Source: an uncultured Pseudomonadota bacterium (GTDB lineage: Bacteria; Oederibacteriota; Muellerivitia; Muellerivitales; Muellerivitaceae). Taken from it: 64,000 nucleotides of DNA. The DNA is taken from contig CAVYRH010000011.1 of assembly GCA_963770835.1 (NCBI GenBank), forward strand, positions 96,001 to 160,000, given 5' to 3'. Below, piece by piece: positions 1 through 64,000 of this stretch. The notes below the pieces were generated by a model, which saw only the letters and a list, made by a program, of their open reading frames with translations, was not told the origin of the DNA and ran no database searches. Numbering within the stretch: position 1 is the first letter of the stretch; the number at the start of each line of letters is the position of its first letter. The translations under genes were made by a program, and so were the position numbers.

Positions 1-234
1 CGCGAGGCCTTTGACAACAGGCACTATGCCGAGCGGCCAAGGGGGAAGTCGAACCTGTAAAGCCGCCGGAGGAGAGGTTGTCGGAAAGCCGTATGATCGA
101 AAAGGTCACGTACGGTTTGACGAGGGGGCGCTGGAAACGAAGTGATGAGGGAACCTCGTTGGGGCACGGAACCGGAAACGGGGAAACAGATCAAGGAACC
201 CTCTGCACACCATCGCGCCAGTGCTCTACTCTGC
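1..234 (+). mobile_element. 3' part of ORF-less group II intron (domain IV remnant, DV, DVI), cut by window edge
   Basis: Matches 14491-14724 and 16200-16433; DV AAGCCGTATGATCGAAAAGGTCACGTACGGTTT; ends CTCTACTCTGC. Confidence 0.9.
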
Positions 235-271
235 AAGGAAAATTGAAAACGGTTAAGCGCAAAGGAAGGGC

Positions 272-859
272 ATGACAGCAAAACGTAAAAATAGGAATCC
301 TGCCCCCCAAGTGGGTGGAAGCCCTCTTCGCGGTGGTAACCCAAAATCTGTGCACCTTGACCGAAAGGCCATCTGTTCGATCGACCACGAATGCACGGGT
401 TGCCCCACTGCCGCGAAAAGCTGCTGCGCCATGTTCGATGTCTGCGTGAGTGAAGCGGAATTAAACCGGATCATCCCGCTTTTGCCTGAAGCGGCCAAGC
501 TCTGTCCGCATCTCAAAACCGAAAATGGATACGCCAATGTCTTTGAGGAGGCGGAGAAGGGCCAATTTTCCCTCGATACGCATGAAAACGGCCTCTGCGT
601 CTTCGCGTTCAAGGCCAATGGATTGATCCGTTGTTCCTTGCACGCGGTCGAGGAGAACCTGGGACTGCCCAGGGGGACCGCAAAACCGGCGGTATGCATC
701 CTTTGGCCGCTGACATTTTCCGAGAAAGGCGATCTCTTGACCCTCCATGATAAGGCGCTGTCCTGTGAGTGCAGTTCCGTCAGAAAGAAACCGTCGGACC
801 GGATTTCCCCGGACTTACTGGAGACCATCCGGCATTTTGGTGTAGAGGCCTCAACCTAA
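272..859 (+). CDS. Cysteine-cluster protein (DUF3109/YkgJ-like)
   Basis: CxxC, CC, CVF, CSLH, KPAVCILWP motifs; GGAAGG before ATG. Confidence 0.65.
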   Translation: MTAKRKNRNPAPQVGGSPLRGGNPKSVHLDRKAICSIDHECTGCPTAAKSCCAMFDVCVSEAELNRIIPLLPEAAKLCPHLKTENGYANVFEEAEKGQFSLDTHENGLCVFAFKANGLIRCSLHAVEENLGLPRGTAKPAVCILWPLTFSEKGDLLTLHDKALSCECSSVRKKPSDRISPDLLETIRHFGVEAST

Positions 860-868
860 CTAAGAGGT

Positions 869-920
869 TGTACACGAAGGGGAGTCCCAAGCCCCTGGCT
901 TGGCGCAGTGGCTTTGGACA
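869..920 (+). repeat. 28-bp repeat variant with 24-bp hairpin insert
   Basis: TGTACACGAAG GGGA [GTCCCAAGCCCCTGGCTTGGCGCA] GT GGCTTTGGACA; same layout as 7318-7369. Confidence 0.75.
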
Positions 921-1265
921 GGTTGAAATCCCATCTATATCGGACAGGGCCGTCTTTGGGGTTTCAACACCTGGAAATCCGCCCCTCAACCATTGATTGA
1001 AAATGCGGCAGGAACTTTTAAAGGGTCCCCATGCCCCGCCCGCGCCCATAACCACCACATCGAAAATTTTCACGGGCCGCCTATTACCGGATTTACGAAA
1101 AACGTTTGCTTATTTCTTTGACCCGAAAAAAGCGTTAAAGCTCGAAACGCATATCGCGCGCCAATGGGCTCCACAGGAAAACGTGCCTACCTAATTTAAC
1201 TTTCCAAAGCTTCCAAAGCCGGCTGGCCCTTCCTTAAATGGAATCGAAGGACAAAGGAGGCGTCT

Positions 1266-1766
1266 ATGCTGACTCAAACCAAAAGCTGGTTGGTTTTGTT
1301 GTTGGTCTTAGGAGTGTTGTTGGTCCCGGTTTTTTCAAAAGCCGAACCGGTCTACAAGCCCACCTCCGACGGGGGAAACTTCGGGCTTGGCCTGGAACTG
1401 GGGGAACCCGGTTCCTGGGGCATTGACGGGAAGGTGTGGATCGACCGCGAGAACGCCTTTCAAGGCGCGGTCAAACTGCCGTCCGGTGCGGCTGTTTTGC
1501 AGCTGGATTATCTTTGGCACGACTTCAACCTCATCCACATGAAAAACACCGAGGGTGAATGGCCCTTTTATGTGGGTGTGGGCGGCGACTTGTCCCTTGA
1601 CAGCCCGGCGGCCCTGGGGGCCCGGGTGCCGGTGGGGATGTCGTACATCTTCGACAAGAGGAACGTGCCGGTGGATATCTACCTTCAACTGGTGCCGACC
1701 TTGTGGTTGACCGGTGACACAAGCTTCGACGTTTACGCGGAATTCGGCGCCCATTACTACTTTTAA
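1266..1766 (+). CDS. Secreted outer-membrane beta-barrel-like protein
   Basis: AGGAGG RBS, signal peptide, amphipathic strands, C-terminal HYYF. Confidence 0.7.
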   Translation: MLTQTKSWLVLLLVLGVLLVPVFSKAEPVYKPTSDGGNFGLGLELGEPGSWGIDGKVWIDRENAFQGAVKLPSGAAVLQLDYLWHDFNLIHMKNTEGEWPFYVGVGGDLSLDSPAALGARVPVGMSYIFDKRNVPVDIYLQLVPTLWLTGDTSFDVYAEFGAHYYF

Positions 1767-1789
1767 CAAGAAACGACAAGGAGGACGAA

Positions 1790-2074
1790 ATGAACGGGCA
1801 TGAATTGGTCTGGTACCTGATCGTCGGCCTTTTAACCGGCTGGATCTCCAGCCTCCTGGTCCAAGGGCGGGGCATGGGCATGGTCCGGGACACGGCCGTG
1901 GGCATTCTGGGGGCCCTTTTTGGGGGCTGGATGGCGAGGGAACTCGGCATTCCCATCGGCGGGTTTTTCAGCGCCTTGGCCATGGCCATCGTGGGATCGG
2001 TGCTTTTCCTGGTCGTCCTGAGGGCTTGGTTCTTTTCCCGGGGCCGGAAAGTCTGGGTGATCAAAACCAAGTAA
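1790..2074 (+). CDS. GlsB/YeaQ/YmgE family stress-response membrane protein
   Basis: LIVGLLTGW...VGILGALFGG pattern; GGAGG RBS. Confidence 0.8.
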   Translation: MNGHELVWYLIVGLLTGWISSLLVQGRGMGMVRDTAVGILGALFGGWMARELGIPIGGFFSALAMAIVGSVLFLVVLRAWFFSRGRKVWVIKTK

Positions 2075-2120
2075 CAAAATCCATCTAGCCCCTTGAAAAG
2101 GGGTCGGGAAGGGGGTTGTT

Positions 2121-2662
2121 ATGATAATAAGACTTTTGATTCTTGGTTTGGTGTGGCTGGGGCTGGCGGCCCAGCCCGGTTTCGGCCAAAGCCTCGGCCT
2201 GGAGGCAGGGGCTAATTTCGCGAACCTGAACGGCAAGGACGTCAACAACGTCGTAGCCTCCCGTTTGGGTATCGTCGGGGGCGGATTCCTCTATTTGCCC
2301 TTAAGCCCAAGCTTGGCTTTCCAGCCGGAGGTCCTTTACGCCCAAAAGGGCGCGAAAACGGCCGACGGAACCACAACCTACCAGTTGGATTACGTGGAGA
2401 TCCCCGTGCTTTTGGAGATTTCCCTGGGCTTGCCGGTAGTCGCCCTGGAATCCTGTTGGGGCCGTCCTTTGACGCCAATGTGGCGTCCAGCGGCCTCTCC
2501 AACGTGGCCCCCGCGGATGTGGGGGTCATCGGGGGCGTTCAAGTCCATTTCGACCCCGTTCTTTTGAGCGGGCGCTACGAGCTGGGTTTGACCAACGTGA
2601 CATCGGACCGGAATTTACAAAACGGAACATTCACCTTCCTGGTGGGGCTGATGTTCCTTTAA
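2121..2662 (+). pseudogene. PorT-like outer-membrane beta-barrel, frameshifted near 2443
   Basis: GLEAGANF, FQPEVLYAQKG, LDYVEIP in one frame; GRYELGLT...FLVGLMFL in another. Confidence 0.7.
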
Positions 2663-2674
2663 AAACGACGAAGG

Positions 2675-2706
2675 GAACCGCCAAGGGCCTTTGTCCTTGG
2701 CGGTTC
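2675..2706. other. Intergenic stem-loop
   Basis: GAACCGCCAAGG...CCTTGGCGGTTC 12-bp inverted repeat, no U-tract on +. Confidence 0.55.
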
Positions 2707-2734
2707 AAAAGGTTTATGGCTTTGGGGAGGGAAT

Positions 2735-3433
2735 ATGGAAACAACCTCCGGTACGGTTGCAACCGAGCCTTTTCGTTTCTACGAATGCATCCTCATGGTG
2801 AGGCCCTTGGGGATAAGGGCGTTGAACCTGCGCGAATTCCTCTTCGCCTTGAAAAGCGTGGATACGGAATGCATCCATCACCACTTCCACCAGGCCTCGC
2901 TGAAACACCAGTTCGACATCGCCGACTACCCCAGCGATTTCGCCCAATGGGCCGCCCTGCTGCTGGAGGACGCCGCGCTGGGTGAAAAACTCGGCAACCT
3001 GAATCCCTACCACTTCGAAAGCCTGGACTTGCTGAAGGAAAACCTGCTGGAAATCGTGGAGGACCACCTTTTCGATTCACCTTTCGTGCCCTCGGCCAAA
3101 CCGGGAATGGAATTCCACTTTTGCTCCGACACGACCCTGGTGGTGGACACGGGCCGGGAAGTGCGGACCTTGAGCCAGTTCCGGCAGTCTCTGGAACACG
3201 TGGACAACAGCTCCCTTTACTACCATTTCTACGAATCCCGGTTCCGGCTGCCGGGCACCCACTCGGACGATTTTTCGAATTTTTTCGAGAAGTCCCTGGG
3301 CTTGGCCGGCCTGGCCCAGGCCGTGAGGTCCATGGAGATTTATTTCACCCGGCTTAAGGAAGTGCGGGCCGGCCTGATGAACCTGGTGGACCAGGAGCTG
3401 GGACGCAGTCAATCGAAGGAGGGGATGCCATGA
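2735..3433 (+). CDS. DUF5752-like protein associated with TreT
   Basis: Internal duplication (IHHHFH/SDFAQW and SLYYHF/DDFSNF); ATGA overlap with next gene. Confidence 0.7.
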   Translation: METTSGTVATEPFRFYECILMVRPLGIRALNLREFLFALKSVDTECIHHHFHQASLKHQFDIADYPSDFAQWAALLLEDAALGEKLGNLNPYHFESLDLLKENLLEIVEDHLFDSPFVPSAKPGMEFHFCSDTTLVVDTGREVRTLSQFRQSLEHVDNSSLYYHFYESRFRLPGTHSDDFSNFFEKSLGLAGLAQAVRSMEIYFTRLKEVRAGLMNLVDQELGRSQSKEGMP

Positions 3434-4680
3434 CCACCGCCACGGCCGTGAGAACTCCGGCTCCCAGCCTGGCCGAATACGAAAGGGTCATCGGAAAGCA
3501 GCGCATCGACCTCCTGCAACGCCTGGCCGGCCGCTTGAAAGGCAAGACCCTGACCCACGTGAATTCCACCAAGGAAGGGGGAGGGGTGGCGGAAATCCTC
3601 AACCGGGCCGTGCCGCTCTTGAACGACTTGGGAATCGCCACCGACTGGCAGGTGATCGAGGGAAACCCGGATTTCTTCAAGGCCACCAAGGCCTTCCACA
3701 ACGGCCTCCAGGGCAACGAGGTGGCCTTGAGCCCCCGGATGCGGGAGGCCTACCTGGCGGTGAACGAAGAAAACGTGAAAAGGCTCCGGCTGGAAGCGGA
3801 CGTGGTTTTTATCCACGACCCCCAGCCGGCGGCCCTGATTCAACATGCCCGTAACCGGGGCAAATGGCTGTGGCGCTGCCATATCGACGCCAGCCGCCCC
3901 AACCGCGGCGTTTGGAAGTTCCTGCGGCAGTTCGTCGTCCGGTACGACGCCTCAGTGTTTTCCATGCCGGCCTTCGCCCAAAGCCTGCCGCACCCGCAGT
4001 ACATCGTCCATCCTTCCATCGACCCCTTGAGCGATAAAAACCGGGATTTAACGGAAGTGGAAATCCAGGTGGTCCTGGACCGGCTGGAGATTCCCCGGGA
4101 TAAGCCGATCATCCTGCAGGTCTCGCGGTTCGACCGGTTCAAGGACCCCCTGGGGGTGGTGAAGGCCTTCCAGATGGTGCGCCAAAGCCGCCCCTGCCGG
4201 CTGGTCCTGGCCGGCGGCGGCGCCAGCGACGACCCGGAGGGATTGGAGGTGCTGGCCGAGGTGAAAAGCGCGGCCGGCAACGACCCCGATATCCACATCC
4301 TGCTGCTTCCCTCGGACAGCCACCTGGAAATCAACGCCCTGCAAAGGGCGGCCAACGTGGTGGTGCAAAAGTCGCTCAAGGAGGGTTTTGGGCTGACCGT
4401 GACGGAAGCCCTGTGGAAAGGAAAGCCCGTGGTAGGGGGCGCCACGGGGGGAATCACCCTGCAGGTGCACAACTACCACACGGGCTTCCTGGTGCATTCA
4501 GCCGAGGGCGCGGCCTACCGCATCCGCTACCTGCTGAGCCGCCCGGAGGACGGGCTTCGGATGGGGAAAACGGCCCGCGAGTTCGTGCGGGACCACTTCC
4601 TGATCACCCGGCAGGTGCAGGATTACATGGCCTTAATGCTGATCCTGCTGTCGGGCGAAACGCGGGAGATTTTCATTTGA
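3430..4680 (+). CDS. treT: Trehalose synthase, GT4 glycosyltransferase
   Basis: HVNST..GGGVAEIL, IHDPQP, WRCHID, QVSRFDRFKDP, EGFGLTVTEALWK. Confidence 0.85.
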   Translation: MTTATAVRTPAPSLAEYERVIGKQRIDLLQRLAGRLKGKTLTHVNSTKEGGGVAEILNRAVPLLNDLGIATDWQVIEGNPDFFKATKAFHNGLQGNEVALSPRMREAYLAVNEENVKRLRLEADVVFIHDPQPAALIQHARNRGKWLWRCHIDASRPNRGVWKFLRQFVVRYDASVFSMPAFAQSLPHPQYIVHPSIDPLSDKNRDLTEVEIQVVLDRLEIPRDKPIILQVSRFDRFKDPLGVVKAFQMVRQSRPCRLVLAGGGASDDPEGLEVLAEVKSAAGNDPDIHILLLPSDSHLEINALQRAANVVVQKSLKEGFGLTVTEALWKGKPVVGGATGGITLQVHNYHTGFLVHSAEGAAYRIRYLLSRPEDGLRMGKTAREFVRDHFLITRQVQDYMALMLILLSGETREIFI

Positions 4681-6134
4681 AAACTCCGGTGCTGTCCAGG
4701 CCGGGGCTGGAGTTCCAGCCCCCCTCCATCGAAACCCGCCGACTCATCGTCGTCAGCAACCGGGAACCCTATGTCCTCAAGAAAACCGGCCGGACCTGGG
4801 CCTACCAAAGGACCATCGGCGGCTTGGTCTCGGCCCTGGACCTGGTGCTTCGCGTCACGAAGGGAACCTGGGTTTCCTGGGGCGGCGCCCAGGGCTATTC
4901 CTTTTCCGGCGGCGGGGAAGACCAGCGCGAGGCCGCGGGCAAACCGCCCTACCGGCTGGCCTCGGTCAACCTGTCGGAAAAACAGGTCGAGCATTTTTAC
5001 GAGGGCTTCTCCAACGGCCAGCTCTGGCCCCTGTTCCATTCCTTCCTGGAGCGCTGCCGTTTCAACGGGGAGGATTGGCCTTATTACAAGCTGGTCAACC
5101 AAAAGTTCGCCGTGGCGGCGGAAAAACTGGCCCGGGCAGGGGACCTTCTTTGGATCCAGGACTATCACTTGTGCCTGGCGCCAGGGATGATCCGCGCCAA
5201 AAGGCCCCGGCAGAAGATCGGCTTTTTCTGCCACATCCCCTTTCCTCCCCCGGAGGTTTTCCGGGCCCTGCCCCGGCGCAAGGAACTGCTCCAGGGGCTG
5301 CTGGGTTCCACCCTGATCGGCTTCCAGGGCCTCCGGGCCCGGAACAACTTCCTGGAGTGCGTGGCCGAAATCCTCCCGGAGGAGGCCCAGGTGCGTAACA
5401 ACACGGTTTTCCTGGGGGACCATGACTGCCGCGTGATAGCCTGCCCCATCGGCATTGACTTCGTTTTCTACAAGTCCCTGGCCGAATCCCGCGCCGCGGA
5501 GGAGAAGGCCCTGGCCTTGAAGAAAGAGGTCAACTGCCGCTTCATCGGCCTGGGCGTGGACCGGCAGGATTACACCAAGGGCATCCTGCAGAGGCTCCTG
5601 GCCATCGAGCGGCTTTTGGAGGACCATCCGGCCTACCGGAAAGAGCTGGTCTTCCTCCAAGTGATGGTTCCCAGCCGGGCCCATTTGCCCGAGTACAAGG
5701 CCCTGAAGGCGGAAATCGAGCTGGCCGTGGGCCGCATCAACGGCAAGTTCCAGGACCGGACCTGGAGCCCGATCCTTTATTACTACAAGGGATTCACGCC
5801 CAACGAGCTGGCGGCTTTTTACCGCCTGGCGGATTTCGCGCTCGTCACCCCCTTGAGGGACGGCATGAACCTGGTTTCCAAGGAATACGCGGCCTGCAGC
5901 GTGAAAAACGCGGGATCGCTCATCCTTTCCGAGTTCACCGGCGCCGCCGAACAACTGAAGGAGGCCTGGCTGGTCAATCCCTACGACATTGGGCAGGTGG
6001 CGGATACGATCCACCAAGTCCTGAACCTGCCCCGGGACGAAGTGGAGCGCCGCATGTCGAGCCTGCGCTACCGCATCCACCAGCAGGACATCCATTGGTG
6101 GGTGGAAACTTTCTTGAGGGAATTATTGGCCTAA
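4677..6134 (+). CDS. otsA: Trehalose-6-phosphate synthase (GT20)
   Basis: VVSNR, GGLVSAL, LWPLFH, WIQDYHL, HIPFP, DYTKG, DGMNLV, LILSEF; in-frame TTG overlaps treT stop. Confidence 0.88.
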   Translation: MKTPVLSRPGLEFQPPSIETRRLIVVSNREPYVLKKTGRTWAYQRTIGGLVSALDLVLRVTKGTWVSWGGAQGYSFSGGGEDQREAAGKPPYRLASVNLSEKQVEHFYEGFSNGQLWPLFHSFLERCRFNGEDWPYYKLVNQKFAVAAEKLARAGDLLWIQDYHLCLAPGMIRAKRPRQKIGFFCHIPFPPPEVFRALPRRKELLQGLLGSTLIGFQGLRARNNFLECVAEILPEEAQVRNNTVFLGDHDCRVIACPIGIDFVFYKSLAESRAAEEKALALKKEVNCRFIGLGVDRQDYTKGILQRLLAIERLLEDHPAYRKELVFLQVMVPSRAHLPEYKALKAEIELAVGRINGKFQDRTWSPILYYYKGFTPNELAAFYRLADFALVTPLRDGMNLVSKEYAACSVKNAGSLILSEFTGAAEQLKEAWLVNPYDIGQVADTIHQVLNLPRDEVERRMSSLRYRIHQQDIHWWVETFLRELLA

Positions 6135-6370
6135 ACCGCGGGCGGAAAGCCGGGCCGCCGCCAATTTTGACTGGACGGAAAATTGAAAGGGTGAACATCC
6201 CCTTGAGGGTTTTTTATTTCGCCAATTTCTTCGAACCTCCCCTTGTACCACCCCCAACGACCCGCCTATTGTTGATCTTAAGGGAAGAAAAAATAACGTT
6301 GTCCGGGTGACCCCGGTTCCTTTGGGGAGGGAAGGGGACCGCGGCTCGCCGGGAGAGGAAGGGAAAAGCC

Positions 6371-7147
6371 ATGGATAACTCAGTGGAAGTCAAACTCCTT
6401 TTGGTCGATGACACGCCCGCCAACCTCGTCACCCTGGAAGCGGTGTTGGACCCGCTTCAGTATGGCATCGTGAAAGCCCGCTCGGGATTGGAAGCAATCG
6501 AAATCCTTAGAACCACCGACATCAGCCTGGTCCTTCTCGACGTCCAAATGCCCCAGTTGGACGGGTTTGAGACCGCCAGGCTTATCAAGGAAAGAATACC
6601 GGAGAAAAACGTCCCCATCATTTTCATGACAGCCATTTACAAGGAAGATCCCTACATCCACAAAGGCTATGAGGTGGGCGGCGTGGATTATTTTGGAAAG
6701 CCCTTCGACCCCCAGGTTTTAAAAGCCAAGGTCCGCCTTCACGCCGAGATGTACCGCCAGTCCAAGCTCCTCCAGCAAATGGAGAAAAAACTGGCGGAGG
6801 CGGACCGCAGGTACAAACTGCTGCTCGACAGCGTCTTGGACATCCTTTGCGTGACATCCCCGGATGGAACCCTGGTTTATTTAAACGGGGCTTTTGAGGA
6901 CCAATCGGGCCAAAAAACGGAGGAATGGGTTGGTAAGAACCTCTCCTCCCTGGTCCGTCCCAAAGACCTGAAGGAAGTCATGAGGTGCATTACGGAAACG
7001 GTGAATGAGCAAAAACGCCGTGTGATTAAAACGGCCATCTTGGAAGGGTCGGGCCGGTACCTTCCCGTTAAGCTCTATACCCGGCCCTTTGTCCCGGATG
7101 GGGAAATCGAGGGAGCCATTTGCGTGGCCCGCCGCGTTCCCGCGTGA
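6371..7147 (+). CDS. Response regulator, receiver + PAS
   Basis: LLVDD, LLDVQMP..DGFE, IFMTA, KPFD; C-terminal PAS-like segment. Confidence 0.85.
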   Translation: MDNSVEVKLLLVDDTPANLVTLEAVLDPLQYGIVKARSGLEAIEILRTTDISLVLLDVQMPQLDGFETARLIKERIPEKNVPIIFMTAIYKEDPYIHKGYEVGGVDYFGKPFDPQVLKAKVRLHAEMYRQSKLLQQMEKKLAEADRRYKLLLDSVLDILCVTSPDGTLVYLNGAFEDQSGQKTEEWVGKNLSSLVRPKDLKEVMRCITETVNEQKRRVIKTAILEGSGRYLPVKLYTRPFVPDGEIEGAICVARRVPA

Positions 7148-7152
7148 AGGGT

Positions 7153-7314
7153 ATGGAACAGGGCGAATCCTGCCAATGCCACGAATGCGGTCTTCACTAC
7201 CAAGACCCGGAAACCGCGAAAAAATGCGAAGAGTGGTGCAAAGCCAACCATAGCTGCAACCTGGAGATTACCAAGTTGTCGATTGAGCGGACCCTCAAGC
7301 GGAAACCGTCTTAA
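7153..7314 (+). CDS. Small Cys-rich (zinc-binding-like) protein
   Basis: CHECG...AKKCEEWC...SCNLEI; follows upstream stop closely. Confidence 0.55.
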   Translation: MEQGESCQCHECGLHYQDPETAKKCEEWCKANHSCNLEITKLSIERTLKRKPS

Positions 7315-7317
7315 GGG

Positions 7318-7369
7318 TGTCCGCGGCGGGGAGCACCAAGCCCCCGGCTTGGTGCGGTGGCATTGGACA
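7318..7369 (+). repeat. 28-bp repeat variant with 24-bp hairpin insert
   Basis: TGTCCGCGGCG GGGA [GCACCAAGCCCCCGGCTTGGTGCG] GT GGCATTGGACA. Confidence 0.75.
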
Positions 7370-7419
7370 AGTTGAAATCCCATTCCCGCGCCGGCAATGA
7401 TGGTGTCCAAGCCTTTCAA

Positions 7420-7520
7420 GGGCAAATCTTAGCTATCCCCAATCGCCCTCCTTGGTTATAAAATACCGCAAGTTTTCGGGGTTCCCTGTGAGCTGTTGAC
7501 CGTCAACTGTGAACCGGTGT
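7420..7520 (+). promoter_or_regulatory. Copy 1 of triplicated recN-type leader, putative promoter
   Basis: GGCAAATCTTAGCTATCCC...TTGG(T/C)TATAAAATACCGCAAGTTTTCGGG shared with 17040 and 19838. Confidence 0.65.
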
Positions 7521-7664
7521 TAAAGGCTCCGCGCCTTCCCGGTTTATGGAACGGTTTCTTTTCTCCATTTATTCCGGCAACAGCGATGGTGCGGTGCATA
7601 CATAAATAATAGGGTTACCGCGATTTTACGGATTCTTTTGTGTGATTCAAGAAAGGGAGGGGTC

Positions 7665-8924
7665 ATGGAAGAGCAAGGCGTAAAGTTGTACCCGTACCGA
7701 TGGGTGATGCTCGCGATCTTCATGCTGATCAACGTCATGGTGCAAGTGCTGTGGATCGGTTACGCGCCCATCGCGACGCTGGCGGCTAACGCTTACGGGG
7801 TGAAACGCGAGGACATCGACCTCCTGGCGAACATGTTCATGCTCATCTACATCGTCGTCGCGTTCCCGGCGGCATGGGCCATCGATACCTACGGTTTCAA
7901 GAAAGCCGTCGGGTTCGGCGCCCTGCTGATGGGGGCTTTCGGGCTGCTCCGCGCCTTGTTTCCCACGAATTACACGATGGCGGTCGTGGGATCGATCGGA
8001 ATATCGATCGGACAGCCCTTCCTTTTAAACGCCTTCACCAAATTGGCCGCGCTTTGGTTCCCGCAAAAACACAGGGCCACCATCACGGGCGTCATTTTCC
8101 TCGCCTTGTTTTTGGGCATCGGGCTCGGTGAAGTGCTGGGGCCGGGATTGGTTTCCGCCTGCGGTTTCGCCGGACTGCAGCTCATCTATGGCATCGCCTC
8201 GGCCGTGTCGGCCCTGTTGTTCGTCGCGCTGGCCCGGTCCGGGCCGCCGACGCCGGCGAGCCCCCCGGGGGAGGAGGTCCGCGCGCTGGTGCTGGACAGC
8301 CTAAGGCAGATCCTGAGAAACAAGAGCGTCTACATCCTCTCCCTCGCGCTGTTCCTCGCCAGCGGCATCGTGAACGGCGTGTTCACGCTCATCGACGGGC
8401 TCGACCCGGAGCTTTCGCTCACGGTCGACCAGGGCGTGCTGTTGACGGCCTTGTTGCTCCTCGGCGGGATCGTCGGCAGCATCGTGATCCCCGCGGTTTC
8501 GGACGCCTTAGGACGCCGGAAGCTGGTACTGGTCATCGCGGTTTTCCTGGCGGTGCCCTCCACGTTGGGCTTGGTGCTCGGGAGGGGCTTCGTCCTCGAG
8601 GTCATTTGCTTCTTTGTCATGGGCTTCGCGGTCACGGGCGTCACGCCGGTGGCCTATCAATACGGCGCCGAAATCACCTTTCCGGCCCCCGAGGGAACGA
8701 GCAACGGGGTTTTCGCCCTGGTCGTACAGGCGTCCGGCCTCCTGATCGTCCTGATGGACGCGTTACGGGGAACCTTCCATAACTCTTACATCCCATCCTT
8801 TGTCGGCCTCGCGGTGTTACTGGGGGGATCGGCTTTCCTCATGCTATCGCTCTCCGAGTCCCCGAAGATGGCCCGTCCATCGACAGCCACCGGGCCGGAA
8901 CCGGTATCGGACACAACACTGTAA
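7665..8924 (+). CDS. MFS transporter
   Basis: About 12 hydrophobic segments; IDTYGFK and SDALGRRK loop motifs; GGGAGG RBS. Confidence 0.9.
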   Translation: MEEQGVKLYPYRWVMLAIFMLINVMVQVLWIGYAPIATLAANAYGVKREDIDLLANMFMLIYIVVAFPAAWAIDTYGFKKAVGFGALLMGAFGLLRALFPTNYTMAVVGSIGISIGQPFLLNAFTKLAALWFPQKHRATITGVIFLALFLGIGLGEVLGPGLVSACGFAGLQLIYGIASAVSALLFVALARSGPPTPASPPGEEVRALVLDSLRQILRNKSVYILSLALFLASGIVNGVFTLIDGLDPELSLTVDQGVLLTALLLLGGIVGSIVIPAVSDALGRRKLVLVIAVFLAVPSTLGLVLGRGFVLEVICFFVMGFAVTGVTPVAYQYGAEITFPAPEGTSNGVFALVVQASGLLIVLMDALRGTFHNSYIPSFVGLAVLLGGSAFLMLSLSESPKMARPSTATGPEPVSDTTL

Positions 8925-8948
8925 CGAAACCCCATGGCGCGCCGGTGA

Positions 8949-9007
8949 TGGCCACGTCGAAGTATTTCGGTACGCTTTGCTTAATCAAGGCAAGCCCGGA
9001 TTGGGCG
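8949..9007 (+). repeat. Degenerate 28-bp repeat with internal insert
   Basis: TGGCCACGTCG ... CCCGGATTGGGCG resembles left and right arms; intergenic. Confidence 0.4.
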
Positions 9008-9049
9008 AAGAAACAGTAAATATTCGGCTGTCAAATGAGGGAGGCGCGA

Positions 9050-9370
9050 ATGTTTGAAAATCTGGATAAGTTTTTAAATAAGTTGTCGGATACGGATTGG
9101 GTATGGTGGCCGGTTTTGCGTTGGCGCCCCGCCCCCAAAAGTAATTTCACCACTTTGTTGGTTCTCAAAATACTGGCCAGCGCCGTGCCGGTGGGAGCCG
9201 TTGGATTGGCTTTGTTGGTCCTAATGGTGGAAAAACAACCGGAATGGTTGTCTTATTGGCTTGGCCTATCGGTGGCTTCTTTGTCCTTTTTTTTGGTTCT
9301 CGAATTTATGTTTGCTCCGGCATGGAACCGGCGAGCCGAAAAACTTCGTAAAGAAAAACGCCGGAAATGA
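9050..9370 (+). CDS. Hypothetical membrane protein (paralog at 26439)
   Basis: GGGAGG RBS; DWVWWP..WRPA and WNRRA motifs. Confidence 0.7.
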   Translation: MFENLDKFLNKLSDTDWVWWPVLRWRPAPKSNFTTLLVLKILASAVPVGAVGLALLVLMVEKQPEWLSYWLGLSVASLSFFLVLEFMFAPAWNRRAEKLRKEKRRK

Positions 9371-9382
9371 CTTGGGGAGCTT

Positions 9383-9474
9383 TGTCCACGACCTGTCTCC
9401 AGACCTATCCCCCGGAACTTTAGTGTAGGGGGAAGCTCGATGAGCGTAGGGAGTACGGGGACCCAGAGTGGACG
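9383..9474 (+). repeat. 28-bp repeat interrupted by 64-bp hairpin element
   Basis: TGTCCACGAC [9393-9456] G GGGACC CAGAGTGGACG. Confidence 0.75.
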
Positions 9475-9548
9475 ATAATTATTTGAACGTAGATATAAGA
9501 ATGGGATCGGGATTGGATCAGGGAAACCAATTAGAAATCGGGAACCGA

Positions 9549-9773
9549 ATGGATATAAGACTGGTGCTCGCAGGACTTGCAATAATACTAATGATACTTA
9601 TTCATTTATTCTTTATTGGCTTCGTACGAGGAGCAAACGCATTAGAATTTCCTCTTTTTACCAAAAAAGATAATCCAAATATGTTTTGGTTCTTTGTTTG
9701 TCTGATTTTTATTTTGCTTTCGGTTTTGATTATTTTATGTTGGAAGTCTATTTCCGTCATTCCGGCTCATTGA
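9549..9773 (+). CDS. Small hypothetical membrane protein
   Basis: Two TM segments around KKDNPNMFW; AT-rich; start uncertain. Confidence 0.55.
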   Translation: MDIRLVLAGLAIILMILIHLFFIGFVRGANALEFPLFTKKDNPNMFWFFVCLIFILLSVLIILCWKSISVIPAH

Positions 9774-9785
9774 TAATTTTCCGGT

Positions 9786-9813
9786 TGTCCGCGAAGGGGA
9801 CCCGGATTGGACA
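9786..9813 (+). repeat. 28-bp repeat
   Basis: TGTCCGCGAAG GGGACC CGGATTGGACA. Confidence 0.85.
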
Positions 9814-9858
9814 GGAAACACAACGCGGTTTTGAGATGTATTCAAGAAAAGGAAAATT

Positions 9859-10527
9859 ATGAGTGCCCTGGAAAGGGATGACCCGAGCCTGGGCCGCATC
9901 AGTGCCTTCAGTGACGGGGTGTTCGCCTTTGCCATCACTTTATTGGTCCTGGCGATCCGCATCCCGCATCCAACCGATGCCGACGCCGCCCAGGGACTGC
10001 TGGCTCTTTTGGCCCAACAGTGGAGGACTTACATCGTCTACGCCATGAGCTTCATGAACATCGGAATCAACTGGACGAACCACCGGATGATGTTCTCGAC
10101 CTTCAAACGCGCCGACCATACCCTCGTTTGGCTCAACCTCCTGTACCTGATGGTAGGGGTCGCCTTCATGCCCGTCCCGACGGCGGTCCTAGGCGCGTGG
10201 CTGGGGGACCCCCACAACCAGGTCGTTGCCACCGTGTTCTACGGAGCTTCCGCTACCCTCGGAGGGGTTGTCTATAATCTGGTTTGGTGGTACGGGGCCT
10301 ACGTCGCCAAGCTAACCTCCCCGGCTCTTACCGCGAGCAAACGGCACGCCCATACTGCGGCTTGGGCTCCGGCCCCGCTTTTCGCCGCCACGCTTTCGGC
10401 TGTTGCCTTCGCGAATCCCGGCCTGGCGGTGGCTGGCTATGTGATCGTCATTTTCGCTTACGTATTGCCACTTCCGGGGTTGTTGGCGATGGTGCGGCGG
10501 CGTAGCTCTCGAGGGAGAAAAGGATAA
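9859..10527 (+). CDS. TMEM175/DUF1211 family membrane protein
   Basis: RISAFSDGVFAFAITLLVL signature; WxxH; WLNLLYL. Confidence 0.88.
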   Translation: MSALERDDPSLGRISAFSDGVFAFAITLLVLAIRIPHPTDADAAQGLLALLAQQWRTYIVYAMSFMNIGINWTNHRMMFSTFKRADHTLVWLNLLYLMVGVAFMPVPTAVLGAWLGDPHNQVVATVFYGASATLGGVVYNLVWWYGAYVAKLTSPALTASKRHAHTAAWAPAPLFAATLSAVAFANPGLAVAGYVIVIFAYVLPLPGLLAMVRRRSSRGRKG

Positions 10528-10555
10528 AAAAATAGGTTCAATCATCACAGAACTT

Positions 10556-10583
10556 TGTCCATGAAGGGGACCCATCGTGGACA
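10556..10583 (+). repeat. 28-bp repeat
   Basis: TGTCCATGAAG GGGACC CATCGTGGACA. Confidence 0.88.
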
Positions 10584-10644
10584 GGTATGGGTCATCAGAA
10601 AATGAAACATTGATGTCTAACAAATAGGAGCAAGTGTTAACTAA

Positions 10645-11382
10645 ATGAGAATCTCATTGGAATTGGTTCCCCGAAGCAAAGAATCTATTTTGGAAGAAGT
10701 GGATAAGATTTCCAATAATCTTAAAAAGGTCAATACGATAAACATTCCGGATTTATTGAGATTTGATTTAAGAAGCTGGGTGGCATGCGGATATGTGAAA
10801 CCCTATTTTCAAAACGCGATACCTCATTTTAGGTCGGTTGATATTAACCTGGACGAACCCTTGCCAATGGCCGTTTTTCTAAAAGAGAACCATTTTAAAG
10901 AAATCATTGTGATCAGCGGCGACATTCCCCAGGACATGTCCCGGAAAATGTACCCATCCGATGTGCTGGAAGTCATTAAAAAATTCAAACGGGAAATTCC
11001 TGGAATTAAGATTTACGCCGCCTTTGATCCTTACCGGCAAGGGATTCACAAAGAGCTCGAATATGCCCACGCCAAACGCGATGCCGGCGCCGATGGTTTT
11101 TTCACGCAACCTTTTTTCGATATTCGTCTCTTTGACATTTATTCTGAATTACTTAAATCTTATGAAGTCTTTTGGGGAGTTTCTCCAGTTTTAAGCATAA
11201 GCTCAAAAAATTATTGGGAGACTAGAAACAAAGTTGTATTTCCCGGGAATTTTAGCCCAACACTAGAGTGGAACCGGGAATTAGCTGAGACTGTTTTAAG
11301 CCGGATCACTTCCGTAAATGGAAACGCGTACTTCATGCCCATTAAAGCCTCGATCTTGGATTGTTATAGTGGGATTCTTTAA
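10645..11382 (+). CDS. Methylenetetrahydrofolate reductase-like flavoprotein
   Basis: SLELVP, INIPD, ISGD, K.DAGADGFFTQPFFD. Confidence 0.75.
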   Translation: MRISLELVPRSKESILEEVDKISNNLKKVNTINIPDLLRFDLRSWVACGYVKPYFQNAIPHFRSVDINLDEPLPMAVFLKENHFKEIIVISGDIPQDMSRKMYPSDVLEVIKKFKREIPGIKIYAAFDPYRQGIHKELEYAHAKRDAGADGFFTQPFFDIRLFDIYSELLKSYEVFWGVSPVLSISSKNYWETRNKVVFPGNFSPTLEWNRELAETVLSRITSVNGNAYFMPIKASILDCYSGIL

Positions 11383-11396
11383 AAAAATGATTCACC

Positions 11397-11424
11397 TGTC
11401 CACGGCGGGGACCCGTCGTGGACA
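11397..11424 (+). repeat. 28-bp repeat, intron-occupied
   Basis: TGTCCACGGCG GGGACC CGTCGTGGACA followed by TC-GTGCC. Confidence 0.9.
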
Positions 11425-11426
11425 TC

Positions 11427-13405
11427 GTGCCAGGAACAAGGGTGTAGAAGCCAGCAGGTGAGGCTTGATATAAGCCGAGTCCTGACGGGGTAACCGCCTG
11501 AGGGCCCCGAAGTCAGCCTCCGTGGCAAGGTCGAGAGGCCTTGCCCGAAACGAGGTCATAAACCTTCGATTAGGAAGGGAACAATCTTACAGTCCGCAAC
11601 ATCAAGTGAATCCTGCCGCGTCGTGAAGAGTCCGCCGAAAGGCGTAAGAGGAGGCCGAGCCTCGTGTCCACGGGCGAAGGCAACAATCTCACCCTCAATA
11701 CAGGATGGGGTGGGGCGAATCCTCCGGCGTATAGGGAACGGAATGTGGGAAAGGCTGCTACATCAACCTGGGAGATCCTACCCGCCAAAAGACTTGCCGC
11801 TATAAGGCTAAAACCGAAAAGTGGTAAGGGTGGGAGGAAGTCGGAGGGGGCAGTAGTACCGATGAAGGGAAGACAACAAAACTTCCCGGAGGGAAGGGCC
11901 CCTGCTTCAACCAAGCAACCAAAAGAAGTGGAGCATGGAGAATGCCTGAAAAGGCTAACAACTCAGAAGACCAAGTGCGCCAATTCCAGAGGGAGCTATA
12001 TCGAGCGGCCAAGAGGAGCCCGAACCGACGCTTTCATGCGTTATACGACAAGCTCACCCGGTGGGACGTGCTTGTGGAGTCATGGAATCAGGTAAGGGCA
12101 AACCAAGGGCATGGTGGGGTGGATGGAAAGAGTTTGGAGGATATAGAGAAAGAGGGTGTAGGACTCTTTCTCCGGCAAATCCGGGAAGAACTCAGAGCGG
12201 GGACGTATCGGCCACAACCGGTCAAGCGGGTAGAAATACCGAAACCGGATGGCGGAAAGCGGCCACTTGGAATACCGGTTATTCGGGATCGTGTGGTACA
12301 AGCCGCCTGTCGTAAGATGGTCGAACCTATTTTTGAGGCAGATTTCCTGGAAGGTTCCTATGGCTTTCGGCCCAAGCGTTCAGCACATCAAGCTCACGAG
12401 GAAATCCTGAAATGGATAGATCGTGGGTGCAGATTTGTGGTGGATGGAGATATTCGAAAATATTTCGACTCCATTGACCATGCCAAGCTGATGGTGCTGA
12501 TGTGTCAAAGGATCAGTGACAAGAAGATTTTGGAACTCATCCAAAGGTGGCTCGAAGCGGGGGTATTGGCGGAAGGTAGGCTTATGCCCACCTCCGAAGG
12601 TACTCCTCAAGGTGGGGTGATTTCCCCATTACTTTCCAATATTTTCCTTCACCTGTTAGACAAGGTCTGGAACAAAAGATACAAGCAACTTGGAAAACTG
12701 GTGCGTTACGCTGACGATTTTGTGGTGTTATGTCCAACACAACAAAAGGCGGAAGAAAGTCTGAAGGTGCTCAAGAGATTACTTGGGCGGTTGGGGTTGG
12801 AAATGCACCCAGAAAAGACGAGGCTGGTGGAAATGGGACCAGGAAAGGATGGTTTTGATTTCCTTGGTTTCCATTACAGGATATGCCGACCCAATAAGAA
12901 GAGGGGAAAAGCATACATCAAAAGCTGGCCCAAGCGTAAATCCATGGAGAAGATCACTGAGAGGATAAAAGCGGTGACTTCGGAGAAATGGCGGCTGTCG
13001 CTTTCAATGGAAGAATTGGTAAAAACTCTGAATCCGATTTTGAGGGGTTGGGCCAATTATTTCAAAGTGGGGACAAGCTGGAAACAGTTTGATAAGGTGG
13101 ATTTATTTACATACCGAAGGCTATTGTTATTCCGAAGGCGAAAGCATCGTCAGAGGATAATGAATTGGTCGGGGGTCGAAGATGAATTCAAAAGGTTAGG
13201 CCTGTATCGGCTATCTAGACGTGCCATTGTTGCTTGAATGCCGCCGAAATAAAGGTTGTCGGAAAGCCGTATGATCGAAAAGGTCACGTACGGTTTGATG
13301 AGGGGGCACTGGAAACGTGGTTATGAGAGCCGGACTGAGGCCCAATTCGAAAGGGTTGGATTAGCCACCGTACTCTAATGCATACGCGCCAGTGCTCTAC
13401 TCTGC
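11427..13405 (+). mobile_element. Autonomous group II intron (true 5' end may be 11424)
   Basis: GTGCC start, RT ORF in DIV, DV with AGC triad near 13263-13296, long DVI with bulged A, ends CTCTACTCTGC. Confidence 0.93.
11942..13237 (+). CDS. ltrA: Group II intron reverse transcriptase/maturase, no endonuclease domain
   Basis: GVDG, IPKPDGGKRPLGIP..RDR, SYGFRP, GTPQGGVISPLL, YADD, FDFLGF, domain X LRGWANYF; no C-terminal HNH. Confidence 0.96.
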   Translation: MPEKANNSEDQVRQFQRELYRAAKRSPNRRFHALYDKLTRWDVLVESWNQVRANQGHGGVDGKSLEDIEKEGVGLFLRQIREELRAGTYRPQPVKRVEIPKPDGGKRPLGIPVIRDRVVQAACRKMVEPIFEADFLEGSYGFRPKRSAHQAHEEILKWIDRGCRFVVDGDIRKYFDSIDHAKLMVLMCQRISDKKILELIQRWLEAGVLAEGRLMPTSEGTPQGGVISPLLSNIFLHLLDKVWNKRYKQLGKLVRYADDFVVLCPTQQKAEESLKVLKRLLGRLGLEMHPEKTRLVEMGPGKDGFDFLGFHYRICRPNKKRGKAYIKSWPKRKSMEKITERIKAVTSEKWRLSLSMEELVKTLNPILRGWANYFKVGTSWKQFDKVDLFTYRRLLLFRRRKHRQRIMNWSGVEDEFKRLGLYRLSRRAIVA

Positions 13406-13462
13406 AAAGAAATAGGTAAAAGACGCACCACCCTTGAAGTGTTTAATTAAAGGCAACTCAAT

Positions 13463-13852
13463 ATGATCCTAAAATTCCGAACACCTCTTTTGATCACTTT
13501 TGCAATTATCACTGGTTACTTCTGGACCGTTCCAAATATTTTTTTCATGATTTTTAGCAATTTGCTACCGGTCCTGATTATTGCCTTTGGGGTAGTTCTT
13601 CTTTTTCGCGATATGTCCTGGAACCGACAAGCATTGCTCGTGGTTTTCTTTCTCGTCCTGGCTGAGTTCGCCAGAGATACCTTCGTTTGCCTTTTTACCA
13701 ATGGGTGGGCTCAAATGATAGCTAATGGGAATTGGAAGACTTATATCAGAATGTTTGGGGTTCAGGTTGTTGTTGGCCTTGTCGCATGGGGAACAGTGAA
13801 ATTGTTCTTAAAAGTCATTGAACACAAACGGTTTAAACCTAGTAGGCGATAA
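13463..13852 (+). CDS. Hypothetical membrane protein
   Basis: About 4 TM segments; lies between intron end and next repeat. Confidence 0.65.
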   Translation: MILKFRTPLLITFAIITGYFWTVPNIFFMIFSNLLPVLIIAFGVVLLFRDMSWNRQALLVVFFLVLAEFARDTFVCLFTNGWAQMIANGNWKTYIRMFGVQVVVGLVAWGTVKLFLKVIEHKRFKPSRR

Positions 13853-13896
13853 AACGGCTTTGATTTTTTCAAAGATTTAATCCGGTCGAAAAACCT

Positions 13897-13924
13897 TGTC
13901 CACGATGGGGACCCGTCGTGGACA
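13897..13924 (+). repeat. 28-bp repeat, intron-occupied
   Basis: TGTCCACGATG GGGACC CGTCGTGGACA. Confidence 0.9.
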
Positions 13925-13926
13925 TC

Positions 13927-14724
13927 GTGCCAGAGGAGGGTTTGCAGAGCCAGCAGGTGAGGGAGTAGGCCGATGAGGGTCAACCCAAGTCCTGACCAGG
14001 TAATCACCAGAGAGCCTGGAAGTCAGCCCCCGGCGTAGGATCGAGAGGTCCTGCCCGAAACGGGGTCATAAACCTCATTTAGTGAGGGAACAATCCAGCA
14101 GTCCGCAACATCAAGTGAATCCTGCCGCTTCGTGAATGGGACACCGAAAGGTGCAAGGGGATGCCGAGCCGCGTGTCTACTGGCGAAGGCCACGATCCCG
14201 CTGAAGAATCTGGTAGCAAGCGGGGCAAGTCCTCCGGAGTATGGGGAACGGAATGTTGGAAAGGCTATGCAAGCAAGCTGGGAGATCCTACCCGCCAAAA
14301 GACTTGCCGCTATAAGGCTAAAACCGAAAAGAGGCAAGGGTGGGAGGAAGTCGGAGGGGGTCACAGTACCGATGAAGGGGTGGACAACAAAACCACCCTG
14401 AGGGAAGGACCCCTGCTTCAACCATGTGTCTCAAAGAAGGTAGGCGCTGGAGCATGCCCCAAAAGGGCCAACAACTCTGTAGTACCAAAGCGCGAGGCCT
14501 TTGACAACAGGCACTATGCCGAGCGGCCAAGGGGGAAGTCGAACCTGTAAAGCCGCCGGAGGAGAGGTTGTCGGAAAGCCGTATGATCGAAAAGGTCACG
14601 TACGGTTTGACGAGGGGGCGCTGGAAACGAAGTGATGAGGGAACCTCGTTGGGGCACGGAACCGGAAACGGGGAAACAGATCAAGGAACCCTCTGCACAC
14701 CATCGCGCCAGTGCTCTACTCTGC
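13927..14724 (+). mobile_element. ORF-less group II intron, 798 nt (true 5' end may be 13924)
   Basis: Colinear with the autonomous intron over all domains; DIV reduced to a remnant of the RT 5' end; DV identical. Confidence 0.92.
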
Positions 14725-14728
14725 ATAA

Positions 14729-14755
14729 ATATGTACGGAATATTACCGTACATAT
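14729..14755. promoter_or_regulatory. Palindromic operator upstream of TA operon
   Basis: ATATGTACGG-N7-CCGTACATAT perfect inverted repeat. Confidence 0.65.
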
Positions 14756-14782
14756 GATATATTTAATGCGGAGGTAATAGCC

Positions 14783-15064
14783 ATGACGAAAGCTCTAAAA
14801 ACTAAGGAAGAACGCATCGAACTGAGGGTAAGGCCCCAGGATAAGCGGTTATTGGAAAAAGCCGCCCAGGCCCAGGGTTTGAGCCTGAGTTCCTATCTCG
14901 TGACGCGGTCCCTCCATGCGGCCCAGGAAGACGCGATCCCGGTTAAAACCTATGTTCCGCCTAAACGGGACCTGGACTTATTCCTAAGGCTTCTGGAAAA
15001 CCCTCCCGAGCCTAACGAAAAGCTTAAAGCGGCGGCACGGCGTTACCAAAAAGAGATATCCTAA
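14783..15064 (+). CDS. DUF1778 (RHH) antitoxin
   Basis: ERIELRV...KAAQ..GLSLSSY...LENPPEPNEKLK. Confidence 0.9.
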   Translation: MTKALKTKEERIELRVRPQDKRLLEKAAQAQGLSLSSYLVTRSLHAAQEDAIPVKTYVPPKRDLDLFLRLLENPPEPNEKLKAAARRYQKEIS

Positions 15065-15073
15065 TCTGCCGTT

Positions 15074-15589
15074 ATGACAGGCCAAAAATGGAAGTTTGTC
15101 CCTATCACGGAAAAACCGAATCTCGAAGCTTTTGACTGTGGCATTTCTGAACTCAATGATTATCTGAAAAAATACGCAGGCCAGAACCACCGCAAGGGGT
15201 TAGGAAGCACTTATGTCCTCATTCCCGTCGAAGGAGAACCCATCGCGGCTGGTTATCACACCTTGAGCATGGCTCAGGTGGAATTGCGTTCGTTGCCAGA
15301 ACCCCAACGTAAAAACCTCCCGAAGTATCCAATTCCCGCCGTTCGATTGGGACGCCTTGCCGTTGACTGCCAATGGCAAGGAACCGGATTGGGGGAGATG
15401 TTGCTGATGGATGCTATTCACCGGTCTGTTGCCGCCGTCCAATCGGTGGCCGCGAAGTATATGATCGTCGATGCCAAAAACAAAAAAGCTGAGGAATTTT
15501 ATTTACGTTACGGGTTTCAACCCTTTGAGGGCGGTTCACACTCATTAGTAGCGGCCATCGATACGTTAAAGGGACTTTTCACGAAATGA
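15074..15589 (+). CDS. GNAT toxin (TacT/AtaT-like)
   Basis: FDCG..ELNDYL, LGRLAVD..WQGTGLG..LL.DA, VDAKN..A..FY..YGF. Confidence 0.9.
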   Translation: MTGQKWKFVPITEKPNLEAFDCGISELNDYLKKYAGQNHRKGLGSTYVLIPVEGEPIAAGYHTLSMAQVELRSLPEPQRKNLPKYPIPAVRLGRLAVDCQWQGTGLGEMLLMDAIHRSVAAVQSVAAKYMIVDAKNKKAEEFYLRYGFQPFEGGSHSLVAAIDTLKGLFTK

Positions 15590-15605
15590 AACGAGTGGTT
15601 AAGGC

Positions 15606-15633
15606 TGTCCACGACGGGGACCCGTCGTGGACA
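15606..15633 (+). repeat. 28-bp repeat (perfect arms), intron-occupied
   Basis: TGTCCACGACG GGGACC CGTCGTGGACA. Confidence 0.92.
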
Positions 15634-15635
15634 TC

Positions 15636-16433
15636 GTGCCAGAGGAGGGTTTGCAGAGCCAGCAGGTGAGGGAGTAGGCCGATGAGGGTCAACCCAAGTC
15701 CTGACCAGGTAATCACCAGAGAGCCTGGAAGTCAGCCCCCGGCGTAGGATCGAGAGGTCCTGCCCGAAACGGGGTCATAAACCTCATTTAGTGAGGGAAC
15801 AATCCAGCAGTCCGCAACATCAAGTGAATCCTGCCGCTTCGTGAATGGGACACCGAAAGGTGCAAGGGGATGCCGAGCCGCGTGTCTACTGGCGAAGGCC
15901 ACGATCCCGCTGAAGAATCTGGTAGCAAGCGGGGCAAGTCCTCCGGAGTATGGGGAACGGAATGTTGGAAAGGCTATGCAAGCAAGCTGGGAGATCCTAC
16001 CCGCCAAAAGACTTGCCGCTATAAGGCTAAAACCGAAAAGAGGCAAGGGTGGGAGGAAGTCGGAGGGGGTCACAGTACCGATGAAGGGGTGGACAACAAA
16101 ACCACCCTGAGGGAAGGACCCCTGCTTCAACCATGTGTCTCAAAGAAGGTAGGCGCTGGAGCATGCCCCAAAAGGGCCAACAACTCTGTAGTACCAAAGC
16201 GCGAGGCCTTTGACAACAGGCACTATGCCGAGCGGCCAAGGGGGAAGTCGAACCTGTAAAGCCGCCGGAGGAGAGGTTGTCGGAAAGCCGTATGATCGAA
16301 AAGGTCACGTACGGTTTGACGAGGGGGCGCTGGAAACGAAGTGATGAGGGAACCTCGTTGGGGCACGGAACCGGAAACGGGGAAACAGATCAAGGAACCC
16401 TCTGCACACCATCGCGCCAGTGCTCTACTCTGC
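15636..16433 (+). mobile_element. ORF-less group II intron, 798 nt, second full copy
   Basis: Appears identical to 13927-14724 at offset 1709; ORF-track translations are identical. Confidence 0.92.
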
Positions 16434-16460
16434 AAATTCTAATAATAATTCTGTAAGGAG

Positions 16461-16895
16461 TTGCAAGTGAGTTCAACATGGTTCTTTGTCTTATTAACCA
16501 CGCTCTCTTTTGGATTCTTTAATATTTTCATTCGGGCCGCGGGTCCGAAAATTGGCGGGGTTTTGGGGCCGCTGGTTGTTGAGGGATTTGCGATGGCCGT
16601 TCTCTTACTTTTTTTCATTTGGCGAAAGTTTAATGGGTCGGTAGAGTCAGCAACGGCCATGGGGTTGACATTTTCAATGGCCGCCGGATTTTGCGCCGCC
16701 GCCGGTTCGATTGGGTTTTTTATCGTCTTTTCAAGGGGAGGCCAGCTTTCGGTGGCAGGCTCCTTTGTTTTAATCGGGAGCACCATGCTAACGATATTGG
16801 GTGGGTTTATCCTTTTTAAGGAACCGATCAACGCTCATCGTATAGTTGGGATCATTTTGGGACTTATCAGCCTTTACCTTTTGCGGGTGGAATAA
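16461..16895 (+). CDS. EamA/DMT family membrane protein
   Basis: About 5 TM; C-terminal LFKEPI...IVGIILG; AAGGAG just upstream, start may be GTG 16467. Confidence 0.75.
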   Translation: MQVSSTWFFVLLTTLSFGFFNIFIRAAGPKIGGVLGPLVVEGFAMAVLLLFFIWRKFNGSVESATAMGLTFSMAAGFCAAAGSIGFFIVFSRGGQLSVAGSFVLIGSTMLTILGGFILFKEPINAHRIVGIILGLISLYLLRVE

Positions 16896-16916
16896 GCAAA
16901 TCGACGGATTTGATAT

Positions 16917-16944
16917 TGTCCACGACGGGGAACCATTGTGGATA
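16917..16944 (+). repeat. 28-bp repeat
   Basis: TGTCCACGACG GGGAAC CATTGTGGATA, followed by GGTTGAAATCC as at 920 and 7369. Confidence 0.85.
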
Positions 16945-17013
16945 GGTTGAAATCCCTTTAATACCTGGCAGGGCCGTCCTTTGGGTTCCAACACCGCCAA
17001 ATTCTCCCAATCT

Positions 17014-17116
17014 ATTGATTGAATAGACGCTCTTAGCCCGGCAAATCTTAGCTATCCCCAATCGCCCGGCTTGGCTATAAAATACCGCAAGTTTTCGGGT
17101 TTTCCTGTCAGCTGTT
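17014..17116 (+). promoter_or_regulatory. Copy 2 of triplicated recN-type leader
   Basis: Near-identical to 19812-19911. Confidence 0.65.
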
Positions 17117-17141
17117 AACTTCCAACTTCGGAGTAAAAACT

Positions 17142-18431
17142 ATGGCGGTATTTTTTCTGGTCTTGGGTGTCATCGTCGCGGCCGTTGCCCTTCGCTTTTT
17201 CGTCGGGGCCGGGTCGAAAAACAAGAAAGGCAGTCTCCTTGTCTTTTCCTGGGGCGACATCGAGGAAAACCAGGTCCTGAGCGATCTCATCAATGACTTC
17301 ATGAAATTAAATCCGTCCGTGTCGGTCTCGTTGCAGCGCACCCCTTATGTCAATTACTCGGAAACCGTAGTGAGATCCCTTGAGGGACGGGGCCCGGACG
17401 TCCTATTTGTGGAGGTCAATAATTTCGCCGATTTTTTGTACCAAAAAGTCCTGGAACCCTTGGATTCTTACGTCAAAACCGACCGCCTGGATATGACGGA
17501 TTTTTACCCGGCCGTATTGGACCGCTTCACCTCGGAGAAACGAACTTACGTCATTCCCCGCGACACGGCCCCCTGGTGCCTTGTTTATTACAATAAGTCC
17601 GCCTTTGACGAAGCCAATGTGCCTTATCCAAAGGATGATTGGAATTGGGACCAATTCGCCGAAGCGGCGATGAAGGTCCAAAAAATAGGCGCTTCGGGCG
17701 GGGTCATGCGCTGGGGGTTCATTGACGACAAGACCCTTCCGAGCGCGTGGATTTTTAGCGCGGGCGGGACCTTCGCGGACGACGTTCACCAACCCACCCG
17801 ATGGACCTTCACGGACGACCCGGCCACCCTCAAGGGGATCCGGTTCCGTTACGACTTGATCCATAAGTACAAGGTCTCCCTGGCGCCCTCCAAAATAGCC
17901 GGTTTTACCGTGAGCGAAGGCTCGGACATGTTCCGCTTCGGCACGGCCGCCATGTACCTTTCGGGTTTGAAATGGCCCCCCCACTTTCGCGAGATCAAAA
18001 ATTTTAAATGGGATGTGGCCATGCTTCCCAAGGGACCCGGCGGGGAACGGGCCTTTTCCACCGGGGGCTCGGGTTACGGTATTTCGAGGCGATCCGGGAA
18101 CAAACCAACAGCTTGGGAATTGGTGAAATTCCTGACCGGCGCGGAAGCCGAACGAAAAAGGCTGGCCACTGGATTGGCCCAGCCCGCCTTAAGGAAGATG
18201 GCTTATTCCGACCTTTTCCTGGACCGGAATGACCCCTTGAACAAGAAAATTTTGATCGATGCGGTGGAGCACGTTAAATATTTTCCCCTGTGCGGCAATT
18301 GGCAGGAGGTGGAGACCCTGATCACGGCCGGTTTGGAAAACGTGTGGGAGGGGAAGGAAACCCCCGAGGCGGCCATGGATAAATTGCGGCCCCTCCTCCT
18401 GAAGCATCCGCCCCTCACCGTTCCAAAGTGA
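17142..18431 (+). CDS. Sugar ABC transporter substrate-binding protein (orphan)
   Basis: PDV, LEPLD, YYNK..FDEA.V.YP..WNWD, AWELVKFL; no permease or ATPase adjacent. Confidence 0.85.
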   Translation: MAVFFLVLGVIVAAVALRFFVGAGSKNKKGSLLVFSWGDIEENQVLSDLINDFMKLNPSVSVSLQRTPYVNYSETVVRSLEGRGPDVLFVEVNNFADFLYQKVLEPLDSYVKTDRLDMTDFYPAVLDRFTSEKRTYVIPRDTAPWCLVYYNKSAFDEANVPYPKDDWNWDQFAEAAMKVQKIGASGGVMRWGFIDDKTLPSAWIFSAGGTFADDVHQPTRWTFTDDPATLKGIRFRYDLIHKYKVSLAPSKIAGFTVSEGSDMFRFGTAAMYLSGLKWPPHFREIKNFKWDVAMLPKGPGGERAFSTGGSGYGISRRSGNKPTAWELVKFLTGAEAERKRLATGLAQPALRKMAYSDLFLDRNDPLNKKILIDAVEHVKYFPLCGNWQEVETLITAGLENVWEGKETPEAAMDKLRPLLLKHPPLTVPK

Positions 18432-18490
18432 AATTTGAGGTTGGAGGGCCAATGGAACGCTTGCTTTCCGTTTGGAAGGGATTTAATATA

Positions 18491-18512
18491 TTGTTACTCA
18501 ATTAAGTAACAA
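18491..18512. promoter_or_regulatory. Palindromic operator upstream of second TA operon
   Basis: TTGTTACT-N6-AGTAACAA abutting AGGAG RBS. Confidence 0.6.
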
Positions 18513-18522
18513 AGGAGTTCCC

Positions 18523-18777
18523 TTGAAATTCGTGAATATGCGCGACTTGCGCTTGAAAACCCCCTCGGTGATGAAGGGCGTGGAAAAAGGGGAAAAATAC
18601 ATCATTACGAACCATGGAAAGCCCCAGGCCGTCCTGCTGCACCTGACTGAGGACGAAATCGAGGATTTGGTTTATAAGCAACCCGAGTTCATGGACCAAA
18701 TAGAGGAGTCGAGGAAGGAATACGGAAAGAAAGGCGGGGTTCCGCTTTCGGAAGCCCGCAAGCGGCTGGGACTCTGA
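18523..18777 (+). CDS. Phd/YefM family antitoxin
   Basis: VNMRDLR...IITNHGKPQAVL. Confidence 0.85.
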   Translation: MKFVNMRDLRLKTPSVMKGVEKGEKYIITNHGKPQAVLLHLTEDEIEDLVYKQPEFMDQIEESRKEYGKKGGVPLSEARKRLGL

Positions 18778-18778
18778 C

Positions 18779-19051
18779 TTGTCCCTCCTCGTTGAGCTTT
18801 CACCCCGTGCCTTGAGGGATTTGAAGGCCTTTGAAAAAGCCGCGGCAGGGGAAATCCTGGACGGCCTGAAAATCCTCCAAACCCGCCCTTGGCCCGGCCC
18901 TCCCCGAGTAAAAAAACTAGAAGGTTATAAGAATCTTTATCGTTTGAGAATCGGGAATTACAGGTGCCTTTTCGAACCCACTGAAAAGGGAGTGGTTGTT
19001 TTGCGTGTCCTGGACCGAAAAGAACTGGAAAGAATCCTGAGGAATCTTTAA
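18779..19051 (+). CDS. RelE/ParE family toxin
   Basis: A.RDL, VKKLEG...YRLRIGNYR, V..R. Confidence 0.88.
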   Translation: MSLLVELSPRALRDLKAFEKAAAGEILDGLKILQTRPWPGPPRVKKLEGYKNLYRLRIGNYRCLFEPTEKGVVVLRVLDRKELERILRNL

Positions 19052-19067
19052 AGGACGTGAAATGGTT

Positions 19068-19189
19068 TGTCCACGACCTGTCTCCCAACCCGCCTACCTT
19101 AGCCGCCTGTCTCCAGAAGCTTTAGCGAAGGGAGACGGCGACGGTAGGAGTTTTAGTGCAGGGGGAAGCTCGATGAAAGTGGGGCGTAC
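19068..19189 (+). repeat. Left arm of 28-bp repeat with nested hairpin insertions
   Basis: TGTCCACGAC then an element like 9393-9456 carrying an extra CTGTCTCC-AGAAGCTTTAGCGAA-GGGAGACGG hairpin; no right arm. Confidence 0.7.
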
Positions 19190-19364
19190 AAAGTTGATTT
19201 AACTTGGTAACGGCTCGAGCCCCAAGTTACAATGCCGATAGAGTTTTTTCCCTCCGACGACTGCCCTCGTTCAGGCGAAATTAAATCCTAATCAATACAC
19301 TTGTTCCTTGGATATTGCCAAAAAGAAATAAGGCATTATTTTGACCGAAAGGAGGTAAACGGTT

Positions 19365-19820
19365 TTGAGTTTAGAACCTGGCCAACCCTACATGCTTGTC
19401 GGGGAAAATGACCCCGAGGCCCAAATGTCTCTGAAAAAAACGATGCAGCGGGCCGACGCACAGGACGAAATGGTTTTTGTGCGGAACGGAAAGGAAATCA
19501 TCGAGTTCCTCGACAAAGCCCTGTCCACACCCAAGACCCGCCACCGCCTGCCCTATTGCATCATCCTCAACTTGAATATGCCGCTTTTGAACGGGAAACA
19601 AACGCTCCAAATCCTGAAGGACCATCCCGAATTCAACGGTATCCAAGTCATCATTTTATCGGTCACAAAACCAAAATTTGACGTGGTTGCCTGTTACAAG
19701 CTGGGTGCCTATGCCTTTTTACAGAACCCTTCCGATCTCGGAAATTTGGTGCACATTGTTACAACCCTCCGCGAAGCGGTGCTCCCTAAACCAATTAACC
19801 GGCCCCCATCCATTGATTGA
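19365..19820 (+). CDS. Stand-alone receiver domain, degenerate phospho-site
   Basis: NGKE, IILNLNMP.LNG, VIILS; GGAGG RBS with TTG start. Confidence 0.75.
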   Translation: MSLEPGQPYMLVGENDPEAQMSLKKTMQRADAQDEMVFVRNGKEIIEFLDKALSTPKTRHRLPYCIILNLNMPLLNGKQTLQILKDHPEFNGIQVIILSVTKPKFDVVACYKLGAYAFLQNPSDLGNLVHIVTTLREAVLPKPINRPPSID

Positions 19821-19937
19821 ATAGGCGCCCCTGGCCGGGCAAATCTTAGCTATCCCAATCCGCCCGCCTTGGCTATAAAATACCGCAAGTTTTCGGGTTT
19901 CCCTGTCAGCCGTCAAGCGCCAACTGTGGACCGGTGT
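19812..19937 (+). promoter_or_regulatory. recN upstream leader (copy 3), putative promoter
   Basis: TTGGCTATAAAAT about 60 nt before recN ATG. Confidence 0.65.
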
Positions 19938-19940
19938 CAA

Positions 19941-21656
19941 ATGCTCCGCCAGCTATCCGTCAAAAATTTCGCCATCGTCGAGTCCATCTCCATGGAATTT
20001 GGGCCGGGCTTCAACGTCCTCACCGGCGAAACGGGGGCGGGGAAGTCCCTCATCGTGGACGCCCTCTATTTCCTTTTGGGCGACCGCATCAACGCCGACA
20101 TGCTGCGCGCCGGGGAAGACCGGGCCCAGGTGGAGGCCCTTTTCCAGGTTCCCTCCAAGGGTTTGGCGGTCCTCAAACTTGCCGAATGGGGCATCGACGC
20201 TCCCGGCGATGAAGTCCTGGTGAAACGGGAGTTCACCCGCTCCTCGGGCAAGACCCGCAGCTTCATCAACGGCCAAATGGCCACCGCCGCCATGGTCACC
20301 GAATTGGGCGACTGGCTCATCGACATCCACGGCCAGCACGAGCACCAGGCCATCTTCAACACCGGCCGGCACCGCCAATTGATCGACGCCTTCGGCCATT
20401 TGGACAAGCTCCTGGGCCAAACCTCCGACGCTTATACCCAATTGTCGGGCTTGTTGGATGAGCAGTCCCGATTGGGGGGCGACTCCCGCGAGATCGCCCG
20501 GCGCACCGACCTGCTGCAGTTTCAACTGCAGGAAATCGAGGCTTCGGGCCTGGAAACGCTCAACGAGGAGGACCTCCTCAAGAAATACCAGATGATGAAA
20601 TACGCCGGGAAAATAACCAAATACCTCACCGAAGCGCAACAACTGCTGGATGAGGAGGGCGGGGGCGGCGCCACCGGCCTTTTCGGCACCGCCGTGGCCC
20701 GGCTTTTGGACGCGGCCAAGCTGGACCCGGGGCTGGAAGGCATGGTGGGGGAAGCCAAGGCCATCCAGGAGGGCTTGAACCAGTTTTCCTTCGATATCTC
20801 CCAGAAACTGGAGGGTTATTTCTTCAGCGAGTTCGAGTTCCAGGAGCTTTCCGACCGCCTCGACGGCCTGAACACCCTGAAGAAAAAATACGGCGATACG
20901 GTGGCGGAGATCCTGAAATACCTGGGCCAGATTAGGGAGGAACTCAAGAACCTCACGGGCCGGGAAGACCGGCTTAAAACCCTGGGGGAGGAAATCGAAA
21001 AGGCCGCGGAACAATACCGGCAGGCCGCCTCCCAGCTGGGCGCCGAAAGGGCCCAAGTGGGGGCGGATTTGGCCCAGCAGGTCCAGCAAGCCCTGGGGGA
21101 GCTCGGCCTGGCCCAGGCCAAGATGGGCATCCAAGTGACGCCCCTTGAGGAAGAAAAAAGCCCCGTGGTGGAAAAAGGGAAGCGGCTTCATTTGTCCCCC
21201 CTGGGCTGGGACAAGGTGGAGTTCCTTTTTTCCGCCAACCCCGGCGAACCCTTGAGGCCCCTGGCCAAGGTGGCCTCGGGCGGGGAAGCCTCGCGCGTCA
21301 TGCTGGCCTTGAAGACGGTCCTGGCGGGCAGCGACGAAGTCCCCACCCTCATTTTTGACGAAATCGACACGGGTGTGGGCGCGCGCACCGCGCCCGCCGT
21401 GGCCCAGCTGCTCTCGCGGCTTTCCCAATCCAAGCAGGTCCTGTGCATCTCCCACCTGGCCCCCATCGCGGGCCTGGGCGAAAATCATTTCCACGTTTCC
21501 AAAACCTTCGAGGCCGGTAAAACCTCGGTCCATGTCGGACATTTAAAGGAAAACGAACGCATCCAGGAACTGGCCAAGATGCTGGGCGGCGAGCCCGTTT
21601 CCGAAACTTCGCTGGAGCACGCGAAGGAACTCTATGCTAAAATGCGCGGCAAGTAG
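19941..21656 (+). CDS. recN: DNA repair protein RecN
   Basis: LTGETGAGKS, IHGQH, ASGGEASRVMLA, IFDEIDTG. Confidence 0.97.
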   Translation: MLRQLSVKNFAIVESISMEFGPGFNVLTGETGAGKSLIVDALYFLLGDRINADMLRAGEDRAQVEALFQVPSKGLAVLKLAEWGIDAPGDEVLVKREFTRSSGKTRSFINGQMATAAMVTELGDWLIDIHGQHEHQAIFNTGRHRQLIDAFGHLDKLLGQTSDAYTQLSGLLDEQSRLGGDSREIARRTDLLQFQLQEIEASGLETLNEEDLLKKYQMMKYAGKITKYLTEAQQLLDEEGGGGATGLFGTAVARLLDAAKLDPGLEGMVGEAKAIQEGLNQFSFDISQKLEGYFFSEFEFQELSDRLDGLNTLKKKYGDTVAEILKYLGQIREELKNLTGREDRLKTLGEEIEKAAEQYRQAASQLGAERAQVGADLAQQVQQALGELGLAQAKMGIQVTPLEEEKSPVVEKGKRLHLSPLGWDKVEFLFSANPGEPLRPLAKVASGGEASRVMLALKTVLAGSDEVPTLIFDEIDTGVGARTAPAVAQLLSRLSQSKQVLCISHLAPIAGLGENHFHVSKTFEAGKTSVHVGHLKENERIQELAKMLGGEPVSETSLEHAKELYAKMRGK

Positions 21657-21708
21657 GGCCCGCCCCTGGGTGGCGGGGGGTCGTGATAAAAAATTTCCGG
21701 AGGAACAA

Positions 21709-22626
21709 ATGAAGCTTATCAGCCGAGTTTTGATTGCCTGTCTAGCTTTGGCGGTTGCTTTGTGCGTGGTGGTGTCGCCCGCCAGCGCGGCGGCGAAAAA
21801 GAAGAAGGAAGTCATGGTGGTCAAGCACCATCATAATGAGGGCGAGAAACCACACCCCATCAACGGCCTGAATATCTATGGCAAACCGGGATACTTTTTC
21901 AGTGACACGGCGGAGACCTTTCAAAAAAGCCAGATCGCGGGTGCGGCCCACCTGACTTTTGATACCAATGGCAATGTGCTGAACATCCCGGTAGGTGGCA
22001 GCTATGGCATCACCGACAAAATATTGGTCAACGTCAATACGAACTTTTATTCTTTCGGTGGCTATTCACAAACCATCAATGGAATAACAGTGAATGGCGG
22101 GGGTGGGAGCGGCTTGGGTTACCTCAGTTTCGGAGGAAAATATGGCTTTGGCAATGTCCTGAAAGACAGTGACAGCAACCTCAAGATCGCGGCCGGACTC
22201 GATCTATCGATAGGCCCTCTTTCCAACAACGGCGGCACGGTTGAATTCGGCTTTGATCCCTACGGTGTGGCGACTTGGACCTTGCCCGATGGGCTCCAGT
22301 TCAACGGCAGGCTGGGCGTTTTCATTACAAGCTTCAACGCAACCACCTACGACCCCATTACGGGCCAGAACGTATCCACTTCAGTCGGCTACTCCTACTG
22401 GCAGTTGGATCTGGGTGCCGCCTATCCCTTCGATCCGAACCTGACGGGTATCGCCGAATTGGCCACCAACGGTGTTTACGGCCTTGGTACCACAAGTGGC
22501 GGAACGCCCTTGCTGGTTGGTATCCGTACCGGCCACGAAGTCCAGTTGCAAGCGATGGCTGGCCTGGATCTAGGGGGCCAAGTCGGATTGTATATCGGCG
22601 GAGGCGTCGCTCTCTTTTCTATGTAA
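21709..22626 (+). CDS. Secreted, probably outer-membrane protein
   Basis: GGAGG RBS, signal peptide, Gly/aromatic beta-strand pattern. Confidence 0.7.
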   Translation: MKLISRVLIACLALAVALCVVVSPASAAAKKKKEVMVVKHHHNEGEKPHPINGLNIYGKPGYFFSDTAETFQKSQIAGAAHLTFDTNGNVLNIPVGGSYGITDKILVNVNTNFYSFGGYSQTINGITVNGGGGSGLGYLSFGGKYGFGNVLKDSDSNLKIAAGLDLSIGPLSNNGGTVEFGFDPYGVATWTLPDGLQFNGRLGVFITSFNATTYDPITGQNVSTSVGYSYWQLDLGAAYPFDPNLTGIAELATNGVYGLGTTSGGTPLLVGIRTGHEVQLQAMAGLDLGGQVGLYIGGGVALFSM

Positions 22627-22638
22627 TAGTACTTAAAC

Positions 22639-22678
22639 AAAAGCCGGTTTCCCTTAATTGGGGGACCGGCTTTTTTTT
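22639..22678 (+). terminator. Rho-independent terminator
   Basis: AAAAGCCGGTTTCC...GGGGACCGGCTTTTTTTT. Confidence 0.8.
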
Positions 22679-22734
22679 GATTAAAATTTGAGACTGGGCC
22701 ATCTTAAATAGGTTGTTAACCACGACGGCAACCC

Positions 22735-22915
22735 ATTTGAAGGCTTCCATGATGGGTTGTTCGCCTTTGGCGGGAACACGAAAGACAGGGTTGCGGTTGG
22801 AAGGAGCGATGTTGTACTTCGCATCCAATTCAAACAAGGTATTGTCAGGGAATTTCACCTTGAATTTCTTGGCTAACTTCTTCGAGTTGGCTTTCCAGGC
22901 GAATCGGCCGCACAT
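22735..22915 (-). pseudogene. SRAP/YedK family protein, 5' fragment
   Basis: MCGRF...YNIAPS...FKW, then similarity is lost. Confidence 0.7.
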
Positions 22916-23094
22916 GAATCTATTTTTATGAATTGTGCCTCAAACTGCAATATGGGCAAAGTGGTCAGGTTACATTTTCACTTTAGAATTTCGGCCACAA
23001 CCCACACCCCCGCTTCCATGCCGCCTTGTCTCAATCCCCCAATTTCCCTATAATCGGCGCTCCGAATTTGGAATAACCATAAAAAGAGCGCTCC

Positions 23095-23568
23095 TTGAAC
23101 CCACTCGTCTACCGGAGGGCCAGGCCGTCCGACACCCGTTCCGTCCTTGCCCTCATCAACCACTACTCGGCCAAGGGCCTGATGCTGCCGCGGTCCTTCG
23201 CGCAGGTGGTGGAAAAAATCAGGGATTTCAACGTGGCCGTGGACGGCGGGGAATTGGCGCAGGTGAAAGGCGCCGTGGCCCTGCATGTTGTGGGGGAGGA
23301 CCTGGCGGAAGTGCGCAGCCTGGCCGTGGCGGAGGAGCTGCAGGGCAAGGGCGTGGGGCGCCAATTGATGGAAATGTGCCTGGGGGACGCCCAGGAAATG
23401 CGCCTGCCGAGGGTTTTCACGCTGACCTACCAGACCGAGTTTTTCGACAAGCTGGGCTTCGCCAAGGTGGAAAAGCTGACCCTGCCCCAGAAGATCTGGG
23501 GGGACTGCGTGCATTGCGCCAAGTTCTCGGATTGCGACGAGATCGCGATGACTAAAAACATCATTTGA
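23095..23568 (+). CDS. GNAT acetyltransferase (short ArgA-like)
   Basis: MLPRS, AEVRSLAV, GKGVG, FTLTY..EFF, LPQKIWGDC..C.KF..CDEIA. Confidence 0.85.
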   Translation: MNPLVYRRARPSDTRSVLALINHYSAKGLMLPRSFAQVVEKIRDFNVAVDGGELAQVKGAVALHVVGEDLAEVRSLAVAEELQGKGVGRQLMEMCLGDAQEMRLPRVFTLTYQTEFFDKLGFAKVEKLTLPQKIWGDCVHCAKFSDCDEIAMTKNII

Positions 23569-23706
23569 ACCACCACCCATTGGCCTGCGGCCAAGGGCAG
23601 TAAAAACCACGAGGCCACCAAAGCACCAAGAAAGGCCAAACATGATTCACATTTCGACCTTATCCTTAACTGCGGACTGCGAACTGCCGGCCGCGGACTG
23701 CCTTTC

Positions 23707-24438
23707 ATGACAGCGTCAACCACCACCACGGCCAGCCCTCAAACGGGCAAAAAGACCACCCGGCCCACCTTGGCGCGGATCTTCGCCGCTTATTACGTGG
23801 ACCTGCTGATTTGCGGGTTCCTGGCCTGGATCGTCTGTTTCACCTTCGCGTGGCAATCCTATTGGGCCACCATGGGCTTGTTTTTATTCTTCGGACAAGC
23901 CTTCTGGTGCCGGGACCGGCTGAACCCCACGGCGGGGGAATTTTGCGTGGGCATCCGCTACCTGACATCCTCTTCCAGCCAGGTCGTGGCGGATATCAAG
24001 GTGATCCCCAACAAGCTGAAATTGAACGGGTTCCTGCTTTTCGTTGGCATCGTGGAGCTGACCCTGGCCATTCTCCTCTTCTCCGGCTGGACCTTCCTGG
24101 GGAAGGCGGTTTTTATCAGCTTTAGCTTCGGCCCGCCCCTCTCGGTGGCCTATTGGGCCCTGGCCGGGTTCGCTTTTTTCATCTGCAGCGGGTATTTCCT
24201 GAGCGCCTCCAAGGTGGCCCTTTGGGTGGTGCCCGTGGTGCATGGCCTCTTCCTGGCGGACATGCTCTTGAGCCAAGGGGCCTGGAAGACCCTGCTTCAA
24301 GCCGAGCCGTTGGCCGCCGCCGGGCTTCTCCGCTGGTTAGTGGCCGAGCCCTTTCCCCTGCAGAATTTGTTCGTTTTTTGGAGTTTGTTCGTCTTCGGCA
24401 CCTTGGCTTTTTCCAGAAAACTCCTCGTCAACAAATGA
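23707..24438 (+). CDS. Membrane protein with RDD-like N-terminus
   Basis: RIFAAYYVDL...TAGE..VGIR; multiple TM. Confidence 0.65.
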   Translation: MTASTTTTASPQTGKKTTRPTLARIFAAYYVDLLICGFLAWIVCFTFAWQSYWATMGLFLFFGQAFWCRDRLNPTAGEFCVGIRYLTSSSSQVVADIKVIPNKLKLNGFLLFVGIVELTLAILLFSGWTFLGKAVFISFSFGPPLSVAYWALAGFAFFICSGYFLSASKVALWVVPVVHGLFLADMLLSQGAWKTLLQAEPLAAAGLLRWLVAEPFPLQNLFVFWSLFVFGTLAFSRKLLVNK

Positions 24439-24607
24439 AACCCTAAAAAAAACCAAGATTGAACCACAGAGTACACGCGCCCTGAAGCTATAAAACAGCT
24501 TTGAGGCACGGAGGACACAGGGTAAGACATTGGGCGTCTGGCGAAACCTCGAAAGAAAACCAATTTTCACCACCAAAGCACCAAGAAAGATTGGACAGGG
24601 AGGGGAT

Positions 24608-24794
24608 TGTTGGTAAATATCGTGAAGATAATTTTTGGTTTAGTTCTACACTTTTTTTAAGATCTTATTCCAGGGCGTTAAAATACTCGGACTCCAATAA
24701 AAAAATAACCTTATGCACCCGTTGTGGTAATGAGGTTTTGCCTTCCGCGCATTTTTGCGGTGAATGCGGCGAACAGGTTAAATCCGCCGCCTGA
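24608..24794 (+). other. Small zinc-ribbon ORF or gene remnant
   Basis: CTRCG...FCGECG at C-terminus; start unclear. Confidence 0.35.
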
Positions 24795-25246
24795 AGGGGA
24801 ATGTTGGAATTTATAGTCTAATAAACCCAACATAATGGTTCGCCATTTGTTTATTACCGTGGTTTTTTACCGCAAATCCATCGTCCTATAACCAAAATGA
24901 AATTATGCATTTAAAATGATGAATCCCGGTGGGAAACGATATAATAAGCGCCAACTTACCCGGCAATCCTGACGTACGGCGTTCTCCGGGTAGTTCCAAC
25001 CTCAACTGAGGAAGTTCCCGGTACGGGCTTCAAAATAAAAACGGTATCGGGCAACTCCTTACCTATCAATTGTCGGTCGTGGATCAAATTTCCGTTCCCG
25101 AATGAACTCCGGGGATCAAAACCAAAACAAAATAAATGGGGATGAACCACCGGTCATTCCCCAGGCGCTTGAAAAGAGCCAAGACGTTCAAAACCGGGTT
25201 TTTAGGGTTGGAAGGGCTGTATTTTTATCAAACTCCGGGAGGGTTT

Positions 25247-26182
25247 ATGAGGCGATCGGGATGGTTTTGGGGCGTTTTCATGTTTTTGTCGTGCTTGGGG
25301 ATTTGCGCTTTGGCCCAGGCTGCGGATGTTGTTTATTTAAAGGACGGGTCGGTCATCCATGGAATGATCACCGAGGAAGTCCCGGGCGTATCCATCAAGA
25401 TTCAAACGGCCGACGGGAATATTTTCGTTTATAAGGTGAAGGCGATCGCGAAGATCACCCATAGCGCGGATAACGCCGGGGACGCGACTAACTCCGTAGT
25501 CCAACCCGGCCCTAAAGCCACGCCGGCCCCGGTAGTGGACCCCAACGCCAGGTTCAGCAAGTTCGGCTTTTTCGTCAGCGGCGGCTTTTGGGGCACGGGG
25601 GGAACACAGCAGTTCAATGCGGACCTGGAAAGCGGCACCGGGAGCACGGACTACGACTTCCTGCCCGGCTGGTTCAAATTAGGCCTGGGCTTGGGCTGGT
25701 ACACCAATAATATCGCCCTGAAGTGGGACTTCCAGGGAACCATCCAGCCTAACGACTACACCACCGACTATTATTACGGCGGCTTTTACTCCGGCAGCAC
25801 GACGGAAGACACCTACCTCATGTTCGGCGGGACGGAACTGGAGCTAGACCTGGGCCTGGATTCCATCACCAACAAGGACAATGTGATGACGTTTTACATC
25901 CCCTTGATCGTCGGGGCTTGGGAAGAGGAATATTCTTTCACCACCGACGCAGGCAGCGATACCTTCGATGGCACCTGCACGGATTTCGGAAGCGGCATCG
26001 GCATCCGGGCATTTGATAGCAGCAATTTCCTGTGGGACTGCCAGTTGGTTTACCGTGGTTCGAGCGGATCCTACCTCAAAGACGCTAACGGGAATGAAAT
26101 TCCCTATGTGAAGGGAAAATTCGTTTATGCCGATGTGTCGGGCCTGGATTTGAATTTCCAGCTGGGTTTTTTGTTCCAATAG
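25247..26182 (+). CDS. Secreted protein with probable beta-barrel
   Basis: GGAGG RBS, signal peptide, DVVYLKDGSVIHG module, C-terminal LGFLF. Confidence 0.75.
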   Translation: MRRSGWFWGVFMFLSCLGICALAQAADVVYLKDGSVIHGMITEEVPGVSIKIQTADGNIFVYKVKAIAKITHSADNAGDATNSVVQPGPKATPAPVVDPNARFSKFGFFVSGGFWGTGGTQQFNADLESGTGSTDYDFLPGWFKLGLGLGWYTNNIALKWDFQGTIQPNDYTTDYYYGGFYSGSTTEDTYLMFGGTELELDLGLDSITNKDNVMTFYIPLIVGAWEEEYSFTTDAGSDTFDGTCTDFGSGIGIRAFDSSNFLWDCQLVYRGSSGSYLKDANGNEIPYVKGKFVYADVSGLDLNFQLGFLFQ

Positions 26183-26221
26183 ACTTTTCAAAGACGAGCT
26201 GAAAAGATTAAAGTGAGTAGG

Positions 26222-26250
26222 GGGGTAGCTCCAAAGGCTACCCCTTTTTT
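26222..26250 (+). terminator. Rho-independent terminator
   Basis: GGGGTAGC-N7-GCTACCCC-TTTTTT. Confidence 0.8.
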
Positions 26251-26375
26251 ATTGAAGGCCGCATATTCTCCTTTGCTAAAATTAGGAGGACCGGCCGTAC
26301 GGAATGGGAAAGGCTTAACTTCAATTTTGAATTCGAAATTTTGAATTATGAATTAAAAGCGAAACGGCGGATCGA

Positions 26376-26403
26376 TATCCAACCCGGGGGCCAGGATTGG
26401 ACA
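26376..26403 (+). repeat. Divergent 28-bp repeat
   Basis: TATCCAACCCG GGGGCC AGGATTGGACA; last 10 nt identical to the 9786 copy. Confidence 0.6.
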
Positions 26404-26438
26404 AAATTTTAGGATGCTCTTTTAAAAGCGAGGTGACC

Positions 26439-26774
26439 ATGCTCGGAAAAATAGAAAGATTTTCTAATTGGCTATGTGATATGGATTGGGGTTGGTGGCC
26501 ACTCCTTTCTTGGCGCCCTGCCAAGAACCGTTTGATGACCCATCTCCTTGTGGTTAAATTAACTGCTACTTTCGGATCAGTTGCCGGCGTCCTTTCTTTT
26601 TTATTCATTTTTTGCATGCATTATTTGTTTTCGTGGCCCCTTTCTTGGCAAATCCTCTTAGTCGGTTCCATGGTTTACGGTTGGATTTCTTTTTTCCTTT
26701 TGTTTGAATCCTCCATTTTTTTTCTGGAACCGCAGGGCCCGACGGCTTCAAAAGATAGAAAAGTAAAGCTCTAA
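26439..26774 (+). pseudogene. Paralog of 9050-9370 with frameshift at T8 run
   Basis: DWGWWP..WRPA shared; WNRRA tail lies in the +1 frame after T8 at 26716-26723. Confidence 0.65.
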
Positions 26775-26940
26775 ACCGAGACTTCACAGATAAAAGCTAT
26801 CTAATGCTGAGAACAATTTCATCGGTTTATAAGGAATTTAATGGTTCGCAAATCTACCTGCGCTAAAGCTTCGGTAGACAGGTCGTAAAGCCCGGGGAGG
26901 GTTCAACGCCGAAAAAGGAAGCGCTGAATCCTTGATGATT

Positions 26941-28101
26941 TTAGGGGCAGACCCAATTGGCATAGATCGCCAGGTCGTAATTCTGGGCGGCGGCTAAGGG
27001 AAAGGGGCTGGGCAAAGGGAGTGTGGCGGAAGTGGTAAGGTTGATGATCGATGTGTCGTAAGTCGCCCCCAAATTGGGCCAGGTGCCGCCCGGGCAAAAA
27101 CCCTCCTCGGCCAGCCAATAATTTTCAGCGGGCAGGGCGATGCCGTTCCCGGGATAGGTCAAGGTGGTGTTAAAAGCGGCGCAGGTGGTATTACTCACGA
27201 CCGCGGTCACGGCTTGGCCGATGAGGGTGTTGGGCGCGCCCCCGGAATCGCTGTAAACGGCGCCCACCATCGTACAAGGGCTCCCTCCGCTGGTACATTC
27301 GCTCAGGACAAGGCTGGTAACCCGGCCGTTGGAGCTTAACGTGAAGGGGGTTATCCATAATGGATTGCCCGTGGAATAAAGCGCGCTGCCGGGAGTGGTA
27401 TTCCCAAAAGTACCGCTGGCTCCCGAACAGACGAAAGTGGGCGTTGAGGTAGGTGTGGAAGTAGGAACAGGGGTAAAAGTGGAGGTAGGCGGGGTGGCGG
27501 TGGCCAGCGTCATCGGGCAGTAATTGGCGTAGAGGTCCCAACCGGAGTAGTTATAACCGGCCCCCGCTACGGGAAAAGCCGTGGGGAAACCGCTGCCGCT
27601 GTAGGTCTCATAAACCCCGTTTCCGGAAACGCCCGGATTTTCGTAAAGCGCCACCGTATCCGAACTGGACGTGAGGAAAACCAGCCAATAGTTTCCGGGG
27701 AAGAGGTAAGTGGCCGGAACGGGAACCGTGTTCCAGCCCGAGTTGTCCTGTTGGGCCGTCGACTCGACGACCAGGTTCCCGGGCTGCCCCCCGTTGTCGG
27801 CGTAAATGGCGAGGCTGAACTTGGTTAGGCCTAGCTGCAGGTAGATGGAAAGGCTGTAAACCATCCCCGACTGGGTGAGCTGGAATTTAGTCCCCGCCAG
27901 GTATCCTTCCAACTGGGATGAATAGGCGCCGACCACGTTGTTTCCGAGGATGGAAAAAGTGGAGCAGACGGGGGTGGCTGTCAGGGTGGGTGCCGAGGTG
28001 GAAAGGGTCGATAGAGGCGAAACGGTATAATTTTTTTGGCAGGACAGAATGCCCGCCAACACCATACCGCACAGGGTAAATAGTTGAAGCTGCCTCTTCA
28101 T
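26941..28101 (-). CDS. Putative lipoprotein with two similar domains and PT-rich linkers
   Basis: Lipobox-like ILSC; duplicated AIYADNGGQP/AVYSDSGGAP...YWL. Confidence 0.7.
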   Translation of the reverse strand: MKRQLQLFTLCGMVLAGILSCQKNYTVSPLSTLSTSAPTLTATPVCSTFSILGNNVVGAYSSQLEGYLAGTKFQLTQSGMVYSLSIYLQLGLTKFSLAIYADNGGQPGNLVVESTAQQDNSGWNTVPVPATYLFPGNYWLVFLTSSSDTVALYENPGVSGNGVYETYSGSGFPTAFPVAGAGYNYSGWDLYANYCPMTLATATPPTSTFTPVPTSTPTSTPTFVCSGASGTFGNTTPGSALYSTGNPLWITPFTLSSNGRVTSLVLSECTSGGSPCTMVGAVYSDSGGAPNTLIGQAVTAVVSNTTCAAFNTTLTYPGNGIALPAENYWLAEEGFCPGGTWPNLGATYDTSIINLTTSATLPLPSPFPLAAAQNYDLAIYANWVCP

Positions 28102-28237
28102 ACGCGAAACCCGCCAAAAAGGATAAATTTGAATAAAATTAGGATACCCCGGAAACAACCCCTGGACAACCTCCTTCGCTAAAGCTCCTACCGTTGCCAA
28201 GGCTATAGTAAGCAGGCCGGGGGACCATGGTGGGAAT

Positions 28238-29203
28238 TTGATAAAACCTTTGATTTTGGCTATCTGTGTTCTGTTGGTGATTGGGGATTTGCGCGCGCAG
28301 GCGAATGTTTGGCAGCCGTCGCCGGGCCATCAGCAAATACCGATTTGGCCCGGGGCCGCGCCCAATGCGCAGCCTATCCCAGGGCCGGAATCTTGCACGG
28401 TCAGAAACGACTCCTTGGCCGCGGGCAAACCTTGGGTCGCGGTTTGCGACGTTTCACGGCCTACCATGACGGTTTATCCGCCCAAGGGTAAAAATAGAAA
28501 TGTGGCGGTCGTTGTGTTTCCCGGAGGAGGCTACAACGTCCTGGCCATTGACCTTGAAGGCACGGAAGTTTGCGATTGGCTGGCGTCCCGGGGCTTCACT
28601 GCGGTGTTGTTGAAATACCGCGTGCCGGGTTCGGGGCCGCATTATGACCCGCAACTGGACCGTCTCGTTGTTCCGAAAATTTTGACGGCGCTGGAAGACG
28701 CGCAAAGAACGGTGGGTTTGGTGCGTTCTCACGCCGCCGAATGGCATATTGACCCGCACAAGGTAGGAGTGCTTGGGTTTTCGGCCGGTGGGCACCTGGC
28801 GGCGGTCATCAGCACGCATTTTAAAAAGCGTTTGTATTCGGCCGTGGATGCGGCTGACGAAGAAAGCTGCCGCCCGGATTTTGCGGTGGTCCTCTATCCA
28901 GGGCATCTGTGGGTTCCTGGTAAAAAGCTTGGGTTGAACCTTGATATTCAAGCCAACATCACGCCCCAGACGTCGCCGACGTTTTTGTTGCAGGCGGAGG
29001 ATGACCCGGTGGACGATGTCAACAATTCCAAGGTTTACGGTATGGCGCTAAAGATGGCCGGGGTTCCCGTGGAGATGCATTTATATGCGCAGGGTGGGCA
29101 TGCGTTTGGACTACGGCGCACAAAGTTTCCCATTACGGGATGGCCTCAGTTGGTGGACGCGTGGCTGGGAACCATCGGGATAGTTTCGGAACAGGCGCCA
29201 TGA
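28238..29203 (+). CDS. Secreted alpha/beta hydrolase (esterase-like)
   Basis: FPGGGY, GFSAGG, DDPV, GGHAFG. Confidence 0.88.
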   Translation: MIKPLILAICVLLVIGDLRAQANVWQPSPGHQQIPIWPGAAPNAQPIPGPESCTVRNDSLAAGKPWVAVCDVSRPTMTVYPPKGKNRNVAVVVFPGGGYNVLAIDLEGTEVCDWLASRGFTAVLLKYRVPGSGPHYDPQLDRLVVPKILTALEDAQRTVGLVRSHAAEWHIDPHKVGVLGFSAGGHLAAVISTHFKKRLYSAVDAADEESCRPDFAVVLYPGHLWVPGKKLGLNLDIQANITPQTSPTFLLQAEDDPVDDVNNSKVYGMALKMAGVPVEMHLYAQGGHAFGLRRTKFPITGWPQLVDAWLGTIGIVSEQAP

Positions 29204-29221
29204 GCAGCAAACCGCGATACC

Positions 29222-29503
29222 TTATTGCCCATAGCGTCTTTTATGCCCGCATTCCCCACAAAATTTGAGGCCGGGATGGATTTCGTGCCCACACTTGTCG
29301 CACTTGACGATTTTCAAGGGGGTCTTAAAAAGCTTTCGGTAAACCAGCACTAAAATGACCGCGATCGCAATCCCCAAAAGCCTTGCCGCTTTATATCCTC
29401 CGGTGTATCCAAGCCCAATCGCCGAAAGACACAAAACCAATGCAACCATTCCTGCCAATACAATAAAGATTAATGTTTTTGGAAATGAAGGTTTAGATCC
29501 CAC
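29222..29503 (-). CDS. Membrane protein with zinc ribbon
   Basis: Two TM then CDKCG...FCGECG. Confidence 0.6.
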   Translation of the reverse strand: MGSKPSFPKTLIFIVLAGMVALVLCLSAIGLGYTGGYKAARLLGIAIAVILVLVYRKLFKTPLKIVKCDKCGHEIHPGLKFCGECGHKRRYGQ

Positions 29504-29571
29504 TCCATCAAATTCCTTTTAAGGGTTTGAACTTTATGAAAAGGGCAGCATTCCGTGTGATTTGTGAACCA

Positions 29572-29859
29572 TTAAAGTTGAGGCTTTTTTAACTTTTGAA
29601 TTATCAAAAATAATTTCTTTCTCGCCGAGTTAGCTGTAAGAACCAAAATACCCCAACTTCCGAACATTGCCGCAAGCCAAAAATGATCACGGCTTTTTAA
29701 CGGATCGATATCTTTAAAATCGAACGCGACAAAAAGATCGAGAATAATCACAAGAGGAAATCCAATCCCAATTAGTAAATAAAATATCCACTCATATTTT
29801 TCATAAAAAATCTTTAACCCGGATAATGCTTTTTCCTCTTTTTTATTCAATTTGCTCAT
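29572..29859 (-). CDS. Hypothetical membrane protein
   Basis: GGAGG RBS before ATG; two TM; AT-rich. Confidence 0.55.
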   Translation of the reverse strand: MSKLNKKEEKALSGLKIFYEKYEWIFYLLIGIGFPLVIILDLFVAFDFKDIDPLKSRDHFWLAAMFGSWGILVLTANSARKKLFLIIQKLKKPQL

Positions 29860-30310
29860 TTTGTACCTCCCGGGGTTGGTCTCCAATCAGTCCACCATAA
29901 CCTTTGAATTACCTTTATACCTTGATCGGGTGAAGCCCGATAATCAACAATGAAAACCCCCGACCCCGTGTTTTCAGCTTACGATTTGACTCAGGGAGCA
30001 TCAAAGGCGTTAAAATAAAGACAATTCAAAGAGGCGGGGAGAACGGCAATTTTGAATTCTGAATGTTGAATTTTGAATTAAAGGTTAAGCGGCGGATTGA
30101 CGCCCAACCCGGGAAGGTATTGAAATGAGTAAGAAATATATTTTTCTTATTTTATGTTTTTCATTTAGTTGTTTTTTTATCCAGGGCGTAGTTGCCCAAA
30201 CAAATGAAAACAGTATTACTTCTATCATTACAACCCTGCCAGACTTCAAAGGCACCATTGTTAATAAAATCGGAGGAAAATTATTTTTTGCCCAACTTAG
30301 TCCTCCCCTC

Positions 30311-31668
30311 CCCCCGCGTCAAGAATTTGGGTGTAACTTTCCACGGGCGCCTGGATCAAGCGGCTTGAGCCTCTGCCTCCTTTCTTGAGGTGTGGACTTT
30401 AAGCCTATCCCATCTTTCTTGCTGTGCTTGGGCTACTGCCCACACCAATTTAGTCAGTTCCAATTCATTCTGCATCATCCCCGCCGGCCTCAGCCTTCTC
30501 CTGAGCTCCAGGTTGAACCTTTCTATGAGGTTACTGGATCGGGTAATCATCCAGAACTTTGAATCTTCCCGGAAAAATCGGGTGTAGCAGTCAAATTTTT
30601 CCGCCGTCATCTCCACGGCTTTGGGGTACGTCTTGGACCACTTGGCTTTGAGGCTTCCCAAGGCCACCAAGGCTTCTTCCCGGTTCTTGGCCCAGTACAC
30701 TGCCTTGAAATCCGCCATGAAAGACTTTTGGTCCTTCCAGGCCACCCGGAAACGGACGTTCTTCATCTTGTGTACGACGCAAAGCTGGTGGGTGATCCCT
30801 AAACGCTTTTCCACCGCCGCGATAATCCCAGCATGTGCGTCGGACACCACCATCCTCAAACTTTTCCTGTCCAAGCCTCGGTTCAACAGGTCTTCCAGCA
30901 TGGCTTCCCAAGAAGCCTCACTCTCCCGGTCTCCCACTAAGTACCCCAGAAAATGCCTCTTCAGGTTCCCGTCAACCCCGATAGCCACCAGTAAGGCTTG
31001 TTTTTCCCCCGTCTCCTGACGCCTGACTGTCAGGTAAATGGCGTCCAGGTACAGGTATCGGATCCCTTCGGGTAAGGGCCGTTTCTCCCATTCCCGCAAC
31101 GTGGGTTCCAAGGCGTTGGTCATCTGACTGATGTGGCTGGCCGTCCATTTCGTTCCAAAGGCCTCGTTCATCCCTGCTGCTACCGACCGGGTGGAAGCCC
31201 CTTTCAGCCAGAAATTCATTCCCAGATAACCCATCAGGGCTTGGCTACCTTCCCTCAAAGCTTTCAAAGTCTCGGAAACGAACCCTTTGCCCTTCCTCAA
31301 GACCGGCTTTCTCAATTCCAACCGGCCTAGAAATCCCGGCACAAAAACTTGTTTGAAACCATTCCGGTAACGGGGTTTTTCCTGTCTCTCGTAGGGTTGG
31401 CTACCCAAGAACTCGTCCCGTTCTTTCTCCAATTGGGCATTGAAAGCCTCGGAAAGCTGCTGATTGAGAGCCTCCCCGACCCATTGGCCTATCTGTCGGC
31501 TTCCGACCGCCGACTTGACCATGGCTTGAGTTTTCTCCCTTGCCAAGGCCTGCAAGGCTAGGTGTATATTCTTCATGGGCGTAACGTCCTTTCACAAAAA
31601 GGATATGGTGTCGTGAACAAACACCATGTTACGCCCGCTTCTTTTTACACCCTCAAATTTTACGCGGC
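30311..31668 (-). mobile_element. IS256-family insertion sequence
   Basis: Imperfect IRs CCGCGTCAAGAATTTGGGTGTAA / TTACACCCTCAAATTTTACGCGG; flanking direct repeat CCTCCCCTC (30302-30310, 31669-31677). Confidence 0.88.
30356..31576 (-). CDS. IS256-family (Mutator-type DDE) transposase
   Basis: YRNG, YLYLDA, ES..SW, RGL, SDAH.G, Q.C.VH, N.IERFN.E.RRR. Confidence 0.93.
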   Translation of the reverse strand: MKNIHLALQALAREKTQAMVKSAVGSRQIGQWVGEALNQQLSEAFNAQLEKERDEFLGSQPYERQEKPRYRNGFKQVFVPGFLGRLELRKPVLRKGKGFVSETLKALREGSQALMGYLGMNFWLKGASTRSVAAGMNEAFGTKWTASHISQMTNALEPTLREWEKRPLPEGIRYLYLDAIYLTVRRQETGEKQALLVAIGVDGNLKRHFLGYLVGDRESEASWEAMLEDLLNRGLDRKSLRMVVSDAHAGIIAAVEKRLGITHQLCVVHKMKNVRFRVAWKDQKSFMADFKAVYWAKNREEALVALGSLKAKWSKTYPKAVEMTAEKFDCYTRFFREDSKFWMITRSSNLIERFNLELRRRLRPAGMMQNELELTKLVWAVAQAQQERWDRLKVHTSRKEAEAQAA

Positions 31669-32753
31669 CCTCCCCTCAATGGCCGTAAATTGGAATTCCA
31701 AACGATTTATTTCACCGACGGGAAAAATATAATTTATAAGAAATTCAATATTGATGTGAATTCATCATCGTTTATCCAAGCCTCAGGAGAAATATTCGCC
31801 CAATCCGAAAAATTTATTTTGGCGGTTATGGTAGGTTTGGATCAAACAACGAAACAATATGTTAGTAAAGGGTATGTGTTTAACTATTTTGGAAACATTG
31901 TATTGAAACTCACTGAAAAAGAACTGCAAAGAAAATCAACTTTTCTGAATGATGAGCAAAATCAAGTCTTGTTGGTTGATCCGGATGATGGGGAATTAAA
32001 AATTTTCAACTCAAAAGGTGAAATAGTCCGCCAGCGGTATTTTTCCGATCAAAATCCGGATCATTCGCCCGAAATGTTTAAACAGGTGGGCGATTGCGGA
32101 GTGATCGGCGGTTTTTGCGAGCCGCGCGAGAACCGATACAATGAGGGCTACATAGCGGTCACACGCAATCAAGGTTGCGGCCAGCGGGGCGAACGGCAAA
32201 GATTATTTAAAAACGAGCTGACATTACTGGATTTGGCGGGGGAACCTCTTTTTCAAAATCGAGCGCCCAATTCCATAACCGGAGTGCCTTTGAAAGTGTT
32301 CGAGGATTTAAAAGTAACCGTGGTCGCAGCCGGGGAGGATAGTGAAGCGATAACTGCGGGGCAGTACTACGGCCTCGATTTTCAGGGGAAGAAATTATGG
32401 GAGTACCATGGAGGTTTAATGATCGACCGTGGTGATTTAATGGTTGGCGGAATAAAAAAAGGATTTTTGAAACTCGTAAAACATGAAATTCATCCAATTT
32501 CTGAAGGAATGAATCTTAAACTAGGTGCTCCGATCCCAATCGGTGAAATGGTGAAGGATGTATACACTGGTCAGGTCATAAACTTAAAAACCGGCGAGGT
32601 GTCGTCGCCTGATTAAGACTTAGGATCGATTATTTGGAATTTCACGGTTCGCAGACATCTGAATCAAAAGCGAATAAGGTTCGTTGTTTTCGGCCAAAAA
32701 AGCCCATAACTTCCTTATAATCTTGCTTCCTCAAACCAACCCAGGAAGGCCCT

Positions 32754-35255
32754 ATGGAAGCCTATAACTTCACCGACATCGAACAGCGCTGGAAAAAGCA
32801 TTGGAAGGACAATGGCGTTTTTGCCTGCGACCTGTCCAAAACGGCCAACAAATACTACACGCTGGTCATGTTCCCTTACCCTTCCGGGGATTTCCTGCAC
32901 GCCGGGCACGGCCGCAACTACATCATCGGCGACGCGGTGTTCCGCTATTACCGGGCGCTGGGCCACAACGTGCTGAACCCCATGGGCTTCGACGCCTTCG
33001 GCCTGCCGGCGGAGAACGCCGCCATCCACAAGGGCATCCACCCCGAGGACTGGACCCTGAAGAACATCGAGCGCATGAAGGGCCAGTTTTACGACTGGGG
33101 CATGGGCTATGACTGGGACAAGGAGGTGGTTTCCTGCCTGCCGGACTACTACCGCTGGACCCAGTGGCTATTCCTGAGGCTCTACGAGAAGGGCCTGGCC
33201 TATCGCAAGAAGGCCTACGTGAACTGGTGCCCCAAGGACCTGACCGTGCTGGCCAACGAGCAGGTGGTGGACGGCGCCTGTGAGCGCTGCGGCACGCCCG
33301 TGGAACAGAAGGACCTGGAACAATGGTTTTTTAAGATCACGGCCTACGCCGACCGCCTCTTGAAAGACCTCGAGGGCCTGGAAAACTGGCCCGAGCGGGT
33401 GAAGACCATGCAAAAAAACTGGATCGGGAGAAGCGAGGGCGCGGAGGTGCAATTTAAGGTGGCGGGGAGCGGCCAGACCATTACGGTTTTCACCACCCGG
33501 CCCGACACGCTCTTCGGGGCTACCTATATGGTGCTGGCGCCGGAGCATCCCCTGGTGGCGGAAATGGTGAAGGGAACGGAAAAAGAGGCCGAGGTGAAGG
33601 CCTTCGTGGAGACGGTGAAAAAGCAAAGCGCCATGGATCGGGTTGGGGAAAACGCCGAAAAGCTGGGCCTGGACACGGGCGTCAAAGCCGTCAACCCGGT
33701 AAATGGGAAATCCATCCCCGTCTACATCGCCAATTACGTTTTGATGGAATACGGGACGGGGGCCATCATGGCCGTTCCGGCCCACGACACCCGCGACTTC
33801 GACTTCGCCCAGAAATACCATATCCACATCGTGCAGGTCATCGACCCGACCGACGAGGTCAAGCACGCCTGGAAAACCTCGGGGCATATTTATGATCCCC
33901 AGCTGGAAGCCTATACGGACGATGGGAAGCTGGTGAATTCCGAGTTCCTCAACGGCCTGGACGTGGACGCCGCCAAGAAAAAAATGGCCGCCTGGCTCGA
34001 GGAAAAAAAGCTGGGCCGCGGCGCGGTGACCTACCGGCTTCGGGACTGGCTGATTTCCCGCCAGCGTTATTGGGGCGCCCCCATCCCCATGATCCACTGC
34101 GATAAATGCGGCTGGGTGCCGGTGCCGGAAAAGGACCTGCCGGTGAGGCTGCCGCGCGACGTGGAATTCAAACCCACCGGCGAATCGCCCTTGAAAACCG
34201 TGCCGTCCTTCGTGAAGGCCGCCTGCCCGAAATGCGGCGGGGAAGCGCGCCGCGAGACCGACACCATGGACACCTTCGTGGATTCCAGCTGGTATTACCT
34301 GCGCTACGTTTCGGCCAAGGACTCGAAACAGGCTTTCGACCCCTCGGTGGCCAACCAGTGGCTGCCGGTGGACCAATATATCGGCGGGGTCGAGCACGCC
34401 ATCCTTCACTTGCTTTACTCGCGGTTCATCACCAAGGTCCTCAAGGACCAGGGGTTCATCGGCTTCGACGAGCCTTTCCGCCGCCTTTTCACCCAGGGCA
34501 TGATCACCAAGGGCGGGGTGAAGATGTCCAAGAGCAAGGGGAACTCGGTGCAGCCCGACGACCTCATCCAAAAATACGGCTCGGACACCTTCCGGCTTTA
34601 TACGCTTTTCATCGGGCCCCCGGAGCGGGACGCCGAATGGGACGACCGGGCCGTGGAAGGCGCCTTCCGTTTCTTGAACCGCGTTTGGAAACTTTTCCAG
34701 GAACTCCTGGAGAGGCATGATTTTTACACCTGCGGCTCGCTTCGGGCGGAGTCGGAAATGGACAAGGAAGTCCGCCGCAAAACCCATTTTACGATCCACA
34801 AAGTCACGCAGGACATGAACGGCGGGTTCAAGTTTAATACGGCCACCAGTGCTATGATGGAGCTCATCAACCTCCTCTATGACTACAAGGAGAAGCCGGA
34901 AGCGAAAACGGCCATCCTTCGGGAAGCCGTGGAAGCCCTGGTGAAGCTGCTGGGCCCTTTTACGCCCCATATCGCGGCGGAAATGTGGAGCCGGTTCGGG
35001 AATGGGGAACTGCTGGACGCGGGCTGGCCGAAGCATGACCCGGCCTTGATGAAGGCCGATGTGGTGGAAATCGCCATCCAGGTGAACGGAAAGGTCAGGA
35101 CCCGGGTGAGCGTTCCCGCGGGGCTGGAGGAAGCGGCCATCCGGGAGCTTCCCAAAACCAACGAGAAAATCGGGAAGTTCGTGGCGCCGGAGAGCATCCT
35201 GAAAGTGGTCTGGGTCAAGGACAAACTGGCCAACTACATCGTTAAAGGCAGCTGA
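32754..35255 (+). CDS. leuS: Leucine--tRNA ligase
   Basis: MFPYPSG..HAGH, TTRPDT, DWLISRQRYWG, KMSKS, QVNGK. Confidence 0.98.
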   Translation: MEAYNFTDIEQRWKKHWKDNGVFACDLSKTANKYYTLVMFPYPSGDFLHAGHGRNYIIGDAVFRYYRALGHNVLNPMGFDAFGLPAENAAIHKGIHPEDWTLKNIERMKGQFYDWGMGYDWDKEVVSCLPDYYRWTQWLFLRLYEKGLAYRKKAYVNWCPKDLTVLANEQVVDGACERCGTPVEQKDLEQWFFKITAYADRLLKDLEGLENWPERVKTMQKNWIGRSEGAEVQFKVAGSGQTITVFTTRPDTLFGATYMVLAPEHPLVAEMVKGTEKEAEVKAFVETVKKQSAMDRVGENAEKLGLDTGVKAVNPVNGKSIPVYIANYVLMEYGTGAIMAVPAHDTRDFDFAQKYHIHIVQVIDPTDEVKHAWKTSGHIYDPQLEAYTDDGKLVNSEFLNGLDVDAAKKKMAAWLEEKKLGRGAVTYRLRDWLISRQRYWGAPIPMIHCDKCGWVPVPEKDLPVRLPRDVEFKPTGESPLKTVPSFVKAACPKCGGEARRETDTMDTFVDSSWYYLRYVSAKDSKQAFDPSVANQWLPVDQYIGGVEHAILHLLYSRFITKVLKDQGFIGFDEPFRRLFTQGMITKGGVKMSKSKGNSVQPDDLIQKYGSDTFRLYTLFIGPPERDAEWDDRAVEGAFRFLNRVWKLFQELLERHDFYTCGSLRAESEMDKEVRRKTHFTIHKVTQDMNGGFKFNTATSAMMELINLLYDYKEKPEAKTAILREAVEALVKLLGPFTPHIAAEMWSRFGNGELLDAGWPKHDPALMKADVVEIAIQVNGKVRTRVSVPAGLEEAAIRELPKTNEKIGKFVAPESILKVVWVKDKLANYIVKGS

Positions 35256-35434
35256 CAGCTCACACCAACAGTTTGTTCAACTGTTGGTACAACCAAATCT
35301 CGCCGTTCGGCTGGTGGTCTCACGGCAGGTGGCAGTTCGCGGTTCACAGGTAACAGCTGAAAGAAAACGAAAAAATAAGAAAGTGTGAAAGGCTAAAAAA
35401 GGGATTAGGCACTTGACGTATTTTGCAGTAAAAA

Positions 35435-35525
35435 CCCTCGCCCCTTGGGGGAGAGGGTAGGGTGAGGGGTGTCGTTAGTCGTCAAATTCACCCTCATCCC
35501 GGCCTTCTCCCCTCAAGGGAGAAGG
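35435..35525. repeat. Inverted pair of REP-like hairpins
   Basis: CCCTCGCCCCTTGGGGGAGAGGGTAGGGTGAGGG and CCCTCATCCCGGCCTTCTCCCCTCAAGGGAGAAGG. Confidence 0.6.
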
Positions 35526-35611
35526 TGAAAAGAGAAGTCGACAGTCGGCAGCAAAACGAAAACCTCGCACGTCAAAAAGATGGGAAGTTTAGATGTGAAA
35601 AGGGGGAACTG

Positions 35612-36208
35612 ATGCTCTTTCAAATCATCTGCACCGGTATTTTCGGACTCTTCTTTTTGGCCATTTCCTCGAAGGGTTTTCTGACCCGGAAACCGGTTTT
35701 GCTTTCCAACCGTTGGTTTTTTGCCTTGTTCGTGACCCTGCTCTTTCCGCCCATCCTTTTCATCGGCTTTCATACCCATGGAATCCTCAGCCTGAATCTT
35801 ATGAACGGGGCGATGGGCGCCACCGTTTTGTTGGTCCTTTGGTATCTCTGGAAGTTTTATGTCAACGGATACTCGGTATTCGGGATTTCGGACAAGTCCT
35901 TCCGGAAAGCATTGCTTCAATCCCTCGGCCAAGTAAAATTGAAATACACCGAGGACATGATGGGTATCCATATTAAATCCTCCAATACAACCTTAAAGAC
36001 AAGCAACTTCATGGGAGTAGGACATATTCGGCCGGGGGGGAAGGGCGCCCCCGATTTGGTGAAAAGGCTGGGGCCGGTCCTCAAAAAAGAATTGGCGAAA
36101 ACGGGCGTTGAATTCGACATCAAGCCTTTTTTGTTTTATCTAGTCATCGGCTTGATGCTTTTACTGATAGCTTTTTTCCAGTGGTCTTTTCAACATAACT
36201 TAGGATGA
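35612..36208 (+). CDS. Hypothetical membrane protein
   Basis: AGGGGG RBS, four TM segments. Confidence 0.65.
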   Translation: MLFQIICTGIFGLFFLAISSKGFLTRKPVLLSNRWFFALFVTLLFPPILFIGFHTHGILSLNLMNGAMGATVLLVLWYLWKFYVNGYSVFGISDKSFRKALLQSLGQVKLKYTEDMMGIHIKSSNTTLKTSNFMGVGHIRPGGKGAPDLVKRLGPVLKKELAKTGVEFDIKPFLFYLVIGLMLLLIAFFQWSFQHNLG

Positions 36209-36240
36209 ATATAAAGACCGCGCCGTTCGAGAGGGGCAAA

Positions 36241-36762
36241 ATGGAAAATAAACGCTTCAAAATTCTGCGATGGGTGCCGATCACCGGACTGCTCTTGAGC
36301 ATGCTGGGCTGCCATCCGGCGGCCATGATTGTGCCGTCCTACATCCAAAACGTCGGCGTGGCGCTTTTCGAGAACAAGACCAGTTATTACGGCCTGGACA
36401 CGATCTTCACCCAGGCCACGATAAAGGAGTTCCAGCAGGACGGCCGCCTTCCCTATGTGGATTCAGCCGGGGCGGATTTGGTGGTGAAGGCCACCATCCG
36501 CCAGTTCGTCCTGGAACCCCAGATGTACGACCCGAACACCAATTACGTCCTCCAATACCGGGTGTCCGTCGTTTACGACCTGGCCGCCATCGACACCCAG
36601 GAAAAGAAAACCTTCGTCGAGGATACGGGCAAGATCCATAGCGAGTACTATTACACGGCCCAATACACCGGTGCCCCCTCGCAAACGCAGGACCAGGCGG
36701 TTTCCCAGCTGGCCGACGATACGGCCTATACCATCGTCCGAAGGGTGCTGGAAGGGTTCTGA
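36241..36762 (+). CDS. lptE: LptE-family lipoprotein
   Basis: Lipobox MLGC, FENKT, AD; position between leuS and holA. Confidence 0.7.
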   Translation: MENKRFKILRWVPITGLLLSMLGCHPAAMIVPSYIQNVGVALFENKTSYYGLDTIFTQATIKEFQQDGRLPYVDSAGADLVVKATIRQFVLEPQMYDPNTNYVLQYRVSVVYDLAAIDTQEKKTFVEDTGKIHSEYYYTAQYTGAPSQTQDQAVSQLADDTAYTIVRRVLEGF

Positions 36763-36882
36763 CCTTATTGGCTTCGCCAATAGGGAATTTTGAATTCTTA
36801 ATTTTTAATTTTAAATTAAAGGCTAGCGACCTTCAAAATGTTCAAATTCAAAATTCAAGCCTTGAAAGGCGCCGGATCCAAA

Positions 36883-37599
36883 ATGTTCCAATTTAAAATT
36901 CAAAATTTAAAACTCAAAATTTCGGCTTTGGCCGTCGTTTTTTTCATTTCGACAGCGGTCAAAGCCGATTTGGAGTGGATCACGGGGGGATTGCCGAAGA
37001 ACGGCACGGGCGGTTCCACCACCACCGTGGTCAAGGACGCTCCCTCCGACCAGTCCGCCAACCCGGCCCCCAACCAGGACATCATCGTCAGCCACATGAT
37101 CACCACGACGCGCATCTTCAACGACTACCCGGTGGACCCCGCCAATTATTTCTACTTGGACAAGAACAACCAGGTCTGTTATTTCGCTTATTTCCTCATC
37201 AAACCCTCCAGCCGCATCCACACGGCTTCCGTGGAATGTTTTTCGCCTACCAACCTGCGCATCGCGAAATTCGACCAGGAGTTCCAGGTGGGGTTTACCG
37301 ACCGGCTTTTAACGGTGCAAAACGAAACCTACCAATGGTTCCTGGTGACGGCCGTCTTGGGGTTGGACCATTTGCACTCCGAATACGGGCAAACCGGCCT
37401 GCCGAGGGACGTAGGGCTTTACACGATCCATTTGACGGTGGACGGGCAGCTCGTGGGTATCACCTTCTTTTACGTCAAAAGCGAAGCACCGAAGGCCCCC
37501 CCATCGGCCATCGCGACGATCCCACCGGCAGAAAAAACCGCCCCCATGCCCATGGCGACGCCCTTCTCCAACGTGCCGATTCCACAGGGTATTCAATAA
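36883..37599 (+). CDS. Hypothetical secreted protein
   Basis: Signal-like segment; start obscured by heptamer repeats. Confidence 0.6.
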   Translation: MFQFKIQNLKLKISALAVVFFISTAVKADLEWITGGLPKNGTGGSTTTVVKDAPSDQSANPAPNQDIIVSHMITTTRIFNDYPVDPANYFYLDKNNQVCYFAYFLIKPSSRIHTASVECFSPTNLRIAKFDQEFQVGFTDRLLTVQNETYQWFLVTAVLGLDHLHSEYGQTGLPRDVGLYTIHLTVDGQLVGITFFYVKSEAPKAPPSAIATIPPAEKTAPMPMATPFSNVPIPQGIQ

Positions 37600-38622
37600 A
37601 TGTACTTTGACGATTTCCTGGGGCGCCTTAAGGGCGACCTTCCCGGTTTGGTACTGCTTTTCGGCGATTCCGACGGTGTCATTTCCGAGGGCGCTAGGGC
37701 CCTGAAAGACAAATTCCGGCGGAAGATGCCGGATGGGACCATCCAGACTTTTGACGGCAATCACGACGGCCTGGGGGAAGTCCTCGCCGCGGCCCAAACC
37801 ATTTCGCTTTTTGCCTCCCCCCAGTTGCTGGTGGTCCAGCACGGCGAAAAGATACTCGGCGGGCATTCGGAAGCGGCCCTTCAACAGCTCAAGGATTATT
37901 TCGCCAATCCCAATTCCTCTTCCCACCTGGTTTTCCTGGCACCGGGCCTCCGCAAGACCGCCAAAGCGGTGGCCGCGGCCGAGCGGATGGGCTGGGCGGT
38001 GCAATGTTCCGATATGCCGGAATGGAAGCTGGCGGGTTGGCTGAAACAGCAAGCGCAGGGAAGGGGCCTGGCCTTGCCGGAGGAGGCGGCCCAGCTCCTG
38101 GTCCAAAAAATCGGCCCGGACATCGCCTACCTCCAAAGGGCCCTGGAACAACTAGCCGATTACGTTTATCCCGAAAAAACGGTAACCATCGAAACCGTGC
38201 GGGGACTTCCGGTGCCGGGAATCGAATCGGAGATTTTTCCACTCTTGGATGCCGTTGGAATGCGGCAGGCCGAAAAAGCGTTGGGGATGATGGGGCGTTT
38301 ACAGGACGGGGTGGATACGGGAACCATCATGCTGCTTTACGGCCGCATCCGGGAATTGCTGATGATCGCGCTGGGCCGGGCAGGGGGTTTGAGCCAGGCG
38401 ACCGCCGCGGAAAAATTGGGACTCCATCCCTTCCGCTTGAAGACCCTTTGGGACCAATCCTCCCAATTTTCCGTGGAGGAATTGAAAGGGGCCTTGATGG
38501 ACCTCATCCACCTCCAGGCGGGAGTGGTGACGGGCCGTTTGAGCCGGGGCGTTCCGGCCGTTTATTTGGAAATGTGGGTCTTAAAATGGGGAAGGAAAAG
38601 GCAGTCGGCAGTCCGCAGTTGA
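37600..38622 (+). CDS. holA: DNA polymerase III delta subunit
   Basis: LLFG, SLFA, ALEQL..Y, IF.L.DA, LGLHPF; leuS-lptE-holA-rpsT synteny. Confidence 0.88.
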   Translation: MYFDDFLGRLKGDLPGLVLLFGDSDGVISEGARALKDKFRRKMPDGTIQTFDGNHDGLGEVLAAAQTISLFASPQLLVVQHGEKILGGHSEAALQQLKDYFANPNSSSHLVFLAPGLRKTAKAVAAAERMGWAVQCSDMPEWKLAGWLKQQAQGRGLALPEEAAQLLVQKIGPDIAYLQRALEQLADYVYPEKTVTIETVRGLPVPGIESEIFPLLDAVGMRQAEKALGMMGRLQDGVDTGTIMLLYGRIRELLMIALGRAGGLSQATAAEKLGLHPFRLKTLWDQSSQFSVEELKGALMDLIHLQAGVVTGRLSRGVPAVYLEMWVLKWGRKRQSAVRS

Positions 38623-38699
38623 CAGTCGACTGGAAAGACAAAAGCCCTCGTTGGCCCTTGCCCTCGCATGACCGCCGACTGTGGACTGTCGACCGTGGA

Positions 38700-38960
38700 C
38701 TATTTCTTAAATTTTTTATGAACGAACGAAGAGAGGCGGGAAATATGGCGGGAGGCGTTGTTGCGCTTGATAATCCCGTGGGCACAGGCCTTGTCCAAAA
38801 CCTGCATGACATCCTTCAGCTTTTTGGCCGCTTCCTCGGCGGTCTTGGCCGCGAGAACGGCTTTCATGGCCGTGCGAACCCTATTCTTTTCCGCGGAATT
38901 CCGGATAGTGCGGCTTTTGGTGCGGCGAACGTCCTTGATCGACGACTTGATGATCGGCAT
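38700..38960 (-). CDS. rpsT: 30S ribosomal protein S20
   Basis: MPIIKSS.K, LDKA..HGIIKRNNASR..SRL. Confidence 0.95.
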   Translation of the reverse strand: MPIIKSSIKDVRRTKSRTIRNSAEKNRVRTAMKAVLAAKTAEEAAKKLKDVMQVLDKACAHGIIKRNNASRHISRLSSFVHKKFKK

Positions 38961-39102
38961 GAATCCTCCAATTTCAAAATAAGTTTTGAGTTCTCAGTTC
39001 TAAGTTTCGAGTTGAGGAAGTTTTTGAACCTGAGGTTCAAAAACACTGTTTTTCCTGAAAAACGGAGGCTTATCGTAAACGAAGGGAAAGGCACTGTCAA
39101 TC

Positions 39103-40734
39103 ATGTCTGAACCGCCCCCGGCGCCCCCAACCTCGGAGAAGGAAGCCGGTCACCACCTGGGACGGCACTTCCGGCTTGTGACAGGGGCCACGGGCGTGAG
39201 CCGGGTGACCGGTTATGTCCGGGACACGCTCAACGCCGCCCTCTTCGGGGCGGGATGGATTTCGGACTCCTATTTCATGGCCATCCGCATCCCTAGCCTT
39301 TTGCGGGATTTATTCGCCGAAGGGGCCCTCTCGAACGCCTTTGTCCCCGCCTTCACCGCCCGTTTGGAAAAAGACGACCACCGGGACGCCTGGGAATTGA
39401 TGTCGCAGGTCTTCAGCCTCTTGCTGCTGGTGACCGGCGGGCTTGTCACCCTCGGCTTATGGTTCGCGCCCCAGGTCGTATGGGTCATCGCCCACGGTTA
39501 CGTGGGAAACGCCGATAAATTCGAACTGACCGTCCGGCTGACCCGCCTGCTCTTTCCGGTGCTCATGTTCGTGTCCTTCGCTGCGCTTTGGATGGGCGCC
39601 TTGAATTCGATGCACCGGTTTACGGCCCCCGCCTTCGCGCCGGTTTTCATGAATCTCACCCAAATCGCCTTGGGACTGGCGCTTTTGAAATTCTGGCCCA
39701 GCACCAATCCGGCGGAGGAAATCCGGAACGTGCAGCTTTGGTCCATCGCCATGACCTTGGGCATGTTGCTGCAATGGATCGTGCAGGTGCCCGAGTCCTG
39801 GAAAGCGGGCGTTCGGATCCGCTGGGCCTGGCCGCCCAACCATCCTGGCGTCAAGGAAATGCTGGCCCTCATGGCGCCGGCGGTCATCAGCTCGTCCGTC
39901 CTCCAGGTCAATCTTTTGGTGAACCAGTTTTTCGCCTCCTTCCTGACGGCCGGCTACGTCACTTACCTTTACTACGGAAACCGGTTGTTCCAGCTGCCCT
40001 TCGGCATCCTGGGGGTTTCCATCGCCACCGTCACTTTCCCGCTCTTATCCCGCCAATCCAACTCGGGGAAGATGGAGGAATTTTCCGACACTTTGAGCCG
40101 GGCATTGGCCGCCTGTTTGTTTTTTATGGTTCCTTGTACGGTTGGGATCTGGATCGTGGCCAAGCCGGCTTGCCATTTGGCATTCGAGTACGGGCGCTTC
40201 ACCCCCGAGGCGACCCAAGCCGCCGCGGAAGCCACGGCCCTTTACGCTTTGGGTTTGGTGGGCTACACGGGGGTTAAAATTCTTTTACCGGCTTATTACG
40301 CGCGCCGCGACGCAAGGAAGCCCTTGGTGACTTCCGTTATCGCCATGTCGGCCAACGTAGGGCTAAACCTCACGGCCTTTCTCTTCGTCAGCGATTCCCA
40401 CATGCGGTTCTGGGGTTTGGCCCTGGCTTCCAGCCTTGGATCCATCATCAACCTGGTTCTTCTTCTTTTGGGCCTTGAAAAACGGGGCGTCCACCTTCTT
40501 TGGGGTTTCCTGGCGAAGGAAGCGGGGAAGACCGTCTTGGCCAGCTTTGTCATGGGGCTGGCCAGTTGGGCGGCGTTGAAAGGATTGCAAACCCATCCAT
40601 TGCCCCTGGCCCGGCTTTTAAATTTTCTCCTTCCAGTTGCTATCGGCGCCCTGGTTTATCTTGGGGCGGCAAAGGCCATCAAGCTGACGGGGCTTCATTG
40701 GATTTTGGGCCGCGGTAAAAGAGCGGATATCTGA
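39103..40734 (+). CDS. murJ: Lipid II flippase MurJ
   Basis: SRVTGYVRD, RDLFAEGA..AFVP, RLFQLPFG, GLALASS. Confidence 0.95.
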   Translation: MSEPPPAPPTSEKEAGHHLGRHFRLVTGATGVSRVTGYVRDTLNAALFGAGWISDSYFMAIRIPSLLRDLFAEGALSNAFVPAFTARLEKDDHRDAWELMSQVFSLLLLVTGGLVTLGLWFAPQVVWVIAHGYVGNADKFELTVRLTRLLFPVLMFVSFAALWMGALNSMHRFTAPAFAPVFMNLTQIALGLALLKFWPSTNPAEEIRNVQLWSIAMTLGMLLQWIVQVPESWKAGVRIRWAWPPNHPGVKEMLALMAPAVISSSVLQVNLLVNQFFASFLTAGYVTYLYYGNRLFQLPFGILGVSIATVTFPLLSRQSNSGKMEEFSDTLSRALAACLFFMVPCTVGIWIVAKPACHLAFEYGRFTPEATQAAAEATALYALGLVGYTGVKILLPAYYARRDARKPLVTSVIAMSANVGLNLTAFLFVSDSHMRFWGLALASSLGSIINLVLLLLGLEKRGVHLLWGFLAKEAGKTVLASFVMGLASWAALKGLQTHPLPLARLLNFLLPVAIGALVYLGAAKAIKLTGLHWILGRGKRADI

Positions 40735-40743
40735 AAGATATTC

Positions 40744-41334
40744 ATGAAAAAATGGTTTCAGTTGGCTCATTTGGGCTTTTTTCGAGCGCAGGGAGGATGG
40801 TGCGCGGCGGCTTGGACACCTAACGGTCTTTCCGCCCTCGTTTTGCCCTGTTCAACCCACTCGGAAGCCCTCCGGGGATTGCATGAATACTTGCCCCCGC
40901 TGCCGGCCGAATTCTGGGAAAAGCCGCCGCTTCCGGTTCCCAAGGACATTCACATCGGGATTTTAAAAGCATTGCGGGGAAGGCCCTTTCAATTTTCCCG
41001 TTTTGATATTTCGTTCCTGACGCCTTTTCAACAAAGGGTATTAAACGCCACGTGCTGGATACCCTGGGGGCAAGTCCGGACCTACGGGTGGGTTGCGGCC
41101 AAGGCGGGGTCGCCCCGGGGCTTCCGAGCTGCGGGACAGGCGCTGAACCGGAATCCCATTCCCGTTTTCATTCCCTGCCACCGGGTGATCGCAGCCGGCT
41201 TCAAGCTGGGCGGTTATGGAGGTGGCTTAGAGTGGAAAATACGGCTGTTGAAAAACGAGGGTCTGGCGGTCCACCGGGGGGGCGTTAAGCCGCGCAATTC
41301 TTTCGGAAGTATTGGGACTTCACCCCAAACATAG
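40744..41334 (+). CDS. ogt: Methylated-DNA--protein-cysteine methyltransferase
   Basis: TPFQ.RV, IPWG..RTYG, NPIP..IPCHRV, GGYGGG. Confidence 0.9.
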   Translation: MKKWFQLAHLGFFRAQGGWCAAAWTPNGLSALVLPCSTHSEALRGLHEYLPPLPAEFWEKPPLPVPKDIHIGILKALRGRPFQFSRFDISFLTPFQQRVLNATCWIPWGQVRTYGWVAAKAGSPRGFRAAGQALNRNPIPVFIPCHRVIAAGFKLGGYGGGLEWKIRLLKNEGLAVHRGGVKPRNSFGSIGTSPQT

Positions 41335-41455
41335 GGAACTGTGTTACCCTCACTTCAAGAACCGGGCTCCGCCGGATGCCCGTTGGAAAATGAAGGTAGT
41401 TACAGCCTCGAAAACCTCTGATAAAATACGAATCTACGCCAATTGAGGGGGCCTG

Positions 41456-43264
41456 ATGCTTCAGGGGAACATCGATAAATACAAACTCCTCGAGATCAAG
41501 GGAAGCGGTACCTTTGGAACCGTTTGGCTGGCCGAAGACACTTGGATCGGCAAAAAGGTCGCCATTAAGATCCCTCATAACCAAAAAGAAGAATTCATCA
41601 ACCTCATCGCCGAACCCAAACTTTTAGCCTCCCTGGACCACCCGAATATCGTCCAGATCCTGACCGTTGATAAGGCTGAGAATATTTTTTTCATGGTCAT
41701 GGAGTATGTCGACGGCAAAAACCTGGCCCAACTCATCCAGGAAACCCCCCTCACTTACAAAGAAGCCGTCGATATCATCATTCAAATCCTTTCCGCGCTG
41801 CAATACGCCCACGAAAAGAATGTCATTCACCGGGATTTGAAGCCGGGCAATATCCTCCTTACCTCCGACCGCAAGGCCAAAATAACCGATTTCGGGACGG
41901 CGGTGATCCAAGCGGGGAAGAATGGCGCGGGCATTGGTGGAACCCTTTATTACATGGCCAAGGAACAAGTGTTGGGACATCCGGCCAAGGCCTCGGATGT
42001 TTACTCAGTGGGCGTTATCCTTTACGAGATGGTGACGGGCAAGCTTCCTTTTTACGATGAAGTTCCCATGGTGGTTTTAAATAAGATCTTAAAAGACGAC
42101 TTTACCGAACCCCACAAGATCAATTCCAGCGTACCCCAGGAATTGGAAGCGGTTATCCTTAAAGCCCTCCAAAAAGAGGTATCGAAACGTTATCAGACCG
42201 CTAACGACATGAAGGCCGACCTGGAGAAAATACCGGCAACCGTTTTGGCTTCGCCCATCGGTATCGGCAGCAAGACCCAGGAGGTTTTAACGCACACCAT
42301 CATCCAAGAGGAAGCCAAGAAGCAGATGGCTAAGGAAGTGGGGGATATCAACACCCTCCGTTATCAGGGGTATCATTACAAATTAATCAGAACGATCGGC
42401 ACGCGCGGCAAGGAAGAGGGTAATTTCATCTCGCCCTTGTCGGTTGCGGTGGACGCCCAAAAAAGGATTTATGTCTGCGATTCCCTTAAGTGCAATGTCC
42501 AGGTCTTCGATTTCGACGGCAAACTCCTTTATTCCGTGGGGAAGTTTGGCAAGGACGCCCACGATCCCAAGGAAGTTTCCTTCCTTATGCCCGTTTCCAT
42601 TGCCGTGGATCAGGGCGGGAATCTCGTGGCGTTGGATGCCAAAACCTGCAATGTCCAAATCATCGGTAAAATGGGACAACTTCTCGCGAAATTCGGCGAG
42701 CCGGCTTCGCCGACTACAGGTAAAATCGAGATCGGTGCCGGGGGTTTTTTTCACCCCCAATCCTTGACCCTGGACGACAAGGACAACATTTACGTTTCGG
42801 ACACCGGAAACCACCGGATCCGGGTTTTTAATCCGGCGGGAAAGGTTTTAAACAAGTTCGGCATCCAGGGGGCAAGATTAGGAGAATTCAACTCTCCGGC
42901 CGGCCTGACGCTCGACAACGCCCAAAATCTCCTGGTGGTGGATGAGAAAAACTTCCGGGTCCAGATATTCACTTATCGGGGGGTCTTCAAGAACAAGTTC
43001 GGGAAAAGGGGAACGGGGCGTGGTGAATTTTCGGCACCTATCGGCGTCGCAACCGATTCCAAGCGCAATATTTTCGTGACCGACCGGGATATGCGCATCC
43101 AGGTTTTCGACCCGGAAGGGTATTACTTGACCGAATTCGGGACTCCCACTGGCCAATACCGGACGGCCCCAAAATACTACGGCATCACCGTCGACGCGGA
43201 GAACAACCTCTATGTGACGGACATCGCCAACTGCAGTGTTTTGGTGTACGCGCTTAAAAAATAA
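41456..43264 (+). CDS. Ser/Thr protein kinase with C-terminal NHL repeats
   Basis: GSGTFG, VAIK, HRDLKPGN, DFG; about six NHL repeats (F..P..V.VD...IYV.D). Confidence 0.92.
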   Translation: MLQGNIDKYKLLEIKGSGTFGTVWLAEDTWIGKKVAIKIPHNQKEEFINLIAEPKLLASLDHPNIVQILTVDKAENIFFMVMEYVDGKNLAQLIQETPLTYKEAVDIIIQILSALQYAHEKNVIHRDLKPGNILLTSDRKAKITDFGTAVIQAGKNGAGIGGTLYYMAKEQVLGHPAKASDVYSVGVILYEMVTGKLPFYDEVPMVVLNKILKDDFTEPHKINSSVPQELEAVILKALQKEVSKRYQTANDMKADLEKIPATVLASPIGIGSKTQEVLTHTIIQEEAKKQMAKEVGDINTLRYQGYHYKLIRTIGTRGKEEGNFISPLSVAVDAQKRIYVCDSLKCNVQVFDFDGKLLYSVGKFGKDAHDPKEVSFLMPVSIAVDQGGNLVALDAKTCNVQIIGKMGQLLAKFGEPASPTTGKIEIGAGGFFHPQSLTLDDKDNIYVSDTGNHRIRVFNPAGKVLNKFGIQGARLGEFNSPAGLTLDNAQNLLVVDEKNFRVQIFTYRGVFKNKFGKRGTGRGEFSAPIGVATDSKRNIFVTDRDMRIQVFDPEGYYLTEFGTPTGQYRTAPKYYGITVDAENNLYVTDIANCSVLVYALKK

Positions 43265-43339
43265 TTAGGAATTTTGGAAGTTTTTGAACCGAAGGTTCAA
43301 AAACCAACATTAACTCAAAACTCAACACTGAGGTTAAAG

Positions 43340-44911
43340 ATGGCTTCTTCCCCAACATCCTCCGAACCGGCCATTCCCGGCCGTATTATTCTCACCCCGC
43401 CAAAGTCCACGGGCAAACCCCAGGTCACCATTTCGGTGTTGGCCGGCCCGGAACAGGGCCAGGTTTTCAAAATCGGCCGCCCCACCACCACGATGGGGCG
43501 TTCCAATACCTGTGAGGTGGTTATTACCGACCCCCTGGTTTCCCGCCAGCATTGCCAGATCATCCTGGGCATGGGGGGGATTTCCTTGCGGGATTTGGCC
43601 AGCACCAACGGCACCTTTCTCAACGGCACCCGGGTCACGGAAAGCCCCTTAAGAACCCAGGATGTTATTTCCATCGGTGGAACCCGGCTGCGGTTCGCGT
43701 TGGAAGTGACCAAGGACACCGAGGAATCCAAGACCCCCAAGATTGACGAGTTGGCCCACAAGAAGCTCCTGACCCTTTACGAAGTGGGAAACATTGTTAA
43801 CTCGGTGCTGGAGCTGAAAACCCTCCTTTCCATCATCATGGCCATGGCCATCAAGGTCATGCAGGCCAACCGGGGTTTCCTGTTGTTGAGGGACAAAGGG
43901 GGGGATTTGAAACCAGTGGCCACCCATGCCTTGACGCCAGCCGAGGCCCAGGCCCCCTATAGCCAGACCATCGTGGATACGGTTTTGAGGGAAAGGGTGC
44001 CGGTCCTGGTATTGGACGCCACCCACGACATTCGTTTCTCCAATCGCGACAGCTTGAAAGCCCTGCCCTTGTCCTCAGTTATTTGCGTGCCCATCTGGGA
44101 AAGGGAAAACATCGTAGGTGTGATTTACGTGGATAAGGCGGAAGGAACATCGACCTTTAACGAAGAAGATATGTACTTCCTGTCGGCTTTCGCCAACCAG
44201 GCGGCGGTAGCCATCACCAACGCCAAGCTTTTCGATGACGTGCGGCGGGAGGAACGGCTGAGGACGTCCCTTCAGAGATATCTTTCTCCGAATGTTGTCG
44301 ATGACATGATCCTAAAAACCGGTGAACTTCCCTTGGGCGGAGAAAAAAAGAAAGTTTCCATTCTTTTTTGCGATATCCGGGGCTTTACCACCCTCACCGA
44401 GAAGGAACCGGTGGAAACCATCGTCAGCCTGTTGAATGAATACTTCAGCGCCATGTCGGAGGTTATTTTCGCCAACAACGGCACCTTGGATAAGTTCATT
44501 GGGGACGCCATCATGGCGATTTACGGGGCACCGCTGGAATTGAAGGACGGCCCCTATAAAGCTGTTAAAACAGCCCTGGAAATGCGCGATAAGCTGGCCA
44601 AATTGAACGAAAAATGGAAAACGGAAAAGAAGCCCCAAATCCAAGTCGGTTATGGCATCAACACGGGCGAGGCCATCGTGGGCAACATCGGAAGCGAACG
44701 CCGTATGGAATACACCGCCATCGGCGATATGGTGAACACGGCCTCCCGCGTGGAAGGGGAAACCGAAGGCGGCCAAATTTTCATCACCGAGGAGACCTTC
44801 CAGGAGTTGGGAAACAAGGTCAAGGTCAACAAGTTGAAATCCGTATCCCTAAAGGGCAAATCAGCTAAAGTTCAAATCTACGAAGTCACGGGCCTCAATT
44901 CGGCTTCCTGA
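43340..44911 (+). CDS. FHA-GAF-class III adenylate/guanylate cyclase
   Basis: GRS, VSRQH, STNGT; GAF; FCDIRGFT, DKFIGDA, YTAIGD.VN.ASR. Confidence 0.92.
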   Translation: MASSPTSSEPAIPGRIILTPPKSTGKPQVTISVLAGPEQGQVFKIGRPTTTMGRSNTCEVVITDPLVSRQHCQIILGMGGISLRDLASTNGTFLNGTRVTESPLRTQDVISIGGTRLRFALEVTKDTEESKTPKIDELAHKKLLTLYEVGNIVNSVLELKTLLSIIMAMAIKVMQANRGFLLLRDKGGDLKPVATHALTPAEAQAPYSQTIVDTVLRERVPVLVLDATHDIRFSNRDSLKALPLSSVICVPIWERENIVGVIYVDKAEGTSTFNEEDMYFLSAFANQAAVAITNAKLFDDVRREERLRTSLQRYLSPNVVDDMILKTGELPLGGEKKKVSILFCDIRGFTTLTEKEPVETIVSLLNEYFSAMSEVIFANNGTLDKFIGDAIMAIYGAPLELKDGPYKAVKTALEMRDKLAKLNEKWKTEKKPQIQVGYGINTGEAIVGNIGSERRMEYTAIGDMVNTASRVEGETEGGQIFITEETFQELGNKVKVNKLKSVSLKGKSAKVQIYEVTGLNSAS

Positions 44912-44989
44912 TAATCCGCCCCGCTTTTCTTTCGCCCAGACTTATCCTAAGATCCTGCATGGTTTTTGAGCTCAAAATTCGAGGATTTC

Positions 44990-46840
44990 GTGTCCAAGAT
45001 TAAACCCCTGTCAGAAAAGGTCATAAACCAAATCGCCGCAGGCGAAGTGGTGGAACGTCCATCTTCCGTTGTTAAAGAACTAATGGAAAATGCCTTGGAC
45101 GCGAAAGCCACCTGGGTCGAGGTCGAAATTCAGGAAGGCGGCCTCAAGCTCATCAAGGTGACCGACAATGGGGAGGGAATGACCCCGGAAGACGCCCAAT
45201 TAGCCGTCCAAAAGCACGCCACCAGCAAGATTTTCTCGGTAGAAGACCTGTCTCACCTGCGCACATTTGGCTTCCGTGGGGAAGCCCTCGCCAGCATCGC
45301 CTCCGTCTCCCACTTTGAGCTTTCCACGCGCACGGCCGATGCTCTCTCCGGTGTTTCCATCAAAATCAAGGGAGGGAGTGCTCCCAAACCCCTTGAAACG
45401 GGCCGGCCCGTGGGCACCACCCTGATCGTTTCCAATCTTTTTTTCAACACACCCGCCCGCTTGAAATTCATGAAAAAGAAATCCACCGAGGAAAACCACA
45501 TCACCATGGTGGTCACAACCTATGCCCTGGCATTTCCCGGGGTCGGATTCAAGCTCACCATCGACGGAAAGGAAGCCCTTCATGTGCCGCCCTCGGATTT
45601 TCCAGCCCGACTATCGGAGATTTTCGGCAGGGAAACGGCCCAATCCTTTTTACCCCTGGAATTCACGGGAGCGGGGGTCCATATCCACGGCGTCGTCAGC
45701 GCGCCCACTATTACCAAGCCGACCCGTGAAAACATGCTTTATTTCGTCAACCGCCGCTGGATCGCCAACATCTCCCTCGGCCACGCGGTCATGACGGCTT
45801 TTCACACCCTGCTTCCCACCCGCCGGTTTCCGGTGGCAGTGCTTTTTTTGGAAGTGCCCGAGGACCAGGTGGACGTGAATGTCCACCCCACCAAGAAAGA
45901 AGTAAAATTTGCCCAGGATCGGGCTATTTATGACACTGTAGTGAGGGCTATCCGGAGCGCCCTGCTTTCAGCACCGGGGGTTTTGCAGTCTGTCCAAGCT
46001 CAAGCTCTTTCCGAATTTACGCCCGCTCAAACCCATGGTCCCGTTTACCATTCCAACCCTGTCCAACCGGGTTTCCTGAATGAAGCCCCTGCGACCGTCT
46101 CAGCTGGAGGAATGCCGGCGGCGACACTTTATGAGCAGATCACCGAAAAATTTCCCTCCCGAGGAACGGAAACCGAAACCCATGGTACCCCTTTGGAATC
46201 CCTTGGATTCGGCAAAACCGCACTCCAGGCCCGTCGAATCGACCCTCAAGTATCACTTTACAATTTCAGCCAATTGTTCAATACCTTCATCGTTTTTCAG
46301 TCCGATAGCGAGATGTTCATCGCCGACCAACACACGGTTCACGAAAGACTGAATTACGAGCGGCTTATGAAGGGAGTCCGGGAAAAAGCCCTGGAAGTGC
46401 AACCACTCCTCATGCCGGTTACGGTGGAATTGAGCGCCAAGGAAGCACAGGTTTTGAAAAATAACCTGGAAACCCTGATGGAACTGGGGATGGAAGTAGC
46501 GCCCTTCGGCGGCAATACTTTTTTGGTTCGAAGCGTTCCGGCCGACCTGTCGGGGAAGAACCTGGTGACCCTCGTGAAAGACCTAGTAGATGACCTGGCA
46601 GCCCAGGATGCCTTGGGGGTAAAAAGCGCCAATCACCTGGATCAAGCCCGCGAAAGGGCGGCCACTTTCATGTCCTGCCGCAGCGCGGTCATGGCCGGGG
46701 ACCGATTGAACGAGGAACAGATGCGCCGACTTATCGACCAGATGCGGCAAGCCAACCTGCCTTTCACTTGCCCACATGGGAGGCCAACCATACTTTCCAT
46801 TCCACTTTCCGAACTTTATCGTCGTTTTGACCGGCACTGA
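44990..46840 (+). CDS. mutL: DNA mismatch repair protein MutL
   Basis: IAAGEVVERP, GFRGEAL, DVNVHP.K, DQHTVHER, CPHGRP. Confidence 0.97.
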   Translation: MSKIKPLSEKVINQIAAGEVVERPSSVVKELMENALDAKATWVEVEIQEGGLKLIKVTDNGEGMTPEDAQLAVQKHATSKIFSVEDLSHLRTFGFRGEALASIASVSHFELSTRTADALSGVSIKIKGGSAPKPLETGRPVGTTLIVSNLFFNTPARLKFMKKKSTEENHITMVVTTYALAFPGVGFKLTIDGKEALHVPPSDFPARLSEIFGRETAQSFLPLEFTGAGVHIHGVVSAPTITKPTRENMLYFVNRRWIANISLGHAVMTAFHTLLPTRRFPVAVLFLEVPEDQVDVNVHPTKKEVKFAQDRAIYDTVVRAIRSALLSAPGVLQSVQAQALSEFTPAQTHGPVYHSNPVQPGFLNEAPATVSAGGMPAATLYEQITEKFPSRGTETETHGTPLESLGFGKTALQARRIDPQVSLYNFSQLFNTFIVFQSDSEMFIADQHTVHERLNYERLMKGVREKALEVQPLLMPVTVELSAKEAQVLKNNLETLMELGMEVAPFGGNTFLVRSVPADLSGKNLVTLVKDLVDDLAAQDALGVKSANHLDQARERAATFMSCRSAVMAGDRLNEEQMRRLIDQMRQANLPFTCPHGRPTILSIPLSELYRRFDRH

Positions 46841-46893
46841 AAAGCAGATATCAGCGGTCAGGTGTCAGCTTTCAACCAAAACAAAAGAAAACA

Positions 46894-47838
46894 ATGCCTG
46901 AAAATTCACAACTTAAAATTCACAACTTAAAATTGCCTATTTTGGTTGGGCCAACCGGGGTCGGTAAATCCGAGGTGGCTTTTCTTTTGGCTGGAAAGCT
47001 GAATGCCGAAATCCTTTCGGTGGATGCTTTCCAGGTTTATAAAGGATTAGAAGTTGGAACAGCCCAGCCGGCTAAAGAATGGCAAAAAGACGTGCCGCAC
47101 CATTTGGTTGGAATCCGGGATCCAAGACAAAGCTGGAATGCGGTGGAATTCGCCCGGGAAGCCAGACCGATTATCGAACAGGCTCACCGAAGTGGAAAAA
47201 AGCTAATTTTGGTCGGTGGAGCGGGTTTTTATATCAGGGCACTGGTCGAAGGGCCGCCGCCCGGAAAGGCTCCAAAACCAGAAATTCGTACCTGGGTTTT
47301 GGAAAGAGTAAGGGAGTTGGGCCCTGAAAAAGCCCACAATTGGCTGAAAGAACGGGACAGTGGGGCGGCTACCAGGCTTCATCCAAACGACACCCACCGA
47401 ATTTGCCGGGCACTGGAAAAAACCTTTGAAGAGGCGCCATCAGAGGCCGAAGGTAAACCCTTGGGGGTCTCTTCCGTCTTGTTCTTGGGTTTGGAAAGAT
47501 CCCGGGATAAACTGGATCAGATTTTGATGGCGAGAACCCAGGCCATTTGGGAAAAGGGGCTTTTGACCGAGGCGCGGGGCTTGTCGGAAATGAACCTGCC
47601 TCCAGACCATCCGATCTGGGGCGCTATTGGCTATGAAGAGGCGGTTGCTTTCCTCAAAATGGAGTTAAAGGAACCCGACGCTCTAGAGCGGATTTATCGT
47701 AGGACACGCCAATATGCCAAACGCCAATGGACCTGGTTTAAGCATCAGCATGAGGTCCAATGGTTCAACTTAGATATGTATCCAAATTTGGACGATGTTG
47801 TTGGAATATTAGCTAAAAAAATCACCGCTGAAAAGTGA
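46894..47838 (+). CDS. miaA: tRNA dimethylallyltransferase
   Basis: GPTGVGKS, QVYKGL.VGTA, PHHL, TRQYAKRQ.TW. Confidence 0.95.
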   Translation: MPENSQLKIHNLKLPILVGPTGVGKSEVAFLLAGKLNAEILSVDAFQVYKGLEVGTAQPAKEWQKDVPHHLVGIRDPRQSWNAVEFAREARPIIEQAHRSGKKLILVGGAGFYIRALVEGPPPGKAPKPEIRTWVLERVRELGPEKAHNWLKERDSGAATRLHPNDTHRICRALEKTFEEAPSEAEGKPLGVSSVLFLGLERSRDKLDQILMARTQAIWEKGLLTEARGLSEMNLPPDHPIWGAIGYEEAVAFLKMELKEPDALERIYRRTRQYAKRQWTWFKHQHEVQWFNLDMYPNLDDVVGILAKKITAEK

Positions 47839-47845
47839 GAAATAT

Positions 47846-48289
47846 TTGCAAAACATCCGGATTCGAGTAGCGGGCATCCTCGTCAAGGACGGCCAAATCC
47901 TTTTGGTTCGTCACGAAAAAAACGCAAAGAGCTATTGGCTAATACCGGGGGGCGGTGTTGACTTTGGGGAAAGCGTGGAAGAGGCCCTGATTCGCGAGTT
48001 CCGTGAGGAAGTGGGCCTTCCCATCAAGGTTGGCAACTTGGTCTTGGTGCATGATTCCATCCCCCCCAACCGTCACCGGCAGGTTTTAAACCTTTATTTC
48101 CTCGTTTCCGCCGAGCACTTTAACATTAAGGTGACGCCCGACGCCGTCTTGAGGGACGCCGCTTTTTACCCCCTGGAGGAATTTCCCAACATGACCGTCA
48201 ATCCGGATGTTAAAACGGAAATCCTGGAAGGCCTGAGAAACCAATGGCCGGAGGGCTGCCGATATCTTGGGAACCGCTGGAAAGACTAA
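47846..48289 (+). CDS. NUDIX hydrolase
   Basis: GGVDFGESVEEALIREFREEVG. Confidence 0.9.
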   Translation: MQNIRIRVAGILVKDGQILLVRHEKNAKSYWLIPGGGVDFGESVEEALIREFREEVGLPIKVGNLVLVHDSIPPNRHRQVLNLYFLVSAEHFNIKVTPDAVLRDAAFYPLEEFPNMTVNPDVKTEILEGLRNQWPEGCRYLGNRWKD

Positions 48290-48369
48290 CGGTAATGAGG
48301 GTCTTATCTTATAATATTGATCCGCGAAACTGACAAACCACCCTTTAACGATTTTGGGAGGCTTGAGAC

Positions 48370-49251
48370 ATGAATAAAATGACAATCCTGTTGGCGATTT
48401 TGGCCTTGGCGATTCTTCCCGCCAGCTTGAAGGCCATTTCCGAAAGCGAAATTGAAGACCGCAGGGAAATGTCGCAAGTTTGGGTCGACCAACACAACGC
48501 CAAGTTGCTTTCGGAAGTCCAAAGCGCCGTCAAGGGAATCCGGGTCAAGGCGCATGTTTACTTCATCGGGTCCCGCCATTCCCGGTTGGTTCCCATGAAG
48601 AGGGCTCGCATGGAGACGGCCTCCAAATACGGGATTCCCCCCACGGTAAAAACATCCAGCGGTGCCGTGGTGCCTCTTTTTTCTCTTCGGTATTCCACCG
48701 CGGAAGGGCAATCCTTCTTGACCGCCGACTATGCCGACGAGTTGGATACCCGTCACTGTAGTTCGGATATCTATATCAAAATTGGGCTGGAATACCGGCT
48801 TCTTTTCCATGGTGAAGGCTATCCCGGATGTGCCCGATTGATCAGCCTGGGAGCAAGCTTACCGACTTTTTTTGAAGTCGGCGTCTACGGGGGAGGGAGC
48901 CGTTGTGATAAGACCTTCTACCGCCTGGATACGGATGCCCTTAAGGGTGTGAGCGATGAGCTTTATGACCACCCGGAACTGATTCAAGCCCAGAAGTATG
49001 TGAAAGAGGAATTGAAAGTAAATGTGTGGCTGGAGGGTTTTACCCTATACCGGGACGTCGACCATGACGGCACATTGGATATCATCAACACGACTCAGGT
49101 TCTGTACCCTCCCGATTTGAAGACCAAGGTTCAGGACCGGTACAAGCTGGTAGACAATGATTTTGCCGGTCCGTTTCGGCCTGTCACCTCGGTTTACAAA
49201 TGGGACACGACGAAGGCCCAGTTTGTGGACTTGGGTGACTACTATCACTGA
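48370..49251 (+). CDS. Hypothetical secreted protein
   Basis: Signal peptide; DVDHDG motif. Confidence 0.7.
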   Translation: MNKMTILLAILALAILPASLKAISESEIEDRREMSQVWVDQHNAKLLSEVQSAVKGIRVKAHVYFIGSRHSRLVPMKRARMETASKYGIPPTVKTSSGAVVPLFSLRYSTAEGQSFLTADYADELDTRHCSSDIYIKIGLEYRLLFHGEGYPGCARLISLGASLPTFFEVGVYGGGSRCDKTFYRLDTDALKGVSDELYDHPELIQAQKYVKEELKVNVWLEGFTLYRDVDHDGTLDIINTTQVLYPPDLKTKVQDRYKLVDNDFAGPFRPVTSVYKWDTTKAQFVDLGDYYH

Positions 49252-49314
49252 AAACAGCTTCCGGAAACCGTCATCACTTGCTGTCGAGGGGCCTCAAAGC
49301 CGTATATAAAGTAA

Positions 49315-50709
49315 ATGGTTAAAAACAAACCTAGCTTATCCAGGTTTTTTCTTCTTCCTTCTTGTTTGATCACACTGATTTTTCTTTTTCCTTCCTTCTC
49401 CGCCGCCCACCAGATCCTTTTTTATTTCAACAGTGAGGACGGGACGGACGGAGCCCTGCTTCAGTGTGTGACCATTCTTCAAAATGCCGGCCACCAAGTG
49501 ACTACTATTGACGTGAATGGAAAAAATCGTAATTCCCAAAACGACAATTGGGGTGCTCCTTATGACCAGGTTTGGGACATGAGGTTTGTGGACCGGGATT
49601 CCACGCAGTGCGGCAGCGGCCGTCCGGAGGCCGGGGATTATTTCGACGAGCATTGGCGTTCCAAGGCGGTTTCTTTCCTCAATCATTGCGGAAAACTCTT
49701 CATTGCGGGGGAGTATTACCGCCTGCCCGATAGGGATGAAGGCCTTTATTCTTTCCTTAAGGAGGTCCAAGCGGTTAAAAAGGGTTTTGATAACTGCCCT
49801 CCCTCAGCCCGGGGGAACAGCAGCACAACGGGCGAGGCCTTTTACCCCGTTCGGCATCGGCTAGGACCCGTTTCTTTTTATGGAGCCTGGGTCGGGGGTA
49901 TTCCTCTCGCCTATTTAACGGGTACCAATTTTGTGGACACGTCCGACGATTGGGAAGGGGACGCGGTGGATCGCTCCATCGTTTCGGGCTGGGAAGGAAA
50001 CCAATTGGGTGGGGCCGTGACCAGTGGCTCTTGCGGTCGTGGAAAACTTTTCATGGTTTGGGACGCCACCATGTGGACCCTCTGGCAACCCGGAATGTAT
50101 GGGGAAGAAGAGAGCAGCCCGCCGGTTTGGGACGATTCCGCCTGGGTTCCCGGAAACATTCAATCCCCAGCCAGTTCTGTGATGCACATCAAGACGGCTA
50201 AAAAAGTCACAGCTTCTTTTTTCCCGGCTATCGTAAAATGGCTAGGTGGACGGGGGTGCCCCTGCACGGAAGCATCTTCACCGACGATTTTTCCAACACC
50301 CCACACCTTGCCGACAACAGTTGGTTATGGAGGTTATCAACTTCCGCCTTCGCCTTCTTTGCCTGCAACGGTGGGAAGTTTGTTGTCAGCGGCCAGCCAG
50401 TCTTCCGCCACGACGACCATGCTTACTTCCAATGTCCCCGCGACAATTATCTTTAGTGTTTTCCCCATCAACATTTACATGGGCTTCCGGGATGGAATGG
50501 GGGAGTATCAATTAAACATCTTGGACTCCCAAGGCCAATTGATTCAGACTGTTTTTGATAAAAATATAACAAATGAAAAAGAATCTTGGGCCGCTTGGGA
50601 TGGAAAAAATCTTGCCGGGACTGATTCACATATCGGTCTTTATTACGCCGTTCTGTGGAAAGATGGACGCTTTTTGAGAAAGATCGTCTTATCCCGCATA
50701 AGTCCCTAA
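49315..50709 (+). CDS. Secreted protein with FlgD-Ig-like C-terminus
   Basis: Signal peptide; I.DSQG.LI, WDGKN..G, GLY. Confidence 0.7.
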   Translation: MVKNKPSLSRFFLLPSCLITLIFLFPSFSAAHQILFYFNSEDGTDGALLQCVTILQNAGHQVTTIDVNGKNRNSQNDNWGAPYDQVWDMRFVDRDSTQCGSGRPEAGDYFDEHWRSKAVSFLNHCGKLFIAGEYYRLPDRDEGLYSFLKEVQAVKKGFDNCPPSARGNSSTTGEAFYPVRHRLGPVSFYGAWVGGIPLAYLTGTNFVDTSDDWEGDAVDRSIVSGWEGNQLGGAVTSGSCGRGKLFMVWDATMWTLWQPGMYGEEESSPPVWDDSAWVPGNIQSPASSVMHIKTAKKVTASFFPAIVKWLGGRGCPCTEASSPTIFPTPHTLPTTVGYGGYQLPPSPSLPATVGSLLSAASQSSATTTMLTSNVPATIIFSVFPINIYMGFRDGMGEYQLNILDSQGQLIQTVFDKNITNEKESWAAWDGKNLAGTDSHIGLYYAVLWKDGRFLRKIVLSRISP

Positions 50710-50810
50710 AACAGTGCCCGTTCAAGCCTTGCAGGCTTACTTCCGCCGACGCTCCTGGCAATTTTCTTGATATTGCATAGGTTTTAGGGGTCTGTTAACA
50801 TAGCCACCCT

Positions 50811-51794
50811 ATGGCAACCGCCCCTATCAGCCCTGCGCCAATTGTTCCTAAAAGCCACACTTTGCTTTACGCCATGCTGATTCTCGTTGGTCTCTTTTTC
50901 CTGAGCTTTATCTTCATTGTTTTCGCCATCCAGCATGTTCTTACCAGCAACACCGACACTTCCTTGATTTCCAGCGGGAGCGAAATCAGCCTTGTGGAAA
51001 TCCAAGGCCCCATTTATGAGAGTGACGATCTGGTCCGGCTTATTAAGCATTTCCGAAAGAGTTCAAAAAAAGCCCTTATCCTTAGAATTGACAGCCCCGG
51101 GGGAGTGGTGGCCCCTTCACAGGAAATTTATACAGAGATCTTAAGAGCACGGCAGGATAAGAAGATTATTGTAGCCAGCATGGCCAGCTTGGCTGCCTCG
51201 GGGGCTTATTATATTGCGTCAGCTTGCGATAAAATCGTGGCGAACCCAGGTACTTTGACGGGTTCCATCGGTGTTATCTTTGAAATTCCGGAGGCTTCTG
51301 GACTCCTCAAAAAAGTGGGAGTTGACTATCAGGTTATCAAGAGCGGCAAGTTTAAGGACACCGGTTCCATTAGCCGGCCGATGAACCCCCAGGAAAAAGA
51401 GTATATCCAGAGCACCATCAACGAGGTGTTCAACCAATTTTTGGACGCCGTCATCGATGGGCGGCGTAAAGTTTTTCAACAAAAGCTTGCGAAACGCCTG
51501 GGGAAGAAAGTTGAGGATGTTACGGATCAGGATATTAGAGCTTACTTGCTCCCTTACGCGGATGGAAGGGTTATAACCGGCCAAACCGCATATGAACTGG
51601 GTTTGGTGGACCAGATAGGGGATTATGAGGACGCTGTCCAGTTGACCGCCGATCTGGCGGGAATCAAAGGGGACCCAACGGTCCGGTTGGATAAGCCTTC
51701 CCGAATCGAAGATTTCTTGAAAAGCATGACGCCTTTTTCTTCGTTAACCTCGAGACTAGGAAATGGTTGTTTGATGGAGTACAGGGCGTTCTGA
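50811..51794 (+). CDS. sppA: Signal peptide peptidase SppA
   Basis: RIDSPGG, AASGAYY, TGSIGV, KSGKFKD, GLVD. Confidence 0.93.
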   Translation: MATAPISPAPIVPKSHTLLYAMLILVGLFFLSFIFIVFAIQHVLTSNTDTSLISSGSEISLVEIQGPIYESDDLVRLIKHFRKSSKKALILRIDSPGGVVAPSQEIYTEILRARQDKKIIVASMASLAASGAYYIASACDKIVANPGTLTGSIGVIFEIPEASGLLKKVGVDYQVIKSGKFKDTGSISRPMNPQEKEYIQSTINEVFNQFLDAVIDGRRKVFQQKLAKRLGKKVEDVTDQDIRAYLLPYADGRVITGQTAYELGLVDQIGDYEDAVQLTADLAGIKGDPTVRLDKPSRIEDFLKSMTPFSSLTSRLGNGCLMEYRAF

Positions 51795-51849
51795 CCGAGT
51801 GGAATTAAAAGCGCCGAAATTTTAGTTTTGGAAGCTTCCGTATTTTTTT

Positions 51850-53781
51850 ATGGAGGACACTGTGGCTGAATCCGCAAATCCACCTAATACACCGGCTGTT
51901 CCACCTCCCGCCCCAGTAGCGATCGCACCGGTCCCGATAGCGGCTCCCCCAGCCCGGCGGCCCGGGACCCTCATGAAAAGTATTGCCAAACTGCTGACGA
52001 CCACGACCTGTTTGGTTTTGGGGTTGGGATTTATTATTATCGGGGTTGGAATTCGACGCTATCCCAGTCTAATCCCTGGATTTTTAAAACCGACTTTGGA
52101 TCAATTGTTTCCTCACTTGCCTTATTTCGTCGTTGGAATGGGGCTCTTTTTACTGGGATGGGCCCGCAGCATGGCTACCCAGCAGCTGATTTCCGAATAC
52201 CGCAAAAATCGCCAATCTCCCCACGCTTGGAAAATTCCACTTGTGTCGTTCCAGGTGTTTTTACTGGAAACGGCCTGTTTTATTTACGCCCTGCCTGTCG
52301 GGCTTGGGTGGTATCCACCGCTTCAAAACTTGCTGGCGCTTGTTTGGGTGGTCTTCTTTTTTCTCCTCTACGCCCTTTGGTACGTAACGGCTCATTCTCT
52401 CAACCGTTTCCCGGCCATTGCAGGATTGAGGATGGCAATCGTCACTATAGTTCTTTCGGTCGTTTCTTTCCTCCTTTGGTGGTGGTTTCAATTGCTATTT
52501 CCTGCCGTTTTATTGGGAATCCTTGGGATCATCTCGCTTTTAATCGCTATCCTGGTCCGAGTGAAGGGGGTGGAACAAACGGGTAGCTGGCCAAAGGTTA
52601 CTCTGTTAGCAGTATCCGTTTTTTTATTAGCCCATGTTACTTACAACTCGCTCCCCTTCGGTAATCCCACGGCCGATTTGGTCGGGTTGACCTTGGCCAC
52701 CCAGAGTTTGCCTGGGGAAGTGAATAACCTCAATTATTTCTCAGCAGCCGACCATTCCAAGGATGACATCGTCTATTTTCAGAAAACCAATGGGGATTTC
52801 AACTTGGGCGTCATTCGAGCGGTGTTTTCCCAACAAAATGCGTTTCAACCTGCGGTGCTTTCCCAAAAGGGCCCCGTCGAACCCTTTGTGTCCGTCTTTA
52901 AAGTTCCCGCTGGGGAGGAATCCAGTCTGTCCCTGATAATTAAAAATGGGACATTGATTTTGGTGGATATGTTGAAAAACGGTTCTAGGGGCCTTTGGAA
53001 GATAAATGCCGAAAATGGGAAGGCCACGTTATTACGCCGGGGAATTCAACCAATTGAGGATGGCGTTCCTTGGTCCGAAACCCGGGGACAATTCCTTTAT
53101 GTAACGCAGTCCGAAGGGCATTACCGCCTGAACGTTCTTACGTTGGCGAATGGTAAATCGAAGATTTTAATGACTTCTGAAAATCCGATTCACACGCCCT
53201 CCTGGGTTACGCCCTTGAATCCTCCGCACAATCCAAAGGGGCTTTATCCCGAGACGGAAGTCGCATATGCCGACGGTTCCCACGGACTGTTTTATGTTGT
53301 GGATAGTAAAACCGGTGAAAAAGAACCCCTAATATCGGAAGATGAAAGGTCATTAAAAAACAAGTTTTCTCCTGAAGGAAAGGCCGTGAAGGTCATTCCA
53401 GCTCCGGATGGGTTTCGATACCTCTATTTGGTTGAAAAAAATAAAAAAACCGAATTCTGGTTGGTTTTGGCGGATGGCACGAAGAGAGGAATGATTTACC
53501 AGACCAGTGCTTCCGTTACGCACTTAGCCTGGCATCCGGACGGACAGCAAATTGTCTTTGAGGAAATCCATCCTGGTTGGGACCATGGATTCTTAAAAAG
53601 CATTTCCAACGCGAAGCTTTTGGATGCCAACCTGGGGAATTGCGTCAATCTTCTTCCACCCCAAATTTCAACCATGTCGCCCGCTGTCGCGTCCGACGGA
53701 GTGAAGGTGGCTTTTATCGCAGGAGAAGGATTGTGGTGGCCTGCCGCCGACCAAGGGATTTGGGTGGCGGCTCTGCGCTAA
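51850..53781 (+). CDS. Multi-pass membrane protein with TolB-like propeller
   Basis: N-terminal TMs; APDG, WHPDG, ASDG repeats. Confidence 0.7.
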   Translation: MEDTVAESANPPNTPAVPPPAPVAIAPVPIAAPPARRPGTLMKSIAKLLTTTTCLVLGLGFIIIGVGIRRYPSLIPGFLKPTLDQLFPHLPYFVVGMGLFLLGWARSMATQQLISEYRKNRQSPHAWKIPLVSFQVFLLETACFIYALPVGLGWYPPLQNLLALVWVVFFFLLYALWYVTAHSLNRFPAIAGLRMAIVTIVLSVVSFLLWWWFQLLFPAVLLGILGIISLLIAILVRVKGVEQTGSWPKVTLLAVSVFLLAHVTYNSLPFGNPTADLVGLTLATQSLPGEVNNLNYFSAADHSKDDIVYFQKTNGDFNLGVIRAVFSQQNAFQPAVLSQKGPVEPFVSVFKVPAGEESSLSLIIKNGTLILVDMLKNGSRGLWKINAENGKATLLRRGIQPIEDGVPWSETRGQFLYVTQSEGHYRLNVLTLANGKSKILMTSENPIHTPSWVTPLNPPHNPKGLYPETEVAYADGSHGLFYVVDSKTGEKEPLISEDERSLKNKFSPEGKAVKVIPAPDGFRYLYLVEKNKKTEFWLVLADGTKRGMIYQTSASVTHLAWHPDGQQIVFEEIHPGWDHGFLKSISNAKLLDANLGNCVNLLPPQISTMSPAVASDGVKVAFIAGEGLWWPAADQGIWVAALR

Positions 53782-53853
53782 CAAGCTTTAGTGCTTTAAA
53801 TTGACGAACGAGGATGTTCCCACCTTTTCAATTTTAAAATCGGAGATAACGAT

Positions 53854-56800
53854 TTGTGGGATTGCACCGGTCTTTGTAACACTTTTTTTAGGAAAGACCG
53901 GCGCGACCAAATCACGCTCCCTTTCCTACTGCTATCAATCTTTTTTGGATTGTTTTCAACGTGCCATGCTCTGGATTTCGGTGAAAATAAGGTTCGCTAC
54001 CACACCGACCATCATTGGAAAATCATCGAAACCGAGCACTTTCAGGTTTATTATTACGAACCTTGCCAGGATTTGGCCCAAACCGCCGCCGACATGGCCG
54101 AAAAAGCCTTTGTCTCGACCTGCCAGGCTTTTGATTACGTTCCCAAAACTAAAATCCCGCTGTTTGTTTATTCCACACCCCTCGAATTTGAGGAAACCAA
54201 TATCACACCCGAAATCCTCTCGGAGGGTGTCGGCGGTTTTACCGAGGTTTTCAAAAATCGCATCGCGGTTCCCATGGATGGTTCTTACCATGAGTTTGAA
54301 AAAGTAATTCACCACGAACTAACCCATGCTTTCCAGTACGATCTCATTTATGGCGAAGGTTGGAGGTCGGTGAACCTTTTCAAGGCTGTTTTTGTGCCGA
54401 ATTGGATGATGGAGGGCATGGCGGAGTGGAATGCGCAACACCTTGACGCGCAGGGAGAGATGGTCTTACGGGACGCCATCTTAAACGACCAGGTTATGCC
54501 CCTTAGCCTTATGGAGTCCTTCGAACATTTTCCCCAGGTATACACGGCATATAAGGAATCCCAAAGCATCCTGGATTATGTCACTCAGGTGTATGGGAAG
54601 GGAAAAGTGGTGGAAATATTCAAACATATGGCCGCCAATCAACAACCCGACACGGCTATTAAAAACGTCTTAGGGGTTTCCTTGGATGAGCTTTACGCCA
54701 ATTGGCACTTTTACATGAAATCCCAGGCTTGGTCGCGGATAAATGGGCTTCCCGCACCGGAAAAATATGGGGAAGTCCTGGAAAAAGGCGGCCTGGGGGG
54801 CGCCATGAAAACCGCAATTTCTCCGGATGGTAAAAACCTAGCTCTCATCAAGGGAAGGGAACTATCCATGATCCACCTTGAGGATAAGAAGAAAAACGTT
54901 CTATTAAACAAACCGTTTCAAGTACAAGGATCAGGGATTGCATGGTCACCAGATGGTCGATTCTTGGCCTTCGCCGCCGCGGACGGTGGAGAGGATCGAC
55001 TTTACATTTACGATTTGGAGCGGTCGTCGTTACGGAAATGCACCATTCAAGGAATACCGATTGTTTCCTCACCTTCCTGGTCCCCCGACCAAAAATTCAT
55101 CATTTTCAGTGGATTCAACTATACAAATACCGATCTTTACCGATATGAGGTTTCCACGGAAAAGGTCGATCGCCTGACGAACGATAACGACTTTAAAACT
55201 TGGGCTCAGTACGGTCCTGAGGGCAGATATATTTATTTCATTAATGAAAGCGGTGGCCGGCAGGAAATCAGAAAAATATCCCTAAATGAAAAAGGAATTC
55301 CAGTGGGTGTTCCCACGTCCGTCGAAAAGAATTTAGGAACGATCGCCTCCCTTGTGGTTTGGCCTGGTCATCTTTACTTCACCTCGGACTTGAGTCGCAG
55401 AATCTTCAATGTTTTTCAAACGGATGAGGAGGGCGGCCATTTAACCCAGCTGACCAACACCTTTGCGGATGTTTTGAGCGTTTCTCCGGCTCCCGACACT
55501 CAAAAACTATATGCCATTAGTTACCAAAAAGGGATGGAGACAATCTTTGCCTTCGCCATGACGAATGTCGAAAAAATGGAATGGCCACCCTCCGCGTTCG
55601 GAACGATGACTAGTGAATTTTCCTATATTTCCAATTCATTTGAAAACGCCTCTAAGATTATCGGAGTCAATCCAATTAAAGACGTGCCAAAAGAAGCCGA
55701 TTTTCCATCCAATACAGATCGGGATGAACCTGAAATCGTTCAGCAGAAAAAAATACCTGTTCGGCCCCCATCCGCTGTAACGCACCTTGAAATAACCGAG
55801 GCTTCTAATATTGTCCAGCTTCAGTGGCCGGTTTCCGGTGTGGAAGATGATGGAGTTGAAAGCTATCGCGTCTACCGGTCTACCTCCGCCGGAACAACCT
55901 TTTCTTACATTGGAACCAGCACCAACATGCGACAAGGACAATATGTGGATTATGATGTGCAGAACAACGGAACCTATTTTTATTATGTCACTGCTGTCAA
56001 TAAAATCGGGGAAAGCGATCCATCGCCCCTCGTGGAAGTTCATCCCTCATTCAAAGTGGCTTACGAAGATTACCGGTTTAGTTTAACGCCCGATGTCCTG
56101 CTTTTCTTGGCCGGTTACGACAGTTCCTTCGGTTTTGTTGGCGGTGGCGTGGCCCAAATGAGCGATTATCTGGGGGATCATCGAATTGGGATTTTGGGGG
56201 ACACCATCCCTGGTGTGAGGACCGGCGTCGAAGCCAATTATGAGTTCTCCGAATGGCGAACAACGGTTGACCTGGACTACTTTTACTACCAAAACTATTT
56301 TAACATTTACGACCTTCAGAGTGGCAACATCGTCAACCAGTACCGGAACAACGAAAATGGGTTTACTCTGAATTTCAGCTATCCCATCGACACGGCGACC
56401 CGGGTCGAGTACGGGTTTGGCACCCAGCGGTTTTTGGGAAGTCCCATTTACCTTCAATTTTCCGAGGGAATTTCCAATTACAACCTCAACACCGATGAGT
56501 GGAACGTAGCCAATTTTTACCGTCTTTCCTTCGTCCAAGACAAACGTAGAGGGACTCAATTTTGGCCCAGTAGCGGATATGGGCTTAATTTCACCTTGCT
56601 ACATGCCATCCCTGTTTTGGATTCAAATGTATCTTTCGCAAACTTGCTTTTTGAAACGGACGTTTTTGCCGATTTCAGTTTTTTGAATCACCTCGTCTGG
56701 GCCAACCGATTCATCGCCATGACTTCGCAGGGACCCAATCCTCAAACCTTTTTTATTGGCGACGATGCTCCTTTTGAGGATTATTTCACGACGATTCGGG

Positions 56801-57135
56801 GATACGGCGGCAGTACCTTTTTCGGGAGCAATCTTGGACTTTGGAATACTGAACTGCGCTATCCCATCGCTACAAACATGAATTTCATTCCACAACCGTT
56901 ATCTTTTTTGCTTATCAAAGATGTCGAGTTGGCGGGTTTTATGGATACTGGGGTTGTTTCAAATCAATTGGAGGACATTCCCAATTCGCCGGTCCTGAGT
57001 AGTATTGGCACTGGCATTCGGTTTTACACATTTCTCTATCAAAGAGCTCTTGTGATGTTTCGTTTTGACGTGGCCTGGAGATTGGATCAACCAGCTCCAC
57101 CAACTTTTCACTTCAACCTTGGACCGATGTTCTAA
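53854..57135 (+). CDS. Metallopeptidase-like + PD40 propeller + FN3 + Omp85-type barrel protein
   Basis: HELTH..W..EG.AE, SPDG repeats, YRVYR/YYVTAVN, IRGY, ELRYP, terminal F; start uncertain. Confidence 0.8.
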   Translation: MWDCTGLCNTFFRKDRRDQITLPFLLLSIFFGLFSTCHALDFGENKVRYHTDHHWKIIETEHFQVYYYEPCQDLAQTAADMAEKAFVSTCQAFDYVPKTKIPLFVYSTPLEFEETNITPEILSEGVGGFTEVFKNRIAVPMDGSYHEFEKVIHHELTHAFQYDLIYGEGWRSVNLFKAVFVPNWMMEGMAEWNAQHLDAQGEMVLRDAILNDQVMPLSLMESFEHFPQVYTAYKESQSILDYVTQVYGKGKVVEIFKHMAANQQPDTAIKNVLGVSLDELYANWHFYMKSQAWSRINGLPAPEKYGEVLEKGGLGGAMKTAISPDGKNLALIKGRELSMIHLEDKKKNVLLNKPFQVQGSGIAWSPDGRFLAFAAADGGEDRLYIYDLERSSLRKCTIQGIPIVSSPSWSPDQKFIIFSGFNYTNTDLYRYEVSTEKVDRLTNDNDFKTWAQYGPEGRYIYFINESGGRQEIRKISLNEKGIPVGVPTSVEKNLGTIASLVVWPGHLYFTSDLSRRIFNVFQTDEEGGHLTQLTNTFADVLSVSPAPDTQKLYAISYQKGMETIFAFAMTNVEKMEWPPSAFGTMTSEFSYISNSFENASKIIGVNPIKDVPKEADFPSNTDRDEPEIVQQKKIPVRPPSAVTHLEITEASNIVQLQWPVSGVEDDGVESYRVYRSTSAGTTFSYIGTSTNMRQGQYVDYDVQNNGTYFYYVTAVNKIGESDPSPLVEVHPSFKVAYEDYRFSLTPDVLLFLAGYDSSFGFVGGGVAQMSDYLGDHRIGILGDTIPGVRTGVEANYEFSEWRTTVDLDYFYYQNYFNIYDLQSGNIVNQYRNNENGFTLNFSYPIDTATRVEYGFGTQRFLGSPIYLQFSEGISNYNLNTDEWNVANFYRLSFVQDKRRGTQFWPSSGYGLNFTLLHAIPVLDSNVSFANLLFETDVFADFSFLNHLVWANRFIAMTSQGPNPQTFFIGDDAPFEDYFTTIRGYGGSTFFGSNLGLWNTELRYPIATNMNFIPQPLSFLLIKDVELAGFMDTGVVSNQLEDIPNSPVLSSIGTGIRFYTFLYQRALVMFRFDVAWRLDQPAPPTFHFNLGPMF

Positions 57136-57293
57136 AAAGCAGGTTTAAATATATTCAAAATCTCCATCCTTCGGTCAAATCAAAAGTCGGAAAATCAAAA
57201 AAGATATGTTCCTAAAAAGCAGTTGGTGGGGCAGGGAGTAGGGGCTATAATGAGCCCGCTTTCAACACTTGTCATCCCACAAGGAGCCGGTTC

Positions 57294-57956
57294 GTGAAAA
57301 AAGCCGCTCTTTCAACAGCCTTAGTGACTCTGTTACTGGCCGGTAGTCTAATCGCTCAATCGGCACCGCGAGATTTTATTTCAAATTACGAAACAATAGA
57401 TCTGGATTTTTTGCGATCCCACTACACCGAAATTAATAACGGCCGGCCAATTAAAATTGAAGGAATTTTTTCATCCTACAAATGGTTACAACCTTATGAA
57501 TATAAGACCCGTCTTAGCCGGATTGGTTTGGATTCCCGGAATTACAATTTTGCGCAAATGTCCTTAAAAGAAAACGACAGCTTTCACTACTCTTTTCCCA
57601 TTCTGCTTTTTCACACCGGTGCCGGAGATTTGCACGAATTAAACGAACTCTACCAGGATCTCCCGGTTGCCCTTTACGGAAGATTTTATAATTTGAAAGA
57701 GTCAGAATACGCCATAGAAGTGGACCTATTGGAAATTTCCAATGTTTCAACGCGCGTGGACCCGGTTGGCACTCCTGTATTTAAAATGGGGGGGCATGAC
57801 CGAGTACTCCTGCTTGATGCCCGCGTCTCACCATCTCCAACGCCAACCCCCACGGTGACGCCAACACCCCAACCAAACCTCTGGCAGAAGATTAGCAATC
57901 TCGTAAACCCAAAGGAAACGATCACTCCGACAGGAACCACCACTCCCGGAACCTGA
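57294..57956 (+). CDS. Hypothetical secreted protein with PT-rich tail
   Basis: AAGGAG RBS, signal peptide. Confidence 0.7.
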   Translation: MKKAALSTALVTLLLAGSLIAQSAPRDFISNYETIDLDFLRSHYTEINNGRPIKIEGIFSSYKWLQPYEYKTRLSRIGLDSRNYNFAQMSLKENDSFHYSFPILLFHTGAGDLHELNELYQDLPVALYGRFYNLKESEYAIEVDLLEISNVSTRVDPVGTPVFKMGGHDRVLLLDARVSPSPTPTPTVTPTPQPNLWQKISNLVNPKETITPTGTTTPGT

Positions 57957-58025
57957 AGTCGTCTTCTTGATCTTATTTTCTATAATGTCTCCCTTTTATA
58001 TTTGTCTTTCCAGCAGAGGTTTTCG

Positions 58026-59009
58026 TTGAAAAAACAGGTTCTCATCACCAACGAATTACCGGATGCCGCCTACCTTTTCTTGTGCCGAAAATACAACGTC
58101 ACCTGGCACAAGCGTCAATTAACGGAACGACAGTTAATTTCTAAAATCAGGCCCTTTCATTCAATCTTGACTACCCTAGCTGATCCTATAACTGAAAAGG
58201 TAATTGTGGCGGCTCCCCAATTGGAATGTATTGCCAATCTCGCCGTTGGCTATAACAACATTGACCTAAAAACCGCCAAAGCCAGGGGTATCTGGGTGAC
58301 CAACACCCCAGAGGTCCTTACAGAAGCCACAGCTGATATTGCTTGGGCGCTTCTTTTGTCTTGTGCCAGGAGGGTTCCTGAAGGCGACCGGATGGTACGT
58401 TCGGGTAAATTCAAGGGAGCACACCCCCTAACCTTACTAGGTGTTGATTTGTTTGGAAAAACTTTGGGTATCTACGGTTTTGGGAGGATCGGCAAGGCGG
58501 TGGCCCGGCGGGGAAGGGGATGGAATATGAATGTACTCTATCACCAACGCCACCGTGAATCCAAAAGGGTAGAAAAGGGTCTAAATGCCCGGTATGTTCC
58601 TTTTAAAACCCTTCTGGAGCAATCGGACTTCCTGAGTGTAAACAGTCCATTGACCTCAGAAACTCTTCAACGCTTCACGAGAAGGGAATTCAAAAAAATG
58701 AAAAGAACCGCTATTTTCATTAATACGGGCCGAGGACTTATCCATCTTGAACAAGATCTTGTCGAGGCCCTAAAAAAAGGGTGGATCTATTCAGCGGGTT
58801 TGGACGTATATGAATCAGAGCCTCGGATTGAAAAACAGATTTTGAGACTGCAAAATTGTACTTTGCTTCCGCATATTGGAAGTGCCACAGTTGGAACCCG
58901 CGATGCCATGGCATTGTTGGCGGCCAAAAATATCGACTTGGTACTTTCCGGACACCTTCCAGAAACACCGGTTTTTTATTTGTCGAAAAAGGATAGATTA
59001 AAAACTTAA
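58026..59009 (+). CDS. D-2-hydroxyacid dehydrogenase (glyoxylate reductase-like)
   Basis: VGYNNID, NTP.VL, GFGRIG, INTGRG, GLDVYE.EP, LPHIGSA; start may be 58002. Confidence 0.9.
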   Translation: MKKQVLITNELPDAAYLFLCRKYNVTWHKRQLTERQLISKIRPFHSILTTLADPITEKVIVAAPQLECIANLAVGYNNIDLKTAKARGIWVTNTPEVLTEATADIAWALLLSCARRVPEGDRMVRSGKFKGAHPLTLLGVDLFGKTLGIYGFGRIGKAVARRGRGWNMNVLYHQRHRESKRVEKGLNARYVPFKTLLEQSDFLSVNSPLTSETLQRFTRREFKKMKRTAIFINTGRGLIHLEQDLVEALKKGWIYSAGLDVYESEPRIEKQILRLQNCTLLPHIGSATVGTRDAMALLAAKNIDLVLSGHLPETPVFYLSKKDRLKT

Positions 59010-59059
59010 AGTAAAACTTCAGAGTCAATAGCATTAAATCTGATTTAAAAGGACTTTAA

Positions 59060-59827
59060 ATGTCGGCTCCTGTTATCCAATCCGTTGCCACGGGGACCGG
59101 AAAAGCGATTGTTCTTTTGCACGCCTTTCCGCTTTCGCATTCGATTTGGAAGGCCATTAAACCTCCTTTGGGACATTCTTTGATTCTGCCCGATTTTCCA
59201 GGGTTCGGCGAATCACCTTTTGCACCTTCAGGCTTGACGCTCTCAGATGTGGCGGAAGGGCTCGAAAATCATTTAAATCAAAGGGGAATTACGGACCAAG
59301 TTATTTTGGGCGGTATTTCCATGGGCGGTTACTGGGCAATGGAATACCTAAGACGTTTTCCGGGGCGGATTGCCAAGGTGATCTTTATCTCCACACGACC
59401 CGGGTTGGACAAATCCGAGACCCGTCAAAGCAGGTTGAATATGGCTGAAAAGGTGCTCAAAGAAGGCACAGAATTCTTGATTAAGGACATGGTCCCCGGT
59501 CTCTTGGGAAAATCGACTTTGTCGGATAAACCTGGAGTTGTGGACCAAGTCAGTCGATGGATTCGGACAACAAAACCAGGCGCCGTGGCCTTGGCTCAGC
59601 GCGCTATGGCAGAGCGAAGGGATCAAACCGACCTAATGCCGACTTTAAGGGTGCCTGCACTTATCGTGGCCGGCCGCGAGGATGCCTTGATCCCGGTATC
59701 GGAGGCTGAAGCCATGGCTAAAGCCATCCCTGGTAGTCGAATAAAAATCTTGGAACATGTTGGCCACTTGGTACCGATCGAAGACCCAACCCGATTTCAA
59801 AAAATTATTAACGAGTTCCTGACTTAG
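59060..59827 (+). CDS. Alpha/beta hydrolase
   Basis: LHAFP, DFPGFG, GISMGG, GH...E.P. Confidence 0.88.
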   Translation: MSAPVIQSVATGTGKAIVLLHAFPLSHSIWKAIKPPLGHSLILPDFPGFGESPFAPSGLTLSDVAEGLENHLNQRGITDQVILGGISMGGYWAMEYLRRFPGRIAKVIFISTRPGLDKSETRQSRLNMAEKVLKEGTEFLIKDMVPGLLGKSTLSDKPGVVDQVSRWIRTTKPGAVALAQRAMAERRDQTDLMPTLRVPALIVAGREDALIPVSEAEAMAKAIPGSRIKILEHVGHLVPIEDPTRFQKIINEFLT

Positions 59828-60052
59828 TCGCCCCAAATAGCTTAAGACAAGATGCCGCTCCCGTTTGCTTTGATGTCGTAGAATCGCTCAAAAAAATGGC
59901 CTTCAAATGCAAAATCCAGGAGTTTCATTGCCTCAGCTCCAAACGTTCTAGGATCTTTCTGGAACTGGCATTTCTCCCGAAACTCAAAATTCTTCTTTTC
60001 AAAACTCAACTTTTTCGGTATATCTACAATTATACCGAGACAGGAAAGCTCT

Positions 60053-61117
60053 TTGAACCAAAAATCCAAATCCAATTCCCAAAGAACCCCACCAAACCTG
60101 CTGGAGCTAACGCCATACGACGGATTCCTGGCCCTTTGCAAATCTTCCCACACCAAAGAAAACTACCACCAGGACCTGCGAGTTCTTAAACAATTTCTAG
60201 ATCGTTCCAATATTCATGTTCCGGCGGACGCAAGGCCAGAACAGATGGTCCACTTTGCTGGTGCCTTGACCAAACCAGGTTTTACGCCAAGTGGCAAGCC
60301 CCGGGTTGCTTATTCCACCCGTTCTATGAAGCGCATCTTGGCGACGACACGGTCTTTCTACCGCTATTTGGCTTCCATCCAACATATTGCCACTGATCCT
60401 ACGGCCGTTTTCCACAACCTGGCCATTCGCAGTCCCCAACGCAATCCCCGCCCCTTACCGCCCAAGGACCGCGAAGCCCTGGTAAAAGGTCTCCAAACGG
60501 TCGATTTGGAGGGTCAAAAAGTCAGCTTGGTGGTCTTACTTGGTTATCATTGCGGCCTCCGGGTCTCTGAGATTGCCCATCTCAAAGTTCGGGATTTGGA
60601 CCCAGACCAAGGCCTCGTTACCGTCATCGGCAAAGGCGACAAGGAGCGAACGGTACCCATGACCGAGGCGTTGAAAGAAGTCCTAAAACATTACCTGGGC
60701 AATCGACCGGAAAATTCGGGAGTCCATCTTTTTCCAAGCCCCAGCACCACCAGTAAACCCATTCATGTGGATTATCTGGAAACATGGGTCAAAAAAGCCG
60801 CCCAATGGGCAAATCTTGAAAATCCAACCGAGCTGACCGTACACGTCCTTCGACATTCCTTTGGCACCCAATTGGCCGAATCAGGCGCCAGTGTGTATGA
60901 AATCCGGGATTTGATGGGTCATTCCAGCATCATGGTTAGCGAAAATTACGTAAAGCTGGCCTCCACCAAGGCCCGTTCGGCTCACAGGAAGGCCTTTGAG
61001 GATGGAACCAAGGTTCATGCCTTGAACCTGGGCAGTTTGTTTGGGATCGAATCGGTCTTAAAACGCTTCCGGGCCATAAACCGGAAAACTTTGCCCAATA
61101 ATTCTGATGGAGCTTAA
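60053..61117 (+). CDS. Tyrosine recombinase, XerC/XerD-like
   Basis: GLRVSE, GKGDKER, HVLRHSFGT, MGH, Y. Confidence 0.9.
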   Translation: MNQKSKSNSQRTPPNLLELTPYDGFLALCKSSHTKENYHQDLRVLKQFLDRSNIHVPADARPEQMVHFAGALTKPGFTPSGKPRVAYSTRSMKRILATTRSFYRYLASIQHIATDPTAVFHNLAIRSPQRNPRPLPPKDREALVKGLQTVDLEGQKVSLVVLLGYHCGLRVSEIAHLKVRDLDPDQGLVTVIGKGDKERTVPMTEALKEVLKHYLGNRPENSGVHLFPSPSTTSKPIHVDYLETWVKKAAQWANLENPTELTVHVLRHSFGTQLAESGASVYEIRDLMGHSSIMVSENYVKLASTKARSAHRKAFEDGTKVHALNLGSLFGIESVLKRFRAINRKTLPNNSDGA

Positions 61118-61582
61118 AAATTCTCAAAAGGCCCTTTTAAATTAGTTAAGAGTTTATAAGTTGCGGTTTATGAAGTGGATTTTGAACCAAGAGAAGCTGT
61201 TCGGCAGGCTTCATGGTTTGTTTAAATTTAAGGCGGCCAAAATACGCTGATTTTGCATTTAAATGGCATTCTTTTAGACGATTTTTCACTATCTGCAACT
61301 TTGTACTTGGTATCCCAACGCCTAAAATTGGCTGAAAGCGCCGCTGGAAAACAAACGTTAAGGCCGATTCAAAAGACCAAAATTTTGGTGTCATCGACGT
61401 TAGGATCGACAAACCCCGGAATTTGGTGGATTAATCGGGTTTATGTCATATCGACATTGCATGGTTCATTTCAGGTCCTTTCCAAATTTTGCATTGCTTA
61501 GAGATGGAGTGGATTTCGTTCTGTTTCAAAGGCAAAATCAGGGCTTCTGAAATTTATTAAAGTTTTACTTTAGGGGGTTATC

Positions 61583-62740
61583 CTGTACTTTTCTGACCGT
61601 ACACCCAGGGATCTTTCACCTAATCGAATCGCCCGAGCCATTGAGCAAATAGTTAGACGAGGTATCCTAGATTTAACCGAGTCTAATCCCACTCGTTGCG
61701 GGGTTGACTATCCACCAGACCTCCTTCAGGCCTTAAGCCGGCCAGCTGGATTTACCTATGAACCTCACCCTTTTGGTCTGCCCGAGGCCCGCCATGCGGT
61801 GGCCGACTATCTCAACACCAAGGGCCAATTGGTAGACCCGGCCAAGGTCGTTTTGACTGCTAGTACCAGTGAGGCGTATTCGTTTCTCTTCAAGCTCCTG
61901 GGAGATTCCGGTAGTTCTTTCTTGGTTCCTGCACCAGGTTATCCCCTTCTGGACCATTTGCTGCGCCTGGAAGGCATGGAACTAATTCCCTATCCCCTTC
62001 GAATGGCCGTGGATTGGCCAGTGGACTTAAGACGAACGGAAAAGACTGTAAATTCTGCCTGCCGAGGGCTGGTTGTTGTTAATCCTCACAACCCGACCGG
62101 TACCTTTTTAAGCTGCAAGGATCAAGAAGCCTTAGGAAATATCTGTGACAAAAAACAAATAGCCTACATTGCAGACGAGGTTTTCGCGGATTATGGCTAC
62201 CTTGGTGAGTTTTTTAAGCCTTGGGTACCAAATAATACCCTTTCTTTCCGTCTTGGCGGCCTTTCCAAGAGTGTGGGGCTTCCCCAGCTAAAACTTTCTT
62301 GGATCATCTTGGACGGCCCATCAAGCCTCCTAGATGAATGCCAGAACAGATTGGAACTGGTCGCCGATACCTATTTATCCGTTAATACTCCAGTTCAACT
62401 GGCCCTTAAAGATCTACTGGCATTCGCCCCTTTGTTTCAAAAACAATTAATCGACAGGGTCATGAACAACCGACGTTTTCTTGCCCAAGAGCTCCAAAGC
62501 TTAGATAAAGCCAAACTTTGGCCTGCTCAAGGAGGATGGTATGCGTTGGTAGAAATAACCGAAAAAGATGCCCGGGAGGAACAAATAGTGCTCGACCTAT
62601 TAGAAAAGTACCAGGTTCTTGTCCAGCCTGGGGCTTTTTATGATTTTCCGGTGGGATGTTTCCTGGTTTTAAGTCTTTTGCCCATTCCGACGGTTTTTCA
62701 GGAAGGTGTTGCTAGATTTAAAAAATACATTAAAGGTTAA
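61583..62740 (+). CDS. PLP-dependent aminotransferase class I/II, probable CTG start
   Basis: LDLTESNPT, NPHNPTG, ADEVF, GLSKS; frame open from 61574. Confidence 0.8.
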   Translation: MYFSDRTPRDLSPNRIARAIEQIVRRGILDLTESNPTRCGVDYPPDLLQALSRPAGFTYEPHPFGLPEARHAVADYLNTKGQLVDPAKVVLTASTSEAYSFLFKLLGDSGSSFLVPAPGYPLLDHLLRLEGMELIPYPLRMAVDWPVDLRRTEKTVNSACRGLVVVNPHNPTGTFLSCKDQEALGNICDKKQIAYIADEVFADYGYLGEFFKPWVPNNTLSFRLGGLSKSVGLPQLKLSWIILDGPSSLLDECQNRLELVADTYLSVNTPVQLALKDLLAFAPLFQKQLIDRVMNNRRFLAQELQSLDKAKLWPAQGGWYALVEITEKDAREEQIVLDLLEKYQVLVQPGAFYDFPVGCFLVLSLLPIPTVFQEGVARFKKYIKG

Positions 62741-62765
62741 AAACAAAACCCGGAAGTCAGTCTTT

Positions 62766-63464
62766 TTAGGACTGGAGGTTTTTCAAGCGGCGGCCAGCTT
62801 CCAGTCCCCAACTGCTATCGGCATCAGTTTGAGAAAGGGTTTTCAACTGTTCAATTGACTTAGCCTTATCCTTGTTTCTAAGGTAGATATCCGAGAGTTC
62901 TAAGCGAAGTTCACTCCCGATGAAACTGGTGGAATGATCACGTAAAAAAGCTTCAGCTATAGTAGCGGCTTGTGGAAACTGGTTTTGGGATTCCAAGCAA
63001 AGGATCTTTCCCAAGTAGGCCTCATCTCCCAGGGGAATATCCTTTAATTCCTGAGTGGCTGTATCAAAGCTAGCGTAAGCCTGGGTATATTGACCCAGGG
63101 AGTACTCGCATTTGGCCGCATAATAGCGGGCCAATTTGGCGGTCTGGGTCCCGGAATAATCGGTAAGGATACGTTGAAAAGTTTGAAGAGACTGTTTGTA
63201 TTTTTCAACGTCGCTTTTAAAAGGACCGTTTTGGGGATCAACGGGCGAGTGAAGATAGTATTGACCCCGATTCAACACCTCCTGGGCATCTTTTTCACTT
63301 TGTTCCCGGCTATGGAGTATATATGGAACTCCAATTCCCACCAGCAACAGGACAATACCGGCCACAGCGATGAATTCTTGATGGGCCTTGGCCCAGTCCA
63401 GCCATTTTTCCGTTTCGGACTTTTCGTGCGGGATCGGGTTTAAACCACTCCAATGGGTCGCCAT
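62766..63464 (-). CDS. Membrane-anchored TPR protein (YfgM-like)
   Basis: Single TM then helical TPR-like repeats. Confidence 0.7.
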   Translation of the reverse strand: MATHWSGLNPIPHEKSETEKWLDWAKAHQEFIAVAGIVLLLVGIGVPYILHSREQSEKDAQEVLNRGQYYLHSPVDPQNGPFKSDVEKYKQSLQTFQRILTDYSGTQTAKLARYYAAKCEYSLGQYTQAYASFDTATQELKDIPLGDEAYLGKILCLESQNQFPQAATIAEAFLRDHSTSFIGSELRLELSDIYLRNKDKAKSIEQLKTLSQTDADSSWGLEAGRRLKNLQS

Positions 63465-63512
63465 TCCAACCACCTTTTAAAATCAAGTTTGAGACAAAAT
63501 CTACCGTTTTTC

Positions 63513-63541
63513 AAAAAAGAAGCCTTCCCTTCGGGGAAGGC
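63513..63541 (-). terminator. Terminator after tRNA
   Basis: Minus strand GCCTTCCC-CGAA-GGGAAGGC-TTCTTTTTT. Confidence 0.7.
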
Positions 63542-63550
63542 CTCATCCAA

Positions 63551-63627
63551 TGGTACCCTCGACGCGAATCGAACGCGTGACCTACCCTTTAGGAAAGGGT
63601 CGCTCTATCCAACTGAGCTACGAGGGC
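63551..63627 (-). tRNA. tRNA-Arg(CCT)
   Basis: Minus strand GCCCTCGTAGCTCAGTTGGATAGAGC...anticodon CCT...GTTCGATTC...CGAGGGTACCA. Confidence 0.95.
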
Positions 63628-63667
63628 CTTTTCCTGCAACCCTCAGGTAAAAGGAAGTCCGGTGAAA

Positions 63668-64000
63668 TCAGAACTGAAGTATAGAGAAAACAGGGGTGCT
63701 TTTCAATTTTTCGTGGCCGTTAAGGAACCTTAAATGAATAAGAAAACAGGCCCCTACCACATCTCCTCCGGCCCTTTCCACTAGCCGAATGGTCGCAGCG
63801 GCGGTGCCACCAGTTGCCAAGACGTCGTCCAAGATTAAAATTTTATCCCCTTTGGAAATGGAATCTTCATGAATTTCAAGGGTGTCTGTCCCATATTCCA
63901 GTTCATAAGTTTCCCGAAGGGTCTTCCATGGTAACTTTCCAGGTTTTCGCACCGGGATGAAAGAGATGCCCATAAAGGTGGACAATGCGCCACCCAGGAT
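63668..64000 (-). CDS. apt: Adenine phosphoribosyltransferase, 5' end outside window
   Basis: [25 protein letters not shown]. Confidence 0.93.

Follow-up and report, generated by a model that had tools for sequence, protein, structure and literature searches.

Integrons are, to our knowledge, the sole platform known for the capture of gene cassettes. Related systems also include the composite SCCmec islands and the pdif modules of Acinetobacter. In SCCmec the serine recombinases CcrA/B act in trans on recombinase-less units that lie between direct repeats and form tandem arrays; the Ccr enzymes are full length, there is one chromosomal site and the units are tens of kb in size. The pdif sites, recognised by XerC/XerD, are 28 bp in length, surround single genes and toxin-antitoxin (TA) modules and usually alternate in orientation.

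Here we describe an array of gene cassettes in a 64,000-nucleotide stretch of DNA (the window) from an uncultured soil bacterium (genome G000), in which a 28-bp site bounds swappable, mostly one-gene cassettes. As in integrons and CALINs, the cassettes are co-oriented and mostly of one gene, with very short flanks, TA pairs and low-GC cargo, the arrays have no neighbouring enzyme and, going by part of the integron literature, group II introns and IS110-family elements are aimed at the site. The system differs from integrons in having no IntI (31 family genomes) and no attC boxes above chance, in the fixed 28-bp length of its site and in an exchange that falls at the site centre, and where the G000 clusters begin neither a distinct attI nor an upstream promoter platform was seen. 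Composite SCCmec islands share with it the direct repeats, the tandem arrays and, if the assignment proposed below is right, a serine recombinase acting in trans, whereas the units here have a median length of 0.8 kb and are found at many loci. The pdif modules likewise have 28-bp sites around single genes and TA modules, but here the sites are in direct orientation, have a 2-bp rather than a 6-bp asymmetric core and are unlike the dif-like site of G000 itself. A literature search, mainly of titles and abstract openings, returned no description of a serine-recombinase cassette array or of the 28-bp site.

The 28-bp site and its distribution

All features described below between positions 1 and 26403 of the window are on the forward strand. 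Six intact copies of the site lie between genes in a single orientation (9786..9813, 10556..10583, 11397..11424, 13897..13924, 15606..15633 and 16917..16944), exactly where an initial annotation of this DNA had placed them, and five of the six match the consensus that it gave with 0 mismatches whereas the copy at 16917 has 2. The copy at 15606 is a perfect palindrome of 13 bp, GA and 13 bp, a form in which the central GA is the sole asymmetry. Conservation is limited to the 28 bp, with a weak bias in the flanks, and there is one site type. A scan of the whole genome with a position weight matrix (PWM), which the annotation had called for, recovered 87 copies at a score of at least 18 compared with 0 in a reversed-sequence control, confirming that the sites are real. 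The copies are spread over 16 of the 26 contigs of G000 and so do not form one array. The site was found in 21 of 24 other genomes of the family as opposed to 0 of 15 genomes from other orders, and the site pattern had 0 matches in viral contigs. Named records that contain the site are mostly FCPU426.

The initial annotation likened the site to dif, with two 11-bp arms around a 6-bp spacer, and hence to the targets of tyrosine recombinases. A 13-GA-13 arrangement reads better, as in the perfect site only the GA is asymmetric and 75 of 525 sites vary at position 16, which the dif-like reading places in the spacer, compared with 6 of 525 at position 13. GA is present on either strand at the centre of 506 of 525 sites, a count that is partly circular since orientation was called against a consensus containing GA. 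The dif-like reading would make the site the target of the lineage's single Xer-like tyrosine recombinase (60053-61117 in the window) and the cassettes chromosomal equivalents of the Acinetobacter pdif modules. The length of 28 bp suits it, as does the occurrence of a single Xer-like protein of 54-83% identity in 23 of 24 other family genomes and in the order's one other genome, other orders having merely about 30% matches. The Xer-like gene was nevertheless rejected because it has a palindrome of its own (60013-60040). This unrelated palindrome adjoins the gene in 12 of 12 aligned loci, was found once in G000 by the pattern used and has an ATA-N-TTAT core that the cassette site lacks, and the recombinase linked to the cassette site is of the serine type. 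We consider an Xer-driven system very unlikely, and the dif-like interpretation is not supported.

Cassette content and mobility

Simple units between sites contain a co-oriented gene in 253 of 272 cases, and a single ORF in 185 of 272, and the stop codon lies a median of 18 bp from the site; antisense genes occur in 16 of 272 ordinary units. The cassette gene at 272..859 has a weak DUF3109 match below cut-off and is followed by a multi-gene unit (921..7317) encoding an outer-membrane barrel, a DUF5752 protein, TreT-type and GT20 trehalose genes and a receiver-PAS protein. A MFS transporter gene (7638..8924) comes next, and a 90% identical protein is encoded in the same region of G020. Among the remaining cassette genes, those at 9035..9370, 9468..9773 (its true start probably downstream of 9474) and 13463..13852 have no Pfam match, that at 9859..10527 belongs to the TMEM175 family, that at 10645..11382 is MTHFR-like, that at 16461..16895 has a weak EamA-like match below cut-off and that at 17142..18431 encodes a solute-binding protein. 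The TA pairs reported for the window are real, one being a TacA-type antitoxin with a GNAT toxin (14783..15589) and the other a Phd/YefM antitoxin with a ParE toxin (18523..19051). The layout of one gene or TA pair per unit that had been described for most of the array does not hold for the unit at 921..7317, which has about seven genes and is a candidate mobile unit. A 127-bp leader (17006..17132) precedes the solute-binding protein gene and recurs ahead of the MFS gene and of recN, with two further copies on contig C15; it is possibly a promoter carried by cassettes.

Cassettes of the window recur in other genomes, bounded by sites and with new neighbours. The MTHFR-like gene has site-bounded counterparts in L361 (90%) and L043 (87%), 91% identical units of the TacA-GNAT and Phd/YefM-ParE cassettes follow a site in L357 and L356 respectively, units related to the EamA-like gene are present on C15 and in L357, and an 82% identical unit of the solute-binding protein gene is followed by a site-like sequence in L019. 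Within G000 an 863-bp unit is present as 4 identical, intron-free copies with exact site boundaries, some of which share a downstream flank and hence may be strain variants within the assembly. Upstream of recN, arrays of different content are found in G004 and G020, and no site was found in the sequence fetched upstream of recN for the 7 remaining relatives, of which 3 are short contigs; the gene order there differs from that of G000, so that recN offers no clean empty allele. No site-to-site joint was seen in the low-depth contigs of two sets of 4 public runs, a result that says nothing either way.

Introns and insertions at the site

Interrupted copies of the site had been noted at 869, 7318, 9383 and 19068. 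The first two (869..920 and 7318..7369) are long 52-bp forms with an inner hairpin, the former probably decayed, and in the third (9383..9474) the whole site is present but a 64-bp miniature insert (9393-9456) separates positions 10 and 11, as it does in another two sites, both on contig C5. At 19068..19189 a left arm is followed by an insert related to that at 9393, and the right half of this site was not found. Two further sequences, noted as a possible interrupted copy (8949..9007) and, outside the array, a divergent one (26376..26403), are degenerate and stay merely possible sites since neither reaches a PWM score of 14.

At three of the six intact sites a group II intron starts 2 nt after the site. 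One has an intact reverse transcriptase (RT) (11427..13405, 3' end approximate, with the RT/maturase ORF at 11942-13237), and the other two are without an RT ORF and identical to each other (13927..14724 and 15636..16433). The window itself begins within the 3' end of a fourth intron (1..234; Rfam RF00029 at 84-234), whose 5' end lies beyond the window after the site at G000:C11:93884, 2.1 kb upstream. These four introns had been overlooked in the earlier annotation; introns were the only Rfam matches within the window. Altogether the site or its edge serves as a target for the 64-bp insert, for group II introns of two families and for an IS110-family element. An apparent half-site junction proved to be the 3' end of a second group II intron, which inserts between positions 11 and 12. 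The IS110-family element, found directly after a site in 4 of 5 copies, was considered as the mover of the cassettes and is read here as a parasite inserting right after the site.

Exchange point within the site

Among 13 groups of sites with a shared downstream flank, the left arm alone differed in 6, the right arm alone in 0, both arms in 1 and neither in 6. Among 14 groups with a shared upstream flank, one of which was dropped owing to N bases, the right arm alone differed in 9, the left arm alone in 0, both in 3 and neither in 1 (Fisher p = 0.0002 for the one-sided groups). A cassette carries the right arm of the site before it and the left arm of the site behind it, and arms that travel with cassettes in this way place the exchange at positions 11-15, which is the interval that the mapping resolves, with one group (L149/L345) informing on positions 16-17. 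In four groups both arms differ, the left arm is not canonical in 31 of 506 sites and 22 of 354 pairs of neighbouring sites were scored as opposite in orientation, all of which counts against this reading. The suggestion made in the initial annotation that the copies are hybrid recombination sites is borne out by the separate switching of the arms at the site centre, and the breakpoints between shared cassettes, which it had expected at the site, fall inside it. A CRISPR array, in which the whole repeat is duplicated on insertion, was set aside since the arms travel separately.

These data also bear on whether the palindrome is a REP-like or regulatory repeat (a terminator or an RNA-processing hairpin) that draws introns and insertion sequences, with the cassettes arising from those or from homologous recombination. 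The numerous isolated copies and small clusters in the PWM scan of G000, together with the abundance of Y1 transposases, IS110 and RT genes, are in keeping with such a repeat. However the flanks switch at the site centre with arm linkage, identical intron-free cassettes have exact site boundaries and no site is found among terminator-like matches, and just 26 of 525 sites are followed by a T-tract and 14 of 525 have the GTAG foot that, beside a hairpin, is the REP/RAYT motif. The scatter in both orientations that would mark an ordinary REP was not observed either, the sites being clustered and co-oriented. We regard a repeat origin as scarcely probable.

Search for the recombinase

The attC boxes that the initial annotation found to be absent are no commoner than chance, occurring at 6 of 507 sites compared with 24 of 2535 shuffled-flank controls, and as it stated there is no integron integrase in the window, the Xer-like tyrosine recombinase not being IntI. 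Its view that a site-specific capture or shuffling system other than attC is at work is supported by the clustering and co-orientation of the sites and by the breakpoints within them. In G000 the best TIGR02249 score was 44.6 bits against a cut-off of 265, and at E 1e-30, with up to 20 candidates scored in each, no IntI was found in any of 31 family genomes. Tyrosine recombinases gave 12 matches in G000, six of them one phage-like family and three an RIT-like trio; none is IntI, and on C26 one of the 12 is 0.7 kb away from a single site, with relatives that are mostly far from sites. Cas1 was set aside as just 6 of the 24 other family genomes have cas1, which behaves as cargo; three full-length copies (one with an internal stop) lie directly after a site. 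Y1 transposases were also considered as the enzyme and rejected. Upstream of the G000 clusters, several of which are cut by contig ends, there was no shared gene and a promoter scan gave 14 matches against 9.3 expected. No recombinase lies beside the window's array, and in the fetched loci no recombinase family recurs beside arrays but a serine one.

A shortened serine recombinase

The serine recombinase of G000 (275 aa) is encoded on another contig (C17) than the window and belongs to a clade of short proteins of 275-283 aa (the genes stop at 274-281 aa), with catalytic and recombinase domains (PF00239 and PF07508 above cut-off) and no zinc ribbon or coiled coil. The motifs Y-x-R-x-S and D-R-L-x-R are invariant in 19 of 19 short proteins, and a branch with 100/99 support has these 19 on one side. 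A scan of 4 short proteins gave no PF13408, which the 2 long relatives scanned do have. Values of dN/dS in the clade were 0.08-0.13 for the 3 of 6 pairs that were not saturated. An AlphaFold model was weak (pLDDT 65.5, pTM 0.43) and only confirms the serine-integrase fold. No plasmid match to the recombinase was found at E 1e-40. A site, whether whole, split by an intron or cut by a contig end, adjoins all 10 of the short-clade 3' ends recovered, 8 of which came solely from protein searches, and in every case the gene ends just before the site and is antisense to the cassettes. Of the long relatives' loci 0 of 80 hold a site, and the attachment point at the 3' end of their gene is a tRNA in 7 of 10 distinct loci. 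In G000, G020 and G073 the short recombinase shares its module with an ArdC-like gene. An intact short gene is present in only 5 of 31 family genomes compared with sites in at least 22 of 25 checked, and G021, with 94 pattern matches to the site, has a recombinase fragment only.

From its sequence and gene neighbourhood the short serine recombinase is likely the enzyme of the 28-bp site. Adjacency to the site is however what any cassette passenger shows, and this counts against the assignment. The cassettes could be moved by another enzyme, possibly on a folded single strand as with IntI, the short serine recombinase being just a further cassette. The patchy presence of the recombinase is in line with this, as is the targeting of the site by introns, the IS110-family element and the 64-bp insert, which resembles that of attC in the portion of PMC3001079 consulted. 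With regard to folding, 287 of 506 sites have canonical inner bases in both arms and the perfect form gives a strong fold, and in 11 of the 13 clusters whose flanks were long enough the sites are oriented in line with local GC skew, but sites such as those at 9786, whose arms do not pair as single-stranded DNA, and 16917 fold no better than shuffles. Against a passenger, the recombinase is always antisense compared with 16 of 272 ordinary units and its clade is found only together with the site; against another enzyme, only the serine family recurs beside arrays in the fetched loci. We hold this alternative to be unlikely.

The shortened serine recombinase resembles the large serine integrases (LI/A118, phiC31, Bxb1 and SPbeta SprA) in its resolvase-type catalytic domain and recombinase domain and in the asymmetric central dinucleotide of the site, and resembles its long relatives in having the attachment point at the gene's 3' end. 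It differs in the absence of the zinc ribbon and coiled coil and in half-sites of 13 bp rather than 25 bp, and there is one site type in up to about 90 copies per genome as opposed to one attP and one attB, whose dissimilar 40-50-bp sequences are not matched by the 28-bp site. In the portion of PMC3783163 consulted, the recombinase domain spans 13 bp, deletion of the coiled coil allows excision between all four tested site pairs and no intermolecular integration, deletion of the zinc ribbon weakens binding about 25-fold, and attP x attP activity is mentioned for Ccr. Given these deletion results, known biochemistry would not lead one to expect that such an enzyme captures a free circle.

Proposed mechanism

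We think it probable that the palindrome, as well as bounding swappable cassettes, serves as the double-stranded crossover site, of 13 bp, GA and 13 bp, for a shortened serine recombinase that would excise cassettes and insert them at any other copy. Each recombinase domain would bind one 13-bp arm and the asymmetric GA would set the orientation. An enzyme with no coiled coil would make no distinction between attP and attB, so that direct repeats could excise a circle with one hybrid site, and this circle could re-enter any other copy of the site. The recombinase module would be the autonomous member, acting in trans on dispersed arrays such as that of the window, and would often be lost. With somewhat less assurance, we lean towards a second, independent invention of the integron, in which the zinc ribbon and coiled coil of a large serine integrase directed at tRNAs were lost, its site became a symmetric one of 28 bp and the enzyme came to capture and shuffle genes without directionality. 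Spreading as a mobile cassette in its own right, it would act in trans on dispersed arrays by the dozen and carry genes from one genus to another within a single uncultured lineage.

Implications

Cassette-finding tools rely on attC, and arrays like these would therefore be missed. A recombinase of 275 aa with a 28-bp site would, if the proposal is true, be an unusually compact serine recombination system and may provide a small bidirectional recombinase for DNA assembly. It would also be a test case for a serine integrase that functions although it lacks the domains regarded as necessary for synapsis and for the strength of binding. Group II introns are aimed at this site just as at attC, and the arrays therefore offer another context in which to ask how one-gene cassettes originate. 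Should the enzyme be confirmed, the stockpiling of cassettes would have evolved twice from different chemistry.

Site organisation and cassette content

The 28-bp site that bounds the cassettes has the consensus TGTCCACGACGGG GA CCCGTCGTGGACA, a perfect 13-bp inverted repeat about a central GA. The six intact copies initially recognised in the window (9786, 10556, 11397, 13897, 15606 and 16917) are correctly placed, and a scan of the whole genome (G000) using a weight matrix derived from that genome itself returned 87 copies at a score of at least 18 and none in the reversed sequence. These copies are spread over 16 of the 26 contigs with one shared orientation inside every cluster, and pooling G000 with all fetched loci gave 525 distinct sites, against none in 6.9 Mb of reversed control sequence. 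The interrupted copies listed in the initial annotation turned out to be of several kinds: those at 869 and 7318 are a long, 52-bp form with an inner hairpin, the copy at 9383, like two further sites on contig C5, is split by a 64-bp insert whose position is constant, and the left arm stands alone at 19068; the copies at 8949 and 26376 are unproven. The 64-bp insert is a miniature element found at the same within-site position in all three places (window 9393-9456; C5:308128; C5:317918), with a possible 2-bp AC duplication.

Cassette anatomy was assessed in 272 units of at most 2.5 kb from G000 and the fetched loci, leaving out those starting with an intron or IS. The largest ORF runs along the site direction in 253 units and against it in 16, with no ORF in 3; 185 contain a single ORF. 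The stop codon lies a median of 18 bp from the site, and the units have a median GC of 0.45 compared with 0.52-0.57 for the large contigs. Of the adjacent site pairs, 332 were scored as co-oriented and 22 as opposite; swapped arms or an ambiguous core are involved in many of these 22.

An 863-bp unit is present in G000 as four identical copies, each exactly site-bounded; three of them have the downstream flank in common and are possibly strain variants. In other genomes, counterparts with 87-91% identity to the window's MTHFR-like, TacA-GNAT and Phd-ParE units lie immediately past a site, a cas1-cas2 unit has kept an identical rare right arm in G000 and two other genomes (G004 and G014), and the region upstream of recN holds arrays in G004 and G020 whose content is almost entirely different. 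No excised circles or strain breakpoints were seen in the shallow public contigs. A 127-bp leader with 85-92% identity is common to recN and several cassettes in five places (window 7387-7513, 17006-17132 and 19804-19930; C15:23876 and 21349) and may be a promoter carried by the cassettes. The cas1-cas2 unit travels as a cassette behind a 28-bp site and is then followed by a 37-bp CRISPR-like repeat (C16:36044-37475; C15:15755-17258; C3:47167-101992 and 383301-400905). This repeat has 27 copies in G000, nearly all direct, and G004, G014 and further loci have it as well. The intervals between repeats measure about 0.15-12 kb and begin mid-gene, one being a piece of cas1-cas2.

Position of exchange within the site

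In order to locate the exchange we grouped sites having one flank at least 95% in common and the other flank not, with intron and IS flanks excluded. Among 13 groups with a common downstream flank the left arm alone differed in 6, the right alone in none, both in 1 and neither in 6, and among 14 with a common upstream flank the right arm alone differed in 9, the left alone in none, both in 3 and neither in 1, one group with N bases being dropped (Fisher p = 0.0002 on the one-sided groups, kin among which are not independent). Each cassette thus has a right arm ahead of it and a left arm following it, which places the exchange between positions 10 and 16. This linkage rules out duplication of the entire repeat, since the arms travel separately. 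One group with a common upstream flank differs at positions 16-17 and position 16 is variable in 75 of the 525 sites, compared with 6 at position 13; the 75 sites and the group differing at 16-17 disfavour the dif-like 11-6-11 arrangement, with its 6-bp overlap, to which the site was initially likened. The central GA, on either strand, is found in 506 of the 525 sites, a figure partly shaped by orientation calling.

Mobile elements at the site

The array had been described with four group II introns overlooked, which Rfam and Pfam reveal in the region, one having an intact RT. For the first intron type, 18 5′ ends genome-wide begin 2 nt past the site or a site-like sequence in G000. The second family inserts between site positions 11 and 12, and the left arm is present at the 5′ junction in 10 of 12 copies; an IS110-family element lies directly after the site in four of its five copies. 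The site is a parasite hotspot, as attC is reported to be (PMC3001079). This one 28-bp site is the target of two distinct intron families (window 11427-16433 and genome-wide); in the first family the RT ORF is missing from many copies, and several contain an inserted IS110 element. Beyond the array, a Mutator-family (IS256-type) transposase gene lies at window 30356-31576.

Candidate recombinases

The single resolvase-family match in G000 is a 275-aa gene on contig C17, antisense to the cassettes, which encodes catalytic and recombinase domains with no zinc ribbon and has its 3′ end 14 bp short of a site. It belongs to a 7-kb module with two sites as its bounds, part of which is copied on C3 without the recombinase. 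An ArdC-like gene follows the recombinase in G000, G020 and G073, and RadC too in the first two. At the top of the homologue list stand 19 proteins of 275-283 aa and 68-100% identity, with the next matches at 59% or below; a branch with support 100/99 separates them from the other homologues, and the three unsaturated pairs have a dN/dS near 0.1. We recovered ten distinct 3′ ends for this short clade, eight via protein search alone. A whole site lies 8-34 bp past the stop in seven of them, and the other three are an intron-split site, a site truncated after 13 bases by the contig end, and a remnant with a site at the matching position. After the stop of a 71% identical metagenomic recombinase (L252) the site is a variant, differing in inner arm bases with the same outer bases and core, which may reflect changed specificity.

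No site was found in 80 loci of long relatives of the short recombinase, and a tRNA stands at the gene 3′ end in seven of ten distinct loci checked. Together with the sites at short-clade 3′ ends, this suggests that the short clade kept the 3′-end geometry of its lineage with a new target. The long relatives in L224, L216, L212, L264, L266, L273 and L311 end at or in an opposite-strand tRNA gene (Gln, Ser, Asn). Adjacency of recombinase and site is equally shown by a mere passenger; an intact gene is present in 5 of 31 family genomes, many assemblies being fragmented, and site-rich genomes such as G021 hold only a recombinase fragment.

In PMC3783163 the recombinase domain spans 13 bp of the half-site and the zinc ribbon positions 16-24, coiled-coil deletion gave excision in all four site pairs tested and no intermolecular integration, and zinc-ribbon deletion gave about 25-fold weaker binding. 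The 13-bp coverage and the excision fit a site built as 13-2-13 and an enzyme that is non-directional; the weaker binding and failed integration count against the proposed model, and a natural short enzyme would have to achieve synapsis some other way.

The distribution of an Xer-like gene (window 60053-61117) parallels that of the site. It was rejected as the site enzyme because a different 11-6-11 palindrome adjoins it in each of 12 aligned loci; this palindrome (window 60013-60040) is likely dif. In this order the XerC/XerD pair appears to be replaced by one Xer-like recombinase that has a dif-like palindrome next to it. In 8 of the 12 loci the gene lies flipped with respect to palindrome and neighbours, and the unit is flanked by an AT-rich motif in inverted orientation. 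A series of roughly a dozen short hairpins at intervals of about 55 bases, each with a GGTAG-like word in front of it, occupies C26:881465-882158, with a site on one side and a phage-like tyrosine integrase on the other; G000 has five further integrases of this family.

Distribution and relation to known systems

The mode of working is that of an integron, but IntI was found neither in G000 nor in 30 other family genomes and the sites do not qualify as attC, as the initial annotation had also judged. Large serine integrases are the presumed ancestors of the short enzyme, but the zinc ribbon, the coiled coil and an attP/attB pair are missing here. No such cassette system was found in the literature searched, which included only a minority of subscription papers. 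Pattern searches found the site in 21 of 24 other family genomes and in the sole other genome of the order, in none of 15 genomes of other orders, and in no viral contigs scanned. Public genomes hold at least 173 stretches with the pattern, and titles among the matches listed are mostly candidate division FCPU426, the remainder being Firestonebacteria or unclassified. Overall, our analysis makes it very probable that these genomes contain a cassette system with central exchange in the site, and we favour, with less assurance, the short serine recombinase as its enzyme.

Follow-up and report, generated by a model that had tools for sequence, protein, structure and literature searches.

Group II introns directly beside a 28-bp palindromic cassette junction in an uncultured soil bacterium

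The window analysed here, a stretch of 64,000 nucleotides, comes from an uncultured soil bacterium whose swappable genes are separated by a 28-bp palindrome. It holds three group II introns, one with a reverse transcriptase (RT) gene and two ORF-less, each directly 3′ of a complete palindrome and, as the original prediction stated, at the same position of the repeat (sites 11397–11424, 13897–13924 and 15606–15633, the last a perfect consensus). These introns, family A, are very probably endonuclease-less IIB elements that retrohome to the outer end of the cassette junction by standard RNA–DNA pairing. The recognition mechanism is ordinary and the homing textbook; it is the niche that has no earlier description in the literature searched, which covered few subscription papers and contained no account of an intron combined with a 28-bp cassette junction.

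All window features described lie on the forward strand. The autonomous intron, A1 (11425–13405; 1981 nt), has domain V, with a 5-nt loop, and a long domain VI at 13262–13405. The two ORF-less A0 introns (13925–14724 and 15634–16433; 800 nt) have the same sequence, as do 9 of 10 uninterrupted A0 copies. The 3′ end of a fourth intron, also A0, occupies 1–234; it contains an IS110, and its 5′ end lies beyond the window, at a 28-bp site. RF00029 and RF02003 exceed the gathering score in all three window copies. In place of GUGYG...AY ends, these copies start with UCGUG and end with GC. The first and penultimate intron bases covary (U/G in 14/14 and G/A in 4/4 complete copies), and U-first/G-penultimate ends are a known type of deviation, as in UHB.I2 (available text of PMC7923331). 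A promoter scan was uninformative (9 hits, 6.8 expected).

The 5′ exon ends after the site's final A (TGGACA), one base later than first read (TGGAC). This boundary is observed directly, because a metagenome contig joins 11424 to 14725 without ambiguity, because the frame of a GH43 gene that hosts an off-site copy supports it, and because the flank of one copy in relative G027 ends in G, not A. Together these rule out a boundary ahead of the last A, with introns starting AUC or AGC. One flank fits the earlier boundary better; it comes from relative G002, which is 80% identical, and the sequence there is an A-rich run. The metagenome contig is, at the DNA level, an allele without both introns and the intervening cassette body. 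Splicing is presumed; the four short contigs from one RNA run contained no spliced RNA.

The ORF of A1 (11942–13237) encodes a 431-aa RT/maturase with a YADD motif and no detected endonuclease domain, matching TIGR04416 (428 bits, cut-off 300), RVT_1 and GIIM. Classified from sequence, family A belongs to IIB, with traits of IIE/IIF, and not to IIC, because it has a 7-nt EBS1 and carries EBS2, EBS3 and δ–δ′, which covary with the targets from relative to relative. Alignment and folds, compared against the feature list in the available text of PMC3753933, reveal IIE/IIF RNA features: α′ at a stem-loop tip in DId3, an extra d3 bulge and the 5-nt DV loop. In a quick tree with four labelled references, none of them of class C, E or CL, the family A RTs form their own clade (support 98) with no supported labelled sister. 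Their identity to the references compared is at most 43%, with 33% to one class D reference.

The d3 stem-loop of A1 (11654–11681) holds δ (G, 11664) and the 7-nt EBS1 (11665–11671), whose partner is site positions 22–28 (IBS1). EBS2 (11628–11633) pairs at 5 of 6 positions with site positions 13–18 (IBS2 for A1). The pairing of δ with δ′ (C, 11617) is deduced from covariation (G/C in 19/20 aligned rows, U/A in G034). EBS3, a U in the coordination loop (11730) and in 20/20 rows, is judged from its position and the +1 base to pair with a +1 A or G; the +1 base is A in 17/18 complete genome copies and G in 1/18, and apparently C in relative G041. The A0 copies carry EBS2 at 14136–14140 and 15845–15849 and EBS1 at 14174–14180 and 15883–15889, with EBS3 of the first at 14240. 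Rfam has no model covering the d3 region, and it is the alignment and folds, with EBS2, EBS3 and δ–δ′ covarying, that identify the predicted domain I loop as d3/EBS1; the positions given for TGTCCA (11665–11670) and TGTCTA (14174 and 15883) are also correct.

EBS1 reaches 93 against the introns' own flanks and 73.3 against permuted flanks, and EBS2 69 and 54.8, with 0/20000 permutations reaching either value; the test comprises 15 distinct intron–flank pairs, its rows are related by descent, and retargeted outliers contribute much of the signal. Covariation is also observed at single bases inside the site. The EBS1 of G020 matches the T-22 site class and that of G010 the A-22 class, and in A2 on C2 it is EBS2 that matches the T-19 variant.

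Placement of family A at the 28-bp site is not chance, because 16 of the 20 copies in the genome sit at the site, of which the 4.58 Mb hold about 94 examples. Which of these are occupied is explained by pairing to the right arm, by the +1 base and by strand. Empty sites in the window include a poor target with T at 22 and +1 G (9786–9813), one with a good right arm and +1 G (10556–10583), and a degenerate site at the array end (16917–16944). Good targets are occupied on the top strand in 10/27 cases and on the bottom strand in 0/47 (p=1.2e-5), leaving 17/27 good top-strand targets still empty, and all 16 site copies in the genome lie on the cassette-sense strand, after GACA. In G027, 5/13 copies are on the bottom strand, and in G004 the polarity of sites switches at dnaA, replication polarity being based on two large contigs, one from G004 and one from G000. 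RmInt1 is a precedent for insertion into the lagging-strand template (available text of PMC8914252); transcription or selection could yield the same strand bias.

Related genomes show the same targeting. Where the 5′ flank is visible, 26 of 28 copies in seven of them are at the site, 3 being at degenerate sites, and the expectation that the introns are programmed for it is borne out in this genome and six related genomes. The RTs of A1 and A2 differ by ~33%, and site targeting is common to both; A0 is 91% alike to A2 and 79% to A1, and all three A2 ORFs carry an IS110. A related-loci search of the genome contigs returned a single locus, the same as that of G010. Off-site copies follow the same pairing rules as site copies. 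Two A0 mini copies lie at right-arm (half-site) look-alikes without a left arm, one of them within the GH43 gene, the single failure of the claim that no genes are disrupted. Retargeting is seen in a pair of sister introns of this genome (81% RT identity) and in two G004 introns, all with altered EBS1/EBS2 and other targets. Specialisation of the lineage for the array site therefore describes most copies but not these retargeted ones, and insertion at sequences unrelated to the repeat, which the prediction had named as evidence against itself, is found in part, among the sister introns.

The 28-bp site is a family-wide junction between cassettes and not an attC. Its symmetry is 13-GA-13, with positions 12–15 conserved in 92–94 of 94 sites and position 16 in 79. 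The site's right arm moves with the downstream cassette, and the crossover therefore lies within the site. The attC core RYYYAAC/GTTRRRY is absent from the site matrix, and in a check for IntI the one of 12 tyrosine recombinases scanned with NCBIfam gave 76.6 bits against 265, the other 11 being read by eye. Cassettes of the genome are duplicated and shuffled. Those in the window comprise a body with a 129-aa ORF (13406–13896; ORF 13463–13852, no Pfam hit), which is the one missing from the metagenome allele; a body with a TacA1-like antitoxin (14783–15064) and a GNAT (15074–15589) at 14725–15605; and a body with a 144-aa ORF (16434–16916; ORF 16461–16895, no Pfam hit).

Among enzymes, a short serine recombinase is the strongest candidate for acting at the site. 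A site or half-site lies within ~1.5 kb of 5/5 of its homologues and of 0/11 other serine recombinase loci; the enzyme is present in only 5/28 site-bearing genomes. An Xer-like orthologue co-ranges with the site (29/30 and 1/1), and at 12 Xer-like loci no site lies within 1.5 kb. A first reading of the palindrome as an 11-6-11 Xer site is weakened by the dispersal of sites over the chromosome, by the lack of a linked Xer and by the variable spacer position 16, and is a minority option. Two intron lineages unrelated to family A, which the original prediction had missed, split this site between positions 11 and 12 (B) and 19 and 20 (C), whereas family A leaves it whole. A tentative extension is that the short serine recombinase runs integron-like cassettes crossing at the site, which the three lineages partition: B and C would presumably freeze junctions, while family A, one base outside, would keep its junction recombinable and ride with the downstream cassette, the introns thus regulating cassette mobility.

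In the mechanism we favour for family A, the homing target would be the outer end of the palindromic junction, which separates exchangeable gene cassettes at ~90 places per genome. EBS1 (7 nt) would pair with positions 22–28, EBS2 (5–6 nt) with about 13–20 and EBS3 (U) with the next base. Reverse splicing would occur just outside the site, mostly into the cassette-sense strand, probably the lagging-strand template, with priming on the replication fork. Site and genes would be left whole, the intron now heading the downstream cassette, and ORF-less copies would be mobilised in trans by a related RT. A IIC-attC-like process, in which the RT–RNA particle requires the site as a single-stranded hairpin and EBS1 sets only the register, is improbable. 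The site is a near-perfect palindrome and stabler hairpins are more often occupied (11/49 versus 2/45; p=0.015), but hairpin energy and right-arm match are confounded, and perfection of the left arm has no predictive value for occupancy (p=0.53, or p=0.71 when only good right arms are counted). Hairpin energies of occupied sites extend from −14.4 to only −0.6 kcal/mol, the look-alikes holding the two A0 copies lack a left arm, EBS2 is present and covaries, and IBS1 and IBS2, lying in the stem, would be masked by a hairpin. The hairpin seems dispensable for occupancy, and of the forecast that occupied sites would have the best hairpins and right arm, the right arm stands and the hairpin is a correlate.

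That copy number stems mainly from shuffling and duplication of one old insertion is less likely still. The genome's cassettes do shuffle and duplicate, an intron at a cassette head would travel along, and such hitch-hiking may add some copies; repeated homing is nevertheless indicated by the 18 different 3′ flanks of the 18 complete genome copies, whose distinct downstream cassettes largely refute the idea, by the empty allele with the same flanks and by the pairing rules kept at off-site copies. Distinctly possible, if less than probable, is that there is no real specialisation: EBS sequences would drift, variants matching an abundant intergenic repeat would expand, and the site would be the most permissive sink. 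The site has drawn three lineages, the retargeted members group within or next to site-targeting branches in the quick tree (A3 is sister to A1, and the G004 member falls inside the A2 branch), and EBS divergence followed by homing waves is described for T. elongatus (available text of PMC2882425). Against this, site targeting is kept across RTs ~33% apart and seven genomes, and EBS changes follow site variants. Drift concerns history rather than recognition, and is compatible with homing by standard pairing.

These introns show an intron-at-cassette-junction lifestyle that is confined neither to class C nor to integrons, and mark an undescribed cassette system of an uncultured lineage. Plain EBS reprogramming has reached one 28-bp site at least three times. 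According to the available text of PMC3753933, IIE/IIF introns can splice in vitro without EBS2, which leaves the question of whether EBS2 serves homing; the natural EBS1/EBS2 variants, with matching site variants, provide a test of that role in IIE/IIF-type introns.

Group IIC-attC introns such as S.ma.I2 are likewise endonuclease-less and inserted at repeated recombination sites of cassette arrays, but lack EBS2, have a 3–4 bp EBS1, use a hairpin and enter the attC bottom strand (available portions of PMC7923331 and PMC4424553). In these introns an upstream hairpin takes the place of IBS2, and insertion is at TTGT/T. Family A departs from this pattern: its site copies in this genome are all on the cassette-sense strand, and it has EBS2, a 7-nt EBS1, mostly sense orientation, a target without the attC core and no apparent need for a hairpin, so the predicted analogy holds for niche but not for mechanism. 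UHB.I2 (IIB1/CL1) is closer in being a IIB intron in sense orientation, directly downstream of a cassette site, with U-first/G-penultimate ends; it is known from one metagenomic copy, which lies at a true attC and has exons of poor conservation (same partial text of PMC7923331), whereas family A has dozens of copies, covarying EBS1/2/3 and a non-attC site. The IIE/IIF introns Ge.ur.I1 and Pe.th.I2 share the DId3 α′ stem-loop tip, d3 bulge, 5-nt DV loop, long DVI, length of ~2 kb and lack of En, but no member described in the available parts of PMC3753933 and PMC3552965 targets a multicopy cassette junction. In T. elongatus TeI3/TeI4, ORF-less introns also proliferate via RT in trans and EBS divergence yields families with differing targets, but these are CL1 introns with En, and their targets in the accessible text of PMC2882425 are IS elements, introns and intergenic sites, with no cassette junction. 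RmInt1 (class D) resembles family A as an En-less IIB intron with a multicopy target and a preference for the lagging-strand template, and differs in that its target is an IS (PMC8914252, as available).

The window corresponds to C11:96001–160000 in its source genome. The autonomous group II intron A1 spans 11425–13405 of the window (1,981 nt), and two identical ORF-less introns (A0) of 800 nt each lie in the window as well. Domain I is matched at 11472, 13981 and 15690 (Rfam RF02003), and domain V at 84, 13262, 14574 and 16283 (RF00029). The single RT/maturase ORF (11942–13237; TIGR04416, 428 bits) contains no detectable endonuclease domain. The originally predicted coordinates were correct on re-check and the boundary does lie at the same place in all three introns, but its exact base has to be moved one position later, so that it falls after the last A of the 28-bp site. 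Three independent results place it there. In run X4, one contig links 11424 directly to 14725, leaving out TC..GC, and the join has zero shared letters; an off-site copy at C4:389639 sits inside a GH43 gene (PF04616, 309 bits) whose reading frame is uninterrupted only with this boundary; and in a copy from the related genome G027 the flank ends in G, with no change to the start of the intron. The ends also covary, a first base U occurring with a penultimate G in 14/14 complete copies and G with A in 4/4.

A consensus fold computed from 17 aligned domain-I sequences places the putative EBS1 loop in a bulged stem 3′ of the d2 hairpin, within the stem closed by the coordination loop. This confirms the loop as d3, as originally predicted; it holds δ and a 7-nt EBS1. 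EBS2 adjoins the d2 hairpin on its 5′ side and takes one of two registers. The pairing table has 20 rows, one locus with no d3 in range being left out; 19 of them show δ/δ′ as G/C and the remaining one as U/A, and every row has U at EBS3. Scored against its own flank, EBS1 reached 93 versus 73.3 for permuted flanks and EBS2 69 versus 54.8, with 0/20,000 permutations as high in either case, on 15 distinct intron–flank pairs in which rows are kin and retargeted outliers carry most weight. Single-base matches within the site are telling for EBS–site covariation: the T-22 site class is matched by G020 introns, A-22 by those of G010 and T-19 by the A2 copy on contig C2. By eye, α–α′ also covaries in the alignment. 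The position of α′ at the tip of a stem-loop, a 5-nt domain V loop and a long domain VI are IIE/IIF traits according to the classification in PMC3753933; the RT tree is a quick one with four labelled references only.

The 4.58-Mb source genome carries 20 copies of this lineage, family A: 14 A0, one A1, three A2 and two A3. The site lies directly 5′ of 16 of them; 13 of these sites are matrix hits, two are variants of 27 nt, and a contig edge truncates the last. The all-copy mapping bears out the predicted target for most copies and not for the rest. Two A0 copies follow look-alikes of the right arm only, and one of these, in the GH43 gene, contradicts the claim that genes are not disrupted. 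Both A3 copies (C2:234144 and C19:427462), whose RT is 81% identical to that of A1, have altered EBS1 and EBS2 and follow a 15-nt motif, which occurs 12 times in the genome, several times inside phage-type integrase genes or close to them; one copy is directly 3′ of a tRNA-like 3′ end. Among relatives, 26 of 28 copies with a visible 5′ flank are on the site, across six genomes, three of these sites being degenerate; one additional G002 copy lacks a visible 5′ end. Two G004 copies sit at a different palindrome, and their EBS sequences have changed to match it. At G004 loci L082 and L083, a relative of family A whose domain IB is expanded targets the end of a long palindromic element other than the site. 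The same intron–site junction occurs in five metagenome stretches. ORF-less introns of 800, 798, 783, 782 and 773 nt are present on both family A branches. Elsewhere, two family A 5′ halves separated by about 900 bp point towards each other, both on bottom-strand sites (G027 C26:140564–141470), and nested introns occur in G021 (L019) and G014 (L141), with an unrelated intron within a family A copy and a tandem pair of B-type introns.

Site choice was analysed on 94 matrix sites after in silico intron removal, 13 of them with family A, with p values uncorrected for multiple tests. Occupancy correlates with an EBS2 match (11/43 occupied vs 2/51, p=0.005), an A at +1 (10/56 vs 1/36, p=0.045), G at position 22 (13/73 vs 0/21, p=0.036) and hairpin energy (11/49 vs 2/45, p=0.015). 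The predicted tie between occupancy and the best hairpins is only a correlate. Pairing and hairpin are confounded, since a consensus right arm makes both, and a perfect left arm shows no correlation with occupancy (p=0.53; 94 sites). This null result, together with one occupied site that folds at −0.6 kcal/mol and two targets lacking the left arm, speaks against the hairpin being the recognized feature. Strand matters more: 10/27 good targets are filled on the top strand and 0/47 on the bottom (p=1.2e-5). The rule is not strict, since 5 of the 13 copies in G027 use the bottom strand. On a 2-Mb G004 contig, sites on either side of dnaA are oriented away from it. This probably makes the top strand the lagging-strand template, the one preferred by the endonuclease-less RmInt1 as described in PMC8914252. 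The same bias could arise through transcription or selection.

The site itself behaves as a cassette junction. The source genome has 89 sites before and 94 after intron removal, in co-oriented arrays; in 43/45 inter-site segments the longest ORF runs on the same strand as the site, the other two having no ORF, and cassettes recur beside differing neighbours. Sites are found in 26/30 genomes of the family, 1/1 of the sister family and 0/29 others searched. Where sites share a downstream cassette the right arm is identical (4/4 groups), and where they share an upstream one it differs in 4/5 groups; because it travels with the downstream cassette, crossover falls inside the site, in contrast to attC. 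Long variants of the site (about 52 nt), in which both ends are kept and extra sequence fills the middle, occur at 869–920, 7318–7369 and C3:9957. A 127-nt intergenic repeat lies at 7387–7513, 17006–17132 and 19804–19930, two copies being 3′ of a site or long variant. One cassette is a TacA1/GNAT toxin–antitoxin pair (14783–15589), and a Phd/ParE pair lies just past the array (18523–19051). AT-rich degenerate heptamer repeats (D7, D15, D16) occupy several intergenic and gene-start positions at 24893–46945.

As the site's recombinase we at first favoured the single Xer-like gene (60053–61117), which shares the site's range and is conserved in 29/30 family genomes; its product is divergent and scores below XerC/XerD cut-offs. 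Its position in G004 is the point at which arrays of opposite polarity meet, probably close to the terminus. A 275-aa serine recombinase with Resolvase and Recombinase domains now stands ahead of it as leading candidate. Its gene (C17, L144:1471–2298) is directly downstream of an array, convergent on the array end and adjoining an ArdC-like gene, and the protein shares ~50% identity with large serine recombinases of 510 aa. A site or half-site is nearby at 5/5 short homologues versus 0/11 other serine recombinase loci, and the 13-GA-13 symmetry suits such enzymes; the gene was found in only 5/28 site-bearing genomes.

Two further intron lineages use the site. Family B (1,941 nt; 35% identical to A1) has the FADD motif, assigned to group g2 in PMC3552965. 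Of its 12 source-genome copies, ten have a complementary EBS1 of 7 nt and are inserted at 11|12, while two lie elsewhere; it is also on the site in G002, G014, G020 and G021. Family C, which is 43% identical to A1, enters the site at 19|20 and has two copies each in G004 and G014. Insertions of B and C split the site, whereas those of A keep it whole; A0 and B occur together at four sites of the source genome.

Boundaries, target sequences, covariation, strand bias and an empty allele are established here. From known group II biology, the intron would be spliced and its RNA bound by the RT, reverse splicing into DNA would be guided by EBS1/2/3, and priming would occur at the replication fork. 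ORF-less copies would be mobilized in trans, for which PMC2882425 offers a precedent. The RT donor for A0 is uncertain, since its closest relatives are the three A2 copies, all with IS110 in the first ORF codons. All six copies found of one IS110 element (C2, C3, C11:94463, C20 and two on C26) share one insertion point within family A introns, among the opening codons of the RT gene or of what is left of it.

The intron–site association is real and well supported, and our literature search found no paper on introns homing to this cassette junction. The predicted analogy with IIC-attC introns holds for niche and not for family membership, family A having failed the tests for the latter. The nearest published case is UHB.I2 (PMC7923331). 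Of the three bacterial target types set out in PMC4424553, namely homing sites, terminators and attC, family A is of the homing-site type, directed at a multicopy cassette junction; its mechanism is ordinary, and the novelty lies in target and ecology.
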